Shown one piece after another: positions 1-64,000 of a DNA stretch of 64,000 bases. Under the pieces are notes generated by a model. That model did not search any database. It was not told where the DNA came from and saw only the letters and a list, made by a program, of their open reading frames with translations. The stretch is from positions 336,344-400,343 of the forward strand of contig CAWESA010000013.1 in NCBI GenBank assembly GCA_963811605.1. Direction: 5' to 3'. Position 1 is the stretch's first letter. Every line of letters starts with the position of its first letter. The translations under genes and the position numbers were made by a program. Source of the stretch: an uncultured delta proteobacterium. Its GTDB lineage: Bacteria; Desulfobacterota; Binatia; DP-6.

Positions 1-1
1 C

Positions 2-610
2 TTCCAGAACTCCGGCCAGGTCTGCACCGCCATCAAGCGCCTCTACGTGCACGAGAAGGTGTACCAGCCGATCGTGCAGGGCCTGGTCGACCGGGCCAAG
101 AAGGTGCGCGTGGGCGACGGGCTCGATCCCGAGACCCAGCTCGGGCCGATCAACAACAAGATGCAGCTCGAGCGCGTGATGGGCCTGGTGGACGACGCGA
201 AGAAGGGCGGCGGAAAGATCGAGGCCGGCGGCATTCGCCTCGAGGGCGCCGGCTACTTCTACCCGCCGACCATCGTGACCAACGTCGCGGCCGGCGTGCG
301 CCTGGTCGACGAGGAGCAGTTCGGGACCGCGCTGCCGGTGATGAAGTACTCCAAGCTGGACGACGTGATCGAGCAGGCGAACCGTACCCACTACGGCCTC
401 GGCAGCTCGGTGTGGAGCAGCGACCCCGAGCGCGGCAAGAAGGTCGTGCAGGAGCTCGATGCGGGCACCGGCTGGGTGAACCACCACATGGACATCACGC
501 CCTTCGCGCCCTTCGGCGGCGCCAAGTGGAGCGGGATCGGGTACGAGAACGGACGCTGGGGCTACGAGGCGTTCACCGAGCTCCAGGTCGTGAACACGAG
601 GAAGGCGTAG
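2..610 (+). CDS. Aldehyde dehydrogenase (5'-truncated by window edge)
   Basis: Frame 2 reads FQNSGQVCTAIKR (catalytic Cys), EEQFG and PFGGAKWSGIG. Confidence 0.93.
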   Translation, partial: FQNSGQVCTAIKRLYVHEKVYQPIVQGLVDRAKKVRVGDGLDPETQLGPINNKMQLERVMGLVDDAKKGGGKIEAGGIRLEGAGYFYPPTIVTNVAAGVRLVDEEQFGTALPVMKYSKLDDVIEQANRTHYGLGSSVWSSDPERGKKVVQELDAGTGWVNHHMDITPFAPFGGAKWSGIGYENGRWGYEAFTELQVVNTRKA

Positions 611-639
611 CGCGTGGCGGCCGGGACGCCGCATCGGCC

Positions 640-1104
640 ATGACCGAGTCGAAGCCCGACGGATGCGGGTGTCCGCCTACCGCGCCGGCGGTGCCCTCGA
701 TCGGCGGCGTCCACCACGTTTTCCTCACGGTCAACGACCTCGCACGGTCGCGGGCGTTCTATGGACAGCTGATGCCGCGGCTCGGATATCCCGCCGTCTG
801 GGAGTACCCCGAGGCGGCGGACAGCGTGGGGTTCATGGGCAACGGCGGCAGCCTCTGGCTGAAGCAGACGCCGGAGCGGTTCGCCGGGAAGACCTTCTCG
901 AAGGACCGTGTCGGACTGTGCGAGCTGGCGTTCCGCGCCGAGAGCCGCGATCAGGTCGACGCCCTGGCCGAGGACGTCCCGCGCTTCGGCGGCGCCATCC
1001 TCGATCCGCCACGCGACTATCCCGAGTACGTGCCGGGATATTACGCGGTCTTCTTCACCGATCCCGACGGCATCAAGCTCGAGCTCGTGCACATTCCCGG
1101 CTGA
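640..1104 (+). CDS. VOC/glyoxalase family protein
   Basis: GVHHVFLTVNDLARSRAFY ... YYAVFFTDPDGIKLEL; ATG at 640. Confidence 0.9.
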   Translation: MTESKPDGCGCPPTAPAVPSIGGVHHVFLTVNDLARSRAFYGQLMPRLGYPAVWEYPEAADSVGFMGNGGSLWLKQTPERFAGKTFSKDRVGLCELAFRAESRDQVDALAEDVPRFGGAILDPPRDYPEYVPGYYAVFFTDPDGIKLELVHIPG

Positions 1105-1209
1105 GAGCGAGCGCGAGCGCCGGCTCACCTGGCACTCCCCCGACTCGACCGGGGTGACGACTCGCGGAACGACGTGACGCGGGCAGGCACGCCTCGCACG
1201 GCGAGCGAT

Positions 1210-2190
1210 TCACGCCGGCGGGCGCTCCGGCGAGCGGCGCGAGCGCGCCACGGACGGTGACTCGCCGAACCAGCGGCGGAATGCCTTGCCGAACCCCGCG
1301 AGATCGGCGAAGCCGACGCGCGCGGCCACGTCGCCCAGCGCGAGCGCGTCCTCCCCGATCAGCCGCCGCGCCAGGGCGCGCCGCACATCGTCCACGATGT
1401 CGCGAAAATGACGCCCCTCCGTCGCGAGGCGGCGCGCGAGCGTCCTGCCGCTCATGCCGAGCGAGTGCGCCAGCGTCTCGCGATCGAGCCGTCTGCCGCG
1501 TGCGAGCGCGTCCTCGACGGCCGCGGCCAGGCGTGCCGCCACCGGCGATCCAGGGTGCTCCGTCTGGCGGACGAGCGCGGCGGCGAGGGCGTCGGCCGCC
1601 TCCGGGCTCGCCGTGCGCAGTGGACGCGCGAGGTCGTCCGCCTCCAGCACCAGTCCAGTCTCCGGCTGCCGGAAGTGCACCGGACAGCGCAGGATGCGCT
1701 CGTACTCCGAGACCGGCCCACCCGGCGCGTGCGCGAACGCCACCCGGCGGGCACCGGCGCCGCTCCGGCGCAGCGAGATCGCGATCCGCGCCACGACATA
1801 GTCCAGCACGTGGCGCGGGGTGGGCACGCCGAGCCGGACCCGCACGAAGGTCTCCTCCCCGTCGCGTTCGAGCCGGACGGCGTCGGTGCTCCAGGTGCTG
1901 CCGGCGAAGCGCTCGAAGGTCTGCAACCCGTCGCCGACGGTCCGCTGCGTACGAGCCAGATACGACAGCACGCCCCGACCCCGCGCACGCTCGGCCATGT
2001 GGAGGCCGAGAAGCGGGTCACCCGTCATCGCCTCCGCCCGCTCGAGCACCCTGGTGAGCTCGCCGAGCCCGAACGGGGCGGCGTCGTCCTCCGGCACGAC
2101 CACCCCGGCCCCAGCGCACACGACCGCCGGATCGAGGCCGACCGCCACCAGCTCCGACAGGATCACCCGGAGGCCGCCGCCCAGCGACAT
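1210..2190 (-). CDS. AraC family transcriptional regulator
   Basis: LAHSLGMSGRTLARRL and VAARVGFADLAGFGKAFRRWFGESP double HTH; N-terminal GDPLLGLH. Confidence 0.92.
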   Translation of the reverse strand: MSLGGGLRVILSELVAVGLDPAVVCAGAGVVVPEDDAAPFGLGELTRVLERAEAMTGDPLLGLHMAERARGRGVLSYLARTQRTVGDGLQTFERFAGSTWSTDAVRLERDGEETFVRVRLGVPTPRHVLDYVVARIAISLRRSGAGARRVAFAHAPGGPVSEYERILRCPVHFRQPETGLVLEADDLARPLRTASPEAADALAAALVRQTEHPGSPVAARLAAAVEDALARGRRLDRETLAHSLGMSGRTLARRLATEGRHFRDIVDDVRRALARRLIGEDALALGDVAARVGFADLAGFGKAFRRWFGESPSVARSRRSPERPPA

Positions 2191-2209
2191 CGTGATCTCA
2201 TAGCCGAAG

Positions 2210-2249
2210 TTGTCCGCGCCGGACCAGCGATTGTCCGCGGCGGACGAGC
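2210..2249. promoter_or_regulatory. Probable AraC operator: 19-bp direct repeat with 21-bp period
   Basis: TTGTCCGCGCCGGACCAGC (2210-2228) and TTGTCCGCGGCGGACGAGC (2231-2249) in the divergent intergenic gap. Confidence 0.7.
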
Positions 2250-2279
2250 AGGCGCGGCGCTCTCGCGGTAGGCTGGGGG

Positions 2280-4211
2280 ATGCTCGTGCCCACGATCCTC
2301 GGACTGCTCGCCCTGGCGGCTTCCGCGCTGGCGTCGCCTGCCGACCAGATCACGCCAAAGACCTTCCCGGTCCCGGGACCGACCGCGTGGCGTCCGCTCG
2401 ACTGCCGCAGCGTGCCGGTCGCGAGCCCGGTGCTCCTGCCGCGCACCGCGTTCCGCCGGGCCCACGGCGACCTCGAGAGCAGCGACGAGGTCGAGCTGGC
2501 CTACGCCCCGGTCTTCGCGCGCGAGTGGGTGGTGGAGCCGACGCTCTACCAGGTGACGACGCCCGCCTTCGACAGCGGGGGCAACCTCTACATGACCCCG
2601 CTGCTCCCGCACGAGCCGATCCTGATGCTCTCGCTCGATCGCGACACCGGCGCGCGCCGCTTCGTCGTGCCCCTCGTCCCCGGCGACCGCGGCGGCGGCG
2701 CCGTGCCGCTGGTCCTGCACGATCCGGAGAGCGGGAGCGACGTGGTGTACGTGAACAGCTACCAGCGCGTGCTGGCGGTGCGCACCGACGGGACGCCCGT
2801 GTGGGACGTTCCCACCGGTCTCGGCCCGGCGACGGCCGCCTACCAGTCACCGATCGGACTGGCGTGGGTGCCAAATGCCGACGCCATCGTCGGCCTGACG
2901 CGTGACGGGTTCGTCTTCCTGCTCGACCGGCGGACGGGCACGGCCGTACTCCCGCCGCTGCAGCTGCCCGGCGAGCGCACACCGTCGGTTCCATCGAACA
3001 TCTCGCCGTCTCTCGCGGCGACGGTGGACACGCTTCTCGAGCCCCTGGTCGACTTCCCGCAGGGCTTCGGCGTCCTGCCGCTGATCAACGTTCTGCTCGG
3101 CGGCGACAGCGAGGTGGCGAACAACCTCTCGGTGGACGGCCGCACCGGCCGCCTCTGGATCGCGGCCAGCGCGCGCGACGAGGAGGACGGCCATCCGGAC
3201 GGGGTGTCGGAGCTGGGCGCGATCTATCGCTTCGACGTCGTGCGCGATGGCGACCACTGGTCGCTGTCGGAGGTGTGCCATCGCACCTTCTTGGGTGGCT
3301 CCGCCTCCACGCCGACACTCGGGCAGAACGGCACGCGCGTCTACCTGGGCGACGACACCGGCGCGCTGATCGCGATCGACGCGGCGGACTGCCGCGATGC
3401 GTGGACGGTGCCGCTCGACTCGCAGATCTTCGGCTCGGTCGCCGCCGCGTCGAACGGCCGGGAGGTCTTCGCCGCGTCGGCCACTGGCATCTTCCAGGTG
3501 TTCGACGACGGCGCGAGCGGGCGTCGCGGCTGGACCGCGTCGCTCGACCTGTACGACATCCCGTCCGAGCTGGCCGGCTACGTCGGCTTGAACCTGCTCC
3601 TCACCGGGGTGGGCGCGAACGGGCTGCTCATCCAGGCGGGCGCCGGCCTGCGCAACGGGACGCAGTCGCTTCCCGTGCGCACCGGGATCGCCCTCGTCGA
3701 TCGGCTCACCGGCGCGCCGCGCTGGTTCGCCGACGGCCTCGAGGAGTCGCTGGGTGCCATGAGCACGGGGCCGGACGGCGCCCTCTACCTGCCGCATTCG
3801 CCACTGCGGCGCGCCTTCTCGCTCGCCCTGGGGTTCACGACCGAGCCGCTGCTCGGCGGCGTGAGCAAATGGTCGGCGACGCGGCAGGATCTGCTCGCGC
3901 GAGACGCCGCCTGCGCCGCGTCCGACCGCTCCCGGAACGCGGCCGCGCATCGCAAGGCCTGTCCAGACTCGGCGATCGCCGATCTGGGAGAGGTCGACGC
4001 GCTGCGCACCCAGATGCTGGACGCCGCCGAGCATGCCGCGAGCGACGGTCAGCTCGGCAAGCGCGATCTGCGACGCCTGCACCGCCTGGCGGCCAAGGTC
4101 CGGCGGCTGCCGCGGCGCCAGACGGGCACGACGGCCGCGCGCTATCACGGCAAGGCGGCGGGCGCGCTCGGCCGCGCCTGCCGGCTGCTGTCGGCCGGCG
4201 CGGAGCGCTGA
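2280..4211 (+). CDS. Secreted PQQ-binding-like beta-propeller protein
   Basis: Signal peptide; blade-like motifs (TPAFDSGGNLY, DGTPVW, STPTLG..RVYLGD, GPDGALY); basic C-terminal extension. Confidence 0.75.
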   Translation: MLVPTILGLLALAASALASPADQITPKTFPVPGPTAWRPLDCRSVPVASPVLLPRTAFRRAHGDLESSDEVELAYAPVFAREWVVEPTLYQVTTPAFDSGGNLYMTPLLPHEPILMLSLDRDTGARRFVVPLVPGDRGGGAVPLVLHDPESGSDVVYVNSYQRVLAVRTDGTPVWDVPTGLGPATAAYQSPIGLAWVPNADAIVGLTRDGFVFLLDRRTGTAVLPPLQLPGERTPSVPSNISPSLAATVDTLLEPLVDFPQGFGVLPLINVLLGGDSEVANNLSVDGRTGRLWIAASARDEEDGHPDGVSELGAIYRFDVVRDGDHWSLSEVCHRTFLGGSASTPTLGQNGTRVYLGDDTGALIAIDAADCRDAWTVPLDSQIFGSVAAASNGREVFAASATGIFQVFDDGASGRRGWTASLDLYDIPSELAGYVGLNLLLTGVGANGLLIQAGAGLRNGTQSLPVRTGIALVDRLTGAPRWFADGLEESLGAMSTGPDGALYLPHSPLRRAFSLALGFTTEPLLGGVSKWSATRQDLLARDAACAASDRSRNAAAHRKACPDSAIADLGEVDALRTQMLDAAEHAASDGQLGKRDLRRLHRLAAKVRRLPRRQTGTTAARYHGKAAGALGRACRLLSAGAER

Positions 4212-4242
4212 CCCGGCGCCGCCATCGTCGGGCGGCGCCGGG
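4212..4242. terminator. GC-rich hairpin between convergent genes
   Basis: CCCGGCGCCGCC-7 nt-GGCGGCGCCGGG perfect 12-bp stem; no U-tract. Confidence 0.55.
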
Positions 4243-4256
4243 ATCGCGTCACCCGT

Positions 4257-4577
4257 TCACAGGATGGTGGACGGCACGCAGAGGTCGTCGTACTGCGTCA
4301 GCGTCTCCGTGAACGAGCCGAACTGGTTGGTCACCAGGACGGTCTTCTGCGGGAAGGGCAGCTTGTCGTTCTGCGTCGTGTAGCGGAGCAGCGCGTTCGG
4401 ATCGGTGGGCGCGGCAGGAGCCTCGCCGTTCTTGCCGCGCTGGGTCTCGCGCCGGGGCCTGCCGCCACGAGCCATGAACGACCCGATGCGAAGAGACCCC
4501 GTGAGGCGTGTCGGCGGATCGGCTGCGCACGCGTGGCACCGGCCCCCGCCGGGAATCTGCTGTGCGTCGCACGACAT
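4257..4577 (-). pseudogene. Small hypothetical ORF / remnant of a secreted-protein C-terminal domain
   Basis: Only the last ~50 codons look coding (LLRY..VLVTNQFG..LCVPS); the N-terminal half is low complexity. Confidence 0.4.
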
Positions 4578-4646
4578 CCTCTGCCCCGTCCGGCTTCCGT
4601 CAACGGGTCCGAAAGCGCGCTACGATTCGGCGCGCGAATGGGCGCT

Positions 4647-6074
4647 TCAGGACGTCGGGGTGGGCGACGTCGCGCCCGAGCGGCGACGCCGGCGCCGGCG
4701 CTTCTTCGCGGCCTCGCCGCCCGCGGCGGCAGGTGCGGGCGATGGCTTCGGTCGCGCATGCGACGTGTCGGGTGCCGGCTTCGGCGCCGGATGCGCCGGG
4801 CCCTGCCCGTGCGAACGCCGGCGGTCTCCCGACCCGGCCCGGCGCCGATCGCCGTCCTCCCGGTGATGGCGCGGGGGATGCTTCACATCGTGCGGCAGCA
4901 TGCCGTCGTCCGGAAAGTCGTGCGGCAGCTTGAAGCCGATGTACTGCTCGATGGCCTCGAGGCCGTCGACGTAATCCTCGCAGGCGAGCGTGATGGCATG
5001 CCCGGACGCGCCGGCCCGCGCCGTCCGCCCGGCGCGGTGGACGTAGTCCTCGGCGTCGAAGGGCAGATCGTAGTTGATCACGTGGGTGACGCCGTCGATG
5101 TGGAGTCCGCGCGACGCCACGTCGGTGGCGACGAGGATGGGCAGCGTGCCGTCCTTGAAATCGGAGAGGATGCGGAGGCGGCGGCGCTGATCGACGTCGC
5201 CGGTGATCGCCGCCGCCGAGAAGCCGTTGGCGACCAGGGTGCGCTCGAGCCGCTCGGCCGTCCGCTTCATGTTGGTGAACACCAGCACGCGGGCGTCCGG
5301 CATGGTCCGCAGCAGGCCGACCAGCAGCGGCATCTTCTCGTGCAGCCCGACGTGGTAGACCAGGTGCTCGATGTTCTCCGCCGTCACCTGCTCGGGCGTG
5401 ACCGACACCTTCTCGGCCTCGTTCATGAAGACGTATGCCAGCTCCATGACGTCGTAGTTGAGCGTGGCCGAGAACAGCATGGACTGCCGGCGCTCGAACG
5501 GCGGAAGCCGCCGCAGCAGGTAGCGCAGGTCCTTGATGAAGCCCATGTCGAACATGCGGTCGGCCTCGTCGATGACGAGCACCTCGACGTCGCCCAGGTC
5601 GAGCGCGTGCTGGCGATGGTAGTCGATCAGGCGGCCCGGGGTCCCGACGAGGAGGTCGACCCCCTCCTCGAGCTGGTCGCGCTGCTTCTTGTAGTCGACC
5701 CCGCCGTACACGGCGTGGATCGTCAGCCCGGTCGCCTGGCCGAGGAGACGCGCGTCCTCGGTGATCTGCACCACCAGCTCGCGCGTGGGCGCAACGACGA
5801 AGGCGCGCGGCCCCTTGGCCCGGCCGCTGCGGGGCCGGTGCAGCAGGCGGGTGAAGATCGTGATCAGGAAGGCCGCCGTCTTGCCGGTGCCGGTCTGCGC
5901 CTGTCCGGCGACGTCCCGTCCCGCCAGAGACAGCGGGAGGACCTTCTCCTGGATCGGCGTGCAACGCGTGAAACCCGCCGCCCGGATTCCTTCCATCACC
6001 GGCTCGGGCAGGTCGAAGCTCGCGAAGGATCGCCCCTCGGGCTGGGGCCTGTCCGTACTCACTGCGTGAGTCAT
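4647..6074 (-). CDS. rhlB: DEAD-box RNA helicase (RhlB-like)
   Basis: Q motif GFTRCTPIQ, AQTGTGKT, PTREL, DEAD, SAT, SRGLH, HRAGRTARAG; Arg-rich tail. Confidence 0.85.
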   Translation of the reverse strand: MTHAVSTDRPQPEGRSFASFDLPEPVMEGIRAAGFTRCTPIQEKVLPLSLAGRDVAGQAQTGTGKTAAFLITIFTRLLHRPRSGRAKGPRAFVVAPTRELVVQITEDARLLGQATGLTIHAVYGGVDYKKQRDQLEEGVDLLVGTPGRLIDYHRQHALDLGDVEVLVIDEADRMFDMGFIKDLRYLLRRLPPFERRQSMLFSATLNYDVMELAYVFMNEAEKVSVTPEQVTAENIEHLVYHVGLHEKMPLLVGLLRTMPDARVLVFTNMKRTAERLERTLVANGFSAAAITGDVDQRRRLRILSDFKDGTLPILVATDVASRGLHIDGVTHVINYDLPFDAEDYVHRAGRTARAGASGHAITLACEDYVDGLEAIEQYIGFKLPHDFPDDGMLPHDVKHPPRHHREDGDRRRAGSGDRRRSHGQGPAHPAPKPAPDTSHARPKPSPAPAAAGGEAAKKRRRRRRRSGATSPTPTS

Positions 6075-6178
6075 TGACCGCCGCTCCCGGGGAGTCAAGC
6101 GGCGAGCCCCGACAGGCGTCGTCCCGACTCCGTCGCGCTTGACGGCCCAGCGCGGGCCGTGGAAAAACCCCGGCCGTC

Positions 6179-6436
6179 ATGGCCGACGCCTTCGAGGCTC
6201 CGCGCATCATGCTCGGCTTCGTGGTGCGGCAGTGCGCGCGACGGCTCGGTCATGCTCCGCAGCCCGAAGAGCTGGCGGAGTGGGCCAACAATCAGCGCGA
6301 CGAGCACGGCGTCTACCGCATCTTCGGCCGGCCGATCAGCACCGAGGAGGCGCGCGTCATCCTGCGCCATCCCGAGCGGCTGGTCACGATCCGACCGGGA
6401 CCGCGATGGGACTTCGTGACGACGCTGGCCCGCTAG
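6179..6436 (+). CDS. Hypothetical protein (85 aa)
   Basis: ATG start, GC3-rich codons, globular composition. Confidence 0.7.
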   Translation: MADAFEAPRIMLGFVVRQCARRLGHAPQPEELAEWANNQRDEHGVYRIFGRPISTEEARVILRHPERLVTIRPGPRWDFVTTLAR

Positions 6437-6918
6437 GGGGCGCTCCTCCTCGCCTTCCCCTCCTCACGGGGCGCGCGTGGACCTTCGCCGACGGGCTGCG
6501 CGCCACCGACATCCTCCCCGCGGCGGCGGGGACCCTGTCGCCCGCCGACGCCGTCACCCGGTTGTTCGCCGACCTCGACGCCACGCTCGCCGCCCGCATC
6601 GAGCCCGACGACGTGCTGATCGCCGGACAGCAGCTCGGTGCCGGTCCCGGCGGAATCGCCGCCGCGCGCGCGTTGCGCGCCGCCGGGATGCTCGCCGTGG
6701 TCGCGGCCACCTATGCCGACGGATTCGATCACGCGCTGCTCGACGCCGGCGTGCCGGCGCTGGCGGTCGACGCTCCCGCCGTGTTCCACACCGGGCAGCG
6801 CCTCCGGCTCAACCTCGAAGGGGGAACGATCTCCAATCTCTCCAGCGGCGATCGCCAGCCCATCCGCAATCTCACCGAGCCGGTGCTGGCGCGACTTCGA
6901 GATCTGCTGGCATCGTGA
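6406..6918 (+). CDS. Degenerate LeuD/aconitase swivel-domain (small subunit)-like protein
   Basis: GRAWTF..TDILP, DDVLIAG, GMLAVVAATY, AGVPAL layout of LeuD/DmdB with conserved motifs altered; start uncertain. Confidence 0.65.
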   Translation: MGLRDDAGPLGGAPPRLPLLTGRAWTFADGLRATDILPAAAGTLSPADAVTRLFADLDATLAARIEPDDVLIAGQQLGAGPGGIAAARALRAAGMLAVVAATYADGFDHALLDAGVPALAVDAPAVFHTGQRLRLNLEGGTISNLSSGDRQPIRNLTEPVLARLRDLLAS

Positions 6919-8200
6919 CGTCGCCGGTGAGGGGGACCTCCATGCGGCGCAGCTCGAGCTGCTCGTCGCCGGTTCGGTAGTCGGGCAATCCGACCACGCG
7001 GAGCTGGAAGCCGTACCGACCGGCCTGCAGCTTCTCGCCATGCCGGCCGCGGATGCCGACCAGCGGCACGCTGCCGGGTACGACCTCCGGAGGAGCGCGC
7101 AGGGTGGCGTCGTCCTCGTAGACCAGCGAGAGCGGGATCGCCTTGCGCAGATTCTGACTCATGGTCATCGCGACCAGGATGGCCTGCCGGTCACCGACCA
7201 GCGTGAACCAGTTGCCGCTGCCCGCGAACGCGCGCTCGCGGGCGTCCATGTGGCCGTCGATGGCGAATCCGGGCGGCTCCGCGCCCGGGGCGACGTAGTG
7301 CCAGCCCTCGAGTCCCTGCATGTCCACGCCGCCCATGGCGGTGATGTCGCTGAAGAAGACCGACGGCGAGAAGGGCAGCTTCATCGCCCCCGGTCCGTAG
7401 ACGTGCTCGCCATAGAAATACGTGTGCGCGAGGCCCGCGGTGAGGCGGATGCCGAGCCCGATGTCCACCTTGTGGCGCGACCGGCGCACCACCCGCACCG
7501 GGCCGGCCGTCCACGCGACCAGCTCGTGCTGCCCGTCGCGCTCGCTGATGGACCAGTGCGCCAGGCCGGTGTGCAGGGTCGCTTCGGCCCGCAGTCGCAG
7601 CCCGTCGATCATGTTCGGGCCCATGGGGCCGTCGAGGCCGACGGCAAAGTCGACCGGCAGCGCTCCCGCCATGCCGACCCGGTAGCGCGCCGCGTGCACC
7701 CGATCCTGCGCGGCGTCGTACTCGACGTAGCGCCGGTCCGTGTGCGGCGGGTGGTCGGACGTCACCAGGTAGGCCCACCCGACGGAGTGGTCGAGGGGGT
7801 CGTCGATGCGGATCTCGCGGCCGCTGGCCGCCGGCGGCGCGCCGTCCGGCGCCCGCGAGCCGGCGTCGCACGCCATGAACACGAGCAGGTCGTCGGGATC
7901 GAGGACTCCGGGACGATCGTCCCGGGTCGGCTCCTTGCCGCCCGCCATCGCGATCCCGCCCGGCCCCTGCACCCGCTCGTCCACCTGGAAGGGAATCGGA
8001 TGGGCCACGCCGTCGCGGTAGGCCACCATCCCGAGGCGGGCGAGCGGCGTTCCTCCCAGGCGGCGCAGGCGGAGCGCGGTCAGCTCGATGGCCTCGTGGC
8101 GGCGCGCGATCGGGCCACAGGGTCCGATCGGCGACGGCGCGCTCTCGGGCCGGGCGGCGGCGGCCCAGAGCACGCACGCCATCGCCAGCGCGGCGCGCAT
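6872..8200 (-). CDS. Secreted hypothetical protein
   Basis: Signal peptide MRAALAMACVLWAAAA; PIPFQVDE, DPDDLLVFM motifs; ATG overlaps the upstream TGA. Confidence 0.75.
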   Translation of the reverse strand: MRAALAMACVLWAAAARPESAPSPIGPCGPIARRHEAIELTALRLRRLGGTPLARLGMVAYRDGVAHPIPFQVDERVQGPGGIAMAGGKEPTRDDRPGVLDPDDLLVFMACDAGSRAPDGAPPAASGREIRIDDPLDHSVGWAYLVTSDHPPHTDRRYVEYDAAQDRVHAARYRVGMAGALPVDFAVGLDGPMGPNMIDGLRLRAEATLHTGLAHWSISERDGQHELVAWTAGPVRVVRRSRHKVDIGLGIRLTAGLAHTYFYGEHVYGPGAMKLPFSPSVFFSDITAMGGVDMQGLEGWHYVAPGAEPPGFAIDGHMDARERAFAGSGNWFTLVGDRQAILVAMTMSQNLRKAIPLSLVYEDDATLRAPPEVVPGSVPLVGIRGRHGEKLQAGRYGFQLRVVGLPDYRTGDEQLELRRMEVPLTGDVTMPADLEVAPAPAR

Positions 8201-9411
8201 CAGCCCGCGAGCACGGCGGTGAGCGTCGGGGCGCGCAGCATCCGGCGCCATGCCCGCTCGACGTCCGCGAGCGCGAGCGTATCGAGCACGCGCGCCGCCT
8301 CGGCGAGCGAGGGCTGCCTACCGACGGCACGCACGGCGTGCGCCAGGGCACGATCGAGACGAGAGTCGGCGAGGCGGGCGAAGCGGTAGCGGATCTTCTT
8401 GCGCGCCCGGGAGAGCTCCTCGGCCGTGAAGCCCGATGCCGCTTCGAGGCACGTCCGCTCGACCGTCTCGCGGAGACGGCGCTCGTGCTCCCGGGCGGCG
8501 CTGGCCGAGATCACCGCGACCGCCCAGTCGACGCCGTACTCCACCGACGCGCCCACGTCGTAGCCCAGGCCGAGTCGCTCGCGCACCTCCTGGAAGAGCC
8601 GGGCATCGGGATCCGCGCCGACGATCTCGAGCGCGAGCGAGAGCGCCAGGACGTTGCGCGGGTCCGACGGGGCGGCCGCGATGCGCACGAGGTAGGCCTG
8701 CGCGAGGTCCTGGCGACGCAGGTGCATGGGTCGCCTCGACGCGCGGCGTGGCAGCCGCGGCCAGGGCGTGGGCCGTGGGCCCACGCGCGGAAACGCCCGC
8801 GCGAGCGCGCGACGGACGCGGACCGGCGACACGCCCCCCACCAGCGCGACCGCCATGTTGGCGGGCACGAACTGGCGCGCCACGAAACCCCGGACGGCCT
8901 CGGGCGTGATGCGGCGCACGCTCGTGACGGTGCCGCAGATGGGATGGCCGAGGGGTCCGCCGAAGAAGCGGCCCCAGGCCTGCTCGTGCACCGCGTTGGC
9001 GGGATCCTCCTGGCGACCCCTGATCTCGTCGATCACGACCCGGCGCTCCTTGGCGAAGCGATCCGACGGCACCATCGAGTGGAACAGCTGATCGGCCAGC
9101 AGGCCGAGCGCCTCCTCGACGTCCTCGTCGAAGACCTCGAAGTGGAGCGTCATGTCCTCGTAGCCGGTGTCGGCGTCGTGCTCGCCCCCCAGCTCGCCGG
9201 CCCGCCGGTTGAGCGCGGCCTGATCGAAGCGCGGGGTGCCCTGGAAGAGCATGTGCTCCGCCATGTGCGCGATGCCCTGGCGCTCGCCGTCGAAGCGCGC
9301 TCCCGCCCGCACGGCGATCGCGATGGCGGTCAACGGTCCCGGCGCCGGCTCGAAGAGCACCGTCAGCGAGCCGTGCGGGATGCGGCTCGGCTCGCGCAGC
9401 AGGCCGCTCAG
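8200..9411 (-). CDS. M16 (pitrilysin) family zinc peptidase; start uncertain
   Basis: GIAHMAEHMLFQGT (HxxEH), ERRVVIDEI, RLFQEVRERLGLGY. Confidence 0.88.
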   Translation of the reverse strand: MSGLLREPSRIPHGSLTVLFEPAPGPLTAIAIAVRAGARFDGERQGIAHMAEHMLFQGTPRFDQAALNRRAGELGGEHDADTGYEDMTLHFEVFDEDVEEALGLLADQLFHSMVPSDRFAKERRVVIDEIRGRQEDPANAVHEQAWGRFFGGPLGHPICGTVTSVRRITPEAVRGFVARQFVPANMAVALVGGVSPVRVRRALARAFPRVGPRPTPWPRLPRRASRRPMHLRRQDLAQAYLVRIAAAPSDPRNVLALSLALEIVGADPDARLFQEVRERLGLGYDVGASVEYGVDWAVAVISASAAREHERRLRETVERTCLEAASGFTAEELSRARKKIRYRFARLADSRLDRALAHAVRAVGRQPSLAEAARVLDTLALADVERAWRRMLRAPTLTAVLAG

Positions 9412-9466
9412 GCTGCCGTCGGCGCCGGCGCGTGGCGGCCCGGCGCGGAGCCCCGCCCGGGGCTTC

Positions 9467-10970
9467 TCACCAGCCGTAGAGCACCGCCATGACGCGCTCG
9501 ATCTGGCGCGCGCGCTTGATCGAGTACGGGAACCAGGTCGGCTCCGTCGCGCGGCGGCGGCCTTCGACGAGGATGGCCTGCCGGACGCAGAACTGGCGCA
9601 GGCCCTCGGCGCCGCCGTGCCGCGTGCCGACGCCGCTCTGCTTGACGCCACCGAAGGGCAGGCCGGGGATGCCGGCCGACACGAGACACTCGTTGACGCA
9701 GGCGTTGCCGCTCTCGATGCGCCGTGCGATCGCGATGCCGCGCTCGACGTCACGCGTCCAGACGCTGGCATTGAGGCCGTACTGGCTGTCGTTGGCGAGT
9801 CGCACCGCTTCGTCGACGTCGTGTACCGCCATCACCGGGACGACCGGTCCGAACGTCTCCTCCCGCATGACGAGCATCGAGTGGTCGACGCCCGCCGAGG
9901 ACGGTCGGCTCGTAGAAGTGTCCCGGGCCCCCGCCGTGACGGCGGCCGCCGCACAGGACGCTCGCGCCGCGTGCCCGCGCGTCCTCGACGTGCCGCTCCA
10001 CGATCTCGATCTGCCGCGGGCTGGTGAAGGCGCCGTAGTCGATCTCGGCGTCGGGCCCGTTCGCCCCGACCCGCAGGGCGCGCATCTGCTCCACCAGCTT
10101 GCGGGTGAACGCCTCGGCGACCGGCGCCTCGACGTAGACGCGCTCGACCGACATGCACACCTGGCCGGTCATCATGCAGCCGCCCCATGCGGCCGCCCGC
10201 GCCGCGCGCTCGAGGTCGGCGTCCGCGAGGACGATCATCGGATCCTTGCCGCCCAGCTCGAGCAGGACAGGCGTGAGGCGGCGACTGGCGCGCTCCATGA
10301 CACGGCGGCCGGTCTCCGGCGATCCGGTCACGCAGATCATGTCGACCTGGTCGACGAGCGCCGCGCCGGTCTCGCCCGCTCCGTGCACCACCTGGAGCAC
10401 GTCGGCCGGCAGCGCACGCTGCATGGCCGCCACGGCGCGCTGCACGCCCAGCGGCGCCAGCTCGGAGGGCTTGATCACCACGGCGTTACCGGCGAGCAGC
10501 GCGGGGATGGCATCCCCGAGCGCGAGGTTGAGGGGAGCATTCCAGGGGCTGATGATGCCGATCACGCCGCGCGGGCGGTACGCCACCAGGGCTCGCTTCC
10601 CGAGCAGGGGGCGTGCGCTCACGCGCTCGCCGGCGAGCCAGCGCGGCGCCCGGCGCGCGAGGTGGCCCAGATCGAGGCAGACGCCCATCAGCTCGCCCAC
10701 CACGTCGAAGCGGGTCTTGCCCGTCTCGCGCTCCAGACGCTCCAGGATCTCCGCGCGGGCGCGTACCAGCTCGCGGCGGGCGCGACGCAGGGCGCGACCG
10801 CGGGCCCGCGCCGGCAGCGCACCCCATGCGGCCTGAGCCGCACGGCCCCGCGCAACGGCGTCGGCCACCGCGCCCGCGTCGGCCACCGGTAGCTCGGCGA
10901 CCACCCCGCCGCGGGCCGGGTCGTGCACCGCCAGCGTCGTGCTCCGCTCGATCGTCAGCCCTTGCGCCAT
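9467..10970 (-). pseudogene. Aldehyde dehydrogenase, +1 frameshift near 9895 (probably assembly error)
   Basis: ISPWN, TGSPETG, LELGGKDP, GQVC in one frame; VDHSMLVMREETFGP..PFGGVKQSG in the next. Confidence 0.88.
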
Positions 10971-10986
10971 GTCGGCATCCGTCCCT

Positions 10987-11412
10987 TCAGAACTGCATCC
11001 GGTACAGCATGTAGTAGACCATCCACCCGCTGGCGGCCACGTAGAGCCAGATGGGCAGGGTGATGCGCGCCAGGCGTCGATGCGCCGCGAAGTCCCGCTT
11101 CACGAGCGCGAGCTGGATCAGGCGGACCGCCAGCGGCCCCACGAGGATGGCGAGGATGACGTGCGGGATCAGATTCGTGAAGTACACCGTGCGCCACACG
11201 CCCGTGCCACCGAACGGCTTCGACCCGTACACGGCCCAGCGAGTGACGTAGACGACGAGGAACCCGCCGGCCAGCGCGGTCGCCAGGAGCATCACGTTGC
11301 GATGCCAGGCGACGCTACGCGGCACGCGGATCAGGTACCACCCGACCAGGAGACACGCGCCGCTGGCGACGATGCAGGTGGTGCTGAGGCGCGTCAGGGC
11401 CTCGAGGGTCAT
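10987..11412 (-). CDS. DUF420 family membrane protein
   Basis: Four TM segments; HRNVM, FLVVY, HVILA, HRRLARITLPIWLYVAASGWMVY. Confidence 0.88.
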   Translation of the reverse strand: MTLEALTRLSTTCIVASGACLLVGWYLIRVPRSVAWHRNVMLLATALAGGFLVVYVTRWAVYGSKPFGGTGVWRTVYFTNLIPHVILAILVGPLAVRLIQLALVKRDFAAHRRLARITLPIWLYVAASGWMVYYMLYRMQF

Positions 11413-11438
11413 CCGGCTGCTTCTTCCACGCGCGGCGC

Positions 11439-11512
11439 AAAAAAAGAACCCCGATGGCCTTCTGCGGCTCGCAGAGCCGCCCCGCCGGTGATTGCGGGGG
11501 CCATCGGGGTTC
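11439..11512 (-). terminator. Rho-independent terminator with branched loop
   Basis: 14-bp perfect stem 11446-11459/11499-11512 followed by U7 (A-tract 11439-11445); two internal hairpins. Confidence 0.85.
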
Positions 11513-11567
11513 GGTGGTGCCTGGGTCCCCTCAAGGGTGACCCAGCGACGTTGCAAGCTGGTCGACC

Positions 11568-11612
11568 CTAAGAGGCCACCACCTCACAGATCACCGTAGG
11601 GGATAACGTCAC
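11568..11612 (-). CDS. Putative 14-aa peptide MTLSPTVICEVVAS
   Basis: GTG directly after AGAAAGGAGGTGATCCA; TAG stop. Confidence 0.5.
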   Translation of the reverse strand: MTLSPTVICEVVAS

Positions 11613-11763
11613 TGGATCACCTCCTTTCTTCCGGCGGTAGCACAAGGCGAGCCCAAACCCCGCCGCCGGAGATCGACCGCCGTTGCCGACCCCCAGCCCC
11701 GACCACCGGCGCATGCCGGCTGTGAAGGCCTGTGTGAGCCCCGGTCGGGAACCCATGCCCGCT

Positions 11764-11792
11764 AGCGTAGCGTCCGAAACGGGGTCTGTAAA
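11764..11792 (-). promoter_or_regulatory. Sigma70-like promoter
   Basis: TTTACA-17 nt-TACGCT on the minus strand. Confidence 0.65.
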
Positions 11793-11806
11793 TGTGTATC
11801 CGCGGG

Positions 11807-12664
11807 TCAGCGGCGGCGGGCGGTCACGAGCCAGGTCGCGGAGGACATGCGGACGCCGTCCGGCGTGTGGTACGGCGCAAGTGCATCGCGCACCGCGGCA
11901 GCGACCGTCTCGCGCTGCGCCGGCGTGGCCTCCCGCATGGCCGCGGCGGCGGGTCCCATCTGCATCATGAAGCCGACTGCCTGATCGAGCGATCCCCTGC
12001 CGCCGACGGTGAGCGTCGCGCGGTGGTCGGCGCATGCGACGTCGGCGAACCCCGCGCGCTCCAGGATCGAGCGCACGCGGTCGGCGTCCGCGAATGCGAA
12101 CGGCCCGGGCGCGTCGGGGCTGGCGGGCAGCGGCAGCGTGACGTGCTGCGCGGCTGCCATCACCGGAACCGCCATCCACGGGTTCTCCGGGAGAGCCCGC
12201 CAGCAGGCGAAGGCGAGCCGTCCCCCGGCGCGGATGGCGCCGTGCAGATTGGTGAAGGCGGCCACCGGATCGGCGAAGAACATCACGCCGAAGCGCGAGA
12301 AGGCGGCGTCGAGGCTTGCCGGCTCGAAGCCGTGCGTCTGGGCATCGGCGCCGACGAAGGTGACGTTGTCCGCGCCCGCCGCACGGGCGCGCTCGCGGGC
12401 GCGTCCCAGCATGGGCGCGGAGATGTCGACGCCCGTGACGCGTCCTCCCGGCCCGACCCGCCGCCCGAGCTCGAGGCTCGTCCGTCCCGTCCCGCATCCG
12501 ACGTCGAGCACGCGCTCGCCGGCCGCGAGCGCGAGCCGATCCATCGCCGCTTCACCGATCGCATGGATCTGCCCGTCGAGCACCTCGTCGAGCGCGACCC
12601 ACTTCGGACCGGCGGTGTCGTTCCAGTAGGTGATCTGCTCCGCGTTCGGACCGGTGGCGTTCAT
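11807..12664 (-). CDS. Class I SAM-dependent methyltransferase
   Basis: VLDVGCGTG, GVDISAPML, SRFGVMFF. Confidence 0.92.
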   Translation of the reverse strand: MNATGPNAEQITYWNDTAGPKWVALDEVLDGQIHAIGEAAMDRLALAAGERVLDVGCGTGRTSLELGRRVGPGGRVTGVDISAPMLGRARERARAAGADNVTFVGADAQTHGFEPASLDAAFSRFGVMFFADPVAAFTNLHGAIRAGGRLAFACWRALPENPWMAVPVMAAAQHVTLPLPASPDAPGPFAFADADRVRSILERAGFADVACADHRATLTVGGRGSLDQAVGFMMQMGPAAAAMREATPAQRETVAAAVRDALAPYHTPDGVRMSSATWLVTARRR

Positions 12665-12802
12665 CGGGATGGGTACCTAGCAGCAACCAGGGTCGCTGAC
12701 GACACCGTCGAGGCGGGCGATCCGTTTGCCCGACGCTGCCGGGTTCGTGATCGCCGCCTGCGCGAGCCGCGCCCGCGCCAATCGGGCTCGGCGCGTGCGC
12801 CG

Positions 12803-15478
12803 TCAGGAGCCGCCCGCCTCGCGCTCGCGCGCGATGTCCTGGATGGCGGGCGCGACCAGCGCCGTCCATCCCGTCTGGTGGTTCGCGCCGCAGCCGCGCC
12901 CGTCGTCGCCGTTGAAGTACTCGTAGAAGAGGACGAGGTCGCGGAAGTGGGGATCGTCGGCGTAGCGCCGGTCGTCGCCGTGCGCGGGTCGCCGGCCCGA
13001 CGCGTCGGGCAGGAAGAGGCTGACCAGCCGGCGGCGTACCTCGTGGGCAGCGGTCTGGAGGTTCACGCGCCGTCCCGAGCCGGTCGGCAGCTCGACCTGG
13101 AGATCGTCGCCGTAGAAGTGGTGATAGCGCTCGAGGGCCTCGACGAGCAGATGGTTCAAGGGGAACCACACCGGACCGCGCCAGTTCGAGTTGCCGCCGA
13201 AGATGCCGAGCGTCGACTCACCCGGCACGTAGGCGACGTCGAGGCGCTGGCCGTCGAGCGAGTAGACGAAGGGCCGACCGGAGTGCACTCGCGACAGGGA
13301 CCGGATGCCGTACGGCGAGAGGAACTCCTGCTCGTCGAGGAGGTAGCGCAGCAGGCGTTCGAGCCGGTCGCGGGCCGGGATGGCGAGCAGCCGGCGCCCG
13401 CCACGCTGCGGCATGCACGCGATCTGGTGAGCCAGGTCGCGCCGGTTCTCGAGGAACCAGCGCATGCGCTTGGAGAAGTCGGGCAGCCCGTCGAGCGTCT
13501 CCTGCTCGAGGATCTCGACCGCGATCAGCGGCACCAGGCCCACCAGCGAGCGGACGCGGAGCGGGACCTCGCGCCCGTCGGCGTGCAGGTGGTCGTAGTA
13601 GAAGCCGTCCTCCTCGTCCCACAGCCCGCCGCCGACCTCGTTCATCGCATCGGCGATGGCGATGTAGTGCTCGAAGAACTTGGACGCCATGTCCTCGTAG
13701 GCGGGCAGCTCGCGGGCCAGCTCGAGCGCCATCGAGAGCAGCGTGCCGCAGTAGAAGGCCATCCAGGCGGTCCCGTCCGCTTGCTCGAGGTAGCCGCCGT
13801 TGGGCAGTGGCCTCGAGCGATCGAAGACGCCGATGTTGTCGAGCCCGAGAAAGCCGCCCCCGAACAGGTTTCGCCCGCTGACGTCCTTGCGGTTCACCCA
13901 CCAGGTGAAGTTGAGGACGCACTTCTGGAAGATGCGCGCCAGGAAGGTGAGGTCGCGTGCGCCCCGCGCGCCCGTCATCTTGTACACGCGCCACGCCGCC
14001 CAGGCGTGCACGGGCGGATTCACGTCGCCGAACGCGAACTCGTAGGCCGGCACCTGGCCGTTCGGGTGCATGTACCACTCACGCAGGAAGAGAACGAGTT
14101 GCTGCTTCGCGAAGTGCGGATCGACGCGCGCGAACGGGATCATGTGGAACGCGAGGTCCCACGCGGCGTACCACGGATACTCCCAGTCGTCGGGGACGGA
14201 GATGACGTCGCGGTTGTAGAGGTGCTCCCAGCCGCTGTTGCGCCCCGCGGGGCGCGACGGGGGAGGCGGCGGCTGTCCCGGATCGCCGGCGAGCCAGGTC
14301 TCGACGTCGTAGTAGTAGAACTGCTTCGTCCACATCAGCCCGGCGCACGCCTGGCGCAGGACCTGCCGCTCGGCATCGGTCGCGCCGGGATGCACCAGGT
14401 CGGCATGGAACTCGTCCGCCTCGGCGAGCCGCTGCGCGAAGGTCGCCTCGAACTCCGGACCGAACGGCGCCGCCGGCGCTTCGGCCTGCGACGAGAAGCG
14501 CAGCCGCAGCACGGCCGAGCCGCCCGGCGGCAGCTCGAGCCGGTAGTGCGCGGCCGCCTTCGTGCCCGTCTCGCCCGGGTCGACGGCTGCATGCTCGCCG
14601 GAAACGAGGTAGCGATGGAAGGCATCCTTCACGTACGGCGAGGGATTGGCGCAGCCGTAGATGCGCGCGAAGTTGGTCTCGTTCTGGGTGAACAGCAGCG
14701 CGACGGGGGGCGTCTCGAGGGTCAGCCGGAACGTGCCGCACGAGGGATGCTCGACCAGCAGCGCGCCGTCGTCCTGCCGGGCGATGCGTCCTCGCGGCCA
14801 GTATCCCTCCTGCCCGACGCGTCCCCATGCCCAGGTGTTGCGCAGCCAGACGGTCGGGAGGAGGTGCAGGACGGCGGGCTCGGGGCCGCGATTGGTCGCG
14901 GTCAGACGGATGAGCAGGTCCTCGGGAGAGGCCTTGGCGTATTCGGCGACGACGTCGAAGTAGCGGCTCCGGTCGAACACGCCGGTGTCGAGCACCTCGA
15001 ACTCCGGATCGTGCCGCGAGCGCCGGCGGTTCTCCTCGACCAGGTGCGCGTAGGGAAAGCCGTCCTGCGGATACTTGTAGAGCGCCTTCAGGTACGACGA
15101 CGTCGGCGTGGCGTCGAGGTAGTAGTAGAGCTCCTTCACGTCCTCGCCGTGGTTGCCCTCCGGCCCCGTCAGGCCGAACAGCCGCTCCTTCAAGATCGGA
15201 TCGCGCCCGTTCCACAGCGCGAGGGCGAAGCAGATGCGGCCCTGGCGGTCGGTGATGCCGAGCAGGCCGTCCTCGCCCCAGCGGTACACGCGGCTGCGCG
15301 CGTGGTCGTGCGGGAAGTAGTCCCAGCACGTTCCGTCGGGCGAGTAGTCCTCGCGCACGGTGCCCCACTGCCGCGCCGACAGGTAGGGGCCCCAGCGCTT
15401 CCAGTTGCGCTCGCGCCGCGCGTCCTCGGCCAGGCGGCGACGCTCCGGAGCGTCGCCCGGCGGCTGGAGGTCGGTCAC
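12803..15478 (-). CDS. MGH1-like glycoside hydrolase (GH63 glucosidase)
   Basis: WGPYLSARQWGTVREDYS, WEYPWYAAWDLAFH, WRGPVW, GANHQTGWT. Confidence 0.92.
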   Translation of the reverse strand: MTDLQPPGDAPERRRLAEDARRERNWKRWGPYLSARQWGTVREDYSPDGTCWDYFPHDHARSRVYRWGEDGLLGITDRQGRICFALALWNGRDPILKERLFGLTGPEGNHGEDVKELYYYLDATPTSSYLKALYKYPQDGFPYAHLVEENRRRSRHDPEFEVLDTGVFDRSRYFDVVAEYAKASPEDLLIRLTATNRGPEPAVLHLLPTVWLRNTWAWGRVGQEGYWPRGRIARQDDGALLVEHPSCGTFRLTLETPPVALLFTQNETNFARIYGCANPSPYVKDAFHRYLVSGEHAAVDPGETGTKAAAHYRLELPPGGSAVLRLRFSSQAEAPAAPFGPEFEATFAQRLAEADEFHADLVHPGATDAERQVLRQACAGLMWTKQFYYYDVETWLAGDPGQPPPPPSRPAGRNSGWEHLYNRDVISVPDDWEYPWYAAWDLAFHMIPFARVDPHFAKQQLVLFLREWYMHPNGQVPAYEFAFGDVNPPVHAWAAWRVYKMTGARGARDLTFLARIFQKCVLNFTWWVNRKDVSGRNLFGGGFLGLDNIGVFDRSRPLPNGGYLEQADGTAWMAFYCGTLLSMALELARELPAYEDMASKFFEHYIAIADAMNEVGGGLWDEEDGFYYDHLHADGREVPLRVRSLVGLVPLIAVEILEQETLDGLPDFSKRMRWFLENRRDLAHQIACMPQRGGRRLLAIPARDRLERLLRYLLDEQEFLSPYGIRSLSRVHSGRPFVYSLDGQRLDVAYVPGESTLGIFGGNSNWRGPVWFPLNHLLVEALERYHHFYGDDLQVELPTGSGRRVNLQTAAHEVRRRLVSLFLPDASGRRPAHGDDRRYADDPHFRDLVLFYEYFNGDDGRGCGANHQTGWTALVAPAIQDIAREREAGGS

Positions 15479-15512
15479 GAGCCCGGCCCCGCCGCGCGCC
15501 TGCGCGCCGGCC

Positions 15513-17339
15513 TCATCCGGCGTGTCCGGCGTCCGACAGACGCCGGTCGAGGTCGAAGGCCGCGCTGATCAGCGCCAGGTGAGTGAAGGCCTGGGGGAAG
15601 TTGCCGAGGTGCTCGGCCTGCGGCCCCAGCTCCTCGCCGTACAGGCCGAGATGGTTGGCGTACCCGAGCATCTTCTCGAAGAAGAAGCGCGCCTTGTGCA
15701 GATCTCCGAGGCGCGACAGGCACTCGACGTACCAGAAGGAGCACATCGAGAAGGTGCCTTCCTCTCCGGTGAGGCCGTCGGAGAATCCGTCGGCGAGCTT
15801 GTAGCGGTAGACCAGGGAGTCGCTCACCAGCTCGCGCGAGATGGCGCGCAAGGTGGAGCTCCAGCGTGGATCGGTGGGCGAGATGAAGCGTACGAGCGGC
15901 ATCAGCAGCGACGCCGCGTCGAGCGTCGACGCACCGGCATACTGCACGAACGCCTTCAGATCCTGGTTCCAGAAGCGCTCGTAGATCTCGCCGTAGATGG
16001 TGTCGCGCACCTCGTGCCAGCGGGCCAGCGGAGCGGGGAAGGAGCGCTTGTTGGCGAGGCGGATGGCGCGATCGATCGCGACCCAGCACATCACGCGCGA
16101 GTAGAGGAACTCCTGACGACCGCCGCGCACCTCCCAGATGCCCTCGTCGGGCTCGCGCCAGTGCGCGCACACCCACTCGATGAGGCGCGCGACGTTCTTC
16201 CATCCGTCGTAGGGGATGGGTGAGCCGTACTTGTCGTACAGGTACACCGAGTCGAGCAGCTCGCCGTAGATGTCGAGCTGGAGGTGCGTGTACGCGGCGT
16301 TGCCGATGCGCACCGGGGTCGAGCCCATGTAGCCCTCGAGGTGGGACAGGACCTCCTCGGACAGCGTGTGACGGCCGTCGATGCCGTACATGATCTGGAG
16401 CGCCCCGTCTGGCTCCAGCTCCTCGCAGCGGGCCATGATCCATTGCATGAACGCCTGCGCCTCCCGGGTGTAGCCGAGGCGCATCAGCCCGTAGAGCGTG
16501 AAGGAGGAGTCGCGGATCCAGGTGTAGCGATAGTCCCAGTTGCGCGTCCCGCCGATCGTCTCGGGCAGGCCGAAGGTGGGCGCGGCGACGATCGAGCCGT
16601 ATCGCCGCGAGGTGAGCAGCTTCAGGGTGAGCGCCGAGCGGTTGACCATCTCGCGCCAGCGACCCCGGTAGGTGCTGCGGTCGATCCAGCGCCGCCAGAA
16701 GTTCACCGTCTGCTTGAACGCCACGCTCTCGTAGTCGGCCTGGAGGCTGGGCGACGGCTCGCCGGGCAGCACCGCCTCGAGCACGAACCACGCCGATTCG
16801 TCGGCCCGCAGGGTGAACTCGGCCACGGCCGCGCCGTCTTCGAGCCGCATCGGCAGCGACGAGCGCAGGCGCAGGGCCAGCTCCCCGTCACCCGACTTGC
16901 CGACGAAGAGCGCCTCGGTCGCGCTGCGCAGCTCCGCGGTGTGCTGGGCGCGGGCGTAGTCGAAGCGCGGCTGGCAGCGCATCTCGAAGCGCACCTCGCC
17001 CCGCACGGTCTTGGCGCGCCGTACCAGGTTGTGCGCCTGGCCGGCGTCCTCCACCGGCATGAAGTCCGACACCTCGACCACGCCCGCGGAGTCGAGGAAC
17101 CGGGTCAGGAGCACGTTGGTATCGGGCAGGTAGAGCTGCTTGCGCGTGGCGCCCTCGAGCACCGGCGCGATCTTGAAGCGCCCGCCGCGGTCGGCGTCCA
17201 GCAGGGCCGCGAATACCGACGGTGAGTCGAACGACGGCGCGCACATGAAGTCGATCGAGCCGTCCATGCTCACCAGCGCGACGGTGTGGAGATCGCCGAT
17301 GATGCCGTACTCGCCGAGCGGCGCGTAGCGCTTCACCAT
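15513..17339 (-). CDS. GH15 glucoamylase/trehalase-like glycoside hydrolase
   Basis: [37 protein letters not shown]. Confidence 0.93.
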
Positions 17340-17380
17340 GACCCGAACCCTACCACGACGACGCGGGAGTCAGCAGCCGG

Positions 17381-19285
17381 TCACCCGGCCGCCGTCCGCA
17401 CCTCCGCGTCGGCGGCCAGCATGCGCGCGAGCCGCAGCGCCTCGCCCACCGACCAGGCCTGGAAGGGGCAGCCGCGCGGCGCGTGGGGCGGGTCGCCGTC
17501 GGCGATCTCGGACACGTGTCCGAGGCCGGCGTGATCGAGATGGCCGAGCAGCGGCGTCAGGAAGCGCGCCCGGGCCTCCGCGGCCGTCCCGACCAGCCGC
17601 AGCCACGCCTCGACGAAGGCCCCCAGCAGCCATGGCCAGGCGGTGCCCTGGTGATAAGCACCGTCGCGTTCGACGACGCCGCCCTGGTAGCGTCCGCAGT
17701 AGCCCGGCGCATCGGGCGCCAGCGTGCGCAGACCGAGCGGCGTCCACAGGCGTCGCTCGACCTCGGCCACCACCCGTCGCGCGCGGTCGCCCTCCAGCAC
17801 GGCGAACGGCAGGCCGCCCACCGCGAGGACCTGGTTCGGGCGGAACGTGGCGTCCGCGGCGCCCGGCCGGTGATCGACGTCGACCACGTCGTACAGATGC
17901 CCGCCGGCGTCGTACCAGAAACGCTCGCCGAAGGCGGCCTGGGCGCGCGCGGCCAGCGACGCCCAGCGCGTGTCGAACGAGGAGGCGATGCGCAGGGAGT
18001 TGATCCACAGCGCCTGCACCTCGACCGGCTTGCCGATGCGCGGGGTGACGACGTGGCCGTCCACCTTGGCGTCCATCCACGTGAGCTGCACGCCGGGCTC
18101 ACCGGCGGCGAGTAACCCGTCGGCGTCCATCCGGATCCCGTGCCGCGTGCCGGCGACGTGCCCCTCCAGGATCGCCGCGACCGCGGCGCGGAGCGTGCGC
18201 CCGTCGTCGGCGCCGAGCCGCGGCACATGCTGGAGCAGCTCGTGCACCGCGACGACGAACCACAGCGACGCGTCCACGCTGTTGAACTCGGGCTCGGCGC
18301 CGCGATCGGGGAACCGGTTCGGCAGCATGCCCTCCGACACGGCCCCGGCCCAGGCGATCAGGATGGCGCGGGCGTCGCCGAGCCGGTCGCCGGCGAGACA
18401 GAGCCCGCGCAGCGCGATGAACGTGTCGCGCCCCCAGTCGGTGAACCAGGGATAGCCGGCGACGATCGTCTTCCCGCCGCCGCGTCGCACGACGTAGGAG
18501 TCGGCCGCGCGATGCAGGCGCGACGGGAACGCGGAGCGCCGCGACCGCTCGGCGGCGCGCAGCGCCGCCACGTCGACGCGATCGGCCGGCGAAGACGTGA
18601 GAACGAGCCTCGCCTCGCCGGCGCCCAGGTCGAAGTGGAAGATCCCCGGCGAGGCCAGATCCTCGACGCAGTCGAGCCCCCGCGCTCGCTCCTCCGTGTA
18701 GAGGAACTGCCGGTACCACTCCGGTGCGTGCTCGTAGGCGGCGTCGGTCTGCGCGTCGATCGCAGGCAGGCCGCCGTAGGGGTGCCAGGTGACTCGCCCG
18801 GGCGAGACGGCGGCATCGAAGCGGAAGGCCGGGTTCTCGTGATGCAGCCCATGGTAGTCGCGGCCCGAGAGCAGGGGGCGGACGCGTAGCCGGAGGCCGC
18901 GGGCGGGATCGAGCAGGCGCCATGACAGCGCGGCCGCGGGTCCGCCGGGCCGCACCACGAGCTCCTGCACGATGCGCGTGCCGTCGGGAAGGACGAACGT
19001 CCACGACGGCCACGGGTCGTCGGTGAAGCCGGTGAGACGCGTCGCACCATCGGGATAGACGACCTCCGGCACGTAGCACTGCGACGACAGCGCGACGCTG
19101 CCTGCCGGCGTGTCGACCCACGTCTCGAGGCCGTTCACCAGCACCACGCGACCGGCCGGCGGCTCGGTCGCGACCAGCAGCAGGGCGTGGTAGCGGCGCG
19201 TGCGGATCCCGTCGACGGTGCCGGACGCGAAGCCGCCGAGACCGTCGGCTTCGAGCCACTCGGCGGTGCGGTCGGGGAGCGCCAT
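17381..19285 (-). CDS. Amylo-alpha-1,6-glucosidase (glycogen debranching enzyme)
   Basis: EWLEADGLGGFASGT, AGYPWFTDWGRD, TWMDAK, YHQGTAWPW, QAWSVGE. Confidence 0.93.
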   Translation of the reverse strand: MALPDRTAEWLEADGLGGFASGTVDGIRTRRYHALLLVATEPPAGRVVLVNGLETWVDTPAGSVALSSQCYVPEVVYPDGATRLTGFTDDPWPSWTFVLPDGTRIVQELVVRPGGPAAALSWRLLDPARGLRLRVRPLLSGRDYHGLHHENPAFRFDAAVSPGRVTWHPYGGLPAIDAQTDAAYEHAPEWYRQFLYTEERARGLDCVEDLASPGIFHFDLGAGEARLVLTSSPADRVDVAALRAAERSRRSAFPSRLHRAADSYVVRRGGGKTIVAGYPWFTDWGRDTFIALRGLCLAGDRLGDARAILIAWAGAVSEGMLPNRFPDRGAEPEFNSVDASLWFVVAVHELLQHVPRLGADDGRTLRAAVAAILEGHVAGTRHGIRMDADGLLAAGEPGVQLTWMDAKVDGHVVTPRIGKPVEVQALWINSLRIASSFDTRWASLAARAQAAFGERFWYDAGGHLYDVVDVDHRPGAADATFRPNQVLAVGGLPFAVLEGDRARRVVAEVERRLWTPLGLRTLAPDAPGYCGRYQGGVVERDGAYHQGTAWPWLLGAFVEAWLRLVGTAAEARARFLTPLLGHLDHAGLGHVSEIADGDPPHAPRGCPFQAWSVGEALRLARMLAADAEVRTAAG

Positions 19286-19334
19286 GGGTCGCAGGCTCTG
19301 ATGCCATCGCCGCGACGGCGTTACGAGGGCGGCG

Positions 19335-20420
19335 TCACCCGATCGCCAGGACGTTCTTGATGCCCTGCAGCGGTCCCTGCAGCAGCTCGGCGTGCGCGTC
19401 GAGCGGGAAGCGCCCCGTGATCAGGCGACCGAGCACCCGGGGCCAGCGGCGCTCGAAGGCTCCGAGATCACGGATCGCCGCGGCGAACGCATCGGGACCG
19501 GCGTTGATGGCGCCGAGGACGAGCTGGTTCTGCAGCACCAGGCCGCGGACCACCGCCGCCGCGTCCACCTCGAGGACGCGGCGCCCGCCCGGCAGGCCGA
19601 ACAGCACGAGCACGCCGTTGTGGCCGAGCGCGTCGAGCGCCTGGAAGGTGACCGCCGGCGCGCCGGTGGCCTCGAACAGCACGTCGACGTTGCCGAGGCG
19701 CGCGCCGAGCGCCGGCAGCGACTCGTGCACGGCGCTGGCGTAGCGCACGCCGGCGGAGGCCAGCAGCTCCGCCCTCGCATCGGAGGCGGGCTCGATCGAC
19801 CAGACGGTGGTCTCGAAGCCGGCGGCGGCCAGCGTCAACGCCGCGAGCAGCCCGACCGGCCCCGCCCCCGCGACCACCGCCGTGCGGCCCGCACGCCCCG
19901 CACCCAGCCGGTGCTCGAAATGCGCCACCTGCTCCAGCGCCTTCTCGGCCACGCTCAAGGGCTCGACCAGCACCGCGACCTCGCGCAGCCCGCGCGGCAC
20001 GACGTGCAGGTAGCGCGCATCCTCGACGACCTCCTCGGTGAGGAAGCCGTGCCGCGCCTTGATGCCGTGCTCCTCGAAATCGCCCGTGTGACAGAAGTCC
20101 TGGCGCCCGGTGCGGCACGGCCTGCATGACTCGTGCGCACAGGGACGGCGCACGGCCGGCACGACGAGGTCGCCGGGAGCGGTCGTCCGGACGTCCGGCC
20201 CGACCTCGACGACCTCGGCGAGGCATTCGTGCCCCAGCACGAGGTAGTCGTCGCCGGCGGGCGGGGTGCCGAACTCGAAGCGGCAGATCTCGCGGTCGGT
20301 GCCGCAGATCCCGACCTCGAGGACGCGGAGCCGGACGTCGGTGGGCGAGGCGAGACGGGGCGGCTCGCGCGCGACCAGGCGAACGGCGCGCTCGCCGGGA
20401 AAGACGCCGAGCGCTCTCAA
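19335..20420 (-). CDS. Zn-dependent glucose 1-dehydrogenase (MDR family)
   Basis: GICGTD, GHE, VRRPC..C..C..C, GAGPVG; TTG start overlaps the upstream TGA. Confidence 0.85.
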   Translation of the reverse strand: MRALGVFPGERAVRLVAREPPRLASPTDVRLRVLEVGICGTDREICRFEFGTPPAGDDYLVLGHECLAEVVEVGPDVRTTAPGDLVVPAVRRPCAHESCRPCRTGRQDFCHTGDFEEHGIKARHGFLTEEVVEDARYLHVVPRGLREVAVLVEPLSVAEKALEQVAHFEHRLGAGRAGRTAVVAGAGPVGLLAALTLAAAGFETTVWSIEPASDARAELLASAGVRYASAVHESLPALGARLGNVDVLFEATGAPAVTFQALDALGHNGVLVLFGLPGGRRVLEVDAAAVVRGLVLQNQLVLGAINAGPDAFAAAIRDLGAFERRWPRVLGRLITGRFPLDAHAELLQGPLQGIKNVLAIG

Positions 20421-22723
20421 CGACGCCTCTCGAGCCACCACGCGAACAGCTTCTTCACGCGCGGAGTGAGCCGCGTGCGGTTGTAGGCGTCGGCGGCTTT
20501 CTTCATGACCTCGGCCTGCGTCGGGTAGGGGTGGATCGTGCCCGCGATGGCGCCCAGCCCGAGGCCCGCGGTCATCGCCAGCGTGAGCTCGGATATCATG
20601 TCGCCCGCGTGCGCGGCCACCAGCGTGGCGCCGACGATCCTGTCGCTGCCCTGGCGCACGTGGACGCGGAGGAAGCCGTCCTCGTCGCCGTCGAGCACGG
20701 CGCGATCGATCTCGTGCAGCGGGACAGTGATCGTCGAGGTGGCGATGCCACGCTCCTTCGCCTCGCCCTCCGAGAGCCCGACGTGGGCGACCTCGGGGGT
20801 CGTGTAGGTGCACCACGGCACGGTCAGGGCGCTCGCCTTCTTCCGCCCGAACGTCCCGAAGAGGGCGTTCTGGACGACGATGCGCGCCAGCGCGTCGGCG
20901 GTGTGGGTGAACTGGAAGCGCGACGAGACGTCGCCGGCGGCGAAGATGTGCGGGTTCGACGTCCGCAGGTGGTCGTCCACGGCGAGGCCGGTGGACTCGA
21001 CGCGCACCCCGGCAGCCTCGAGTCCGAGCCCGTCGAGGTTGGGCGTGCGCCCGGCCGCCACCAGCAGGCGATCGCCGACGACTTCCTCGCTGTGGCCGTC
21101 GACGTCGTGATGCAGCACGACCTCCGTGCCCCGTGCCTCGGCCCGGGTGATCCGCGCGCGGTGCACCAGCCGCACGCCGTCTGCCGCCATGCGACGTTCC
21201 ACGATCGCTCCCGCCTCGGGATCGTCCCGCGGCAGGACGTGCGCGTCGGCGTGCAGCACGGTCACCTCGGCCCCGAAGCTGCGGAACGCCTGCGCCATCT
21301 CGCAGCCGATCGGGCCCGCGCCGAGAATCAGCAGCCGCCGCGGCAGCTCGGTCAGCCAGAAGACCGTCTCGTTGGTGAGGTATTCGATCCGGTCGAGCCC
21401 GGGGATGGGGGGCGCCGAGGCTCGCGCACCCGTGGCGACGACGGCGCGCGAGAACTCGAGCGTGCGTCCGCCCACCGCGACGGTGGAGGGGCCGGTGAAC
21501 CGGGCGGCGCCGACGTACACGTCGACGCCGAGCCGGGTGAAGCGCCGGGCGCCGTCGTTGGGCGCGATCTGCGCTCGCAGGCGTCGCATGCGCTCCATGA
21601 CGGCGGGAAAATCGACCTCGACCGGGCCCACGCGCACGCCGAGCGCGCCGGCGTGGCGGGCGCTTGCGGCGGCGCGGGCGGCGCGGATCAGGGCCTTGGA
21701 GGGCACGCAGCCGACGTTCAGACAGTCCCCGCCCATGAGCTGCCGCTCGACGAGCGCCACCCGCGCGCCCAGCCCGGCCGCCCCCGCCGCCGAGACGAGG
21801 CCGGCGGTCCCGGCGCCCACCACCACCAGGTTGTATCGTCCGGCCGGCGTGGGATTCGTCCAGCCCGGCGGATGGACCTGCGACAGGAGCTGCCGGTTGT
21901 GCTCGTCGTCGGGCAGGATCAGCGGAGCGTTCGCGTCACGCGGTGGCGCCGGAGCCGGGGCTGCGGGCCGCTCTCCGGCGGCGGCCACGCCGCCGCGGCG
22001 CGCCGTCGCCGCGTCGAGGGCCCGGCGCGCGACGCGCGCGATGACGATCGTCACGGCGACCGTCGCCGCGAACCCGAGCCAGGTGAGCGCCTGCTTCGCC
22101 GCGCCGCCGGCGGGCGCTCCCGACGCGAGCTCGGTCACGCTGGTGATCAGCGAGCCGAGATAGACGTACATCGCGGTGCCGGGAATCATCCCGACCATCG
22201 AGCCGATCAGGTAGTCGCGGAAGCTCACTCGCGTGAGGCCGTAGGCATAGTTGAGGAGGTTGAAGGGGAAGGCGGGCGACAGCCGCGTCAGGAGCACGAT
22301 CTTCAGGCCCTCGCGGCCGACGGCCTGGTCGATCGCCGCGAAGCGGGCGTTGCCCGAGACGCGCGCCGCGATCCGGTCGCGCGCCAGGGTGCGGCCGAGG
22401 AGAAACGCCACCGCCGCCCCCAGATTGGCCGCAACCCAGACGAGCGGGATGCCGACCGCGACGCCGTACGCGAATCCGGCACCCAGGGTGAGGATGAGTC
22501 CCGGCAGCAGCAGGACACAGGCGAGCACGTAGGCGAGGACGAAGACCACCATGCCGGCGGTCCCGGCGTCGCGGATCCAGCTCACGAAGCCGAGCAGCCA
22601 CCGGTTCACCGGCAGCATGCGCAAGGCGACGACCGCGGCCACCACCACCAGGCCGAGAACGAGCGGCTGGATCCAGCCACCCCGGGGCGGCTCGCGGACG
22701 GAGTCCGACCCCCGAGCGCTCAT
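20417..22723 (-). CDS. VTT (TVP38/DedA) domain fused to mercuric-reductase-like FAD disulfide oxidoreductase
   Basis: RLSPAFPFNLLNYAYG membrane domain; GAGTAG, GGDCLNVGCVPSK, GAGPIG, HPYPTQAE. Confidence 0.9.
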   Translation of the reverse strand: MSARGSDSVREPPRGGWIQPLVLGLVVVAAVVALRMLPVNRWLLGFVSWIRDAGTAGMVVFVLAYVLACVLLLPGLILTLGAGFAYGVAVGIPLVWVAANLGAAVAFLLGRTLARDRIAARVSGNARFAAIDQAVGREGLKIVLLTRLSPAFPFNLLNYAYGLTRVSFRDYLIGSMVGMIPGTAMYVYLGSLITSVTELASGAPAGGAAKQALTWLGFAATVAVTIVIARVARRALDAATARRGGVAAAGERPAAPAPAPPRDANAPLILPDDEHNRQLLSQVHPPGWTNPTPAGRYNLVVVGAGTAGLVSAAGAAGLGARVALVERQLMGGDCLNVGCVPSKALIRAARAAASARHAGALGVRVGPVEVDFPAVMERMRRLRAQIAPNDGARRFTRLGVDVYVGAARFTGPSTVAVGGRTLEFSRAVVATGARASAPPIPGLDRIEYLTNETVFWLTELPRRLLILGAGPIGCEMAQAFRSFGAEVTVLHADAHVLPRDDPEAGAIVERRMAADGVRLVHRARITRAEARGTEVVLHHDVDGHSEEVVGDRLLVAAGRTPNLDGLGLEAAGVRVESTGLAVDDHLRTSNPHIFAAGDVSSRFQFTHTADALARIVVQNALFGTFGRKKASALTVPWCTYTTPEVAHVGLSEGEAKERGIATSTITVPLHEIDRAVLDGDEDGFLRVHVRQGSDRIVGATLVAAHAGDMISELTLAMTAGLGLGAIAGTIHPYPTQAEVMKKAADAYNRTRLTPRVKKLFAWWLERRR

Positions 22724-22794
22724 CGCGACCTCATCGGGGCTTGGATGCCAGCCTCGGGACGCTGGATACGACGCCCGGGAAACCGGCGCACCGC

Positions 22795-22926
22795 TCAGTC
22801 GGCGGCGTGGCCGATACCCTTCCGCACCTCGCCGACCGCGCGATGCACCGGCCCGAGCGCTTTTTCGCGATCGCCCCCCTGGTTGGCCGTGGCCTTCTCG
22901 AGGGAGCTCGCGATGCGATCTCTCAT
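22795..22926 (-). CDS. Small 43-aa protein, weakly CsbD-like
   Basis: GAGGAGG 5 nt before ATG; MRDRIASSLEKATANQGGDREKALGPVHRAVGEVRKGIGHAAD. Confidence 0.5.
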   Translation of the reverse strand: MRDRIASSLEKATANQGGDREKALGPVHRAVGEVRKGIGHAAD

Positions 22927-23005
22927 GCCCGCCTCCTCTCGCGCACCGATGTCACGAGGCGCCCCGCTCGAGTCAAGCCGGGTGGCGACGACGGCCGGGG
23001 CGCGA

Positions 23006-24832
23006 CTACTCGACGGTGACGCTCTTGGCGAGGTTGCGCGGCTGGTCCACGTCGGTGCCGCGGTAGACCGCCACGTGGTACGCGAGCAGCTGGAGCGGCA
23101 GCGTGAGCAGGATCGGCGTCAGCAGCGGGTTGGTCGCCGGCACCTCGAGCACCTCCCAGGCGACGTCCTCCAGGTCGTCGGTCCTCGCGTCGGTGACCAC
23201 GATGATGCGGCCGCCACGCGACTCGACCTCCTTCAGGTTGGAGAGCGTCTTCTGGAAGACGGCGTCGTGCGGGATCAGCACGACGACCGGCATCTCCTCG
23301 TTGATGAGCGCGATCGGGCCGTGCTTCATCTCGCCCGCGGGGTAGCCCTCGGCGTGGATGTAGGAGATCTCCTTCAGCTTGAGCGCCCCCTCGAGCGCGA
23401 CCGGGTAGTTGATGCCGCGCCCCAGGTAGAGGAAGTCCTTCGCCTGGCCGTACTTCTTGGCCACCCGCTCGATGTGCTTCTCGCGCGACAGCGCCTGCGT
23501 CACCAGCGACGGCAGCGCGACCAGATCGCTCATCAGCTGGCGGCCGCGATCGGCGTCGATGCGGCCGCGCTGCCGACCGAGGTAGAGCGCCAGCAGGTAG
23601 AGCGCGGTGAGCTGGGTGGTGAACGCCTTGGTGCTGGCGACGCTGATCTCCGGGCCCGCGTGCGTGTAGAGCACGCCGCTCGCGCGGCGCGCGATCGACG
23701 AATCCACCACGTTGCACACGGCGAGCACGGGCGTCTTCTTCTCGCGTCCGGTCTCGACCGCGGCCAGGGTGTCGGCCGTCTCCCCCGACTGCGACACCAC
23801 CAGGACCAGTGTCTTCGCGTCGAGGATGGGATCGCGGTAGCGAAACTCGCTGCCGTAGTCGACCTCGCACGGGATGCCGGCCAGGCTCTCGATGAGGAAC
23901 TTGCCGACCAGGCACGCGTGCCACGCCGTGCCGCAGGCGACCAGCACGCAGCGCTCGACCCCGGTGGGCAGGTTGTCGGTCACCTCGACGTCGAGCTGGA
24001 CGTCGCCCTCTTCCTGCAGGATGCGACCCCGCATGGTGTCGATGATGGCCTGGGGCTGCTCGTGGATCTCCTTCAGCAGGAAGTGCTTGTAGCCGCCCTT
24101 CTGCGCCGTCACGGCGTCCCACGCGACCACCTTGGGGGCGCGCTCCACCGGTGCGCCGTCGAACGTCGTGATCGCGGCCGAGTCGGCGGTGAGCTCGACC
24201 ACCTCGCCGTCCTCCAGGAACACCACGCGCCGCGTGTGCTCGAGCATGGCGGGGATGTCCGAGGCGACGAAGTTCTCGCCCTCGCCGAGACCGAGCACGA
24301 TCGGCGTGGCGTTCTTGGCCGCCACCAGGCGGTCGGGCTCGCTCTCCGAGAGCACCACGATGGCGAACGATCCCTCCAGCTCGGCGATGGCGCGGCGGGT
24401 GGCCTCGGCGAGGCCGGCGCCCGCGGCCACGAACTCGTCGATCAGGTGGGAGATCACCTCGGTGTCGGTCTCCGACGCCATCGTGCGGCCGCGCTTCGCC
24501 AGCGCGTGCCGCAGGTCGAGGAAATTCTCGATGATGCCGTTGTGGATGACCACGACCTTGCCGGCGCGGTGCGGATGGGCGTTCTGCTCCGACGGGCGGC
24601 CGTGCGTGGCCCAGCGGGTGTGTCCGACGCCGGGCGTGCCGCGCAGCGGGTGATCGCGCAGCAGGGTATCGAGGTTGTCCAGCTTCCCGACCGAGCGACG
24701 CACGTCGATGTGATGATTCGCGATCGCCGCCAGGCCGGCGGAGTCGTAGCCGCGGTACTCGAGCTTGCGCAGCCCCGCGACGAGAATGGGAGTCGCCTCC
24801 CGCGGTCCGACGTATCCGACGATTCCACACAT
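23006..24832 (-). CDS. glmS: Glutamine--fructose-6-phosphate transaminase
   Basis: MCGIVG, EYRGYDSAG, HTRWATHG, SQSGETADT, PRNLAKSVTVE. Confidence 0.98.
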   Translation of the reverse strand: MCGIVGYVGPREATPILVAGLRKLEYRGYDSAGLAAIANHHIDVRRSVGKLDNLDTLLRDHPLRGTPGVGHTRWATHGRPSEQNAHPHRAGKVVVIHNGIIENFLDLRHALAKRGRTMASETDTEVISHLIDEFVAAGAGLAEATRRAIAELEGSFAIVVLSESEPDRLVAAKNATPIVLGLGEGENFVASDIPAMLEHTRRVVFLEDGEVVELTADSAAITTFDGAPVERAPKVVAWDAVTAQKGGYKHFLLKEIHEQPQAIIDTMRGRILQEEGDVQLDVEVTDNLPTGVERCVLVACGTAWHACLVGKFLIESLAGIPCEVDYGSEFRYRDPILDAKTLVLVVSQSGETADTLAAVETGREKKTPVLAVCNVVDSSIARRASGVLYTHAGPEISVASTKAFTTQLTALYLLALYLGRQRGRIDADRGRQLMSDLVALPSLVTQALSREKHIERVAKKYGQAKDFLYLGRGINYPVALEGALKLKEISYIHAEGYPAGEMKHGPIALINEEMPVVVLIPHDAVFQKTLSNLKEVESRGGRIIVVTDARTDDLEDVAWEVLEVPATNPLLTPILLTLPLQLLAYHVAVYRGTDVDQPRNLAKSVTVE

Positions 24833-24836
24833 GGCG

Positions 24837-26261
24837 CTAGCGTCCTCGGCGCTCGACCGCCGCACGTTTGCGGGCGCGGAAGCGCTCCACCCAGCCCTCG
24901 ACGAGCTTGATGGGCATGCGGCTGACGGCCAGCGCGCCCGCGGGGACGTCCGTCGTCACGGTGGTCCCGGCGGCGACGTAGGAGTCGTCCCCCACCGCGA
25001 CGGGCGCGACCAGCTGGGTGTCGCTGCCGATCTGCACCCGGTCGCCGATCTTCGTGAAGTGCTTGTCGAAGCCGTCGTAGTTGCACGTGATCGTACCGGC
25101 GCCCACGTTGGTGTCGGCGCCGATCTCGCAGTCGCCGAGATAGGTGAGGTGATTGGCCTTCGTCCCGGTGCCGAGGACCGCCTTCTTGGTCTCCACGAAG
25201 TTGCCGATGTGGACGCCCTCGCCGAGCCGCGTGCCGGCGCGGAGGCGGGCGAACGGCCCGATGATGGCGTCCGCTCCGACCTCGGCCTCCTGGACCCAGC
25301 AGCCGAACAGGAGGTGCACGCCGTCGGCGAGGGTCGCGTCCACCAGCCACGACGTACCGTCGAGCCGGCAGCCGCGGCCGATGCGCGTCTTCCCGCGCAG
25401 CGTCACGTTGGGTCCGATGACGGCATCGGCGCCGATCTCGACGTCGGGTCCCACGTATGCCGTGGCCGGATCCTCGAACGTCACCCCGGCGGCCATCCAG
25501 CGCTCCACGATCTCCGCTCTCAGTGTGGCTTCCATGCGTGCCAGCTCCGCCCGCGTGTTGATGCCGGCGACCTCGGCGGGCCGCCCGGTCTCGATCGCGA
25601 TCACCCGCTGGCCGCCTGCGGCCGCGAGACCGACGATGTCGGTCAGGTAGAACTCCCGCTGCGCGTTGTCGTCGCGCAGGGCCGCGATCAGCGGCCTCAG
25701 CACACCGGCACCGACGCAGTAGATCCCCGGATTGACCTCGGTGATCGCCCGCTCGGCCCGGGTGGCGTCGCGTTCCTCGACGATGCCGCGTACGCGGCCG
25801 TCGGGCTCGCGAACGATGCGGCCGTAGCCGGTCGGATCCTCGTAGCGCACCGTGAGCAGCGACAGATCCGCACGCTCGGCCCGGTGCGCCTCGACGAGAC
25901 GGCGAAGCGTCTCTGCTCGGATGAGAGGCACATCGCCATAGAGGATGAGCACGTCGCCCGAGAACGCCTCGAGGGCCGCCAGGGCGCAGCGCACGGCATG
26001 TCCGGTCCCGCGTTGCTCCTCCTGGAGCACGGAGCGGATTCCCCGTGCCGACGAGGCGCGGGCCGCGGCCCCGACCGCCTCCGCCTGATGCCCGACGACG
26101 ACCACGACGGGGTCAGCCCCCAGGCTGGCGATGGCCGCCAGCGGGTAGCGGAGCAGCGGCTGCCCGCCCAGCTCGTGCAGGACCTTGGCCCGTGTGGAGC
26201 GCATCCGGGTCCCCAGACCCGCCGCCAACACGATCGCACTCAAGGGAGCGTGGTCGCTCAC
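24837..26261 (-). CDS. glmU: Bifunctional UDP-GlcNAc pyrophosphorylase/acetyltransferase
   Basis: LAAGLGTRM, GTGHAV, EFYLTD, GNFVETK, NYDG, hexapeptide repeats. Confidence 0.97.
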   Translation of the reverse strand: MSDHAPLSAIVLAAGLGTRMRSTRAKVLHELGGQPLLRYPLAAIASLGADPVVVVVGHQAEAVGAAARASSARGIRSVLQEEQRGTGHAVRCALAALEAFSGDVLILYGDVPLIRAETLRRLVEAHRAERADLSLLTVRYEDPTGYGRIVREPDGRVRGIVEERDATRAERAITEVNPGIYCVGAGVLRPLIAALRDDNAQREFYLTDIVGLAAAGGQRVIAIETGRPAEVAGINTRAELARMEATLRAEIVERWMAAGVTFEDPATAYVGPDVEIGADAVIGPNVTLRGKTRIGRGCRLDGTSWLVDATLADGVHLLFGCWVQEAEVGADAIIGPFARLRAGTRLGEGVHIGNFVETKKAVLGTGTKANHLTYLGDCEIGADTNVGAGTITCNYDGFDKHFTKIGDRVQIGSDTQLVAPVAVGDDSYVAAGTTVTTDVPAGALAVSRMPIKLVEGWVERFRARKRAAVERRGR

Positions 26262-26341
26262 GGTCGCCGCGCCTATCACATTCCCGGGCCACCTGCATGG
26301 CTTGCCCAAGCCCCGGGTTCTACGAGAGAATGGGACGCATC

Positions 26342-26935
26342 ATGCGGCGGGTGCGTGTCGCGGCGGTGGGGTGGATGATGGGGGCCGTGGTGGCGACGAT
26401 GGCGCTCGCCGTGGGGTGCGGTCCCCCCAGGAGACCAGCGCCACGCGTCCTCGCGGACGAGGATCGCATCGACTGGGCGAGGAACGAGCCCACGTTCATC
26501 GTCATCCGGAAGTCGTGTCGAACCCTCGACGTCTACCGATACGGCGAGCGTATCCGGAGCTACCCCGCCGTCTTCGGACAGGCCGGCACGCAGGAGCGCA
26601 AGCTGTACGAAGGAGACATGCGCACGCCGGTCGGCCTGTACGCCATCATCGGGGATCGGTACCACGAGCGCTGGGAGCACTTCTTCCTGCTCGACTATCC
26701 CAATGCCGCCGATGCGCGCCGCTACCAGACGGCGATGGCGTACGGGGAGATCCCCGCTCGCGGGCGCAGCGTGGCCGCCATCGGGGGGGCCGTCGGCATT
26801 CATGGCACCGACAAGCCGTGGCTGAACCAGCAGCACATCGACTGGACCTGGGGCTGCATCTCGATCGACAACGACAACGTCCGCGATCTGGCGCAGCTGG
26901 TCACCGTCGGGACGCCGGTGTTGATCGAGGACTGA
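26342..26935 (+). CDS. L,D-transpeptidase family lipoprotein
   Basis: Lipobox-like LAVGC; EGDMRTPVG, GIHGT..WTWGCI. Confidence 0.9.
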   Translation: MRRVRVAAVGWMMGAVVATMALAVGCGPPRRPAPRVLADEDRIDWARNEPTFIVIRKSCRTLDVYRYGERIRSYPAVFGQAGTQERKLYEGDMRTPVGLYAIIGDRYHERWEHFFLLDYPNAADARRYQTAMAYGEIPARGRSVAAIGGAVGIHGTDKPWLNQQHIDWTWGCISIDNDNVRDLAQLVTVGTPVLIED

Positions 26936-27383
26936 CCGGCACGACGAGCACCGGCAGGGCCCGCCCCTCGGGACGCGACGCCGTCGTGCCGATCCGGCGC
27001 GCCCCCATGCGGCGATAGAAGCCTTCGGCGTTCGGGTCGGATTCGATCCGCAGCCGGGATCCGCCCGCGGCCAGCACCCGCCGCCGCAGGTGGGCGAACA
27101 GCCGCCGGCCGACGCCGCTCCCCATGTGCCGCGGCCCCACCCACAGGTGCTCGAGCTCCCACGTGCGGCCCCGGCCGGAGAGTGCGTAGAAGCCCAATAT
27201 CTCCGCACCGCGCACGGCGCAGTAGACGGGATGGTCGTCGACGAACCCGGGCGTGACCGTCAGATCGTCACGCCAGAGCCGGACGAGCGACTCGGGGTAT
27301 CCCCAGACGCGCTTCGCGTCGTGCGCGATACGCGTGAGCTGGTCGCAGTCCTCGTGCCGGGCCTTCCGGATGCGGATCCGCAT
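26901..27383 (-). CDS. GNAT N-acetyltransferase
   Basis: AKRVWGY, LEHLWV..MGSGVGR, SDPNAEGFYRRMG. Confidence 0.88.
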   Translation of the reverse strand: MRIRIRKARHEDCDQLTRIAHDAKRVWGYPESLVRLWRDDLTVTPGFVDDHPVYCAVRGAEILGFYALSGRGRTWELEHLWVGPRHMGSGVGRRLFAHLRRRVLAAGGSRLRIESDPNAEGFYRRMGARRIGTTASRPEGRALPVLVVPVSPRSTPASRR

Positions 27384-27384
27384 C

Positions 27385-27966
27385 CTAGAGCCACGCCGAG
27401 ATCGCCGTCGCGACCTCGCCCTCGCGGCCGGCGAGGAAATGGTCCGCGCCCGCCAGCACGATCACGTCCGCCGCGAGCCGCGACAGGCGATCCGCCGGAC
27501 AGAACTGATCACGGTCGCCCACGATGACGGCCAGCGCGGTGCCGGCGCTGCCGGCGAAGCTCCAGTCGACCACGCCGAGCGGCGGCGCGATCGCGATCAC
27601 GCGGCGAAGGCCGGGCACGGCGCAGGCCGCACGCGAGCCGGCCCAGGCTCCGAACGAGTAGCCGACGATGGCCAGCGGGGATCCGGCGGGAAGCGCTTCG
27701 CGCAGTCCGGCGGTCGCGGCGATCACGTCGCGCACCTCCTCGCCGCCGCCACTGTAGCGACCGCCGCTCGCACCCACGCCGGCGAAGTTGAAGCGCAGCG
27801 CCGCCCATCCCGCGTCGAGACATCCGCGCACGGCCGCGAGCACGACCGGATTGTGCATGTCGCCGCCGTACTCGGGGTGCGGATGGCAGACGACGGCGCC
27901 ACCGCGAGCGGGTGCGGCAGGCTCGGCGAGCCGCGCCTCGAGCAGCCGAGGCGCGCCTCCGACCAT
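27385..27966 (-). CDS. Alpha/beta hydrolase
   Basis: CHPHPEYGGDMHNPVV, RFNFAGVGAS, GYSFG, GADHF. Confidence 0.9.
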   Translation of the reverse strand: MVGGAPRLLEARLAEPAAPARGGAVVCHPHPEYGGDMHNPVVLAAVRGCLDAGWAALRFNFAGVGASGGRYSGGGEEVRDVIAATAGLREALPAGSPLAIVGYSFGAWAGSRAACAVPGLRRVIAIAPPLGVVDWSFAGSAGTALAVIVGDRDQFCPADRLSRLAADVIVLAGADHFLAGREGEVATAISAWL

Positions 27967-27986
27967 GAGCCGTCGTTCCGGCAGGG

Positions 27987-28556
27987 TCAGGCGGTGAGGG
28001 CGGCGACCTGCATCATGAAGGCCATGTCGCCCTCGATGCGCAGGCGGCCGGTCATGAAGGCCTCTTGTCCGTTCAGCTTGCCTTCCTGCATGGCGACGAA
28101 ATCGGCGAGCTTCATCTTGAGCACCGTGCGCGGCGTCGCCGCGCCGTTGAACGACATCTCGAGCTTGAAGGGGTCGGCGCCCTCGCGCGTCAGCTCCTGC
28201 GCGATGGTTCCCTTGAGCATCTTGGCGCGCCCGCTGGTGTCGGGGCGCCCGGGACGGCTCGCCGGCAGAAGCAACGCCGGAGCGGCGCCGTTGCGCGACA
28301 GCGCGGCGTCGAGGAAGTCGTCGATCGACAGGGTGAAGGTCAGGATTGCGTCGTCGGTGCCCTTCTTGCTGGCCAGCGCGCCGTCCTTGATCGTGACGTG
28401 CCAGTCGCCGCCGCCGTTGCCCGTCAGGTGGTACTGCATGCTGAAGTCCTGCGGCACCGGAGCTCCGCCCTCCTTCTGGGCTGCGAAACCAGCGGGGAGG
28501 AGCTGCTCGAAGAACTGCTCCGGGGTCACGCTCTCGGGTACTGCCTGCTCGGCCAT
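27987..28556 (-). CDS. SCP2 sterol/lipid-binding domain protein (two SCP2-like halves)
   Basis: QYHLTGNGGGDWHV and GKLNGQEAFMTGRLRIEGDM; SD GAGGAGG. Confidence 0.85.
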   Translation of the reverse strand: MAEQAVPESVTPEQFFEQLLPAGFAAQKEGGAPVPQDFSMQYHLTGNGGGDWHVTIKDGALASKKGTDDAILTFTLSIDDFLDAALSRNGAAPALLLPASRPGRPDTSGRAKMLKGTIAQELTREGADPFKLEMSFNGAATPRTVLKMKLADFVAMQEGKLNGQEAFMTGRLRIEGDMAFMMQVAALTA

Positions 28557-28853
28557 GGTGGGAACCCTCCTCGGTGCCCCGGACGGCGCCGGGGATGCGG
28601 TGATCGTCCTTAGTGCCATTGTCGCGACGCGGCGGGCAACAGGCGCCGGCTGATCCGGCGCGGGCAGGGCATGAACGGGCGAAGCGGCGCGCGCCGAGGG
28701 CGACATCCCCTCGCCCGCCACCGGCAGCCGGCCGGGCTGCCGGGCGCGCGCCGCCCTGCGGCCGGCCGGTCCGGTCGCGGTCGCGATCCCGGCCACGTGG
28801 ATCCGTGCGCTCCGCGCGATGGCGCGGCCTGCTGCCGGACGAGTCGCGCCGGT

Positions 28854-29090
28854 TCAGGTCGTCCCGTCGAGCATCGCGCGCAGCCTCGCCTCGAGCTGGG
28901 GCAGCCATTCCTCGAGCGGCGTCTCGGAATCGACCACGATCTGCGTCTTCCCGCTGGGCAGGACGGTGACACCGCCCGGATGTGCGGGCTTGAGCGGGAT
29001 GATCACCGCCTCGCGCGAGATGCCCAGGCGGTCGAGGACCTCGAAGATGCGTTCGATGACTGGCAGCCTGACGGCCGTGAGCGGCGGCAT
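28854..29090 (-). CDS. Hypothetical protein (78 aa)
   Basis: MPPLTAVRLPVIERIFEVLDRLGISREAVIIPL...; coding-like codon use. Confidence 0.7.
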   Translation of the reverse strand: MPPLTAVRLPVIERIFEVLDRLGISREAVIIPLKPAHPGGVTVLPSGKTQIVVDSETPLEEWLPQLEARLRAMLDGTT

Positions 29091-29175
29091 GATCTGCGTG
29101 TAGCGCCTCGGCCGCCGGCGGCCAAGCCGGCGCAGCTTGACTCCGGCCCGGACGCCCCGGCACACGGGTCCGCTC

Positions 29176-30888
29176 ATGAGCCTGCCTCTCCTCGCCGGCA
29201 GCATGATCGCCGTGCTCCTGGCCGCGTACGCCGTCTACGGCCGGCTGGTGGCCGCCCAGTACCGTCTCGACGACCGGACGGTCACGCCGGCGGTGTCGAT
29301 GCGTGACGGACTCGACTACGAGCCCACGCCGCCCTTTTACCTCTTCGGACAGCACTTCAGCGCGATCGCCGCCGCCGGCCCGATCGTCGGCCCGATCGCG
29401 GCGTGCCTCCAGTTCGGCTGGCTACCGTGCCTGCTCTGGATCATGCTCGGCGGCATCTTCATCGGCGCGGTGCACGATTTCAGCGCGCTGGTCGCGAGCG
29501 TGCGTCACCAGGGCCGCTCGGTCGCCGAGATCGTCAAGGAGAACCTGAGCGCGCGGGCATGGGTGGCGCTCATGCTCTTCATCTGGCTGGCGCTCGTGTA
29601 CGTCATCGTCGCCTTCACCGACGTCACGGCCAGCACCTTCCTCGGGCGCATCGAGGAGCTCGACGGGGTACGCGTGTCGTTCGACGCCGGCGGCGCGGTC
29701 GCGTTCGCCAGCGCGGCGTACCTGCTGCTCGCGATCGTCATGGGCGTGTGGCAGCGGGCGGCCAATCCGCCACTGTGGCTGGTCACGCTCATCTTCGTCC
29801 CGGCGACGCTCGGCGTGGTCTGGCTCGGGACGGAGGTGTCGGGCGTGCTCGCGCTCGGCGGCCCGTCGGCCCAGAAGATCTGGGGCGTCGTGCTGCTCGC
29901 GTACTGCTTCGTGGCGTCGCTCCTGCCCGTCTGGTTGCTGCTGCAGCCGCGCGGCTACCTCGGCGGCTTCGTCCTCTATCTGGTGCTGGCGGCGGGAGTC
30001 CTGGGCGTGTTCTTCGGCGACTTCACGGTCGCCCAGCCCTCGTTCAGGGGCTTCGAGGCCGGCGGGCCCACCGGCGCGCTGTTCCCGTTCCTCTTCGTCA
30101 CCATCGCGTGCGGGGCATGCAGCGGATTCCACGGCCTCGTCTGTGGCGGCACGACGTCGAAGCAGATCCGCAGCGAGTCGGACTGCCGGCCCGTGGGCTA
30201 CGGCGCCATGCTGTGCGAGACCTTCGTCGCGATCATCGCGCTGGTGACGGTGATGATCGCCAGCCCCGCCACGCGCGCGCCCGCGGGCACGATCTACGGG
30301 CAAGGGATCGGCCAGTTCCTCACCGTCGCGCTGGGCCGCGAGCACCTCCTGTTCGCCACCGTGTTCGGCACGATGGCGTTCTCCACCTTCGTGTTCGACA
30401 CGCTCGACGTGGCCACCCGCCTCGGCCGCTACATCATCCAGGAGCTGTTCGACTGGCGCGGCCGGACGAGCGCGGCGCTGTCCACCCTCGCCACCGTGGG
30501 CCTGCCGTTGACGTTCGTGCTGGCGGCCGAGCCGCCGGCGCCGGGAAAGCCGCCCACGTACATGGCCTTCTGGACGCTCTTCGGCACCTCGAACCAGCTG
30601 CTGGCCGCCCTCACCCTCATCTCGGTGACGGTGTGGCTGAAGCGACAGGGACGCCCGAGCTGGTTCACCTGGGCGCCCATGGGCTTCGTGCTCGCCATCA
30701 CGGTCTGGGCCCTGGTTCTCCAGGCACACGGCGGTCTGACCGCGTTCCGCGAGGCCGGCGAGACCTTGCCGCTGGTCAATGCGTGCGTCGCGGTGGCCTT
30801 GCTCCTCCTGGCCGCCCTCGTGGTGCTCGAGGCGGTGCGCGCGATGACGCACCCGCGCGCGCAGCGGAGCGCGCCCCTGCGGGCGTAG
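29176..30888 (+). CDS. cstA: Carbon starvation protein A family transporter
   Basis: FGQHFSAIAAAGPIVGP, GAVHDF, LQPRGY, IACGACSGFH, FGTSNQLLA. Confidence 0.93.
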   Translation: MSLPLLAGSMIAVLLAAYAVYGRLVAAQYRLDDRTVTPAVSMRDGLDYEPTPPFYLFGQHFSAIAAAGPIVGPIAACLQFGWLPCLLWIMLGGIFIGAVHDFSALVASVRHQGRSVAEIVKENLSARAWVALMLFIWLALVYVIVAFTDVTASTFLGRIEELDGVRVSFDAGGAVAFASAAYLLLAIVMGVWQRAANPPLWLVTLIFVPATLGVVWLGTEVSGVLALGGPSAQKIWGVVLLAYCFVASLLPVWLLLQPRGYLGGFVLYLVLAAGVLGVFFGDFTVAQPSFRGFEAGGPTGALFPFLFVTIACGACSGFHGLVCGGTTSKQIRSESDCRPVGYGAMLCETFVAIIALVTVMIASPATRAPAGTIYGQGIGQFLTVALGREHLLFATVFGTMAFSTFVFDTLDVATRLGRYIIQELFDWRGRTSAALSTLATVGLPLTFVLAAEPPAPGKPPTYMAFWTLFGTSNQLLAALTLISVTVWLKRQGRPSWFTWAPMGFVLAITVWALVLQAHGGLTAFREAGETLPLVNACVAVALLLLAALVVLEAVRAMTHPRAQRSAPLRA

Positions 30889-30962
30889 GGCAGGGCGCCG
30901 GGGCGGCGGGCCCCTTGTCGGATCCGCCCATGCGGCTAGGGTGTGACCCCGGGAGCGATCGC

Positions 30963-31913
30963 ATGGTGTTTCAGATGGCCGAGGGCGAGTCCGTCCAGGA
31001 CGCGATCCGCCGGATCGCACGCGAGCAGATCGATGCGGCGATCGAGGAGACGTCCCGGCGCCAGCTCGCGCAGCCGACGCGCATCCACCAGGTGCGCAAG
31101 CGCTGCAAGAAGCTGCGGGCCGTGCTGCGCCTGGTGCGGCCGCACCTCGGCGATCGCTACGCGCACGACGACGAGTACGTGCGCGACGCCGCCCGCTTGC
31201 TGTCACCGCTGCGAGACGCGCAGTCCGTCCTCGACGCGTACGACGGCGTGCTGGATCGCTTCCAGGGCGACGTCGCGCGGCGGACGTTCGCGCCCGTCCG
31301 GCGCCAGCTCGCGCAGCGCAAGAGCCGGCGCACCCGCGACACGGCCGATCTGGGAGAGCGGCTGGAGCGGGTTCGCGGTCTGCTGGACGGCGCGCGCGAG
31401 CTGGTCGACGGCTGGTCGATCGACGGCGACGGCGCCGAGGCCTGGCGTGGCGGCTTCGAGCACACCTACCGGCAGGCCAGGCGGGCGATGGCGCCGGCGT
31501 ACCGGAGCCCGAGCCCGGAGCACTTTCACGACTGGCGCAAGCACACCAAGTACCACTGGTACCATGCCCGGCTGCTGCGCCCGCTGTGGGACCGGGGCCT
31601 CACCGCACGCGCCCGCGAGGCCGAGACGCTCGGCGAGATGCTGGGCGATCACCACGATCTGGCGGTGCTGCGCGCCACCCTGGTGCACGAGGCGCGCGAC
31701 CTGGGCGGGCGGCGCGTCGTCGACCCGCTACTCGTGCTCATCGACCGACGCCGGGTGGAGCTGGAAACGGATGCGAAGCCGCTCGGTGAGCGCCTGTTCG
31801 CGGAGAAGCCACGGCAGATCACCCGCCGCCACGTCCGCTACTGGAACGCGTGGCAGGCGGAGCAACGCTCCCTGCACGCGATGCGCGACGAGCCCGTCGC
31901 CGCGTCGGCCTGA
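30963..31913 (+). CDS. CHAD domain protein
   Basis: IHQVRKRCKKLRA, RD, FHDWRKHTK, LGDHHDL. Confidence 0.9.
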   Translation: MVFQMAEGESVQDAIRRIAREQIDAAIEETSRRQLAQPTRIHQVRKRCKKLRAVLRLVRPHLGDRYAHDDEYVRDAARLLSPLRDAQSVLDAYDGVLDRFQGDVARRTFAPVRRQLAQRKSRRTRDTADLGERLERVRGLLDGARELVDGWSIDGDGAEAWRGGFEHTYRQARRAMAPAYRSPSPEHFHDWRKHTKYHWYHARLLRPLWDRGLTARAREAETLGEMLGDHHDLAVLRATLVHEARDLGGRRVVDPLLVLIDRRRVELETDAKPLGERLFAEKPRQITRRHVRYWNAWQAEQRSLHAMRDEPVAASA

Positions 31914-31927
31914 CGCGGGGTATCCGC

Positions 31928-32686
31928 GTGGCGCCAGGCTCACCCGGGCGGCTGGTGATTCTCGCCGGGCCGTCCTGCGTCGGGAAGAGCCCGCTGGCCA
32001 AGGCGCTGGCGCGCTTCCATCCCGAGCTGTCGCGGCGATTGCAGCCCGTCGTCCTCTACAACGCGCGCACGCCCCGCCCCGGCGAGGCGGACGGCGTCGA
32101 CTACCACTTCCGCGCCCGCCACGAGATCGAGGCGCTCGGTCGCGAGCGCGATCGCTACGTCGTCATGGACGTGCGCGGCGACCTGCAGGCCCTCGACCTG
32201 CGCGAGCTCGAGACGCTGCTCGGGAAGGGCGACGCGCTCTTCGAGGGCAACCCGTTCGTCGGCGAGACGCTGTTGACGCACGAGCGTCTCGCCGCCGTGC
32301 GACGGCTCGGCATGTTCGTCACGCCGCTGACCCGCGCCGAGATCGAGTTCCTCCGCCGCCAGGGCGGCGTCTCGCTGCCCGACCTCGTGGCCGACGTGAT
32401 GCGGCGCAAGCTGCTCCGCAGGACGGCGCGACAGAAGGGGATGCTCTCGCTGCCGGATCTCGAGAACATCGAGCGCCGCTGTGGCAGCGCCCACGGCGAG
32501 CTTCGCCTCGCGCATCGCTTCGAGCACGTCATCCCGAACCACGACGGCGAGGACAGCGAGCACTGGGACGCCTTCCACTACCCGCTGGGCGACGCGCGGC
32601 GGGCGTTGCTGGCCGTCGTGGCCTTGCTCGAAGGCAGCGCTGCCGAGGGCGTGGAGCGCTGGGATGCCGGGGTGATCCCCGACTAG
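31928..32686 (+). CDS. Guanylate-kinase-like P-loop protein
   Basis: GPSCVGKS and RTPRPGEADGVDYHF; remainder divergent. Confidence 0.8.
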   Translation: MAPGSPGRLVILAGPSCVGKSPLAKALARFHPELSRRLQPVVLYNARTPRPGEADGVDYHFRARHEIEALGRERDRYVVMDVRGDLQALDLRELETLLGKGDALFEGNPFVGETLLTHERLAAVRRLGMFVTPLTRAEIEFLRRQGGVSLPDLVADVMRRKLLRRTARQKGMLSLPDLENIERRCGSAHGELRLAHRFEHVIPNHDGEDSEHWDAFHYPLGDARRALLAVVALLEGSAAEGVERWDAGVIPD

Positions 32687-33511
32687 TCAGCTCCCGATAC
32701 GCGGGAAGCGCGGCGGACGCTTCTGCAGGAACGACACCACGCCCTCCTTGAAATCGGGACGGCCGAAGCTCTCGAGCATGAGCCGCACGGCCTCCTGCTC
32801 CGCCGCGTCGAGATCGGCGGTCCAGTGCTGCCACACCTGCCGCTTCATGATCGCCATCGATGCGGGCGAGCAGTTGGCGGCCAGGTCCTCCACGTACGCA
32901 CCCACGAACGGCAGGAGCTCGTCGTGCGGCAGGACGCGGTTCACGAGCCCGATGCGGGCGGCCTCCTCGGCGTCGATGCGACGCGAGGAGAGCAGCAGGT
33001 CGAGCGCATGCGCGGTGCCGACGAGGCGAGGCAGCAGCCAGCTCACCCCCCACTCCGCGACCAGCCCGCGGCGCGAGAACGCCGTGGTGAAGCTGGCGCG
33101 ATCGGAGGCGAAGCGCAGGTCGCACGCGAGGACGATGGGCACCGCCATGCCGGCGACGGGTCCGTTGATGGCGGCGATGACCGGCTTCCGGAGCGAGGCG
33201 ATGTAGGTGTAGCTGCCGCGGAACGACGCCATGGCCGCGTCTCCGGGATCGGCAGCCAGCTCCGGCGGCGCCGCCGCCTGCCGGCCGCCCTCGGTGATCG
33301 TCTTCAGGTCGTTCAGATCGGCGCCCGCGCAGAAGCCGCGGCCGGCGCCCGTGATCACGACGCCGACCACGCGAGCGTCCGCCTCGGCGGCGGCGAGCGC
33401 GTGGCGCACCTCCGCGCCCATGCGCGTCGTCCACGCGTTCAGCGCATGCGGACGGTTGAGCGTGATGGTCGAAACGGGCTCGGCGACCTCGTACACGATC
33501 TCCTGATACAT
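32687..33511 (-). CDS. Enoyl-CoA hydratase/isomerase family protein
   Basis: ITLNRP, FCAGAD, KPVIAAINGP, DFKEGVVSF. Confidence 0.92.
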   Translation of the reverse strand: MYQEIVYEVAEPVSTITLNRPHALNAWTTRMGAEVRHALAAAEADARVVGVVITGAGRGFCAGADLNDLKTITEGGRQAAAPPELAADPGDAAMASFRGSYTYIASLRKPVIAAINGPVAGMAVPIVLACDLRFASDRASFTTAFSRRGLVAEWGVSWLLPRLVGTAHALDLLLSSRRIDAEEAARIGLVNRVLPHDELLPFVGAYVEDLAANCSPASMAIMKRQVWQHWTADLDAAEQEAVRLMLESFGRPDFKEGVVSFLQKRPPRFPRIGS

Positions 33512-33595
33512 CCCGGCTCCTTCCGCCGGAGGTTGCATGTCCCACGGGCTGCCCATATGAGGGAGCCTCAACCTCCGTTGCCGACCCATTAGCGC

Positions 33596-34474
33596 ATGCA
33601 CCTGGAAACGCTCAAGGTGTTCTGTGACGTGGTCGAGACCCGGAGCTTCTCCGCCGCGGCCTCGCAGAACTTCGTCACCCAGTCCGCCGTCAGCCAGCAG
33701 GTTCGCATGCTGGAAGACCGCTGGGGCCGCCGGCTGCTGGAGCGAACGCGCGGGAACGTCCAGCTGACCCCGGCGGGTGAGGTCCTCTACCAGGCCAGCA
33801 AGGAGATCGTGCAGCGCTTCCAGGAGATGGAGACCCAGCTCCAGGAGGCGTCCAACGTCGTGAGCGGCACCGTGCGCGTCGCCACCGTGCACTCCATCGG
33901 CCTCTACGAGCTGTCCGCATCGCTCAAGCGGTACCTGAAGGCGTTCCCGCAGGTGCAGCTCCACCTGGAGTACAGCCGCTCGAGCAAGATCTACGAGGAC
34001 GCCGTGCGCGGGCACATCGACCTCGGCGTGGTGGCGTACCCGGGTCGCCGCGCCGGCATCACCGTCATCCCGTTCCGACAAGACCGCCTGGTGCTGGTCG
34101 TTCCGCCCGGCCACCCGCTCGCGCGACAGCGCTCGGTGGCGGTGCGCAAGCTGTCGAACGAGCCGCTGGTAGGGTATGAGCGCGACATCCCGACGCGCAA
34201 GGAGACCGATCGCTTTCTGCGCCGCCATGGCGCAGAGGTGCGCTACGTGATGGAGCTGGACAACGTGGAGACCATCAAGCGGGTGGTCGAGATCGGGCAC
34301 GGCATCGCCATCCTGCCCGAGGCGGCCGTGCGGCCCGAGGTGAAGCAGAAGTCGCTCGTCGCCGTGCAGCTGGCAGACGAGACGTTGCTCCGCCCGCTCG
34401 GCATCATCCATCGCCAGGGCAAGCACTTCTCGCCGGCGGCCGAGAAGTTCATCGAGTATCTCCGGACGGAATGA
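33596..34474 (+). CDS. LysR family transcriptional regulator
   Basis: SFSAAA..TQSAVSQQVRMLE HTH; substrate-binding domain. Confidence 0.95.
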   Translation: MHLETLKVFCDVVETRSFSAAASQNFVTQSAVSQQVRMLEDRWGRRLLERTRGNVQLTPAGEVLYQASKEIVQRFQEMETQLQEASNVVSGTVRVATVHSIGLYELSASLKRYLKAFPQVQLHLEYSRSSKIYEDAVRGHIDLGVVAYPGRRAGITVIPFRQDRLVLVVPPGHPLARQRSVAVRKLSNEPLVGYERDIPTRKETDRFLRRHGAEVRYVMELDNVETIKRVVEIGHGIAILPEAAVRPEVKQKSLVAVQLADETLLRPLGIIHRQGKHFSPAAEKFIEYLRTE

Positions 34475-35601
34475 CGACGCCTCTTCGCGCGGCAACCTGC
34501 CTGCTGCTGCTCGCCGCCATCGGCTGCGGCGGCCGCGCGCGCGTGTCGCGTCCGGAGGACTCGTCGCCGGCGGCATGTGTCCGCCTGCAGGGTGAGCGCC
34601 AGGTCCGTGGCGAGACGCTCTGCGAGGACGTGTTCTCGTGCTTCCGTCCGCCGGGCGGGGTGGTGGATCGCATCGGCCTGCGTCGGGTGGCCCCGTGCGG
34701 CGGCGGCAGCGGGCCGGTGGTCCTGTATCTCCCCGGCATGCACATGAACGGCGAGGTCGCGAACAACAGCGCGAACCAGGACCTTCGCCTCTACCTGGCA
34801 CAGGCGGGCATCCGCACCTGGAGCCTGGACTACCGCACGCACGCGGTACGCGCGGAGGCGACGCAGGAGGAGCTACAGACCCTCGCCGGATGGAACCGGG
34901 AGCGCTTCCTGGACGACGCCGAATGGGCCACCACGTTCGTGCGCAGCACCGATCCCGGGCCGCTCTACCTGATCGGCTTCAGCTTCGGCGCCAGCATGGC
35001 ATACGGGATCGCGGCGCGCAGCGACCAGCCGCTGATGGGCCTCGTGATCCTCGACGGCGTCCCCGCGGGCGGTGCCACCGGCGAGGCGAGCAGCAGCTCC
35101 GCGATCGACGTCGGCGGCGGCCGGCTCTCCTACGCGGATCGCGAACGCCTGCTGCAGGCCGTGATGAAGAACCCCAGCGGCCCGTCGCCCGTGGGCGGCG
35201 GCGCGACGGCGGGAGGCGCGCTCGCCGAGATCGTCTACACCTCGCCCGCGTTCGGCGGACAGGGCGGCCTCAGCGCAGCGCGCAACGGCGTCACCGAGAC
35301 GCGGGTCCTCGCCCGCCTCCTCGACAGCTACGACCGCTGGTGGCCGCGCGCCGCGCTCGAAGGATCCGCCCCGGGCAGCACACGCCACAAGCTCCGCGTC
35401 CTCGCGATCGCATCCGGCAACAGGGGACCGGAATGGGTCCAGCGGGTGAAGAGCGGCGCGGAGGGGTTCGGCGGCGACAAGACCCAGTTCCGCGAGCTGC
35501 CTCTCCACGGCCACCTCGACGTCCTCATCGGGCGTCTGGCGCCGTCGGAGGTCTACGAGCCGACGCGCCAGTTCCTGGTGAGCGGGCCGCCCGGCGGTTG
35601 A
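34471..35601 (+). CDS. Alpha/beta hydrolase lipoprotein
   Basis: Lipobox AAIGC; YLPG, GFSFG, HGHLD. Confidence 0.8.
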   Translation: MTTPLRAATCLLLLAAIGCGGRARVSRPEDSSPAACVRLQGERQVRGETLCEDVFSCFRPPGGVVDRIGLRRVAPCGGGSGPVVLYLPGMHMNGEVANNSANQDLRLYLAQAGIRTWSLDYRTHAVRAEATQEELQTLAGWNRERFLDDAEWATTFVRSTDPGPLYLIGFSFGASMAYGIAARSDQPLMGLVILDGVPAGGATGEASSSSAIDVGGGRLSYADRERLLQAVMKNPSGPSPVGGGATAGGALAEIVYTSPAFGGQGGLSAARNGVTETRVLARLLDSYDRWWPRAALEGSAPGSTRHKLRVLAIASGNRGPEWVQRVKSGAEGFGGDKTQFRELPLHGHLDVLIGRLAPSEVYEPTRQFLVSGPPGG

Positions 35602-35636
35602 TTGACGGGAGGGACGTCGGCACGATACCCGGCGTC

Positions 35637-36719
35637 ATGCGCAAGCGGCGTGTCGCAGTCGTCGGAGCCACCGGTATCGCCGGACAGGAGGCCCTGGTCG
35701 CCCTGGCCGGTCATCCCTGGTTCGAGATCACGACCATCGCGGCCTCCGCGCGCACCGCCGGCAAGCCGTACCGCGACGCCATCCGCGACAAGAGCGGTGC
35801 CCGCCAGTGGTGGTGTCGCGAGGAGCCGTCCGAGGCGGTGCTGGATCTGGTCGTGGAGGACGCCGCGCGGCTCGATCCCGGGTCGGTCGACCTGGTGTTC
35901 TCGCTCATCGAGGCCGACGCCGCGCGCGAGCTCGAGCCGCGCTTCGCACGCGCCGTTCCGACCCTGAGCAGCGCCTCGGCGTTTCGCTACGAGCCCGACG
36001 TCCCCATCCTGGTGCCCGGGGTCAACATGATCTCGCACCTCCCGCTCATCGAGCACCAGCGCAAGCAACGCGGCTGGTCGGGCTACGTGCTGCCGCAATC
36101 GAACTGCACGGTCGTCGGCCTGGTCGTGTCGCTCAAGCCGTTGCTCGACACGTTCGGGATCCGCCGCGTTCTCCTCACGACGATGCAGGGCATGTCGGGC
36201 GCCGGAAGGGCCGGGGGCGTCCTCGGGCTGGACATGATCGACAACCTGGTCCCGTACATCCCGAAGGAGGAGGAGAAGGTCGCCTCCGAGGCGGGAAAGA
36301 TCCTGGGCAGGCTGGTCGAGGGCGGCGTCGAGCCGCATCCCGCCCCGGTCGGTGCCACCTGCACGCGTGCCGCCGTCATCGACGGGCACACGGCGGCGGT
36401 GGCGGTGGAGACCGAGCGCGCCTGCGATCCCGCCGCCGCGGCGGAGGTCATGCGCGCGTTCCGCGGCGACTACGGCGGGCTCGATCTGCCGAGCGCGCCG
36501 CGCACCCCCATCGTCGTGCACGACGATCCGTATCGCCCGCAGCCGCGGCTCGACCGCGACGCGGAGGGTGGCATGGCGACCAGCGTCGGGCGGCTGCGTC
36601 CGGAGCCGGCGCTGCCGAACGGCCTCAAGTACGTGGCGCTGTCGCACAACACGCGCCTGGGCGCGGCCAAGGGGCTGGTGCTGGTGGGCGAGTATCTGGC
36701 GCACGCGGGACTGCTGTAG
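35637..36719 (+). CDS. asd: Aspartate-semialdehyde dehydrogenase
   Basis: GATGIAGQ, SNCT, QGMSGAG, YIPKEEEK, GHT, SHNTRLGAA. Confidence 0.93.
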   Translation: MRKRRVAVVGATGIAGQEALVALAGHPWFEITTIAASARTAGKPYRDAIRDKSGARQWWCREEPSEAVLDLVVEDAARLDPGSVDLVFSLIEADAARELEPRFARAVPTLSSASAFRYEPDVPILVPGVNMISHLPLIEHQRKQRGWSGYVLPQSNCTVVGLVVSLKPLLDTFGIRRVLLTTMQGMSGAGRAGGVLGLDMIDNLVPYIPKEEEKVASEAGKILGRLVEGGVEPHPAPVGATCTRAAVIDGHTAAVAVETERACDPAAAAEVMRAFRGDYGGLDLPSAPRTPIVVHDDPYRPQPRLDRDAEGGMATSVGRLRPEPALPNGLKYVALSHNTRLGAAKGLVLVGEYLAHAGLL

Positions 36720-36725
36720 CGCACG

Positions 36726-37526
36726 TCAGGGCTTCTCGAAGGCGAGCACGAAGCGGTCGCTGGTGCCCCGGCGCTCGCCGGCGGCGCGCGGCGAGTCGTT
36801 CCAGTCGCGCGCGTCGGCGGGATTGCGCAGGAAGTCCGCCGTGCGGACGAGCTTGAATCCGGCCTGCTCGACGTCGTCGCGCACCGTCTGCTCCTCGATG
36901 CGGTGGAGCGTCTGGACCCCGGAGGAGCCGGTGCCCGGCCGGCCGCTGTGATCGACGACGATGTAGAGGCCGCCCGGGCGCAGGTGCTCGTACACGGCGC
37001 GGTTCATGCGACCGCGATCGGCGCCCATCCAGTAGGTGTCGTGATAGAAGAGCACGATCATGACCGCATCGAGGTCGCGCGCCTCCGGCGGCAGCGGATC
37101 GTCGAAGTCGCGATCGACCCGTACGACGTTGCGCATCGTGGGCCGGGTCAGCCGCTCGCTCCAGGGCTTCTCCGCGAAGCGGTCGAGGATGAACCGGCTG
37201 TTCTGACCGTAGACCGTGCCCTTCGGACCGACGGCACGAGCCAGCAGCTCCGTCGTGTAGCCCCCGGCGGCGCCCAGCTCGGCGACCTTCATGCCGGGGC
37301 GGATGCCCGCGAACGCGAGCAGATCGGCCGGCTTGCGCCCCGCGTCCAGCGCCCGGTCGTCCGCCGCCCGGTCGGGCGCCGCGACGATGGCCGAGTACGC
37401 GCTCGGCGCGGTGGCGGGCGTCGGTCCCGGGTGCGAGGCCGCGCTCGCCAGCGTCGCGGCCAGCAGCATGGCGCCGGCTACCACGCGGACCGGCACGGCA
37501 GGGAGGCCGGTCGGGGGTCGCCGCAT
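36726..37526 (-). CDS. Exported SAM-dependent methyltransferase (COG4798-like)
   Basis: Signal peptide; D.GRKP, ELGAAGGYTT, YHD, VVDH, DRFVLAF. Confidence 0.85.
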   Translation of the reverse strand: MRRPPTGLPAVPVRVVAGAMLLAATLASAASHPGPTPATAPSAYSAIVAAPDRAADDRALDAGRKPADLLAFAGIRPGMKVAELGAAGGYTTELLARAVGPKGTVYGQNSRFILDRFAEKPWSERLTRPTMRNVVRVDRDFDDPLPPEARDLDAVMIVLFYHDTYWMGADRGRMNRAVYEHLRPGGLYIVVDHSGRPGTGSSGVQTLHRIEEQTVRDDVEQAGFKLVRTADFLRNPADARDWNDSPRAAGERRGTSDRFVLAFEKP

Positions 37527-37682
37527 GCGCGCACGCTAGCCGCGTCCCGGAAACCACGCAACCGCGCGCGCCATCGGCGCAGCGTCCGCCGCCTTGGAAC
37601 GGTGCGGCCGGCCGCGCCGGCAGCGCTCGGGAGAGGAATCGCCGCCGGTGACACGTGCCCGCGACTGTGGCATCCGGAAGAC

Positions 37683-38135
37683 ATGGCGCAGATCGCGATC
37701 CGGTGCTGTGCCGCCGCCGACCGCGACGAGGTCCTTTCGCTCCTCGCCGCGCAGCTTCGCGAGCACGACAGCACGCTTCCCGACACCAGCATCTCCGCCG
37801 CCCTCGACGGCATGCTCGAGCGCCCCGACCGCGGCGCCGTGCTGGTCGCACAGCTCGACGGCCGCATCGTCGGCGTCGCGGCGCTCTCCACCATGTGGAC
37901 CCTCGAGCACGGCGGCCAGGCCATCTGGCTCGACGAGCTGTACGTCGAGCCTGCGCATCGCGGGCAGGGCGTCGGCGCCGCGCTCCTCGCCGCCGCCTAT
38001 GATACGGCCCGTGAGTACGGCTCGCTGACGGTCGATCTCGAGGTGGCGGCAGGCCACGAGCGGGCCAGCGGCCTGTACGAGCGCCAGGGGTTCGAGCGCC
38101 TACCGCGCACGCGGTGGCTCCGGCGCCTGCGGTAG
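37683..38135 (+). CDS. GNAT N-acetyltransferase
   Basis: LDELYVEPAHRGQGVG, LYERQGF. Confidence 0.9.
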   Translation: MAQIAIRCCAAADRDEVLSLLAAQLREHDSTLPDTSISAALDGMLERPDRGAVLVAQLDGRIVGVAALSTMWTLEHGGQAIWLDELYVEPAHRGQGVGAALLAAAYDTAREYGSLTVDLEVAAGHERASGLYERQGFERLPRTRWLRRLR

Positions 38136-38148
38136 TTCGCCGGAACGA

Positions 38149-38988
38149 TCAGGGCGAGAGGCCCCTCGCCATGGCTTCGAGCCGCGCCACGCGTTCTTCC
38201 GTGGACGGGTGGGTCGAGAACAGTCGCGCCATGCCGCCGCGGAACGCGGCCAGCGGATCGACCTGGGCGAGGGGCGCCACCGCGGGCGGGATCTGCATGG
38301 GGATGCGATGCGCCGCGGCGTCGAGCTTGCGCAACGCGCTCGCCAGCGCCAGCGGCGTGCCGGACAGCTCGGCGCCCACGCGATCGGCCGCGAACTCGCG
38401 CTGCCGGCTGATCGCGAGCTGGATGAGCATCGCCGCGAAGGGAGCCAGCATCACCATCAGCGGATTGATGGCTGGACGGCCGTCGTCGTCGCGTCCGCCG
38501 CCGAACATCGCGAAGCGCGAGAGGAAGCCGATCGCTCCCGCCATGCTGGCCGTGAAGGTCTGCAGCAGCATGTCGGGGTTCTTCACGTGCCCCAGCTCGT
38601 GACCGAGCACGCCGGCGATCTCCTGGCGATCGACCAGATCGAGGATGCCCTGGGTGACGCACACGACGGCGTTGGACGGACTGCGGCCGGTCGCGAACGC
38701 GTTGGGCTGCTGGTGCGGCGCGATCGCGAGCGTCGGCATCGGGAGGCCGGCACGGTGACGGAGCTGGTCGACGATGGCGTGCAGCTCGGGCGCCTCCTCG
38801 GTCGCCACGATGCGGGCGCCATACGCGCGCAGCACCATCGACGCAGAGTTGAAGTACATGAAGACGTTGGACGCCGCGGCCAGCACGAGCGCCATGACGG
38901 CGCCCTGCGTGCCACCGACGGCGCCGCCGATGACCACGAAGAGCGCGGTCAGCCCGGCCATGAGGACGAACACCTTGACGTCGTTCAT
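38149..38988 (-). CDS. htpX: Zinc metalloprotease HtpX
   Basis: PNAFATGR, HELGH, SRQREFAAD, FSTHP. Confidence 0.93.
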   Translation of the reverse strand: MNDVKVFVLMAGLTALFVVIGGAVGGTQGAVMALVLAAASNVFMYFNSASMVLRAYGARIVATEEAPELHAIVDQLRHRAGLPMPTLAIAPHQQPNAFATGRSPSNAVVCVTQGILDLVDRQEIAGVLGHELGHVKNPDMLLQTFTASMAGAIGFLSRFAMFGGGRDDDGRPAINPLMVMLAPFAAMLIQLAISRQREFAADRVGAELSGTPLALASALRKLDAAAHRIPMQIPPAVAPLAQVDPLAAFRGGMARLFSTHPSTEERVARLEAMARGLSP

Positions 38989-39016
38989 GGGCTGGCCTCC
39001 TCGAGCGCAGCCGCCA

Positions 39017-39712
39017 TCACGGACGGCACGAGCGGCACACCACCGCCACGGGGCAGGCCGGACAGCGCGGGCTGCGCGCCACGCAGATGGTCGCGCCCAG
39101 ATCCATCAGCGCCTGGTTCCAGTCGCCGGCGCGACCGCGCGGCACGAGGCGGACCGCGAGGCGCCAGAGCGCGCCGCTCCGGGCAGACGACCCGCGCCGT
39201 CCGCGCACGCGGAAGACGCGCCCGAGGACGCGGGCGATGTTGGTGTCGACGGCTGCTTCGTCCGCGCCGAAGGCGATGCTGGCGACCGCCCCGGCGGTGT
39301 AGCGACCGATCCCCGGCAGGCGGCGCAGCGCGGCCGGATCGGCGGGGAAGACCCCGTCGTGCTCGTCGTGCACACGACGCGCGGCGGCATGCAGGTTGCG
39401 CGCCCGGGCATAGTAGCCCAGGCCCGTCCAGCTTTCGCGCACCGCGTCAGCGGGGGCCGCCGCGAGGTCCTCGAGCGTCGGATAGCGCCGCAGAAAGCTC
39501 GGGTAGTGCCCCATCACCCGCGAGACCTGCGTCTGCTGAAGCATGAATTCCGACACGAGGACCGCGTAGGGGTCGCGCGTTCCGCGCCACGGGAGCGCGC
39601 GCTGATGCCGGGCGTACCAGCGCAACAGACGCCGGCGGAACGCGAGCGCGCCTTGCGGGAGCGCAAGCGGTTTTCGCTCCCGCCGCGGCCGGCGACCGAC
39701 TACACTCGCCAT
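39017..39712 (-). CDS. mutY: A/G-specific adenine glycosylase (short form)
   Basis: LPWR, VSEFMLQQT, GLGYYARA, LPGIG, VDTN, C-x6-C-x2-C-x5-C. Confidence 0.88.
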   Translation of the reverse strand: MASVVGRRPRRERKPLALPQGALAFRRRLLRWYARHQRALPWRGTRDPYAVLVSEFMLQQTQVSRVMGHYPSFLRRYPTLEDLAAAPADAVRESWTGLGYYARARNLHAAARRVHDEHDGVFPADPAALRRLPGIGRYTAGAVASIAFGADEAAVDTNIARVLGRVFRVRGRRGSSARSGALWRLAVRLVPRGRAGDWNQALMDLGATICVARSPRCPACPVAVVCRSCRP

Positions 39713-39714
39713 CG

Positions 39715-41858
<2,144 letters not shown>

Positions 41859-42518
41859 CTAGGACGGCCCGGGTAGCGTGCGCAGGACCACCACCCAGAC
41901 CTCGGACAGCACCGGCAGTACCGGGATGACGCGCTCGAGGCGCAGACCGGCGCTGGTCGCCTCGGCCGCCAGCTCGCGCCTGGTCAGCCGCGGGCTGCGC
42001 TTGGCGTGGCCGCCGAGCCCCCGGCGCACGCGGCGCTGGAAGCTCTTCCACGTGTAGGGATGGCACACGGTGGCGATGACGGGGCCGCGTGCCAGGCCGG
42101 CCATGATGCGGAACATGCGCGTTCGCGTGTCGGCCGGCAAATGCATCATGAAGCGGCTGCTCACGACCGCGTCCACGGACTGCGCGCCGCACGCCGGCCG
42201 CTCGAGATCGGTGCGCAGGTGCCCCAGGGCAGCCCCGCGCCGGTGCGCCACCTCCAGCATGGCGGGCGAGATGTCGGCACCGATCACCCGGTAACCCCGG
42301 CGCCGGAGAAACGCCGACAGGATGCCCGTGCCGCAGGGGGCGTCGAGCACGAGGCTCCCGCGCGGCACGCCGTCGAGGGCCCGCGCGAGGGCGCGTTCGG
42401 TGAGCCGCAGGTTGAGCCGGCGCCCCAGGCTGCCGTAGCGGCGGCGCTCGTAGCGCTCGGCATCGAAATGCCGGTAGCCCCAGCGCGCGTCGTAGTGCTC
42501 GGCCGCCGGCTCCGCCAT
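41859..42518 (-). CDS. Class I SAM-dependent methyltransferase
   Basis: VLDAPCGTG, ADISPAML, RFMMH. Confidence 0.88.
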   Translation of the reverse strand: MAEPAAEHYDARWGYRHFDAERYERRRYGSLGRRLNLRLTERALARALDGVPRGSLVLDAPCGTGILSAFLRRRGYRVIGADISPAMLEVAHRRGAALGHLRTDLERPACGAQSVDAVVSSRFMMHLPADTRTRMFRIMAGLARGPVIATVCHPYTWKSFQRRVRRGLGGHAKRSPRLTRRELAAEATSAGLRLERVIPVLPVLSEVWVVVLRTLPGPS

Positions 42519-42580
42519 GGCGGCGCGACGCTAACAGCACGACCGTGGACTGACAAGGTTCGCCGGCCGGCGGAAGAACC

Positions 42581-44251
42581 CTGAAAGCACCGCTCCTCCT
42601 GCTGCTCGCCTGTCTGCTGCTGTTCTTCAGCGGTCTCGGCGACGTGCCGTTCTACACCCGCGGCGAGCCGCGCGAGGCGCTGGTCGCCCGCGAGATGATC
42701 CGCACCGGCGAGTGGCTGGTTCCCGCCCGGCCGGACGGCGAGCTCACCCGCAAGCCGCCGGCGTACTACTGGGCCGCGGCGACGGCGCTCTCGCTGCTCC
42801 CCGGCCGGCCCGAGCTGGCCGCCCGGCTGCCGTCGGCCCTGCTCGCGACCGCGGGTGTGCTGCTCACCTGGGGGGTGGTGCAGGCGACGTTCGGGGCGGC
42901 GCCGGCGTTCGGCGCGGCCCTGATGCTGGCCACGACGCTCGAGTGGATCCGGGCGGCCACCGTCGCGCGCGTCGACATGGCGCTCGTCGCCGGCCTCACC
43001 CTCCTCTTCGGGGCGTGGCTGGTGATGCTGGCGCGCGAGCGGGAGCGCCCGGGACCGGCGCTGCTGGCAATGGCGATCGCGGGTGCGGCGATCGCCACCC
43101 TGGCCAAGGGCCCGGTCGCCCTCGTCCTGCCCGGGCTGGTGGTCGCCGCGCTCATCGCCGTCCGTCGCCAGCTCTCGCTCCTTCGCAGGCTCGGCGCCGT
43201 CCCGGTGCTGGTCGCCGGCGGCGCGATCGCGGCGCTGTGGTACGGCGCGGCCTTCGCCAAGCACGGCTGGGAGTTCTTCGACATCGTCGCCAGGGAGAAC
43301 TGGCTGCGCTACGTCGACAGCGAGGACGCCGGGACCGGGCACTCGCACGGCCTGCTGTACCTCCCGCTGGTGGGGCTGATCGGTCTCGTCCCGTGGACCC
43401 CGCTGCTGCCGCTGGCGGGAGCGCCTTTCGGCGATCGAACACGACGGTCCCCCGCGCTGACGTTCGCGGCGCTGTGGGTCGTGACCACCCTCGTCTTCTT
43501 CTCGCTCGCCGACGCCAAGCGCAGCGTCTATCTGCTGCCGCTCTTCCCGGCGCTCATGCTGCTCCTCGCGCTCGGCGTGGAGCACCCTCCGGCAGGCCGC
43601 CTGGCCGCGGTCGTGCGGCTCAGCAGCGTGCTCTATCCGCCCTTCTTCGCGCTGCTCGGGTTCGGCGCCGTCGCGCTGGCCTCGGGTGCCGACGTGGTGG
43701 CGCTGCTCCGACCCTGGCTCAAGCCGCGGGACGCGCAGAACACGCTGGCGATCGTCGCCGTGGCACAGGCCGTCGCCCCGGTGCTGCTGGTCCTGGCGGC
43801 GCTCGCACTGGCGGGCGCCTTCCTGATCGTGCGCGCGCGACGGGCCGGCGACTGGCGGCGGCTCGTCCACGTGGTGGCGGCGCTCACGGTGATGTGGACG
43901 GCCGCACTGGGGATCTGGCTCCGCCCGCCGATCGGGCGCGCCGCGAGCCTGCAGCCGTTCATGGCGCGCGTCGACCAGATCGTCCCGGCCGATGCCACGC
44001 TGTACGCCTTCTTCACGCCCGATGCGGGGTTGCGCTTCTATGCCCCGCGGCCGCTCGCGCCATGGCGCGCGCAGAGCCGAGGTCCGGCGTACCTCTTGCT
44101 CTGGGAAGACGAGCGCAAGCAGTGGCGCGATCCCCAGGGCAAGCCGCTCGAGCCGCTCGCGGTCAGCGAGGCCCAGCAGTCGCGCCGCGGGCCGCTCACC
44201 CTGGTGCTGGTTCCGCCCGAAACCACGCTCGGCGCGCGCGGCCCGGGCTAG
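42581..44251 (+). CDS. ArnT-like (GT83/GT39) membrane glycosyltransferase; start uncertain
   Basis: GEPREALVAREM, KPP, RLPS, AKGP, KRSVYLLP; in-frame TGA at 42551 bounds the ORF. Confidence 0.88.
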   Translation: MKAPLLLLLACLLLFFSGLGDVPFYTRGEPREALVAREMIRTGEWLVPARPDGELTRKPPAYYWAAATALSLLPGRPELAARLPSALLATAGVLLTWGVVQATFGAAPAFGAALMLATTLEWIRAATVARVDMALVAGLTLLFGAWLVMLARERERPGPALLAMAIAGAAIATLAKGPVALVLPGLVVAALIAVRRQLSLLRRLGAVPVLVAGGAIAALWYGAAFAKHGWEFFDIVARENWLRYVDSEDAGTGHSHGLLYLPLVGLIGLVPWTPLLPLAGAPFGDRTRRSPALTFAALWVVTTLVFFSLADAKRSVYLLPLFPALMLLLALGVEHPPAGRLAAVVRLSSVLYPPFFALLGFGAVALASGADVVALLRPWLKPRDAQNTLAIVAVAQAVAPVLLVLAALALAGAFLIVRARRAGDWRRLVHVVAALTVMWTAALGIWLRPPIGRAASLQPFMARVDQIVPADATLYAFFTPDAGLRFYAPRPLAPWRAQSRGPAYLLLWEDERKQWRDPQGKPLEPLAVSEAQQSRRGPLTLVLVPPETTLGARGPG

Positions 44252-44301
44252 CACGCTGGCAACGCTACCGGGCCGGCCGCTGGGGCAGGTAGGCCGGGCG
44301 A

Positions 44302-45156
44302 TCAGAGATCGCCGAAGGTGACCCGGCGAATGCCGAGACGCTCGATGGCCGCTCGCACCCGGGGGCTCACGAGGGCGGCGAGCTCGGCCTCGTGCCGGTA
44401 GGACGGCATCCGGCGATCGATCTCCGGCGCGCGGCTCGTGGCCGGGTGGAAGTACATCTCGGCGACGGCGTCCGGCGGCGCCAGCGCGAGGAGCCGCAGC
44501 ACCATCGCTTCGTCCATGGCGCCGCTCGCGCCCAGCCCGAGCACGACGTCGTTCGCGCGGATGTCGAACCGGCGCAGGCGGCGGCGCAGAACTCGCATCC
44601 ACGGCGCCAGGCCCGCGGCGGCGGCGAGCTGCCGGGCGAGCCCGCGGCCGGCGACGCGCCAGCCGATGAGCGGGGGCTCGTAGGGCACCCGCATCGCGCG
44701 CAGACCGAACGCCTGTCCGACCCTGAGGATGATCCCGAGCACCGTCGGGTGGAGATGCATGTGGTTGTGCGCGTTGACGTGGTCCAGGGTGAGGCCGGTC
44801 GCGGCGAAGGCCTCGAACTGGGCCCTGATCTCCGCCTCGAGCTGGCGGCGCGCCTCGACGTCGAAGAAGAACCGAAATCCCGCCGCGACGAGCCGTCGCG
44901 AGAGGTACTCGCCGTCGCCCATCAGCCGCGACACCCGAGCCCGCGGCAGCACCGGTCGATCCTCCACCACCACCACGTGCAGCCCCACGCGCAACGCCGG
45001 CAGACGGCGGGCGCGCGCGATCGCGTCGGCCGCCGCCGCGCCGCCCACCATCAGGCTCGCCGTCGAGAGGATGCCGTCGCGGTGCGCGAGCTCCACCGCC
45101 TCGTTCACCGCCTCGCACAATCCGAAGTCGTCCGCCGTGACGATGAGCCGCCGCAC
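44302..45156 (-). CDS. hpnK: Hopanoid biosynthesis-associated deacetylase HpnK (YdjC family)
   Basis: LIVTADDFG, VGLH, DHVNAHNHMHLHP, EMYFHP. Confidence 0.88.
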   Translation of the reverse strand: MRRLIVTADDFGLCEAVNEAVELAHRDGILSTASLMVGGAAAADAIARARRLPALRVGLHVVVVEDRPVLPRARVSRLMGDGEYLSRRLVAAGFRFFFDVEARRQLEAEIRAQFEAFAATGLTLDHVNAHNHMHLHPTVLGIILRVGQAFGLRAMRVPYEPPLIGWRVAGRGLARQLAAAAGLAPWMRVLRRRLRRFDIRANDVVLGLGASGAMDEAMVLRLLALAPPDAVAEMYFHPATSRAPEIDRRMPSYRHEAELAALVSPRVRAAIERLGIRRVTFGDL

Positions 45157-45204
45157 CGAACCCGTCTAGCGTGCCACGACCGGAGGAGTGAAGCGGCCGG
45201 CGCC

Positions 45205-46683
45205 TCAGCCCACCGCTTGCGCCCGGTGCACGTACAGCTCGTCCGTCGACGGCTTGCCGTGCACCGGCGGCGGCAGGCGGATCTCGTAGCGTACGGGCCT
45301 GGCATGATCGCCGACGAGACGCTCCCCCGAGTAGACCTGACCGAACTTCCACAGCATCCTGAAGAAGTTCGTCTGGCCGCGCGCGAGCAGCTTCACCGTG
45401 ATGCCGAAGACGTCGTAGAGCGCGCGCACGCCGAGATGCTTGCGACTGAGCACGTGCTGCGTCTTCACGAACTCCTGGTAGAAGCGCTCGAGCGGGAGTC
45501 GCGTGGGCAGCACGGCGTGCTGCACGTCGAACAGCCGGTAGTCGCGGCTCGTGAAGCGACGGGACTCCGTGAGCCACGTCTCGGTACCCGGATACGGCGT
45601 GTTGATGGTCAGGTTGACGATCTCGGGCACCTCGAGAGCCCACTGCCGGACCACCTCGAAGCGTCGTTCGTCCCAGTCCGGGTCGGCGATGATGTTGACG
45701 GCGACCACGAGCCCGAGCTGGCGGGCGACCTCGAGCGCCTGCTCGTTCTCGCCCAGGTGCACGCGCTTGCGGTGGTGCGTGAGGCCCTCCTCGTCGATCG
45801 CCTCGATGCCGAGGAACATGTAGCGCAGCCCGAGCTTCACCCAGCGGGCGAACACCTCGCGGTTGCGTAGCAGGACGTCGGCGCGCGTTTCCAGGTAGTA
45901 GCGCTTGCGCACGTTGCGGCGATCGATCTCGTCGGCGATCGCCATGCCGTGCTCGGGCCGGATGAACGCGACGTCGTCGACGATGAAGACGTTCGGCTCC
46001 GCGATGCTCGCCAGGTCCTCGCCCGCGGCCTCGGCGGACAGCGTGCGGTAGCTCCGGCCGTAGAACGTCCAGGCGCTGCAGAAGGCGCAGTCCCACGGGC
46101 AACCGCGCGTGAACTCGATGGACGCGCAGGGGTCGAGCTCGCCGATGAAGTACCTGCGTCGTCCGCCGGCCAGGTGGCGCGCCGGCAGGGGATGCTCCAG
46201 GTCGCGCACCAGCAGGGGCGGCGGACCGGTTCCCCGCGAGGTCACCAGGCCGGGGATCGTCTCGAGCGCCGCGCCGCCGGCCAGTGCCTCGATCACGCGC
46301 GGCATCACCCCTTCGCCCTCGCCGCGAACGACGCAGTCGATGGCCCCGTCGGCGTGGACGAGGAGGTCGGCGGCGACGAACGACGCGCTGTGACCGCCCA
46401 CCACGACGCCGCAGGCGGGAAGCGCCGCCTTCGCCGCCCGGGCGAGGTCCACGACCTCGGGAACGTTCGACAGGTAGTTGAGCGAGAAGCCGACCACGTC
46501 GGGCGTCCACTCGGCGAGCACCCGGTCGAAGCGCGCCCGCGGGAACACCTGCAGGTCGAGGAGCCGGACGTGGTGGCCGGCGGCCTCGGCGGCTCCGGCG
46601 ACCCGCTCGAGCCCGAGCGGCTCGAGGCGGAGGTAGATCTCGGAGAAGATCAGCGGGCTCGGGTGGACCAGGAGAACGCGCAC
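45205..46683 (-). CDS. hpnR: Hopanoid C-3 methylase (B12-binding radical SAM)
   Basis: VHPS..YLRLEPLGLE, GGHSASF, CPWDCAFCSAWTFYGRSYR, YLETRADVL, TPYPGTE, FDVQHAVLPT. Confidence 0.88.
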   Translation of the reverse strand: MRVLLVHPSPLIFSEIYLRLEPLGLERVAGAAEAAGHHVRLLDLQVFPRARFDRVLAEWTPDVVGFSLNYLSNVPEVVDLARAAKAALPACGVVVGGHSASFVAADLLVHADGAIDCVVRGEGEGVMPRVIEALAGGAALETIPGLVTSRGTGPPPLLVRDLEHPLPARHLAGGRRRYFIGELDPCASIEFTRGCPWDCAFCSAWTFYGRSYRTLSAEAAGEDLASIAEPNVFIVDDVAFIRPEHGMAIADEIDRRNVRKRYYLETRADVLLRNREVFARWVKLGLRYMFLGIEAIDEEGLTHHRKRVHLGENEQALEVARQLGLVVAVNIIADPDWDERRFEVVRQWALEVPEIVNLTINTPYPGTETWLTESRRFTSRDYRLFDVQHAVLPTRLPLERFYQEFVKTQHVLSRKHLGVRALYDVFGITVKLLARGQTNFFRMLWKFGQVYSGERLVGDHARPVRYEIRLPPPVHGKPSTDELYVHRAQAVG

Positions 46684-46920
46684 TGCCAGCCTCCCAGGGA
46701 TCGAGGATGGTCGCGCGTATCACGTTGGCGGCGGCCGGGCCACGACGGTGAGGTTCCCCGTGCTTGAGCCGTCGGGGTCGATCGGCTATGGCGCGACCTT
46801 CGTCCGGCGGGCGGGGCGTCGGGCGTCCACGCGGGGAGATCACATGCGCCACGGCTCGGCATCGGCCGCCTGGACCACTCGATGGAGCCCCCGAGGGCTC
46901 CGGCGACGGGGGTCGTGACC

Positions 46921-47910
46921 ATGACGGCGGGCCGCTGGCGCCTCCTGTTCGTCGTCTGCGGCCTGGCGCTGCTCGCGTATCTGCTCGCCGACACGGGCCC
47001 GAAGGCGATCGCGGATTCGTTCGCGGCGCTGTCCTGGCGGCTGCTCATCGTGCTCGTCTTCCCCTGTCTCCTCATCAAGCTGTTCGACACCCTCGGGTGG
47101 CAGATGACGTTCCCCGGCGCCCGCGTGCCGCTGCTGACGCTGGCCCGCGTGCGTCTCGCCGGACAGGCCATCAACACGACGACGCCGACCGGCACGCTGG
47201 GCGGCGACGCGGTGAAGATCTGGATGCTGCGCGATCGCGTCCCGTCGAGCGACAGCCTGGCGTCGCTGATCGTCGCGAAGACCACCATGGTCGCGTCGCA
47301 GGGACTCTTCCTGCTGCTCGGCGTCGTCGTCGCCCGGCGACTCCTGGGGCTCGCCACGCCGCTGGTGCGCGGCATGGAATGGCTCCTCGTGCTCGAGGTC
47401 GCCGCCGTCGTCGGGTTCGTCGCCGTGCAGCTCGCGGGAATCCTGGGGCGCGGACACCGCGCCCTGCGCCGCGTGGGCATCGGCACGGGGCCGAGAATGG
47501 AAGCGGCGGCGCGCGACGCCGATCGCGCCCTCGCGACGCTCTACCGCCGGCGTCCCGGACGGGTCGCGCTCTCGGTGGCCTCGAACCTGCTCGGCTGGTG
47601 CGCCAGCGCCGCGGAGACCTGGTTCATCCTCTTCCTTCTCGGCGCCCCGGTCACCGCCTCGTCGGCGCTCACCATCGAGGCCTTCGCCACCGGCGTGCGC
47701 TTCGCGACGTTCTTCGTCCCGGCCCAGATCGGCGTGGCGGAGGCGGGGTCGGTCGCCGCCTGCGTCGCGCTCGGGCTGAGCGCCGAGATCGGCCTCTCGC
47801 TGAGCCTCGTGCGGCGCGTGCGCGAAGCCGCGTGGACGGGTATCGGCCTGCTGCTCCTGGCGGGCTCGCCGCGGCCAGCGCCGGCCGTCGTGCGCGCGTC
47901 GGAGGTGTGA
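46921..47910 (+). CDS. UPF0104/HpnL-like (LPG-synthase TM, flippase-like) membrane protein
   Basis: RLAGQAINTTTPTGTLGGDAVK, PAQIGVAE, RRVRE. Confidence 0.85.
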   Translation: MTAGRWRLLFVVCGLALLAYLLADTGPKAIADSFAALSWRLLIVLVFPCLLIKLFDTLGWQMTFPGARVPLLTLARVRLAGQAINTTTPTGTLGGDAVKIWMLRDRVPSSDSLASLIVAKTTMVASQGLFLLLGVVVARRLLGLATPLVRGMEWLLVLEVAAVVGFVAVQLAGILGRGHRALRRVGIGTGPRMEAAARDADRALATLYRRRPGRVALSVASNLLGWCASAAETWFILFLLGAPVTASSALTIEAFATGVRFATFFVPAQIGVAEAGSVAACVALGLSAEIGLSLSLVRRVREAAWTGIGLLLLAGSPRPAPAVVRASEV

Positions 47911-47914
47911 CGCC

Positions 47915-49795
47915 ATGTGCGGGATCGCGGGATTCGTGGCTCCGCCCGATGCGCGCGCCGATCCCGCGATCGTCACCCGCATGGTGGCGGCACTGCGTCA
48001 CCGCGGACCCGACGCGGTCGGCTTCCACGTGCGGGGGCGGGTCGCGCTCGGGATCGCGCGCCTGCGAGTGATCGATCTCGAGACCGGCGACCAGCCCATC
48101 GCGTCCGAGGACGGCGCCGTCACGGCGATCCTGAACGGCGAGATCTACGACTTCGCCGGGCGACGCCGTGAGCTCGAGGCGCGCGGTCACGTCTTCCGCT
48201 CGCACGCGGACACGGAGGTGCTCGTTCACGCGTGGCAGGACCTGGGCGAGCGCTTCCTGGACGATCTCAACGGCATGTTCGCGCTGGCCCTGTGGGACGC
48301 GCGCGAGGAGCGGCTCTTCCTGGCGCGCGATCGGATGGGCGAGAAGCCGCTGCACTACGCGCTGGCCGCCGACGGCACCCTCGTGTTCGCCTCCGAGCTG
48401 CGCGCGCTGCTCGCCCATCCCGCGCTGCGCGCGCATCTGGATCTGGCAGGGCTGGCGCGCTACCTGAGCTACGACTACGTTCCCGACCCGCACTCGATCC
48501 TGGACGGCGCGCGCAAGCTGCCCCCGGGACACATCCTCTCCGCCAGCCGGGGTCGCCACGTCGTGCGGCCGTACTGGGACATCCCCTTCGATCCCGAGCC
48601 GGAGGTCGACGCCCGCGAGTGGCTGGTGGAGATCGCCGAGCGCTTCGACCGCTCCGTCGCGCGCCGGCTGGTGAGCGACGTCCCGCTCGGTTGCTTCGTG
48701 AGCGGAGGCATCGACTCCTCGATCGTCGCCGGCACCGCCGCACGCCAGCGGACGGGCATCCAGACCTTCTCGGTCGGCTACGACGACGCACGCCACGACG
48801 AGCGCCCGTGGGCCCGGATCGCGGCGCGACACTTCGGGACGCGGCACGAGGAGCTGACGGTCTCCGCGGGCGATGCCCGCGGCGTGCTGGAGCGGCTCGG
48901 GTCCCTGCTCGACGAGCCGCTCGCCGACATGAGCTTCGTACCGCTCCACCTCCTGTCGCGCGCCGCCAAGGGCACCATCACGGTCGCCCTCACCGGCGAC
49001 GGCGGCGACGAGCTGTTCGCGGGCTATCCCACCATGGCGGCCGACTGGTGGCAGGGCGCGGCTGGCCGCCTGCCGCCGCGCGTCCTGGCGCTGCTGCGCC
49101 GGGGGGCCCGTGCGCTGCCGGCGTGGGGCGCCCCGCTGGGCGAGTTCCTGGCGGCGACGATCTACCATCCCGACGCGCAGAACCAGGTGCTGATCGGTGG
49201 CATCCCGCCGCACGACGCCACGCCGCTGCTGTCCGCGGACATGCGCGCGCAGCTCGGCGCCTTCGATCCCTATGCCGACATCACCGTGGCGCTCGCGGCG
49301 TGCTCGAGCGCGGATGCGACGGCGCGCCTGATCTATCGCTACTGCAAGCTCTACCTGGCGGGACAGAACCTGGTGAACAGCGACCGTGCCAGCATGGCCG
49401 CCGGGCTCGAGCTGCGCGCCCCGTTCCTCGATCACACCCTGGTCGAGCTCATGGGCCGCATCCCCTCCGCGCTCAAGCTGAGCGGCTTTCGCGCCCTGAA
49501 GAGCCTGCTCAAGCGTGCCCTCGGCGACCGCCTGCCGCCCGCCATCCTGCGCCGCGGCAAGCAGGGGTTCGGCGTGCCATTCGGCGACTGGTTCCGCGGC
49601 CCGCTGGCGGGGCTGGTGCGCGACGTTCTGGAGCCTGCGCGCCTGCGCCGCGACGGCCTCTTCGACGTCGCGCGCGTCGGGCAGCTGGTGGACGCGCACC
49701 TGGGGGGCGATCGCGACCACCGGAAGGTTCTCTGGTCGCTGCTCGCGTTCGAGCTCTGGCGCCGCGAGTACCTCGGCGGCGCGGCCACCGCGTGA
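47915..49795 (+). CDS. asnB: Asparagine synthase-like glutamine amidotransferase
   Basis: MCGIAG, HRGPD, NGEIY, SGGIDSS, GDGGDELFAGY, RAPFLD, KQGF. Confidence 0.93.
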   Translation: MCGIAGFVAPPDARADPAIVTRMVAALRHRGPDAVGFHVRGRVALGIARLRVIDLETGDQPIASEDGAVTAILNGEIYDFAGRRRELEARGHVFRSHADTEVLVHAWQDLGERFLDDLNGMFALALWDAREERLFLARDRMGEKPLHYALAADGTLVFASELRALLAHPALRAHLDLAGLARYLSYDYVPDPHSILDGARKLPPGHILSASRGRHVVRPYWDIPFDPEPEVDAREWLVEIAERFDRSVARRLVSDVPLGCFVSGGIDSSIVAGTAARQRTGIQTFSVGYDDARHDERPWARIAARHFGTRHEELTVSAGDARGVLERLGSLLDEPLADMSFVPLHLLSRAAKGTITVALTGDGGDELFAGYPTMAADWWQGAAGRLPPRVLALLRRGARALPAWGAPLGEFLAATIYHPDAQNQVLIGGIPPHDATPLLSADMRAQLGAFDPYADITVALAACSSADATARLIYRYCKLYLAGQNLVNSDRASMAAGLELRAPFLDHTLVELMGRIPSALKLSGFRALKSLLKRALGDRLPPAILRRGKQGFGVPFGDWFRGPLAGLVRDVLEPARLRRDGLFDVARVGQLVDAHLGGDRDHRKVLWSLLAFELWRREYLGGAATA

Positions 49796-49798
49796 GGC

Positions 49799-51088
49799 TC
49801 AGAACGGGTAGTCGATGCCGGTGAACACCTTGAGTCCTTCGTCGCCGCGTCCGACGTCGACGAAGGCGAGGATCTGCGGGCGTACGATGAAGCGAAAGCC
49901 GAGCCCGTAGTTCCAGTGCAGGTCGTCCACCGGGCTCTCCGTCACGCCCTTCCACACCTGCCCCGTGTCGACGAAGGGAGCCAGCTCGAGCTCGGCCCTC
50001 ACCCCGAAGAGACGGCGGCCGTAGACGTTGGTGCGGATCTCCGCCGAGCCCACGCTCCGGTTGAAGCCGATGAAGCGGTCCCCGCCGTAGCCACGCAACG
50101 TGCGCCGGCCCCCGACGGTGCTGCGCTCCCAGAAGGGCGTGTTGCTCGGCCCGCTGACGTAGTCGAGCGTGGCACGCAGCGCGATGACGGGATTCTTCTT
50201 CTCGCCGCGGAGCGGGATGTAGCCGCGCGCGTCGACGCCGAACTTGGTGTACGAGGTCGAGCTGCCGAGCACCCGATCCGCGAACTCGAAGTAGAGCTTG
50301 GAGATCGCGCCCCGGGTCGGAAGGTCGATGGAGTCGCGCGTGTCGTATCCGAACTCCAGCCGGTTCGAGAAGTAGTGCGCCGGGAAGCGGCCGCGATCGA
50401 ACGTGTTGGTCTCCCGGATGTCCCGCCGCTTCGTCGGGTTGGTCGGATTGCAGTACGGACCCGTCGCGTTCGGTCCGCACGAGGTGAGGAAGGGAACGTC
50501 GTTGACCTGCCCGGCGGAGGTGCTGAATCGGCGCACGCGCACGCGCCACGACACGTAGACGGTGGGCACCACCCAGTAGCCCGGCTCGATCCAGCCCTCG
50601 AAGTTCCGGCTCGTGTAGTTCGCCTCGTTCTCCTCCTTCGAGCGGTTGCCGAAGCCGAAGAAGCGCTCGGTCGAGTCCTGCTCGAAGTTGCCGTACGCGC
50701 GCAGGAACGCCGTGCCCTCCAGCAGCCCGCGGTCGTAGTACTCGGCCTCGTAGTTCTCGTCCTTCGTGGTCGACTTGCCGAGCGCGATCGAGTAGCGGCG
50801 GAGCGGCGTCGGGTAGCCGAAGAGGCGGAGCGTCGGGAACACGCCCTTGGTGGCGTTGTAGCGGACGTCGGGCGCGAGCATGTACTGGATCTCGCTGTTC
50901 TGATCGAGGAACATCCAGACGCCCATGACCCCGTAGGTGTTTCCTTCGTTGGGATCGAGGATGATCTCGGGCACGGGCACGAAGCTCGTCTCCGCCCGAA
51001 CGCCGGCGCCCCCGGCGACGGTCGCCGCGAGCAGGAGCGCGCTCAGCCGGCGGAGCGCGCGTCGAGCGGACGGTTGGTGAGCAGCCAT
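49799..51088 (-). CDS. BamA/TamA (Omp85) family outer-membrane beta-barrel
   Basis: Signal peptide; YDTRD, LRGYGGDRF, FVDTG, terminal DYPF. Confidence 0.85.
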   Translation of the reverse strand: MAAHQPSARRALRRLSALLLAATVAGGAGVRAETSFVPVPEIILDPNEGNTYGVMGVWMFLDQNSEIQYMLAPDVRYNATKGVFPTLRLFGYPTPLRRYSIALGKSTTKDENYEAEYYDRGLLEGTAFLRAYGNFEQDSTERFFGFGNRSKEENEANYTSRNFEGWIEPGYWVVPTVYVSWRVRVRRFSTSAGQVNDVPFLTSCGPNATGPYCNPTNPTKRRDIRETNTFDRGRFPAHYFSNRLEFGYDTRDSIDLPTRGAISKLYFEFADRVLGSSTSYTKFGVDARGYIPLRGEKKNPVIALRATLDYVSGPSNTPFWERSTVGGRRTLRGYGGDRFIGFNRSVGSAEIRTNVYGRRLFGVRAELELAPFVDTGQVWKGVTESPVDDLHWNYGLGFRFIVRPQILAFVDVGRGDEGLKVFTGIDYPF

Positions 51089-52777
51089 CGATCTCCAGAA
51101 CGGGCGACGACGTGGAACGGACCCGGCACGAGGCCGGTCGGCTGGTCGCGACGACGTTGCGGATCGGACACGAACGCCACCATCTCCGGCCCGTTCCAGC
51201 GGCGTGCGAACTCCGCACGCGGCAGGAAGAGCTCGCCGCGAAACGGCTCGAGGTAGGTCGGCGGCGTGAATCCGCCCGCGGGCTCGAGCATCGTGATGTG
51301 CCGTCCCGTGTAGTACGCGAGCCCGCCGACCTGCTGGTACTCCTGCGGCGCCTCGAAGACGACCTCGACCGAGCCGGGCACGCGCGTGACGATGCTGCGC
51401 GCCAGCGGCTTCCAGGAGAACAGCGGCTCCACCTCGGCCTGCGCCCGCACCACGATCGCGAGCAGGGGCACGCCGGCAAGGGCGAGCCCGGCGAGCACCC
51501 CGCGCGGACTCCGGCGGATGGCCGCGGCGCCCAGCACGACGCCGCCGCCGATGGCGGTCGCCGCGGCGGGCACGACGAGCGCCAGCAGCACCGGCGCCTG
51601 ATCGATCCAGTACACGCGTTCGAGCAGCGCGTGCCCGCGCGCGAGGCCGAATGCGCCCGCCATCACCAGGCTCCCGGCGACCACGGCGAGCCACCCCCAG
51701 GCGAGCCGGCCGGTGACGCCGTCGGCGAGCCGACGCCCGCCGCGAGCCGCCAGGAGCGCCACCGCCGGGAGGGCCGGCAGCGCGTAGTGCTCGAGCCGCG
51801 ACGGCGAGAGCGAGAAGAGGAGCATCACGCCACCGAGCCACGTCCAGCAGAGGAAGCTGGCCCGGGCGTGCTCCGGCGCGTCTCGGTACGCGCCGCGGAG
51901 CGCCTCGCGGATCGTGAGCGGGACCAGGAATATCCACGGCAGGGAGCGGCCGAGAAACATGCTCCAGAAGGCTGCGCAGCGAGTCGCCCTCCGAGTCGCG
52001 CGGCAGCTTCTCGTCGAAGAAGAACAGCAGGTGCTGGTTGACCACGTAGTCCCACGCGAAGCCCGGGTGCCGCCAGGCGACCAGGACGTGCCACGGCGCC
52101 GCCAGCACCAGGAACACGGCCAGCCCGAGGAATGGCCGCAGGTGGAGCAGTCCGCGCCAGCCGTGGTCGCGCACGGTCGAGGCCACCACGGGCACCGCGA
52201 CGAGCGCCACCGGCACGGCGCCCTTCGCCATGAAGCCCACCGCGAGCGCAGCGTACCCGAGCGCGAGCCATCGCCCGCGCCTCTCCGGCCGGGAGGCCTC
52301 GGCCGCGCGCCAGCAGCACAGCGCGCCCAGCATCGACGCCACGAGGATGCCGTCGGGGCGGAGCGTCCGGGCCTCGAGCACGAAGCCCATCGTGGTGGCG
52401 AGGAACGCGCCGGCGAGGAGCCCGGTGGCGGCATCGAAGAGCCTCGCTCCGAGCCGGCAGACGAGGAGCACCGAGAGCGCCGCCGCCAGCACGCTCGTGA
52501 TCCGCACCCATTCGTCCTTCACGCCGAGCGCGAACGCGCCCGCTGCGATCCAGAACATGAGGGGCGGCTTGTTGAGGAAGAGGGTCTGGTTCATCTCGGG
52601 CGTGACGAGATCGCGCCGCATCAGCATCTCGTGCGCGACCTCGGCGTACCGTCCTTCGTTGTCGAAGAATCCCGGGCGCTCGAGACGGATCGATACCAGA
52701 ACCGCGAAGCCCAGTGCGAGAAGCAGCGCAGGTCGCCAGCGTGCCGCCGGCCCCCGAACCTGCCCGCCCTCCAGCAC
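51043..52777 (-). pseudogene. ArnT-like glycosyltransferase, +1 frameshift near 51976 (probably assembly error)
   Basis: NEGRYAEVAHEM, NKPPL, AKG in one frame; AAFWSMF..LPW..RLEHYALP in the next. Confidence 0.85.
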
Positions 52778-52875
52778 ATCCGCGCTTTTGGCGATAGGGG
52801 GGCAAAAGTCAACGCGCGGTCTTGCGCGACCCGGGGGCGATCGTTACAGTTCCGCCGCGACTGACGTAGCTCGCC

Positions 52876-54027
52876 ATGCAACGAGTCGTCTGGCTGCCAA
52901 ACCGAGCTTCCCCACAGGCGCCCCCCCATGGCCGGGTGCGCTTGATCGATCTCGGTCGCGAGTATGGCGCCTGCCGCGACGAGCTGCTCGCCGCATGCGA
53001 CCGCGTCTTCGAGCGCATGCAGCTCCTGGGGGGAGAGGAACTGCGCGCCTTCGAGACCGAGATGGCCGCCTTCCTGGGCGCGAGATTCGTCCGCGGCGTG
53101 GCTTCGGGCACCGACGCCCTCCGTCTCGCGGTGCGCGCCGCCGGCATCGGCCCGGGTGACGAGGTCCTGATCCAGGCGAACGCGTTCGTGGCCGCCGTCG
53201 AGGCGCTGGTCGACGTCGGCGCGCGTCCGGTGCCGGTCGACATCCGCCTCGACGACCTCGGTCCCGATCCCGAGCACCTGGCCGCATTGGTCGGTCCGCG
53301 CACGCGCGCGATCCTGCTGGTGCACCTCTACGGGCTGCCCGTCGACATGCATCCCGTGCTCGCCCTGGCACGCGAGCAGGGCCTCGTGGTGCTCGAGGAT
53401 TGCTCCCACGCCCATGGCGCGACGCTCGACGGCCGCCCGGTCGGCACCTTCGGCGTGGCGGGCGCCTTCAGCCTCGGCGTGGTGAAGAACCTCGCGGCCT
53501 ACGGCGACGCCGGGGTGGTCAGCAGCGATGAATCGGCCATCGCGGAACGCGTCACGCTCCTCGGCAAGCACGGACAGGCCCGGAAGAACGACCATGCCTT
53601 CTACGGAGGGAACAGCCGGCTCGACGAGCTACACGCCGCCATGCTGCGCGTGAAGCTCGGCCGGCTCGCGGCGCGCAACGCCCGGCGCGCCGAGATCGCC
53701 GCGTACTACTCGGATCGTCTGGCGGACCGGGTCGTGGTGCCGCCCGCCGATCCGCGTCGCACCCACGTGTTCCATCAATACGTCATCCGCACGCCCCGGC
53801 GTGAGGCGCTTCGCCAGCACCTCGCCGGCGCCGGGATCGAGACCGGTATCCACTACCCCGTCCCCATCCACCGCCACCAGGCCTGGCGTGATGCGTTCGG
53901 GGAGAGCCCGGCGTTGCCCCGAGCGGAGCAGGTCGCCGCCGAGATCCTCTCCGTGCCCGTACATCCCGACCTCACCGACGCCGAGGTCGAGCGCGTGGCC
54001 GAGAGCGTCGCGGACTTTTTCGATTGA
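52876..54027 (+). CDS. DegT/DnrJ/EryC1/StrS aminotransferase (alternative start 52936)
   Basis: SGTDAL, VHLYG, EDCSHAHG, KNL..YGDAG, NSRLDEL, IHYP. Confidence 0.93.
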   Translation: MQRVVWLPNRASPQAPPHGRVRLIDLGREYGACRDELLAACDRVFERMQLLGGEELRAFETEMAAFLGARFVRGVASGTDALRLAVRAAGIGPGDEVLIQANAFVAAVEALVDVGARPVPVDIRLDDLGPDPEHLAALVGPRTRAILLVHLYGLPVDMHPVLALAREQGLVVLEDCSHAHGATLDGRPVGTFGVAGAFSLGVVKNLAAYGDAGVVSSDESAIAERVTLLGKHGQARKNDHAFYGGNSRLDELHAAMLRVKLGRLAARNARRAEIAAYYSDRLADRVVVPPADPRRTHVFHQYVIRTPRREALRQHLAGAGIETGIHYPVPIHRHQAWRDAFGESPALPRAEQVAAEILSVPVHPDLTDAEVERVAESVADFFD

Positions 54028-55056
54028 TGCAGCTGGCCGCACGCCGGCCGGCGCTCTCCATCGTCGTCCCCGTCTACGACGAGGAAGGGAACGTCGGGCC
54101 CCTGCACGACGAGCTCACGCAGGTGGCGCGCGCGATCGGGCGGTCCTACGAGCTGCTGTTCGTCAACGATGGCAGCCGGGACCGGACGCTCGAGCGGCTC
54201 GAAGCCATCGCGCACACCGACCCGTCATCTTCGCGTGGTCGATCTCGACGGCAACTTCGGTGAGGCCGCCGCGCTGTCGGCCGGATTCAACACGGCGCGC
54301 GGACAGGTGATCGTCACGCTCGACGGCGACGGGCAGAACGACCCGCATGACATCCCGACGCTGCTCGCCCGGCTCGACGACGGCTACGACGCGGTGAGCG
54401 GGCGGCGCCGCTCGCGCGCGGAGGCGTTCCTGAGCCGGGTGCTGCCCTCGTGGGTGGCGAACCGCTTCATCGCCGTGGCCACCGGCGTGCCGGTCCACGA
54501 TTGCGGCTGCGGCCTGAAGGCGTATCGCCGCGAGGTGGTCGCCGGCGTACAGCTTCCACGCGGCATGAACCGCTTCCTCCCCGCCATCCTGGGGCTCGAT
54601 GCCGCACGGGTCGCGGAGATCGAGACCCGGGATCGGCCGCGGGGATCGGGCACGTCCCACTACGGCCTTTCGCGCGTCGCGGTCGTCTTCCGCGATCTCT
54701 TCTCGCTGCCGCTGCTCGTCCGCCGTCCGCCTCCGGGCTACGCGACCGCCGGCGTGCTCGGCGCCGCCGCGATCGCACTCATCGTGCTCGCGACGGTCGC
54801 CGCGCTGCGCGGCTGGCCCGTGAGCGGCGGCCTGCTGGCCACCGCCGCGGGGCTCGCGCTCGCCGTCCGTCACAACGTCATCCGCTTCGCGGACGCCCTG
54901 CAGCACGGCGTGTTCCGCGTGAGGAGGATTCTCCATGGGAGCGCACCAAGCGAGGATCGCCATCGTGGGAGTCGGCTACTGGGGCAAGAATTTGCTCCGG
55001 GCGTTCGGCCGCCTTTCCGGCGCGCGGGTGACGGCCCTGTGCGATCTCGATCCTGA
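54027..55056 (+). pseudogene. GT2 (ArnC/DPM-like) glycosyltransferase, +1 frameshift near 54223 (probably assembly error)
   Basis: SIVVPVYDEE, VNDGSRD then NFGEAAA, LDGDGQNDP, DCGCGLKAYR in the next frame. Confidence 0.85.
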
Positions 55057-55951
55057 CCGGCTGGCGGCCGCACGATCCGCGCATCCCGGCCTGGACAGCA
55101 CCGACGACTTCGCTGCTCTGGTGGCACGCGACGACGTCGACGCCGTCGTGATCGCCACGCCGCCCTCGCGCCATCATGCGATGGCGCTGGCGGCCCTGCG
55201 CGGCGGGAAGCACGTCTGGGTCGAGAAGCCGCTCGCCCTCACGGCCGCCGATGGGCGCGAGCTGGTCGATGCGGCCAAGCGCGGCGGGCACGTGCTCTTC
55301 GTCGACGAGACGTTCCTGTACGATCCGCTTGTGCGCGAGATGAAACGCATCATCGACGCGGGCGGCCTCGGCGAGGTGATGCACCTGTCCTTCGAACGCC
55401 TCGGGATGGGCCGGATCCGGCGTGACTCGGACGTGTGGTGGAACTCGGCGCCGCACGACCTCTCCATCCTGTTTCACCTGGTGCCACGCGCCGTCACCGA
55501 CATCCGCCTGCACCAGCACGCGTACCTGCAGCGGGGGATCGCCGACATGGTGGTCTGCGACCTCGAGCTCGCGGGAGGGGTCTCGGCCCACATCTACCTG
55601 AGCTGGCTGCACCCCGAGAAGACCGCCAAGGTCGTGGTGATCGGGCGCGAGCGCATGCTCGCCTACGAGGGACGCTTCGAGAAGCGCGGCATCACGATGT
55701 ACGACTACTCCCTCGACCTGACGCCCCCGCGGTCGGCCGATGCCGCCGTGCCGATCGTTCCCATCTCCGGCTTCGCGGGCAGGCCGCTGGAGCTGCCCGC
55801 GGCCGAGGAGCCGCTGGCGCTCGCGGCCGCACACTTCGTCGAGTGCATCGCCACCGGCGCCGAGCCCCTCACCAGCGGGGCGCGCTCGCTGCGCGTCGTC
55901 GAGGTGCTGGAACGTGCCGATCGCACGGCCACCCGCGGAGGCACGGCGTAG
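54935..55951 (+). CDS. Gfo/Idh/MocA oxidoreductase
   Basis: GVGYWG, ATP, VEKP, APHD, SWLHP.K. Confidence 0.92.
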   Translation: MGAHQARIAIVGVGYWGKNLLRAFGRLSGARVTALCDLDPDRLAAARSAHPGLDSTDDFAALVARDDVDAVVIATPPSRHHAMALAALRGGKHVWVEKPLALTAADGRELVDAAKRGGHVLFVDETFLYDPLVREMKRIIDAGGLGEVMHLSFERLGMGRIRRDSDVWWNSAPHDLSILFHLVPRAVTDIRLHQHAYLQRGIADMVVCDLELAGGVSAHIYLSWLHPEKTAKVVVIGRERMLAYEGRFEKRGITMYDYSLDLTPPRSADAAVPIVPISGFAGRPLELPAAEEPLALAAAHFVECIATGAEPLTSGARSLRVVEVLERADRTATRGGTA

Positions 55952-56952
55952 TGCCGGCTGGCGGCGGCGCGCGCCGCCGGCTTCTCACCTTGCTGGCGCT
56001 GGCCGTCGGCCTGTCGCTGCTCGGCTGGCTGCTGCATCACACGGGCTTCCAGCCCCTGTGGCAGCGTCTCAAGGTGCTCGGCTGGGCGGCGCCGCTGATC
56101 TTCCTCCCCTATCTGCTGATCACCGTCGCCGACGCGCGCGGCTGGCGCCTGACGCTGCCGGTGCCGCAGCGCGTCCCGCTGCTCGGTCTCATGCTGACGC
56201 GCATGGCTGGCGAAGCGGTGAACAGCCTGACGCCGGGGGCCGCGGTGGGAGAGCCGGTGAAGGCCTATCTGCTGCGGCGCTGGCACGTGACCGCGGCCGA
56301 CGCGCTGGCGTCGGTCGTGATCTCGAAGACCGCGCTGGTGGCCTCGCAGAGCCTGTTCACGGCCCTCGGGGTCGGCGCCCTCCTGTGGAGGCTCGACCGC
56401 CCCCACCTCGCGACCGGCTGGCTCGTCGCGCTCAGCATCGGCTGCGTCGCCTTCACGGCGGGACTCGTGTGGGTGCAACGGCGCAGCCCGGGCATGCTCA
56501 TCTGGAAGCTCCTCCATCGCGTGGCACCGCGCTCCCGTCTGGTGAAGCGCCTGGAAGCCGGCACGTCGGCCTTCGACGGCCGGCTGCGCGAGTTCTATCG
56601 CGGCGAGCCCCGGACCTTCCTGCACGCGACCGTCCTGCACTTCGTCGGCTGGCTCCTCGGGGTGGTGGAGGTCGTCGTGATGGTCACCCTGATCGGCGGC
56701 TCGGTGTCGTGGCTCGACGCCTTCATCATCGAGACCCTGTCGCAGCCGATCCGGGCGACCTCGCTCCTGGTGCCCGCGGGGATCGGGACGCAGGAGCTCG
56801 GCGGCGTGTGGCTGTGCACGTTCCTCGGGATGAGCGAGCCGGACGCGGTCACCCTGTGGCTCCTCAAACGGGCGCGCGAGCTCTTCTTCGACGGCATCGG
56901 CTTCGTCTACCTGGCCCAGCGCGGCGGCCGGCGCGCCCTCCGGGCGACGTGA
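55951..56952 (+). CDS. UPF0104/HpnL-like (flippase-like) membrane protein
   Basis: RMAGEAVNSLTP, GEPVK, PAGIGTQE, KRARE. Confidence 0.85.
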   Translation: MPAGGGARRRLLTLLALAVGLSLLGWLLHHTGFQPLWQRLKVLGWAAPLIFLPYLLITVADARGWRLTLPVPQRVPLLGLMLTRMAGEAVNSLTPGAAVGEPVKAYLLRRWHVTAADALASVVISKTALVASQSLFTALGVGALLWRLDRPHLATGWLVALSIGCVAFTAGLVWVQRRSPGMLIWKLLHRVAPRSRLVKRLEAGTSAFDGRLREFYRGEPRTFLHATVLHFVGWLLGVVEVVVMVTLIGGSVSWLDAFIIETLSQPIRATSLLVPAGIGTQELGGVWLCTFLGMSEPDAVTLWLLKRARELFFDGIGFVYLAQRGGRRALRAT

Positions 56953-57950
56953 CGCCGCCGCTCGAGCTGCGATCGCTCGGCCGCAGCGGCCTCACCGTCT
57001 CGCGACTCGGCGTGGGGCTCGCCGCGATCGCGCGTCCGGGCTACATCACGCTCGGCCGGCGCCGCGACCTCGGCGAGATCCGCACCGGCGAGGCGCTCTA
57101 CGCCCGCTGCGCGGCGGTGCTCGACGCCGCGCGGACCGCCGGCGTGCGCTACATCGACGTCGCGCGCAGCTACGGTCGCGCCGAGGAGTTCCTCGCACGC
57201 TGGCTCACCGAGCGGGGCGTACCCCTCGAGGCCCTGACCGTGGGCAGCAAGTGGGGGTATCGCTACACCGCCGGCTGGGCAGTCGACGCGCGGGTCCACG
57301 AGCAGAAGGAGCTGTCGGCGGATCGCTACCGCGCGCAGGTCGCGGAGAGCCGGGCGTTGCTCGGAGATCGGCTGGCGCTCTATCAGATCCACAGCGCCAC
57401 CGCCGAGTCGGGAGCGCTCGAGGATGGCACGCTGCTCGCGGCGCTGGTGGACGGACGCCGCGCGGGGCGCTTCCGGGCCGTGGGACTCACGCTCAGCGGC
57501 ACCGACTCGGCGCGTGCGCTCGATCTGGCGCTGGCGGCGCGCGTCGACGGGGAGCGGGTGTTCGACGTCGTGCAAGCGACCTTCAACGTGCTCGAGCCGT
57601 CGCTGGCCGCGGGCCTCGCCGCCGCTCACGCGGCCGGGCTCGGGGTGATCGCGAAGGAGGTACACGCCAACGGGCGGCTGACCGACGTCAACGACCGGTC
57701 CGACGACGCCGGGATGCTCGCCGGCCTGCGCGCGGTGTCGCCCGGGCTGCCCGTCGATCGCCTGGCGGTCGCCTTCGCCCTGTCGCATCCCTTCGTGGAC
57801 GTGGTCCTCTCCGGCGCTGCCACGGCGGCGCAGCTGGCGTCCCACGTGGCAGCCGTCGGCGCCGCGCCGATCGACGTCGCCGCGCTGGGTGGGTTCGCCG
57901 AGCCGGTCGAGCGTTACTGGCGCACGCGCGGAGCGCTGCCCTGGACCTGA
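56949..57950 (+). CDS. Aldo/keto reductase
   Basis: DVARSYG, GSKWG, LYQIHS, ATFN. Confidence 0.9.
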   Translation: MTPPLELRSLGRSGLTVSRLGVGLAAIARPGYITLGRRRDLGEIRTGEALYARCAAVLDAARTAGVRYIDVARSYGRAEEFLARWLTERGVPLEALTVGSKWGYRYTAGWAVDARVHEQKELSADRYRAQVAESRALLGDRLALYQIHSATAESGALEDGTLLAALVDGRRAGRFRAVGLTLSGTDSARALDLALAARVDGERVFDVVQATFNVLEPSLAAGLAAAHAAGLGVIAKEVHANGRLTDVNDRSDDAGMLAGLRAVSPGLPVDRLAVAFALSHPFVDVVLSGAATAAQLASHVAAVGAAPIDVAALGGFAEPVERYWRTRGALPWT

Positions 57951-58609
57951 TCGGCGCGCAGCACACGCCCCAGCAGCACCAGCGTCACCAGCCAGAAGAG
58001 GTTCGAGCCCAGGGCGGCGGCGGGAACGAGCAGGTCGAGCCGACCGGCGAGCGCGAACGCGACCGGGAACACGTACCAGTCGCGTGTCGTGAGCGGGCCG
58101 AGGATGCCGTCGAGCACCCCGTTCTCCCAGCGCGTCACGCGCCGGCGACGGGCCTCCGTGGCTTCGCTCAGCGTGATCACGCCGAAGGCTGCCACCACGC
58201 CGAGCCCCAGCGCGAGCAGCTCCCACCGGCCGGGCAGCACGCTCGAGCGCGCCAGCCGCCGCACGATGCCCGCGAGCAGCGCAGCGTGTACGACCGTGTC
58301 CCCGATGACGTCGAGCGCGTGCCCGAGCCGGGACGTCGTCCCGCGGCGGCGCGCCAGCTCGCCGTCGGTGCAGTCGAGCACGCCCGAGACGATCAGGCAG
58401 AGCACGCCCAGGACCGTCCCCGCGGCACGCGGGCTGCCGACGAGCAGGCCGCCCGCGACCCCGATGGCGGCGCCGGCGACGGTGACGGCGTTGGCGGACA
58501 GGGACGTGGCCAGCAGACGCCGCGTCACCGGACGCGCGAGCGGACGGTAGAGCAGCCGGTCGATGTAGCCGTCGCGGGGGTTCGCCCCCGCCGATGCCGC
58601 GGCGCTCAT
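57914..58609 (-). CDS. CDP-alcohol phosphatidyltransferase family protein
   Basis: Full signature DCTDGELARRRGTTSRLGHALDVIGD. Confidence 0.92.
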   Translation of the reverse strand: MSAAASAGANPRDGYIDRLLYRPLARPVTRRLLATSLSANAVTVAGAAIGVAGGLLVGSPRAAGTVLGVLCLIVSGVLDCTDGELARRRGTTSRLGHALDVIGDTVVHAALLAGIVRRLARSSVLPGRWELLALGLGVVAAFGVITLSEATEARRRRVTRWENGVLDGILGPLTTRDWYVFPVAFALAGRLDLLVPAAALGSNLFWLVTLVLLGRVLRADQVQGSAPRVRQ

Positions 58610-59352
58610 GCGCCGGCGCGGGGCGCGAGCGCGGCGATCCGTGGGAGCACCTCGCGCGTGGCGCGTACGACGTCGTCGGGGAAGTCGATCTCGATCCAGG
58701 GGAGGCCGTCGACGCGCTCGAAGCCCACCGCCACCCGCGACAGCAGCTCCGGGTAGACCTCCTCGTGCTCGATCTCCGTGTCGCCGGCCTGGACGTGCCG
58801 CTCGAGCAGCCGGCGCAGCAGGCGCGCGGCGTCCGCGGACAGCTTGAGAAAGCCGATCGACTCGCCCATCAGCTCGTAGCCGGGGGCGCCGCCGCGCACG
58901 ATGTCGCGCACGCGCCCGTCCCGGACGAGCAGCATCTGCTCCTCGCCGGTGTTCTCCTGGCTCGCGTCGAGCAGGAAGCAGTTGGCATGCGGGGACCGCA
59001 CCAGGCGCTCGAGCATGACGGGGGCGCACAGGACGTCGGCGTCCATCACCAGCACGTCGCCGGCGAGCGCCTCGCGCGCCGTCCACAGCGACAGGATCGC
59101 CCCTTCCCGGTAGCGCGGATTGGTGACGCAGGAGACGCCGATGGGCGGCCGGGCGGCGGCCACCGCGGCGCGCACGGCCTCGTCGCCGAATCCCGTCACC
59201 ACCATGGCGTCGCGCACGCCGAGCGAGGCCAGGGTGTCGAGCAGGCGGAGGAGCAAGCTGCGCCCCGCGATCTCGATCAGACACTTGGGCCTGCCGCCGG
59301 ACGTGCCGAGCAGGCGCTTGCCGACGCCGGCGGCGAGGACGATCGCCGTCAC
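58606..59352 (-). CDS. LicC/PntC-like (phosphocholine or phosphonate) cytidylyltransferase
   Basis: LAAGVGKRL, PKCL, MDADV, GEE, GESIG, WIEIDFPDD. Confidence 0.88.
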   Translation of the reverse strand: MTAIVLAAGVGKRLLGTSGGRPKCLIEIAGRSLLLRLLDTLASLGVRDAMVVTGFGDEAVRAAVAAARPPIGVSCVTNPRYREGAILSLWTAREALAGDVLVMDADVLCAPVMLERLVRSPHANCFLLDASQENTGEEQMLLVRDGRVRDIVRGGAPGYELMGESIGFLKLSADAARLLRRLLERHVQAGDTEIEHEEVYPELLSRVAVGFERVDGLPWIEIDFPDDVVRATREVLPRIAALAPRAGA

Positions 59353-60059
59353 GAGCGCCTGGGCGCGAGGACCGCGGTCACGCGCGCCTTGACGGCGGGC
59401 GTGATCCACGACGGGACGAGCTCCTCGCGGAAGCGTCGCAGCGCCTCGGCCGAGACGTCCGTGACGCCGGCGCGCAGCGCACGCTTCGTGGCCACGTAGG
59501 CCTCCCGCGGATGTCCCGCCAGCGTCTCGAGCCGCGCGCGCGCGGTGGCCTGGACGTCGGCCGCGATCTCGTCGGCGAGCCCGAGCGCGAGCGCGGTCGG
59601 CGGGTCGTACAGCGCGGCCTCCAGCACGACGCGCTCGAGGGCGCGGGGGGGAACGCGATGGCGGACGATCGCGAAGATGACGGGAGGAAACTGGACGCCC
59701 AGCGCGACCTCGTTGAGTCCCATGCGCAGCGTCGGCCGATCGGCGAGCACGCGGTGATCGGCGCACTGGGCGATCACGCAACCGCCCGCGATGGCGTGCC
59801 CGTTGATGCAGGCGACCACGGGGGCGGGATGGTTGAACAGGGCCTCCGCCATGCGCTCGAGCGTGCCGAGAAACCGCTCCGCGCCGGCGCGATCGAGCCC
59901 CGCGACCTCCTTCAGATCCAGCCCGGCCGAGAACGCATCGCCGGCCCCGGCGAGCAGCACCGGGTCGCCGTTTGCTTCCCGCAGCCGGCTGATGATCGAC
60001 TCCATCATCGCGGTGGAGAGCGAGTTCTTCCCCGGGCCGTCGAGCGAGAGGGTGTACAT
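59349..60059 (-). CDS. Enoyl-CoA hydratase/isomerase family protein
   Basis: FSAGLDL, INGHAIAGG, GLNEVALG. Confidence 0.9.
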   Translation of the reverse strand: MYTLSLDGPGKNSLSTAMMESIISRLREANGDPVLLAGAGDAFSAGLDLKEVAGLDRAGAERFLGTLERMAEALFNHPAPVVACINGHAIAGGCVIAQCADHRVLADRPTLRMGLNEVALGVQFPPVIFAIVRHRVPPRALERVVLEAALYDPPTALALGLADEIAADVQATARARLETLAGHPREAYVATKRALRAGVTDVSAEALRRFREELVPSWITPAVKARVTAVLAPRRS

Positions 60060-60108
60060 CGCGGCACAGTCCGCGTAGCGCAAGCGAGAAATACGAGCAA
60101 GGGATCCC

Positions 60109-60702
60109 ATGGACGCGCGCCGCCACGCACCCGCCGCCGAACGGAACCGAGGACCGATCCTCGAGGTCCTGCGCGACGTCGTGCCGTCGCATGGGCGCGT
60201 CCTCGAGGTCGCGAGCGGCACCGGGCAGCACGTCGCCCACTTCGCGGCCGCGTTGCCCGCGCTGATCTGGCAGCCGAGCGAGGCCGACGAGACGATGCAT
60301 GCCTCGATCGCGGCGTGGACCGCCGGGCTGCCCAACGTGCGCGCCCCGCTGGCGCTGGACGCCACCGCGGCATCGTGGCCGGTTCCCGCCGTCGACGTGG
60401 TGTACGCCGCGAACCTGATCCACGTCGCACCCTGGAACGTGTGTCTCGGTCTGCTCGACGGTGCGGGCCGGCACCTGGTCCCGGGCGGGCTGCTCGTCCT
60501 GTACGGTCCCTATCGCATCGAGGGCACGCATACCGCGGCCAGCAACCACGACTTCGATCGACAGCTGCGCACGAGCGATCCGCGCTGGGGCGTTCGCGAC
60601 CTCGAGGCCGTGCGCGACGCCGGCACGGCGCGCGGGCTACAACTGGCACGGCGTCACGACATGCCGGCCAACAACCAGACGCTGGTCTTCCGCCGCGACT
60701 GA
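60109..60702 (+). CDS. DUF938 family methyltransferase-like protein
   Basis: APAAERNR.PIL, LEVASGTGQH, WQPS, YGPY, MPANN. Confidence 0.92.
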   Translation: MDARRHAPAAERNRGPILEVLRDVVPSHGRVLEVASGTGQHVAHFAAALPALIWQPSEADETMHASIAAWTAGLPNVRAPLALDATAASWPVPAVDVVYAANLIHVAPWNVCLGLLDGAGRHLVPGGLLVLYGPYRIEGTHTAASNHDFDRQLRTSDPRWGVRDLEAVRDAGTARGLQLARRHDMPANNQTLVFRRD

Positions 60703-60720
60703 GCGCGCGAGCCGCCGGGC

Positions 60721-61773
60721 TCAGCCGGGGAGCACCTCGCCCAGCACGGCGAGGAAGCGCGCGAAGTCGCCGCGTGCGAGCGCTCCCATGTTGGCGACGC
60801 GGAACGCCTCGCGCGCGAACCACCCCTGGCCCTCGTAGATCACGAAGCCGCGGGCCTTGAGGGCGTCGTGCAGCGCGCCGTAGGTGCGCCCGGCCGGGAA
60901 CCGCACCGACGTGATGGTGTTGGAGCGCAGCGGCGGCGGCAGGACGCACGTGAGGCCGAGGCGCTCGAATCCCTCGCGCAGCTGCGCCGCCGCGGCGGCA
61001 TAGCGCGCGATGCGGCCGGGCACCGTCTCCTCGAGCAGCTCGGCCAGCGCCTCGTCGAGAGCGTACGCAACCTGCACCGCCGGGGTGAACGGCATGGCGG
61101 ATCGCGCGTAGGTGGCGAGGGAGAGGTAGAGCGAGCGGCGCGGGTAGGCGGCCAGCCGTTCCAGCACTTCCTCACGCACCAGCACGAACGCGATGCCCGG
61201 GAACGCCTGGATGCACTTCCCGCCCGTGCCGGCGACCAGGTCGCAGTCCCCGGCGTCGAGGGTGTCGCCGGCGAGCCCGCTGACGGCGTCGACCAGCACC
61301 AGCTTGCCGAGGGCGCGCGCCCGGCGCGCCACCTCCGCGACGGGATTCATCAGGCCCGTCGTGGTCTCGTGATGCACGACCGCGACCGCCTCGACGTCCG
61401 GGGCGCGCAGCGCAGCCTCGACCGCGTCGAGATCCGGCGGCGACGTCCAGGGCGACGCGACGACCGTGTGCGCCACGCGCGCGGCGGCGGCCATCGTGGC
61501 GATGCGCTCTCCGTAGACGCCGTTCGACACGATCACGAGCCGCCCGCGCTCCGAGCACACGCTGGCGACGGCCGCCTCCACCGCGGCCGTCCCCGACCCG
61601 GTGAGCAGCACGGCGGCGAATCCGCCCCGGGGCGCGAAGGCGTCGAGGAGCCGGCTGCGGACGCGGGCCAGCAGCTCGCTGCATTCCGGCTCGCGATGGC
61701 AGAGATCGCCCCGTCCGAGCGCCGCGGTGACGCGCGGCGAGACGTTCACCGGTCCGGGATTGAGCAGGATCAT
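60721..61773 (-). CDS. phnW: 2-aminoethylphosphonate transaminase-like class V aminotransferase
   Basis: LLNPGP, GSGT, NGVYGER, VHHETTTG, DAVS, GKCIQAFPG, FTP, GFVIY.G. Confidence 0.8.
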   Translation of the reverse strand: MILLNPGPVNVSPRVTAALGRGDLCHREPECSELLARVRSRLLDAFAPRGGFAAVLLTGSGTAAVEAAVASVCSERGRLVIVSNGVYGERIATMAAAARVAHTVVASPWTSPPDLDAVEAALRAPDVEAVAVVHHETTTGLMNPVAEVARRARALGKLVLVDAVSGLAGDTLDAGDCDLVAGTGGKCIQAFPGIAFVLVREEVLERLAAYPRRSLYLSLATYARSAMPFTPAVQVAYALDEALAELLEETVPGRIARYAAAAAQLREGFERLGLTCVLPPPLRSNTITSVRFPAGRTYGALHDALKARGFVIYEGQGWFAREAFRVANMGALARGDFARFLAVLGEVLPG

Positions 61774-63299
61774 CGCGCCGCGCTCCGTACCATCGCCCCC
61801 GGATGCGTGCCACCCGCGTCGCGCCAGCGTTCCAGGGCGCGCGTCAGCCGGTCGACCGCCGGCGCGATCTCCCGGTCGGGAACGCCCGCATACCCGAGGT
61901 GCAGCCCGCGACGCCCCGCCGGCGCGAGGTAGTAGGCGGAGAGCGCCGGCGCCACGACGTCCTCCGCGGCCGCCGCCCGGGACGCGGCGACGTCGTCCGC
62001 ACCCGACGGCAGCAGCCCGGCCACCTGCATTCCTCCGTCGCGCGGGTGCGCGAGGAGCAGGCCATCGAGACGCCTCCGCAGCGCTCGCACCAGTCGTTCC
62101 TGCCGCCCGGCGTACAGCGCGCGCATGCGCCGCACGTGCGCGGCGAAGTGTCCCTCGGTGAGAAAGTCGGCGAGCGCGGCCTGGACATCGACCGGAGGCT
62201 GCTGGCCGGTGATGCGCACGGCCGTCGTGCACGCGTCCACCAGCGACGTGGGCACGACCAGGTAGCCGACACGGAGCGCCGGGAACATCGTCTTGCTGAA
62301 CGTGCCCACGTAGACGACCCGGCCGGCGGCATCGAGGCCCTGCATCGCCGCGACCGGACGTCCGGCGTAGCGGTACTCGCTGTCGAAGTCGTCCTCCAGC
62401 ACCCAGGACCCGGCGTCGGCCGCCCAGGCCAGCAGGCGCAGCCGCCGCGCCAGGCTCATCGTCATGCCGAGCGGGAACTGGTGCGACGGCGTCACGTAGG
62501 CCAGGCGCGCCGCCGGTGCCGCGCGCGTGCCGGCCTCGACGTCGAGCCCCTCTCCGTCGGTGGGCACCGGCACGAGCGCCGCGCCCGCCGCCAGCAGGGC
62601 GCCCCGGCCCCCCAGATATCCGGGATCCTCGATCCAGGCCGCGTCGCCGGGGTCGAGCAGGAGGCGGCAGGAGAGGTCGAGCGCCGCCTGGGAGCCGGCC
62701 ACCACGATCACCTGCTCGGGCGCGCACGCGACGCCCCGCGCCGGCCCGAGATACGCGGCGATCGCCTCGCGCAGACCCGGCAGGCCGGCGGGATGACCGT
62801 AGCCGAGGGTGGCGCGCGTGCGGAGGCGGGCCCGGCGCGCGAGGAGCCGGGCCCAGAGCGCGCGTGGGAACTCGTCCAGGGCCGGCAGGCCGGGCTGGAA
62901 CGCGCGGCGTCGCGGATCGCCGGCAGGACGGCGCGTCGCGATCAGGGCCTCGCCCCGTCGCGACAGCCCGGGCGCGGCGCCGCCGCGGACCGGAGCCGCG
63001 TGCCGCGGGCGCTGTGCGTGCAGCAGCGTCTCCGGCAGGACGGCGCTGACGCGCGTACCGTCGCCGACGCGCGACTGGAGATACCCCTCCGCGACCAGTT
63101 GCTCGAAGGCCGCGACCACGGTGTTGCGGGCGGCGTCGAGATCGCGCGCCAGGACGCGCGTCGCGGGGAGGCGCGAGCCGGGCGCCAGCCGCCCGCCGAG
63201 AATGGCGTCGCGCAGCGCCGAGTAGAGCTGGCGCTGAAGGGGCACGGTCCCGGCACGCTCGAGCGCGATCGTTCCGAGCACGATGCCGGGCCGCGGCAC
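61770..63299 (-). CDS. MocR/GabR family (GntR HTH + PLP domain) regulator
   Basis: RLPATR.LA..L..ARNTV, EDPGY, TPSHQFP, EDDFDSE, GTFSK. Confidence 0.93.
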   Translation of the reverse strand: MPRPGIVLGTIALERAGTVPLQRQLYSALRDAILGGRLAPGSRLPATRVLARDLDAARNTVVAAFEQLVAEGYLQSRVGDGTRVSAVLPETLLHAQRPRHAAPVRGGAAPGLSRRGEALIATRRPAGDPRRRAFQPGLPALDEFPRALWARLLARRARLRTRATLGYGHPAGLPGLREAIAAYLGPARGVACAPEQVIVVAGSQAALDLSCRLLLDPGDAAWIEDPGYLGGRGALLAAGAALVPVPTDGEGLDVEAGTRAAPAARLAYVTPSHQFPLGMTMSLARRLRLLAWAADAGSWVLEDDFDSEYRYAGRPVAAMQGLDAAGRVVYVGTFSKTMFPALRVGYLVVPTSLVDACTTAVRITGQQPPVDVQAALADFLTEGHFAAHVRRMRALYAGRQERLVRALRRRLDGLLLAHPRDGGMQVAGLLPSGADDVAASRAAAAEDVVAPALSAYYLAPAGRRGLHLGYAGVPDREIAPAVDRLTRALERWRDAGGTHPGAMVRSAAR

Positions 63300-63317
63300 G
63301 ATCCCCGGCTACCTCAT

Positions 63318-63364
63318 ATTGGACCCAAAGAAAAGCATGAAGTGGACCTTCTCATGGAACCAAT
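63318..63364. promoter_or_regulatory. Probable MocR operator
   Basis: TGGACC direct repeats (63320, 63343) around an A-rich spacer, plus an inverted ATTGG/CCAAT pair. Confidence 0.65.
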
Positions 63365-63383
63365 CTCGCGTCACAGTCTGCCC

Positions 63384-64000
63384 ATGGATGCCTTCACGCC
63401 GACCCCACGCACGCGGGTGCGCCGCCTTCCCCAGCGCGCGACCTACGATGTCGCCACCGTGCACGCGATCCTCGACGCCGGGCTCGTCTGCACCCTGAGC
63501 TTCGTCGAGGACGGCCGCCCGGTCACGATCCCGACGGCCTACGCACGCATCGACGACGCCCTCGTGTTCCACGGCTCGGCCAAGAGCCGGACGCTCATCG
63601 CCGTCGCGGCCGGCGCCGAGCTGTGCGTCACCATCACGCATCTCGACGGCCTCGTGCTGGCCCGGTCGGCGTTCCATCACTCGGTCAACTACCGCTCCGT
63701 GGTGGTCTTCGGGCGCGCCGCCGCCATCACCGACCCGGCGCGCAAGCTCGCGCTGCTCGAGCGCTTCGTCGAACGCCTCTATCCGGGCCACTGGCAGGCG
63801 ACGCGACCGCCGAGCGAGCAGGAGCTCAAGGGCACCGCCGTGCTCGAGCTGCCGCTGCGCGAGGTGGTCGCGAAGGTACGGAGCGGCGGTCCGCTCGACG
63901 ACGAGGCCGATCTGACCAGACCGGTGTGGGCCGGCGTGGTGCCGATACGGTTGACCGCGGGTGCGCCGCGCACGGCGCCCGACGTCGCCAGCGGGTTCAG
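63384..64000 (+). CDS. Pyridoxamine 5'-phosphate oxidase-like flavin-binding protein (3'-truncated)
   Basis: MDAFTPTPRTRVRRLPQRATYD, FHGS, DGLVLARSAFHHSVNYRSVV; open to the window end. Confidence 0.9.
   Translation, partial: MDAFTPTPRTRVRRLPQRATYDVATVHAILDAGLVCTLSFVEDGRPVTIPTAYARIDDALVFHGSAKSRTLIAVAAGAELCVTITHLDGLVLARSAFHHSVNYRSVVVFGRAAAITDPARKLALLERFVERLYPGHWQATRPPSEQELKGTAVLELPLREVVAKVRSGGPLDDEADLTRPVWAGVVPIRLTAGAPRTAPDVASGF

Follow-up and report, generated by a model that had tools for sequence, protein, structure and literature searches.

What is encoded at a minus-strand locus in which a perfect complement of the 16S rRNA 3′ end runs directly into a 14-codon reading frame? We addressed this question for a unit of ~319 nt, reading from about 11757 to 11439 of the window (the whole stretch of 64,000 nucleotides that was analysed). 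The unit is real, as first described, and comprises a promoter-like site, a 5′ domain, an 18-mer complementary to 16S rRNA, a micro-ORF and a terminator.

The letters of the proposed promoter are present as stated: TTTACA (11792-11787), a 17-nt spacer and TACGCT (11769-11764), which together occupy 11764-11792 on the minus strand. A consensus promoter scan called no site at 11764-11792, and we describe the element as promoter-like by sequence; by eye, a −35-like hexamer and a TA...T −10-like hexamer are retained in the alignment of homologs. Cross-genus similarity begins at query positions 34-42 (about 11759-11751 in the window), just downstream of this site. A transcript of about 319 nt (11439-11757, minus strand; approximate ends) is predicted from its folding (z-score −6.16 for 11439-11760), from an identity of about 80% between genera over 11439-11757, and from four RNA-library contigs (161-200 nt, one each from four libraries of four soil studies), which show neither strand nor transcript ends, lie wholly within 11527-11747 and carry 1-4 differences. 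The contigs leave 11439-11526 and 11748-11757 uncovered. The unit is present once in the 5.85-Mb genome and is probably an independent transcription unit.

The extended Shine-Dalgarno element and its micro-ORF

The sequence at 11629-11612 (minus strand) is AGAAAGGAGGTGATCCAG, and its last G is the first letter of the GTG start codon. Because the 16S gene of the same genome ends in ...ctggatcacctcctttct, followed by aaagga, this extended Shine-Dalgarno (SD) element is an exact complement of the 16S rRNA 3′ end (18/18), just as had been claimed; the complementarity ends at the final letter of ...CCUUUCU, i.e., at the mature 16S 3′ terminus. Allowing up to three mismatches, the 18-mer occurs once in the 64-kb window, against 0.02 occurrences expected (100 shuffles). 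In the whole genome, the longest GGAGG-anchored exact 16S complement is the rRNA gene itself (25 nt), followed by 11629-11612 (18 nt) and then by one site of 13 nt, four of 12 nt and 16 of 11 nt. The duplex of the 18-mer with the 16S tail has a computed energy of −32.6 kcal/mol, versus −8.7 kcal/mol for GGAGG. As a separate observation, the minus-strand RNA matches the 16S 3′ end, read in antisense, in a colinear manner over 18 nt, an 8-nt gap and a further 10 nt (UCCCCUACGG, complementary to ccgtagggga).

A pattern scan found the same SD and micro-ORF at ≥120 loci in about 10 phyla, and 150 distinct sequences (these 120 plus others) were compared. Since the search pattern set 13 of the 18 SD letters together with UGUGAGGUGG, invariance of these letters is circular in 120 of the 150. 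Every search pattern left the three letters 5′ of AAGGAGG free: they are purine-G-purine, opposite the U-C-U of 16S, and the middle letter is G in 146/150. Conservation at these positions indicates that selection acts on pairing with the extreme 3′ end of 16S.

The micro-ORF, a GTG, 13 further codons and TAG (MTLSPTVICEVVAS; 11568-11612, minus strand), had been correctly recognized as overlapping the last G of the 18-mer. Its codons, GTG ACG TTA TCC CCT ACG GTG ATC TGT GAG GTG GTG GCC TCT TAG (GTG at 11612-11610), specify M-TLSPTVICEVVAS; the length and the C-terminal V-I-C-E-V-V/A-A-S/P are retained within the window's class, and start and stop are kept across phyla. Among the matches listed, all 120 have an in-frame start 7-13 nt downstream of GGAGG (TTG 72, ATG 22, GTG 20, CTG 5, ATT 1). 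Furthermore, a stop lies exactly six codons past the invariant UGU-GAG-GUG in 150/150 distinct sequences (TAG 131, TGA 14, TAA 5), and neither of the other two frames has a stop at that offset in these 150. Two loci (L028 and L141) carry a 3-nt insertion that is in frame.

The reading frame is also conserved at the level of its RNA letters. At 11574-11588 (minus strand) lie UGUGAGGUGG (11588-11579), invariant in 27/27 sequences, and a strand that we term ORF-b (GGUGGUGGCC, 11583-11574). Of 33 sequences of the class, where UGU was not a selection criterion, 32 specify Cys by UGU, which makes up just 13% of the Cys codons genome-wide. In 81% of the 150 sequences ORF-b can pair without interruption over at least eight positions with a ..CCACC element farther downstream, versus 52% when partners are swapped, and there are compensatory pairs across phyla, e.g., GGTGGCTAC:GTAGCCACC in 5/5. 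Another ORF strand, ORF-a (CGGUGAU), can form ≥7 pairs with the terminator inner loop (AUCACCG) in 27% of 56 sequences versus 14% with swapped partners; this is suggestive only of a pairing. These patterns argue that the ORF is under RNA-level constraint in addition to its kept start and stop, and the retention of C-E-V-A/V across phyla could equally mean a functional peptide.

RNA folding around the ribosome-binding site

The 5′ domain (11646-11749, minus strand) consists of covarying helices 1-5. It opens with a three-way junction in which stem P1 (11749-11743 with 11704-11698) encloses the hairpins 11742-11725 (loop ACACAGG, 11735-11729) and 11720-11705; P1 is followed by hairpins at 11697-11665 and 11664-11646. 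In the five helices, both sides have changed in 3, 3, 3, 9 and 3 pairs, respectively, and 89-98% of cells are paired. An ACACAG-type element is also found in other non-actinobacterial carriers, at about −108 to −128. Of the two stems in the original prediction, 11698-11704/11743-11749 is borne out, as helix 1 covaries (3/7 pairs changed on both sides). For the other, 11630-11637/11663-11670, the complementarity exists in the window's sequence but homologs give it no support: in three of them (L009, L011, L012) the 5′ strand is altered and the partner is unaltered. We rejected this stem; its letters fall in two covarying hairpins (helices 4 and 5).

At the other end, a branched intrinsic terminator (11439-11512, minus strand) has a 14-bp outer stem (11512-11446), inner hairpins at 11499-11480 (loop AAUCACC) and 11480-11464, and a U7 tract (11445-11439); the 14-pair stem and U7 of the proposed ~320-nt unit are thereby found in the sequence. 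In this stem (helix 14), 8/14 pairs are changed on both sides and 98.1% of cells are paired. A simple terminator scan made no call for 11439-11512 because the loop is long. No helix that competes with the terminator was found in the consensus structure or on folding with the ribosome-binding site forced open. Immediately 5′ of the terminator lies the partner of ORF-b, GGCACCACC (11513-11521, minus strand), with 98.4% of cells paired and cross-phylum compensatory variants.

Between these domains, the SD/start region (11621-11607) is complementary over 15 bp to a strand that resembles the 16S 3′ end (CGUCGCUGGGUCACC; 11536-11550, minus strand), which can otherwise fold as a hairpin (11545-11521). 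The 15-bp helix (−27.2 kcal/mol) belongs to the minimum free energy structure. In 27 homologs 96.5% of its cells are paired with nearly no variation, and this near-invariance is why the sequestering helix is without covariation support. Two alternative SD partners fit equally well: consensus helices 8/9 and the 16S-like strand. Forcing the ribosome-binding site open has a computed cost of 15.1 kcal/mol, and the 16S-like strand then refolds into its own hairpin. The first four letters of the 18-mer have a predicted unpaired probability of 0.76-0.96; from GGUG onward the predicted value is ~0, except at the A within GGAGG.

Relatives in Rfam and in the literature

The original prediction did not assign the RNA to tmRNA, 6S, RNase P, SRP or a known riboswitch. 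In the Rfam comparison that it proposed, absence of a known family held at gathering score (0 matches in the 64-kb window, with riboswitches, tmRNA, 6S, RNase P and SRP included), and the 5′ domain had no credible Rfam match at E≤10; below threshold, the view that the RNA belongs to nothing known was not supported. RF02471 (Ms_IGR-5), an Actinobacteria sRNA found in M. smegmatis, aligns over its full length (model 1-184) at 39.1 bits and E 2.8e-7, below the gathering cut-off of 45, and a search of the whole genome with this model returned a single strong match (E 4.8e-7). With the published architecture described below, such relatives greatly reduce the novelty of the unit, by the rule that a hit to a described family removes it. 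Actinobacterial loci found with the SD-ORF pattern are bona fide members of Ms_IGR-5, with 54-176 bits against its model, and non-actinobacterial loci score 33-41 bits. Ms_IGR-5 shares the order of an extended SD, a micro-ORF with UGUGAGGUGG (UGU-GAG-GUG), a stop six codons on, and an ORF strand paired to a pre-terminator ..CACC. It differs in that actinobacterial ORFs have 12-13 codons, mostly with a TTG start 10-12 nt after GGAGG, in that the SD (GGUGGUCC) contains G.U, and in lacking a long 5′ domain; in Actinomycetota, ORF codons 5-7 pair by eye with the SD tail. Judged by this alignment and shared order, the unit is a sub-threshold, full-length relative of Ms_IGR-5, and probably homologous to it. 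Our literature search found no paper describing Ms_IGR-5 as an extended-SD mRNA. For the homologs in M. abscessus and M. smegmatis, PMC4974804 reports ribosome-protected reads.

The architecture itself was published in 2016, for the rre ('ribosome-regulated expression') genes (Hahn et al., RNA Biol 2017;14:1353, PMC5711450), and the unit has the sequence-level hallmarks of these small mRNAs. Earlier descriptions of rre-type RNAs are confined to alpha-proteobacteria. In that paper their sORFs have 14-18 codons, and the last letter of the 16S complement is the first of GTG. It describes Bradyrhizobium rreB as having a 17-nt complement and a 14-aa GTG sORF; its RNA co-sediments with 30S and is weakly translated, removal of the start codon stabilised it, and overexpression had no growth effect or phenotype, the authors arguing that ribosomes greatly outnumber the RNA. 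The synthetic RreB and RreR peptides are there described as unstructured, and an Azospirillum plasmid as carrying an rre gene.

The rre genes and our unit share a long complement that takes in the GTG start's first base (16-17 nt there, 18 nt here), a conserved hairpin holding complement and start in which only ~5 letters on the 5′ side are single-stranded (a prediction here), and a context conserved only among close relatives; with rreB the unit also shares the 14-codon sORF. The rre genes stand alone with their own promoter and terminator, and here there are promoter-like and terminator sequences with inferred ends. The differences are that the host is not an alpha-proteobacterium, and that rreB measures 165 nt and its leader is a few letters long, as against ~319 nt and a 125-nt covarying 5′ domain. 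RreB starts M-S-Y-L-K-R (Table S2 primers); comparison of our ORF with this start showed no sequence homology to the RreB/RreR peptides. Because RreB, RreR and our ORF are all unlike one another, the likeness to the alpha-proteobacterial rre genes may be analogy rather than homology.

A further Rfam family, RF01867 (CC2171), a Caulobacter sRNA with annotations in Methylorubrum and Mesorhizobium as well, scores 30.4 bits against a gathering cut-off of 75, and was found in 0/121 genomes of the window's class at E≤1e-5. It has an identical GAAAGGAGGUGAUCCAGUG at its 5′ end, but its ORF after GUG is unlike ours. As the 5′ end of its consensus matches the rreB primer, CC2171 probably represents the rre family by a different name; the match spans about 30 letters. 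A Northern signal for CC2171 is reported in M. extorquens.

Closer to home, 23/24 genomes of the window's family retain the unit complete with promoter, ORF and terminator, and among named carriers the nearest are 'Candidatus Binatia' MAGs. In only 10/33 loci does the unit have beside it the three proteins that neighbour it in the window; the other neighbours differ between loci, and we therefore rejected synteny as a clue to function. The SD-ORF pattern had 0 matches in viral contigs, and SD+ORF had no BLAST match in plasmids. Literature searches with micro-ORF peptide strings found no paper, and those with the SD letters found only 16S primer matches.

What appears to be new here is the set of ≥120 loci in about 10 phyla, the fixed stop position, the ORF:CCACC covariation and the RNA-library contigs inside the transcript. 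If these links hold, Mycobacterium, Streptomyces, Acidobacteriota, Nitrospirota, Binatia and others would all carry the same device, few known micro-ORFs would be as widely conserved as its ORF of 12-15 codons, and the question would move to genetically tractable species, e.g., M. smegmatis and Streptomyces. There is also a caution for annotation: an RNA listed in Rfam as a non-coding sRNA seems to be a messenger that is translated from its genome's strongest natural ribosome-binding site.

A probable ribosome-capturing messenger and its rivals

We hypothesize, and consider it reasonably probable, that the unit is an rre-type small mRNA, ribosome-capturing and translation-gated, homologous to Ms_IGR-5 and built like rreB and CC2171. 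The proposal that this is a small-peptide mRNA or a 30S-binding RNA gains from start and stop being kept across phyla with varied codons, from ribosome-protected reads on mycobacterial homologs (PMC4974804) and from the presence of rreB on 30S and its weak translation (PMC5711450). The computed fold of the free RNA holds 13-14 of the 18 letters and the GUG in the helix with the 16S-like strand, leaving only the first four or five (AGAA/A) open. By analogy with rreB, to which the experiments belong, these open letters may serve as a toehold at which the 16S tail of a 30S subunit invades, and a duplex much above normal SD strength would hold the RNA on 30S. The conservation suggests that the 14-codon ORF would then be translated inefficiently, with selection acting on initiation, ribosome passage and termination at a fixed site, not on the peptide. 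A ribosome that unzipped the helix of the ORF 3′-half and CCACC by the terminator could cause the 3′ domain to refold, linking ribosome engagement to the fate of the RNA.

An alternative that we rate as unlikely gives the peptide itself the leading role: a 14-residue effector ending C-E-V-(A/V)-x-x would act on a conserved cell component, and the RNA would be its stable, tightly controlled messenger. It would account for the start (120/120 among the matches listed), frame and stop six codons past Cys (150/150), for the in-frame insertions in L028 and L141, for ribosome footprints on the mycobacterial homologs (PMC4974804), and for a residue past C-E-V that is, by eye, only A or V, though the fixed G permits G, D and E. 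Yet the N-terminal half is free in sequence and length (12-15 residues), synonymous sites are frozen with the rare UGU in use, the variable codons 4-5 past C-E-V covary with the downstream RNA strand, and Actinomycetota codons 5-7 are engaged, by eye, with the SD tail; partner genes are not conserved nearby, and PMC5711450 describes synthetic RreB/RreR as unstructured and overproduction as without phenotype.

We regard as improbable an untranslated 30S decoy or sponge, in which the RNA would only sequester the 16S tail (e.g., silencing or protecting idle subunits) and the ORF would be incidental. The 18/18 complementarity at −32.6 kcal/mol, the purine-G-purine retained across phyla opposite the last three 16S letters, and the weakly translated rreB on 30S (PMC5711450) are what such an RNA would display, but start (ATG/GTG/TTG) and stop (TAG/TGA/TAA) are kept as functions, not as letters. 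By analogy, the reports in the same paper that ribosomes outnumber rreB RNA, that its overexpression left growth unslowed and that its start codon alters its stability weaken the simple titrating decoy that was initially offered.

Very improbable in our estimation is that Ms_IGR-5, the rre genes and this unit are one ancient cross-phylum device, not a messenger but a test-drive or checkpoint RNA for small subunits. The 18-mer ends exactly at the mature 16S 3′ terminus, with purine-G-purine opposite U-C-U kept in about 10 phyla; in this lineage, the second colinear 10-letter complement (11603-11594) spans helix 45 of 16S in its 5′ strand and loop, and that loop bears the first of two late-assembly dimethylated adenines (E. 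coli numbering). Unless its tail were correctly trimmed, a subunit could then neither invade the lock nor translate the 14 codons and go on to release or destroy the RNA; the RNA would in this way report on, or act as a gate for, the available competent 30S subunits.

There is only a slim chance that the unit is a cis leader or attenuator of the DUF420 gene that follows on the same strand (10987-11412, minus strand, 26 nt past the U-tract), with the micro-ORF as leader peptide. Orientation and close spacing are suitable, and with its leader ORF, alternative helices and terminator the unit is arranged like an attenuator; however, DUF420 lies downstream in only 9/33 loci, with unrelated neighbours elsewhere, often on the opposite strand, the RNA is a discrete sRNA in Actinomycetota and Bradyrhizobium, and the terminator-competing helix was not found. 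Ribosome-dependent leader peptides and attenuator-derived sRNAs, e.g., trpL/rnTrpL of Sinorhizobium, are comparable in that translating a very small ORF rearranges alternative RNA helices upstream of an intrinsic terminator, as proposed here, and in that the RNA set free exists as an sRNA; they differ from our unit, where a conserved downstream operon, a run of regulatory codons and an anti-terminator helix were not found. Lastly, we give negligible probability to a chance match or a remnant from the end of an rRNA operon, with the plus strand carrying the final ~36 nt of 16S in degenerate form: the colinear 18-nt and 10-nt antisense segments suit it, but the match extends no farther, promoter, ORF and terminator are kept on the opposite strand in 23/24 family genomes, the SD-ORF core recurs in about 10 phyla, and the chance expectation is 0.02 (100 shuffles).

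The locus and its complement to 16S rRNA

The element lies on the minus strand between a SAM-methyltransferase gene (11807-12664, minus) and a DUF420 gene (10987-11412, minus), both assigned through Pfam. Promoter-like hexamers (TTTACA, 11792-11787, and TACGCT, 11769-11764, 17 nt apart) are followed by a GC-rich structured stretch, the 18-mer AGAAAGGAGGTGATCCAG (11629-11612), a 14-codon ORF running from GTG to TAG (MTLSPTVICEVVAS, 11612-11568), a further structured stretch and a long terminator hairpin (11512-11446) that leads into U7 (11445-11439). The single 16S gene detected in the genome ends ...ctggatcacctcctttct, then aaagga; the 18-mer thus complements this end letter for letter, and the perfect 18-nt match to a 16S 3' end claimed in the original prediction holds for the genome's own gene. 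The match halts at the last letter of ...CCUUUCU, which we take to be the mature 3' end, as established for other bacteria. The 18-mer is unusual: even if three mismatches are tolerated, the window contains a single copy (0.02 expected). When exact complements anchored on GGAGG are ranked by length over all 5.85 Mb of the genome, the rRNA gene (25 nt) comes first and the element's site (18 nt) second; next come 21 scattered sites of 13 nt (1), 12 nt (4) and 11 nt (16), several of which, by eye, resemble in-frame ...GAG GTG ATC... coding sequence, not ribosome-binding sites. The three letters that precede AAGGAGG on its 5' side were preset by no search pattern and are purine-G-purine in nearly all sequences (middle G in 146/150), as base-pairing to the U-C-U end of 16S would demand (G.U allowed), assuming that the carriers' 16S ends as the window genome's does.

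A second colinear complement, UCCCCUACGG (11594-11603, minus), faces ccgtagggga in the genome's own 16S, where helix 45 has its 5' strand and its loop; the second complement sits 8 nt past the 18-mer, a spacing identical in 16S. By eye, carriers in Rokuibacteriota, Methylomirabilota and Binatia have letters resembling CUACGG at much the same spacing, and Actinomycetota do not. Alternatively, UCCCCUACGG may pair locally with GUGAGG to form a hairpin (helix 10).

The element is conserved as a unit with real structure, its homologs and their covariation both bearing out the RNA originally predicted. A DNA search found it in 32 of 41 genomes (the window's own and 40 relatives), among them 23 of the 24 genomes of the window's family, at ~78-95% identity; cross-genus alignments start at query positions 34-42, just past the proposed -10 hexamer. 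The folding energy of the 322-nt strand is -184.7 kcal/mol, with z = -6.16 versus shuffles. An RNAalifold consensus on A1, an alignment of 27 homologs, pairs 94.7% of cells (slid controls, 34-54%), with 38 pairs changed on both sides versus 17.2 +/- 2.7 in shuffles, 0/500 of which reach 38. Covariation is concentrated in the 5' domain (11749-11646, a three-way junction plus two hairpins) and in the terminator stem, where 8 of 14 pairs are compensatory. Of two stems originally proposed, the first is helix 1 of the consensus; the second was dropped, because changes in its 5' strand are compensated within hairpin P2 and never in the proposed partner.

We also noted a hairpin-loop element, [A/U]CAC[A/G]G (11729-11735, minus), located between -108 and -128 relative to the SD in 32/33 class sequences and in several other phyla (reverse-complement control, 8/153); among the actinobacterial matches listed it is upstream in 58/93, the nearest being at -8 in 52. 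It is complementary to CUGUG at the ORF's Ile/Cys codons, and a loop-to-ORF contact, judged from these letters, is possible.

Probable kinship with rre small mRNAs and Ms_IGR-5

No Rfam family matched at the gathering score, but the RNA is not unassignable, contrary to what was first thought; below the cut-off, it has a relative in Ms_IGR-5 (RF02471; E 2.8e-7 and 39.1 bits against a cut-off of 45, over model positions 1-184, correct strand), and it is of rre type. CC2171 (RF01867) scored 30.4 bits (cut-off 75), also on the correct strand. Over the whole genome, the Ms_IGR-5 model finds the element's locus alone (E 4.8e-7; next match, E 0.21); 14 named control genomes yielded sub-cut-off matches in Caulobacter vibrioides and Thermus thermophilus.

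According to the accessible portion of Hahn et al. (PMC5711450), rreB of Bradyrhizobium japonicum is a small mRNA of 165 nt that has a promoter and a terminator of its own; its 17-nt perfect complement to the 16S 3' end, of which only five 5' letters are predicted to be single-stranded, takes in the initial nucleotide of the GTG that starts a 14-aa sORF. The full-length RNA co-sediments with 30S, replacing its start with a stop stabilises it, and overexpression has no growth effect; its function is called 'elusive'. The window's element has an 18-nt complement where rreB has 17; both have a 14-codon ORF with a GTG start, whose first letter is the last of the complement. The text of that paper lacks the words Actinobacteria, Mycobacterium, Rfam and CC2171. 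The rreB cloning primers in its Table S2 start like the CC2171 consensus, and therefore CC2171 is probably, on some 30 letters, the Rfam name of the alpha-proteobacterial rre family.

The element, then, belongs to a known, obscure kind, that of the rre-type small mRNAs and Ms_IGR-5. The original observation as a whole is real, and its functional guesses (30S-binding decoy or small-peptide mRNA) came close to an rre-type small mRNA. What seems new is the link between the rre and Ms_IGR-5 literatures, the spread over at least about ten phyla, the micro-ORF's fixed geometry, the way it covaries with the 3' domain, and the extra 5' domain in the window's lineage; none of these was found in print by a search that covered few subscription journals.

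Pattern AAGGAGGTGRTCCAGTG occurs in 71/401 sampled genomes of the window's class (70/400 without G185, a related genome flagged unpublished; reversed-pattern control, 0), at one copy per carrier except for one genome with two. By family it ranges from 21/24 down to 0/94, counts that do not establish absence, as the exact pattern overlooks variants with other starts. Across species genomes, AAGGAGGTGRTCC-N20-30-TGTGAGGTGG gave at least 120 loci, labelled Actinomycetota (at least 93), Binatota (at least 8), Acidobacteriota (at least 5), Rokuibacteriota and 'Deltaproteobacteria'/Myxococcota (at least 3 each), Methylomirabilota and Nitrospirota (at least 2 each), and Thermodesulfobacteriota, Gemmatimonadota, a Gammaproteobacteria MAG and no phylum (at least 1 each). 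The Gammaproteobacteria MAG carries an actinobacterial-type sequence and may be wrongly binned. Among the matches listed, the window's version has its closest named relatives in 'Candidatus Binatia' MAGs. When 20 loci were run through cmscan, the four actinobacterial ones all qualified as genuine Ms_IGR-5 (54-176 bits), seven from outside that group scored 33-41 bits, and nine had no match at E<=1e-3. The viral contigs scanned for the SD-ORF pattern contained none.

The micro-ORF and its letters

Among the matches listed, all 120 loci have an in-frame start 7-13 nt past GGAGG (TTG 72, ATG 22, GTG 20, CTG 5, ATT 1; CTG and ATT count as starts by the script's rule), giving peptides of 12 (89), 13 (14), 14 (16) or 15 (1) residues. 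The stop falls exactly six codons past UGU in 150/150 distinct sequences listed (TAG 131, TGA 14, TAA 5); at that offset, the other two frames contain no stop codon in these 150. The frame holds although the start varies in position and codon and the stop in codon, which argues, at the level of sequence, that the micro-ORF is selected as an ORF and that it matters for translation to begin and end at set places. A Ribo-seq study lends independent support, reporting significant ribosome-protected reads on the homologs of Ms_IGR-5 in M. abscessus and M. smegmatis (PMC4974804, available portion).

One possible reading is that the peptide itself is the point of this selected ORF. We rank ribosome passage above it, since the letters are constrained as RNA. 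The search pattern preset the SD core and UGUGAGGUGG in 120/150 sequences; in the 33 class sequences, found without requiring UGUGAGGUGG, the codons are nonetheless UGU (32, with one AGU), GAG (33) and GUG (33). Of the Cys codons in 1,536 long high-GC3 ORFs from the genome, just 13% are UGU, as are 2/26 in the five neighbouring genes. Covariation links the letters after GGUGG (codons 4-5 past C-E-V) to a ..CCACC element that immediately precedes the terminator. This ORF strand, ORF-b, forms at least 8 contiguous pairs with CCACC in 81% of the 150 sequences listed versus 52% with swapped partners; matched variants are GGTGGCTGC:GCAG(T/C)CACC, GGTGGCTAC:GTAGCCACC (5/5), GGTGGTGAC:GTCACCACC, GGTGGTGCC:GGCACCACC and GGTGGCCGC:GCGGCCACC. 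In Actinomycetota, by eye and uncounted, the SD tail pairs with codons 5-7 and encloses the start (UCCGG/CCGGA, UCCUGA/UCAGGA, UCCGA/UCGGA). Variation among the N-terminal residues is otherwise free.

The RNA carries three GGUG-type strands (SD, ORF-a and ORF-b, the latter two within the micro-ORF) and three of CACC type (11536-11541, 11513-11519 and, in the terminator's inner hairpin, the loop AAUCACC). ORF-a, CGGUGAU (region 11592-11598), complements the loop AUCACCG (region 11480-11499, both minus), with weak statistics; its variants in relatives are GAC:GUC, GAUC:GAUC and GAUU:AAUC.

Ribosome-binding site, expression and neighbours

The first four letters of the window RNA's 18-mer have computed unpaired probabilities of 0.76-0.96, falling to ~0 from GGUG on. 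In the MFE structure, GGUGAUCCAGUGACG (11621-11607) pairs over 15 bp with CGUCGCUGGGUCACC (11550-11536), which resembles the 16S 3' end; in the consensus fold the SD pairs with GGCACCACC instead, and both partners fit at least 96% of cells, with too little variation to discriminate. Computed energies are -32.6 kcal/mol for the 16S tail duplex, -27.2 for the internal helix and -8.7 for plain GGAGG; holding the RBS open by constraint takes 15.1 kcal/mol, and the strand thus released folds into hairpin 11545-11521. A mostly locked SD with open 5' letters is the toehold picture proposed for rreB by its authors (PMC5711450, accessible portion). By analogy with the rreB experiments, and from prediction, 30S would capture the element; we infer that refolding of the RNA would be gated by translation, and any cellular output is likewise putative.

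In 14 studies, 22 public runs each contain 20-40% of the sampled words of 11400-11800; 15 of the 22 are recorded as RNA, most of these being small metatranscriptomes from soil or rhizosphere. Four runs from four studies gave one contig each, wholly inside the predicted RNA: 11546-11745 (200 nt, 2 differences), 11527-11687 (161 nt, 1 difference), 11561-11732 (170 nt) and 11576-11747 (172 nt). None of the four extends into a flanking gene, and one spans the 5' domain together with the SD and ORF, which places the long leader on the same molecule; the contigs give neither strand, ends nor level, and DNA carry-over is possible. Ms_IGR-5 RNA has been detected in transcriptomes of Streptomyces lividans and S. 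avermitilis (PMC8079986, PMC8780764) and in M. smegmatis (PMC10454040), according to the available portions of these papers.

The element, single-copy in its genome, is an independent gene. A role as cis-leader of DUF420, on its flank and on the same strand, is unlikely because neighbours differ among loci: the window's three neighbouring proteins adjoin it in only 10/33 loci examined, and 44 flanking ORFs at 22 other loci, picked greedily and many probably spurious in GC-rich DNA, belong to unrelated Pfam families or none.

The methyltransferase neighbour (11807-12664, minus), kept in 9/33 loci, faintly matches NpmA, a 16S rRNA A1408 methyltransferase (19.2 bits, cut-off 60), probably as a generic SAM-fold hit. 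An aldehyde-dehydrogenase ORF (9750-10970, minus) covers only positions 6-357 of a 461-position Pfam profile and has an Arg-rich tail at its end, which ORF 8200-9771 overlaps by 22 nt; in the latter, peptidase M16 domains do not begin until residue 144. These features suggest a frameshift or assembly error near 9800-9900. In the Kitasatospora locus L116, a tRNA gene (479-552) lies ~130 nt from the element; rreB adjoins a tRNA-Gly gene (PMC5711450, accessible portion), possibly a coincidence. At the actinobacterial locus L170, by eye, a ~40-nt tandem repeat, GTCGAGTGGCCCCGAA.GCAGCCCCCC..., lies downstream in place of the usual terminator region.

What the first reader, a model, noticed from the sequence alone, without database searches (positions are those of the whole stretch)
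41859..61773. Envelope-lipid tailoring island joining hopanoid, amino-sugar and aminoethylphosphonate-type genes
Seen: hpnR-hpnK, two UPF0104/HpnL-like proteins, AsnB, Omp85 barrel, two ArnT-like GTs, DegT+GT2+Gfo, methyltransferase, cytidylyltransferase, CDP-alcohol phosphotransferase and PhnW-like transaminase within 20 kb. Established: HpnR methylates hopanoid C-3; HpnK is a YdjC deacetylase; ArnB/C/T-type modules transfer amino sugars from polyprenyl phosphate; PntC activates AEP with CMP. Inference: this makes an undescribed decorated 3-methylhopanoid or phosphono(glyco)lipid. shc, hpnH/G/I/J, pepM and ppd are absent from this window, so the product and whether this is one pathway remain unproven.
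Basis: partly seen in the sequence, partly recalled or inferred. Interest (0 to 1): 0.75.

Follow-up and report, generated by a model that had tools for sequence, protein, structure and literature searches.

The report
Hidden phosphonate pathway beside hopanoid genes
This stretch from an uncultured Binatia bacterium is a patchwork of three membrane-lipid gene sets, and its conserved core likely makes a carbon-phosphorus head group, using a first enzyme that standard motif-based surveys would filter out, and likely attaches it to a membrane lipid that may be a hopanoid.

Summary
The genes are real, but they form a mosaic, not one pathway.

(1) Conserved core: aminoethylphosphonate (AEP) genes, cytidylyltransferase and CDP-alcohol transferase. 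The AEP transaminase lies within 25 kb of hpnJ or hpnK in 33 of 40 Binatia genomes that have it, in several gene orders. Its PEP-mutase-like enzyme has EDNxFPKRCS, not EDKX5NS, so motif-filtered inventories would drop it. The variant occurs in at least six phyla, including cultured Sorangium and Minicystis.

(2) An amino-sugar/ArnT/Omp85 module with an independent distribution.

(3) The hpnK-hpnR-hpnL-asnB cassette is local (2 of 19 hpnR loci), so a 3-methylhopanoid-specific pathway is unsupported.

Against a required hopanoid acceptor: five complete myxobacterial genomes and 10 of 42 Binatia carriers gave no shc hit. The closest precedent is the predicted 'Group 1' phosphonolipid cluster. This scan has noted the hopanoid-phosphonate pairing before on other DNA. 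No activity or product is shown.

The parts
41859..42518 (-). SAM methyltransferase; travels with the amino-sugar module
   Evidence: Pfam Methyltransf_25; same position in 7 of 8 family relatives, the eighth was read only from ArnT1 on
42644..44251 (+). ArnT-like GT-C glycosyltransferase 1 (amino-sugar module)
   Evidence: PMT_2; PRK13279 88.5/567; conserved in relatives
44302..45156 (-). hpnK, YdjC deacetylase; the only hpnK of the genome; local cassette
   Evidence: TIGR03473 355.8/232.6; single copy; only about 40-46% identical to the hpnK that relatives keep beside hpnI or pntC
45205..46683 (-). hpnR, B12 radical-SAM hopanoid C-3 methylase; one of two copies; local cassette
   Evidence: TIGR04367 825.8/650; CxxxCxxC motif; paralog on C8 at 61%
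46921..47910 (+). HpnL-like (LPG_synthase_TM) protein a; local cassette
   Evidence: TIGR03476 170/195.65; hpnL+asnB paralog pairs on C6 and C7 at 57% and 69%
47915..49795 (+). AsnB-type glutamine amidotransferase; local cassette
   Evidence: TIGR01536 423/267; same cassette in G072 only
49799..51088 (-). Omp85-type barrel (start approximate); marker of the amino-sugar module
   Evidence: PF01103; 44 of 121 class genomes, 0 of 14 in f7 and 0 of 14 in f8
51043..52777 (-). ArnT-like GT-C glycosyltransferase 2, frameshifted near 51977
   Evidence: two frames tile an intact relative's protein; one frame in most relatives
52936..54027 (+). DegT-family sugar aminotransferase, likely C-3 type
   Evidence: top solved relatives include QdtB and WbpE (E 1e-68 to 1e-61); ArnB at 1e-47 (C-3 roles recalled)
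54027..55056 (+). ArnC-like GT2 (polyprenyl-phosphate loading, inferred), frameshifted near 54225
   Evidence: PRK10714 99/529; frames; extra base absent in one contig of run X2
54935..55951 (+). Gfo/Idh/MocA oxidoreductase
   Evidence: best NCBIfam UDP-GlcNAc 3-dehydrogenase 124.8/450
55951..56952 (+). HpnL-like protein b; conserved at this locus
   Evidence: TIGR03476 164.6/195.65; 31% to the HpnL-like gene of the Mycetohabitans phosphonolipid cluster
56949..57950 (+). Aldo-keto reductase
   Evidence: PF00248; present in 8 of 8 relatives read, not seen in G036
57914..58609 (-). CDP-alcohol phosphotransferase, predicted head-group transfer step
   Evidence: PF01066; motif intact; short form in this genus, 349-404 aa in most other relatives
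58606..59352 (-). Stand-alone PntC/LicC-type cytidylyltransferase
   Evidence: best PDB hit is PntC 6pd1, then LicC 1jyk; GxGxR intact
59349..60702 (.). Enoyl-CoA hydratase (-) and DUF938 (+), inserted between aepZ and pntC in this genome
   Evidence: absent at this spot in 8 of 8 relatives
60721..61773 (-). AepZ/PhnW-type aminoethylphosphonate transaminase. The rest of the core lies past the window's end on G000:C13: split Ppd beta and alpha (402295-403355, -), PEP-mutase-like/NTP fusion with EDNEFPKRCSF (403364-404965, -), hpnJ and hpnI (405179-407837, +)
   Evidence: AepZ: TIGR03301 308/360.8, best PDB hits AEP transaminases, single copy. Ppd halves match TIGR03297 positions 171-358 and 1-156; PepM-like TIGR02320 263/319.55, best PDB hit 5unc E 6.6e-79; HpnJ 691/577.6; HpnI 369.5/310

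Best explanation
The locus is a mosaic of three envelope-lipid modules, and its conserved core likely makes 2-aminoethylphosphonate (AEP), likely activates it with CTP and likely transfers it to a membrane lipid, with the polar head of a hopanoid as the predicted acceptor in this lineage. Steps (gene identity and linkage shown, every activity inferred): PEP to phosphonopyruvate by the Cys-loop PEP-mutase-like enzyme; decarboxylation by the two-subunit Ppd, which pulls the unfavourable equilibrium; transamination by AepZ; CMP-AEP made by the stand-alone PntC (the PepM-fused domain lacks GxGxR and is probably not catalytic); transfer by the CDP-alcohol phosphotransferase; export possibly helped by the HpnL-like protein. 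HpnI, HpnK and HpnJ would build bacteriohopanetetrol (BHT) glucosamine and its cyclitol ether next door. About half of my confidence rests on this head group as acceptor and half on diacylglycerol (first rival). Separately, Gfo + DegT + GT2 + two ArnT-like enzymes likely make a 3-amino sugar, load it on polyprenyl phosphate and move it to an envelope acceptor such as lipid A. The hpnK-hpnR-hpnL-asnB cassette is likely a recent local arrival and holds the genome's only hpnK.
For: All pathway genes are present, and aepZ and the CDP-alcohol transferase have no close paralog. The variant PepM (62% identity or more) is in 42 of 121 class genomes and aepZ in 40 of 121; 39 have both. All 80 motif loci lie in PepM homologs; of 46 full 16-kb loci, 33 carry both ppd halves, 24 pntC, 22 aepZ and 16 a CDP-alcohol transferase. 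The residues named for PEP mutase catalysis (D58, D85, D87, E114, R159, H190, S123; PMC7916636 passages) are kept, with only N122 changed to C. The tree groups the variant with canonical PepM and phosphonopyruvate hydrolase against the lyases, 100/100. G060 has orthologous ppdA-ppdB-aepZ-pntC with a canonical EDK..NS PepM and no variant (n=1). Hopanoid link: aepZ is within 25 kb of hpnJ or hpnK in 33 of 40 genomes, far in none, on another contig in 5, both genes missing in 2. Gene orders differ between families; in f8 the AEP genes sit between HpnN-like/HpnM-like genes and hpnK-hpnI-hpnJ. The CDP-alcohol transferase is within 25 kb of hpnJ in 22 of 47 genomes (10 far, 15 other contig), including families without AEP genes. 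No AONS/Spt-family gene was found in G000, which argues against ceramide. Mosaic. G027 lacks the pepM, aepZ, hpnJ, hpnK and CDP-transferase hits but keeps omp85 and shc.
Against: No activity or lipid was measured. The defining EDKX5NS motif is not met, and TIGR02320, TIGR03297 (split) and TIGR03301 all score below cut-off. The Cys at position 122 matches the lyase-type KRCG motif, and this loop position is the one most authors hold responsible for mutase versus hydrolase chemistry. The Ppd halves score almost as well to sulfopyruvate decarboxylase. Hopanoids are not required: outside Binatia shc passes cut-off in 16 of 50 carriers and hpnJ in 2 of 50, and four complete Sorangium genomes plus Minicystis have neither. 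Within Binatia 10 of 42 carriers gave no shc hit, including G014 (100% complete, 3 contigs, also no hpnH) and G005 (98%, 6 contigs). hpnJ occurs in 30 genomes without the variant PepM. In f8 the pepM and the CDP-alcohol transferase are mostly far from the hpn cluster. G120 keeps the AEP genes but lacks hpnI/J/K and the transferase at the locus. The 33 linked genomes come from four related families and are not independent. Orthology of the distant CDP-transferases (31-41% identity) was not tested.
Confidence: 0.6

Rival explanations
1. Same AEP pathway, but the acceptor is an ordinary glycerolipid (diacylglyceryl-AEP, made as in the Kennedy route); the link to hpnI/J/K reflects shared regulation of membrane head groups or inherited gene order. 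This is the other half of the best explanation's confidence.
For: The pathway persists without shc in complete Sorangium and Minicystis genomes and in G014. The Mycetohabitans Group 1 cluster has the same design with no hpnI/J/K annotated in the 18.8 kb shown, though that table is incomplete and an MMPL transporter is nearby. Only 1 of 46 full motif loci has an hpnJ within 8 kb.
Against: Interleaving with hpnK, hpnJ and hopanoid-export-like genes survives rearrangement in four families. CDP-transferase + hpnL + hpnK stay together in f11 and f13 genomes that have no AEP genes.
Confidence: 0.28
2. The KRCS enzyme is not a PEP mutase. It is a Cys-dependent lyase or hydrolase, or feeds a non-phosphonate (for example sulfonate) analogue through ComDE-like subunits, so no C-P lipid is made.
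For: EDKX5NS is absent in all 16 Binatia copies picked by homology. Cys sits at the lyase motif position. Profile scores for mutase and hydrolase are close (263 vs 251 bits), as are Ppd and ComD/E. In f8 the gene lies apart from ppd, beside a cyclase-fold protein and a Rieske ferredoxin.
Against: Full-length homology and same fusion as canonical AepX; tree position; ppd within 8 kb in 33 of 46 loci; PntC-type activation needs a phosphoryl or phosphonyl substrate (established chemistry); apparent swap for a canonical PepM in G060.
Confidence: 0.15
3. One reading: all modules act in one pathway to give a 3-methylhopanoid bearing both an amino sugar and AEP.
For: All genes are within about 30 kb in G000. 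The ArnT1-to-hpnI order (without the cassette) is kept in family f1. The cassette holds the only hpnK.
Against: hpnR is near aepZ in 1 of 40 genomes and was not found in 25 of them. The cassette is at 2 of 19 hpnR loci. The omp85 marker is in 0 of 28 f7/f8 genomes, 24 of which have aepZ, and is common in f9/f10, which lack it.
Confidence: 0.05

Closest known systems
'Group 1' / 'Burkholderiales_CDP-OH' predicted phosphonolipid cluster (PMC8942020, passages; Yu et al. 2013 not held; example read)
   Same: Ppm fused to a PntC-like domain, Ppd, AEP transaminase, second PntC, CDP-alcohol transferase and HpnL-like gene. Product never characterised there either.
   Different: Ppm lacks EDKX5NS; Ppd is split in two; no 2-oxoglutarate oxygenase was seen at the locus (so AEP rather than hydroxy-AEP); the genes are interleaved with hpnI/J/K.
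[quoted passage not shown]
   Same: All three genes pass curated cut-offs; shc and hpnH are in the genome.
   Different: Physically tied to phosphonate genes; hpnK here is a replacement copy about 24 kb from hpnJ; some Binatia keep hpnJ/hpnK with no shc or hpnH hit.
Nitrosococcus GCF 731 'phosphonoterpene' speculation (PMC8942020; PMC7285500, one passage)
   Same: Published hint that phosphonate and squalene/hopene genes co-locate.
   Different: There it rests on a motif-bearing Ppm near squalene synthase/cyclases and a tool prediction; here the link is to side-chain genes, is counted across a class, and uses the non-canonical enzyme.
Arn (L-Ara4N) lipid A modification; also Francisella Flm/NaxD and Bordetella Lgm hexosamine systems (recalled, no call)
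   Same: Aminotransferase, polyprenyl-phosphate GT2 and ArnT-like GT-C logic; lpxA is present.
   Different: C-3-type DegT with a Gfo dehydrogenase; two ArnT-like genes; an Omp85 barrel; no ArnA/D/E/F seen at the locus; all Arn profiles far below cut-off.

Membership tests
PEP mutase (Ppm/PepM) | EDKX5NS motif (used as the filter in PMC6697681, PMC8942020, PMC12723261) | tested here: not met
   EDNEFPKRCSF
PEP mutase (Ppm/PepM) | TIGR02320 above 319.55 bits | tested here: not met
   263 bits, though it is the best-scoring family
PEP mutase (Ppm/PepM) | Mg/substrate residues D58, D85, D87, E114, R159, H190, S123 | tested here: met
   aligned to 1m1b, conserved in A1; residue list from PMC7916636
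PEP mutase (Ppm/PepM) | Groups with C-P enzymes rather than isocitrate-lyase-type lyases | tested here: met
   100/100; sister versus nested is unresolved, AU p=0.29
PEP mutase (Ppm/PepM) | Converts PEP to phosphonopyruvate | not testable with these tools
   needs an assay
Group 1 phosphonolipid cluster | Ppd and AEP transaminase with ppm | tested here: inconclusive
   both present and best-matching, but Ppd is split and both are below cut-off
Group 1 phosphonolipid cluster | Two PntCs, one fused to Ppm | tested here: met
   the fused domain lacks GxGxR in 74 of 74 hits, some counted twice
Group 1 phosphonolipid cluster | CDP-alcohol transferase and HpnL/LPG-synthase-like gene | tested here: met
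Group 1 phosphonolipid cluster | 2-oxoglutarate Fe(II) oxygenase in the core | tested here: not met
   none among the locus genes scanned; two locus proteins had no family hit
HpnI-HpnK-HpnJ cyclitol-ether pathway | hpnI, hpnK, hpnJ above cut-off, with shc and hpnH in the genome | tested here: met
   hpnG only a sub-cut-off hit, 98.7/187
HpnI-HpnK-HpnJ cyclitol-ether pathway | BHT glucosamine or cyclitol ether in the lipids | not testable with these tools
   uncultured organism
HpnR C-3 methylase | TIGR04367 above cut-off; B12 domain and CxxxCxxC | tested here: met
   825.8/650; Lawrence et al. warn that the profile also matches uncharacterised proteins
Arn L-Ara4N pathway | ArnB (C-4 aminotransferase), ArnC and ArnT above cut-off | tested here: not met
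   191/631, 99/529, 88/567; other sugar aminotransferases rank first

The most novel reading that the evidence does not exclude
Binatia, a widespread uncultured class, make a phosphonate-capped hopanoid: AEP joined through a CMP-AEP transferase to BHT glucosamine or the cyclitol ether (3-methylated in this genome). The C-P bond is formed by a Cys-loop PEP mutase family, spread over at least six phyla, that EDKX5NS-filtered inventories discard.
Probability: 0.25. Interest if true: 0.85.

Novelty: new variant of a known kind. Interest (0 to 1): 0.6.

Why it matters
Counts of phosphonate producers in the three papers read rest on one motif. Rice et al. removed 22 fused Ppm-family proteins for lacking it; whether those are this family was not checked. 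If the KRCS family is a true mutase, about a third of the Binatia genomes sampled (42 of 121) and members of Myxococcota, Planctomycetota, Nitrospirota, Acidobacteriota and Actinomycetota are uncounted producers. That claim can be tested now in cultured Sorangium or Minicystis. A phosphonate-bearing hopanoid would be a new lipid class, would give HpnL a candidate job, and would tie a major biomarker family to the soil phosphorus cycle.

Tried and rejected
Composition gave no island signal. The 992-aa 'ArnT-Omp85 fusion' ORF is a product of the frameshift, not a fusion. A single-sequence fold failed (pLDDT 40); the aligned fold worked (pLDDT 94.9, alternating strand/helix barrel pattern), but no structure comparison was obtained, so nothing rests on it. 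The idea that canonical PepM arose from within the KRCS group is suggested by both trees but monophyly of KRCS was not rejected (24 of 56 rows dropped for that test), so it is not claimed. Ceramide as acceptor was set aside for this genome. No RNA holder was listed. Read mapping covered the locus only in short pieces. Literature searches that found no description of this variant or of a phosphonate-bearing hopanoid: (0 papers), judged from listings except for the papers cited; the library lacks most subscription journals. Yu et al. 2013 and a recalled Sorangium lipid paper were not held. No supplements were read; those of Rice 2019 and Li and Horsman 2022 may list the motif-lacking proteins. 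For some searches, 50 of 80 motif loci were used: 17 loci judged Binatia by record title or close match and 13 short loci were left out.

Full report
Setting. The window is G000:C13:336344-400343 of a 5.85-Mb, 24-contig genome rated 100% complete. It belongs to Candidatus Binatia by the source name of a homolog at 83% identity and by record titles of close loci.

Observation. HpnR, HpnK and AsnB pass curated cut-offs; the rest are best matches below cut-off. The second ArnT-like gene and the GT2 gene are frameshifted. One contig from an independent run lacks the extra GT2 base, and most relatives have both genes whole, so assembly error is likely but shown for neither with certainty.

The missing genes. 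shc (two copies) and hpnH pass cut-off on other contigs. Two decarboxylase halves (C13:402295-403355) and a PEP-mutase-like gene (C13:403364-404965) lie 2-4.6 kb past the right end of the window, and hpnJ-hpnI (C13:405179-407837) follow divergently, both above cut-off. The finding's boundary was set by the window edge.

Synteny splits the island in three. In 8 of 8 family relatives read across the locus, the run from ArnT1 through aepZ, ppd and pepM is kept, with insertions in several and losses in G120, and hpnJ-hpnI follow in 7 of 8. None has hpnK-hpnR-hpnL-asnB behind ArnT1. That cassette is at 2 of 19 hpnR loci from 16 of 25 family genomes, G000 and G072. It holds the only hpnK of G000, while most relatives keep a different hpnK of about 40-46% identity near hpnI or pntC. 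The Omp85 marker of the amino-sugar module is in 44 of 121 class genomes: 12/14 in f1, 13/14 in f9, 9/13 in f10, 0/14 in f7 and 0/14 in f8. aepZ is in 40 of 121: 13/14 in f1, 10/14 in f7, 14/14 in f8, none in f9 or f10. The two modules meet mainly in f1.

The core. aepZ lies within 25 kb of hpnJ or hpnK in 33 of 40 genomes, far in none; 5 are split over contigs and 2 lack both; hpnR is near in 1. Orders differ. In f1, pepM is head to head with hpnJ. In f7, pepM-ppdA-ppdB-aepZ-pntC-hpnK form one run and the CDP-alcohol transferase is head to head with hpnJ. In f8, HpnM-like and HpnN-like genes (HpnN profile below cut-off; HpnM label from sequence and position only) precede ppdA-ppdB-aepZ-pntC-hpnK, facing hpnI-hpnJ, while pepM is elsewhere. 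In f11 and f13 genomes without AEP genes, an NTP transferase, a CDP-alcohol transferase, hpnL and hpnK still cluster. These are four related families, not independent draws.

The first enzyme. It reads EDNEFPKRCSF. Its best solved relative is a PEP mutase. It matches canonical Mycetohabitans AepX over 527 residues including the fused domain. It keeps the catalytic residues listed in PMC7916636 (passages) except Asn122, which is Cys. It groups with mutases and phosphonopyruvate hydrolase against lyases (long-branch warning given; sister versus nested unresolved). Of 46 full-length loci, 33 have both ppd halves. Three papers define Ppm by EDKX5NS (passages). The fused NTP domain lacks GxGxR in all 74 hits, while 56 of 66 other NTP hits have it (several of the 10 are mis-sorted fused domains), so the stand-alone gene, closest to PntC, is the likely activator.

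Against a hopanoid acceptor. Among 50 non-Binatia carriers, shc passes cut-off in 16 and hpnJ in 2; four complete Sorangium genomes and Minicystis have neither and no close AepZ. Among 42 Binatia carriers 10 gave no shc hit, two of them nearly closed genomes. The pathway therefore does not need a hopanoid everywhere. For G000 ceramide is unlikely, leaving the hopanoid head group or diacylglycerol at about even odds.

Amino-sugar module. DegT ranks with QdtB and WbpE above ArnB (their C-3 specificity is recalled), and Gfo best matches a UDP-GlcNAc 3-dehydrogenase profile, far below cut-off. With GT2 and two GT-C enzymes this implies a 3-amino sugar carried on polyprenyl phosphate; lpxA is present. 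The acceptor is inferred.

Comparison. The design is that of the Group 1 phosphonolipid cluster, predicted but never chemically characterised (PMC8942020 passages; PMC5987646 passages). A phosphonate-terpene link was speculated for Nitrosococcus. I recall, from no call, that the TIGR03476 comment mentions HpnL homologs near AEP-lipid genes. HpnL remains unassigned (passages and one section read). PMC8692599 (passages) reports three Binatota clusters, none a phosphonate. My searches found no account of the KRCS variant. Earlier notes of this scan report the same pairing and motif on other genomes. My reading was recorded before I saw them, and they are not counted as support.

Verdict. Observation confirmed; interpretation partly supported. 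New variant of a known kind; interest 0.6.

Noticed in passing
G014:C3:1878503 and 2760138; G059:C119; G100:C9 (L243-L247): hpnJ above cut-off (and hpnK in G014 and G059) in genomes with no shc or hpnH hit and no hpnI beside it. Lawrence et al. found HpnJ only with SHC and HpnH. Remnant, scavenging, or a non-hopanoid substrate.
   Followed up: partly
L050:12279-13588; also G007, G045, G051, G063, G112: A conserved 321-aa protein with weak squalene-hopene-cyclase barrel hits, usually followed by a Rieske ferredoxin, sits directly behind the variant pepM in several families (seen in 10 of 80 motif loci); absent from G000.
   Followed up: partly
L060, L071 (Actinomycetota loci): Unfused variant pepM with ppdA-ppdB-aepZ, a CTP_transf_like gene and LicD, suggesting a surface-glycan rather than lipid destination.
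   Followed up: partly
G060:C51 (L184) and C24 (L207): Canonical EDK..NS PepM fusion stands alone, while orthologous ppdA-ppdB-aepZ-pntC lie elsewhere with no variant pepM: a possible natural swap.
   Followed up: partly
G120:C3:146577-161512: The locus has lost hpnJ, hpnI, hpnK, the CDP-transferase, omp85, GT2 and gfo but keeps pepM, ppd, aepZ and pntC.
   Followed up: partly
G000:C6:1497-25338 and C7:561-22534: Two near-identical stretches (hpnL-like, asnB, GT-C-like gene, transport genes) on separate contigs: duplication or strain redundancy.
   Followed up: no
G000:C1:102148-109738 and C10:519595-530137: shc is interleaved with mevalonate-pathway-like genes on C1; a second shc with hpnC-like and mevalonate-like genes lies on C10 (labels from sequence starts, not scanned).
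   Followed up: no
window 61770-64000: MocR/PdxR regulator divergent from a pyridoxamine-phosphate-oxidase-like gene, between aepZ and ppd in G000, G080, G088, G009 and G096; aepZ and ppdB are adjacent in G045, G054, G036 and G112.
   Followed up: partly
G000:C24:227265-240833: Another HpnL-like gene in a run with a DegT, several B12 radical-SAM-like genes and ketosynthase-like genes (labels from sequence starts).
   Followed up: no
G000:C12:264235-273690: Second gfo-degT pair with an acetyltransferase-like and GT-like genes, a likely aminosugar surface-glycan locus.
   Followed up: no
G000:C11:127563 and C22:160684: Two lpxA copies above cut-off.
   Followed up: no
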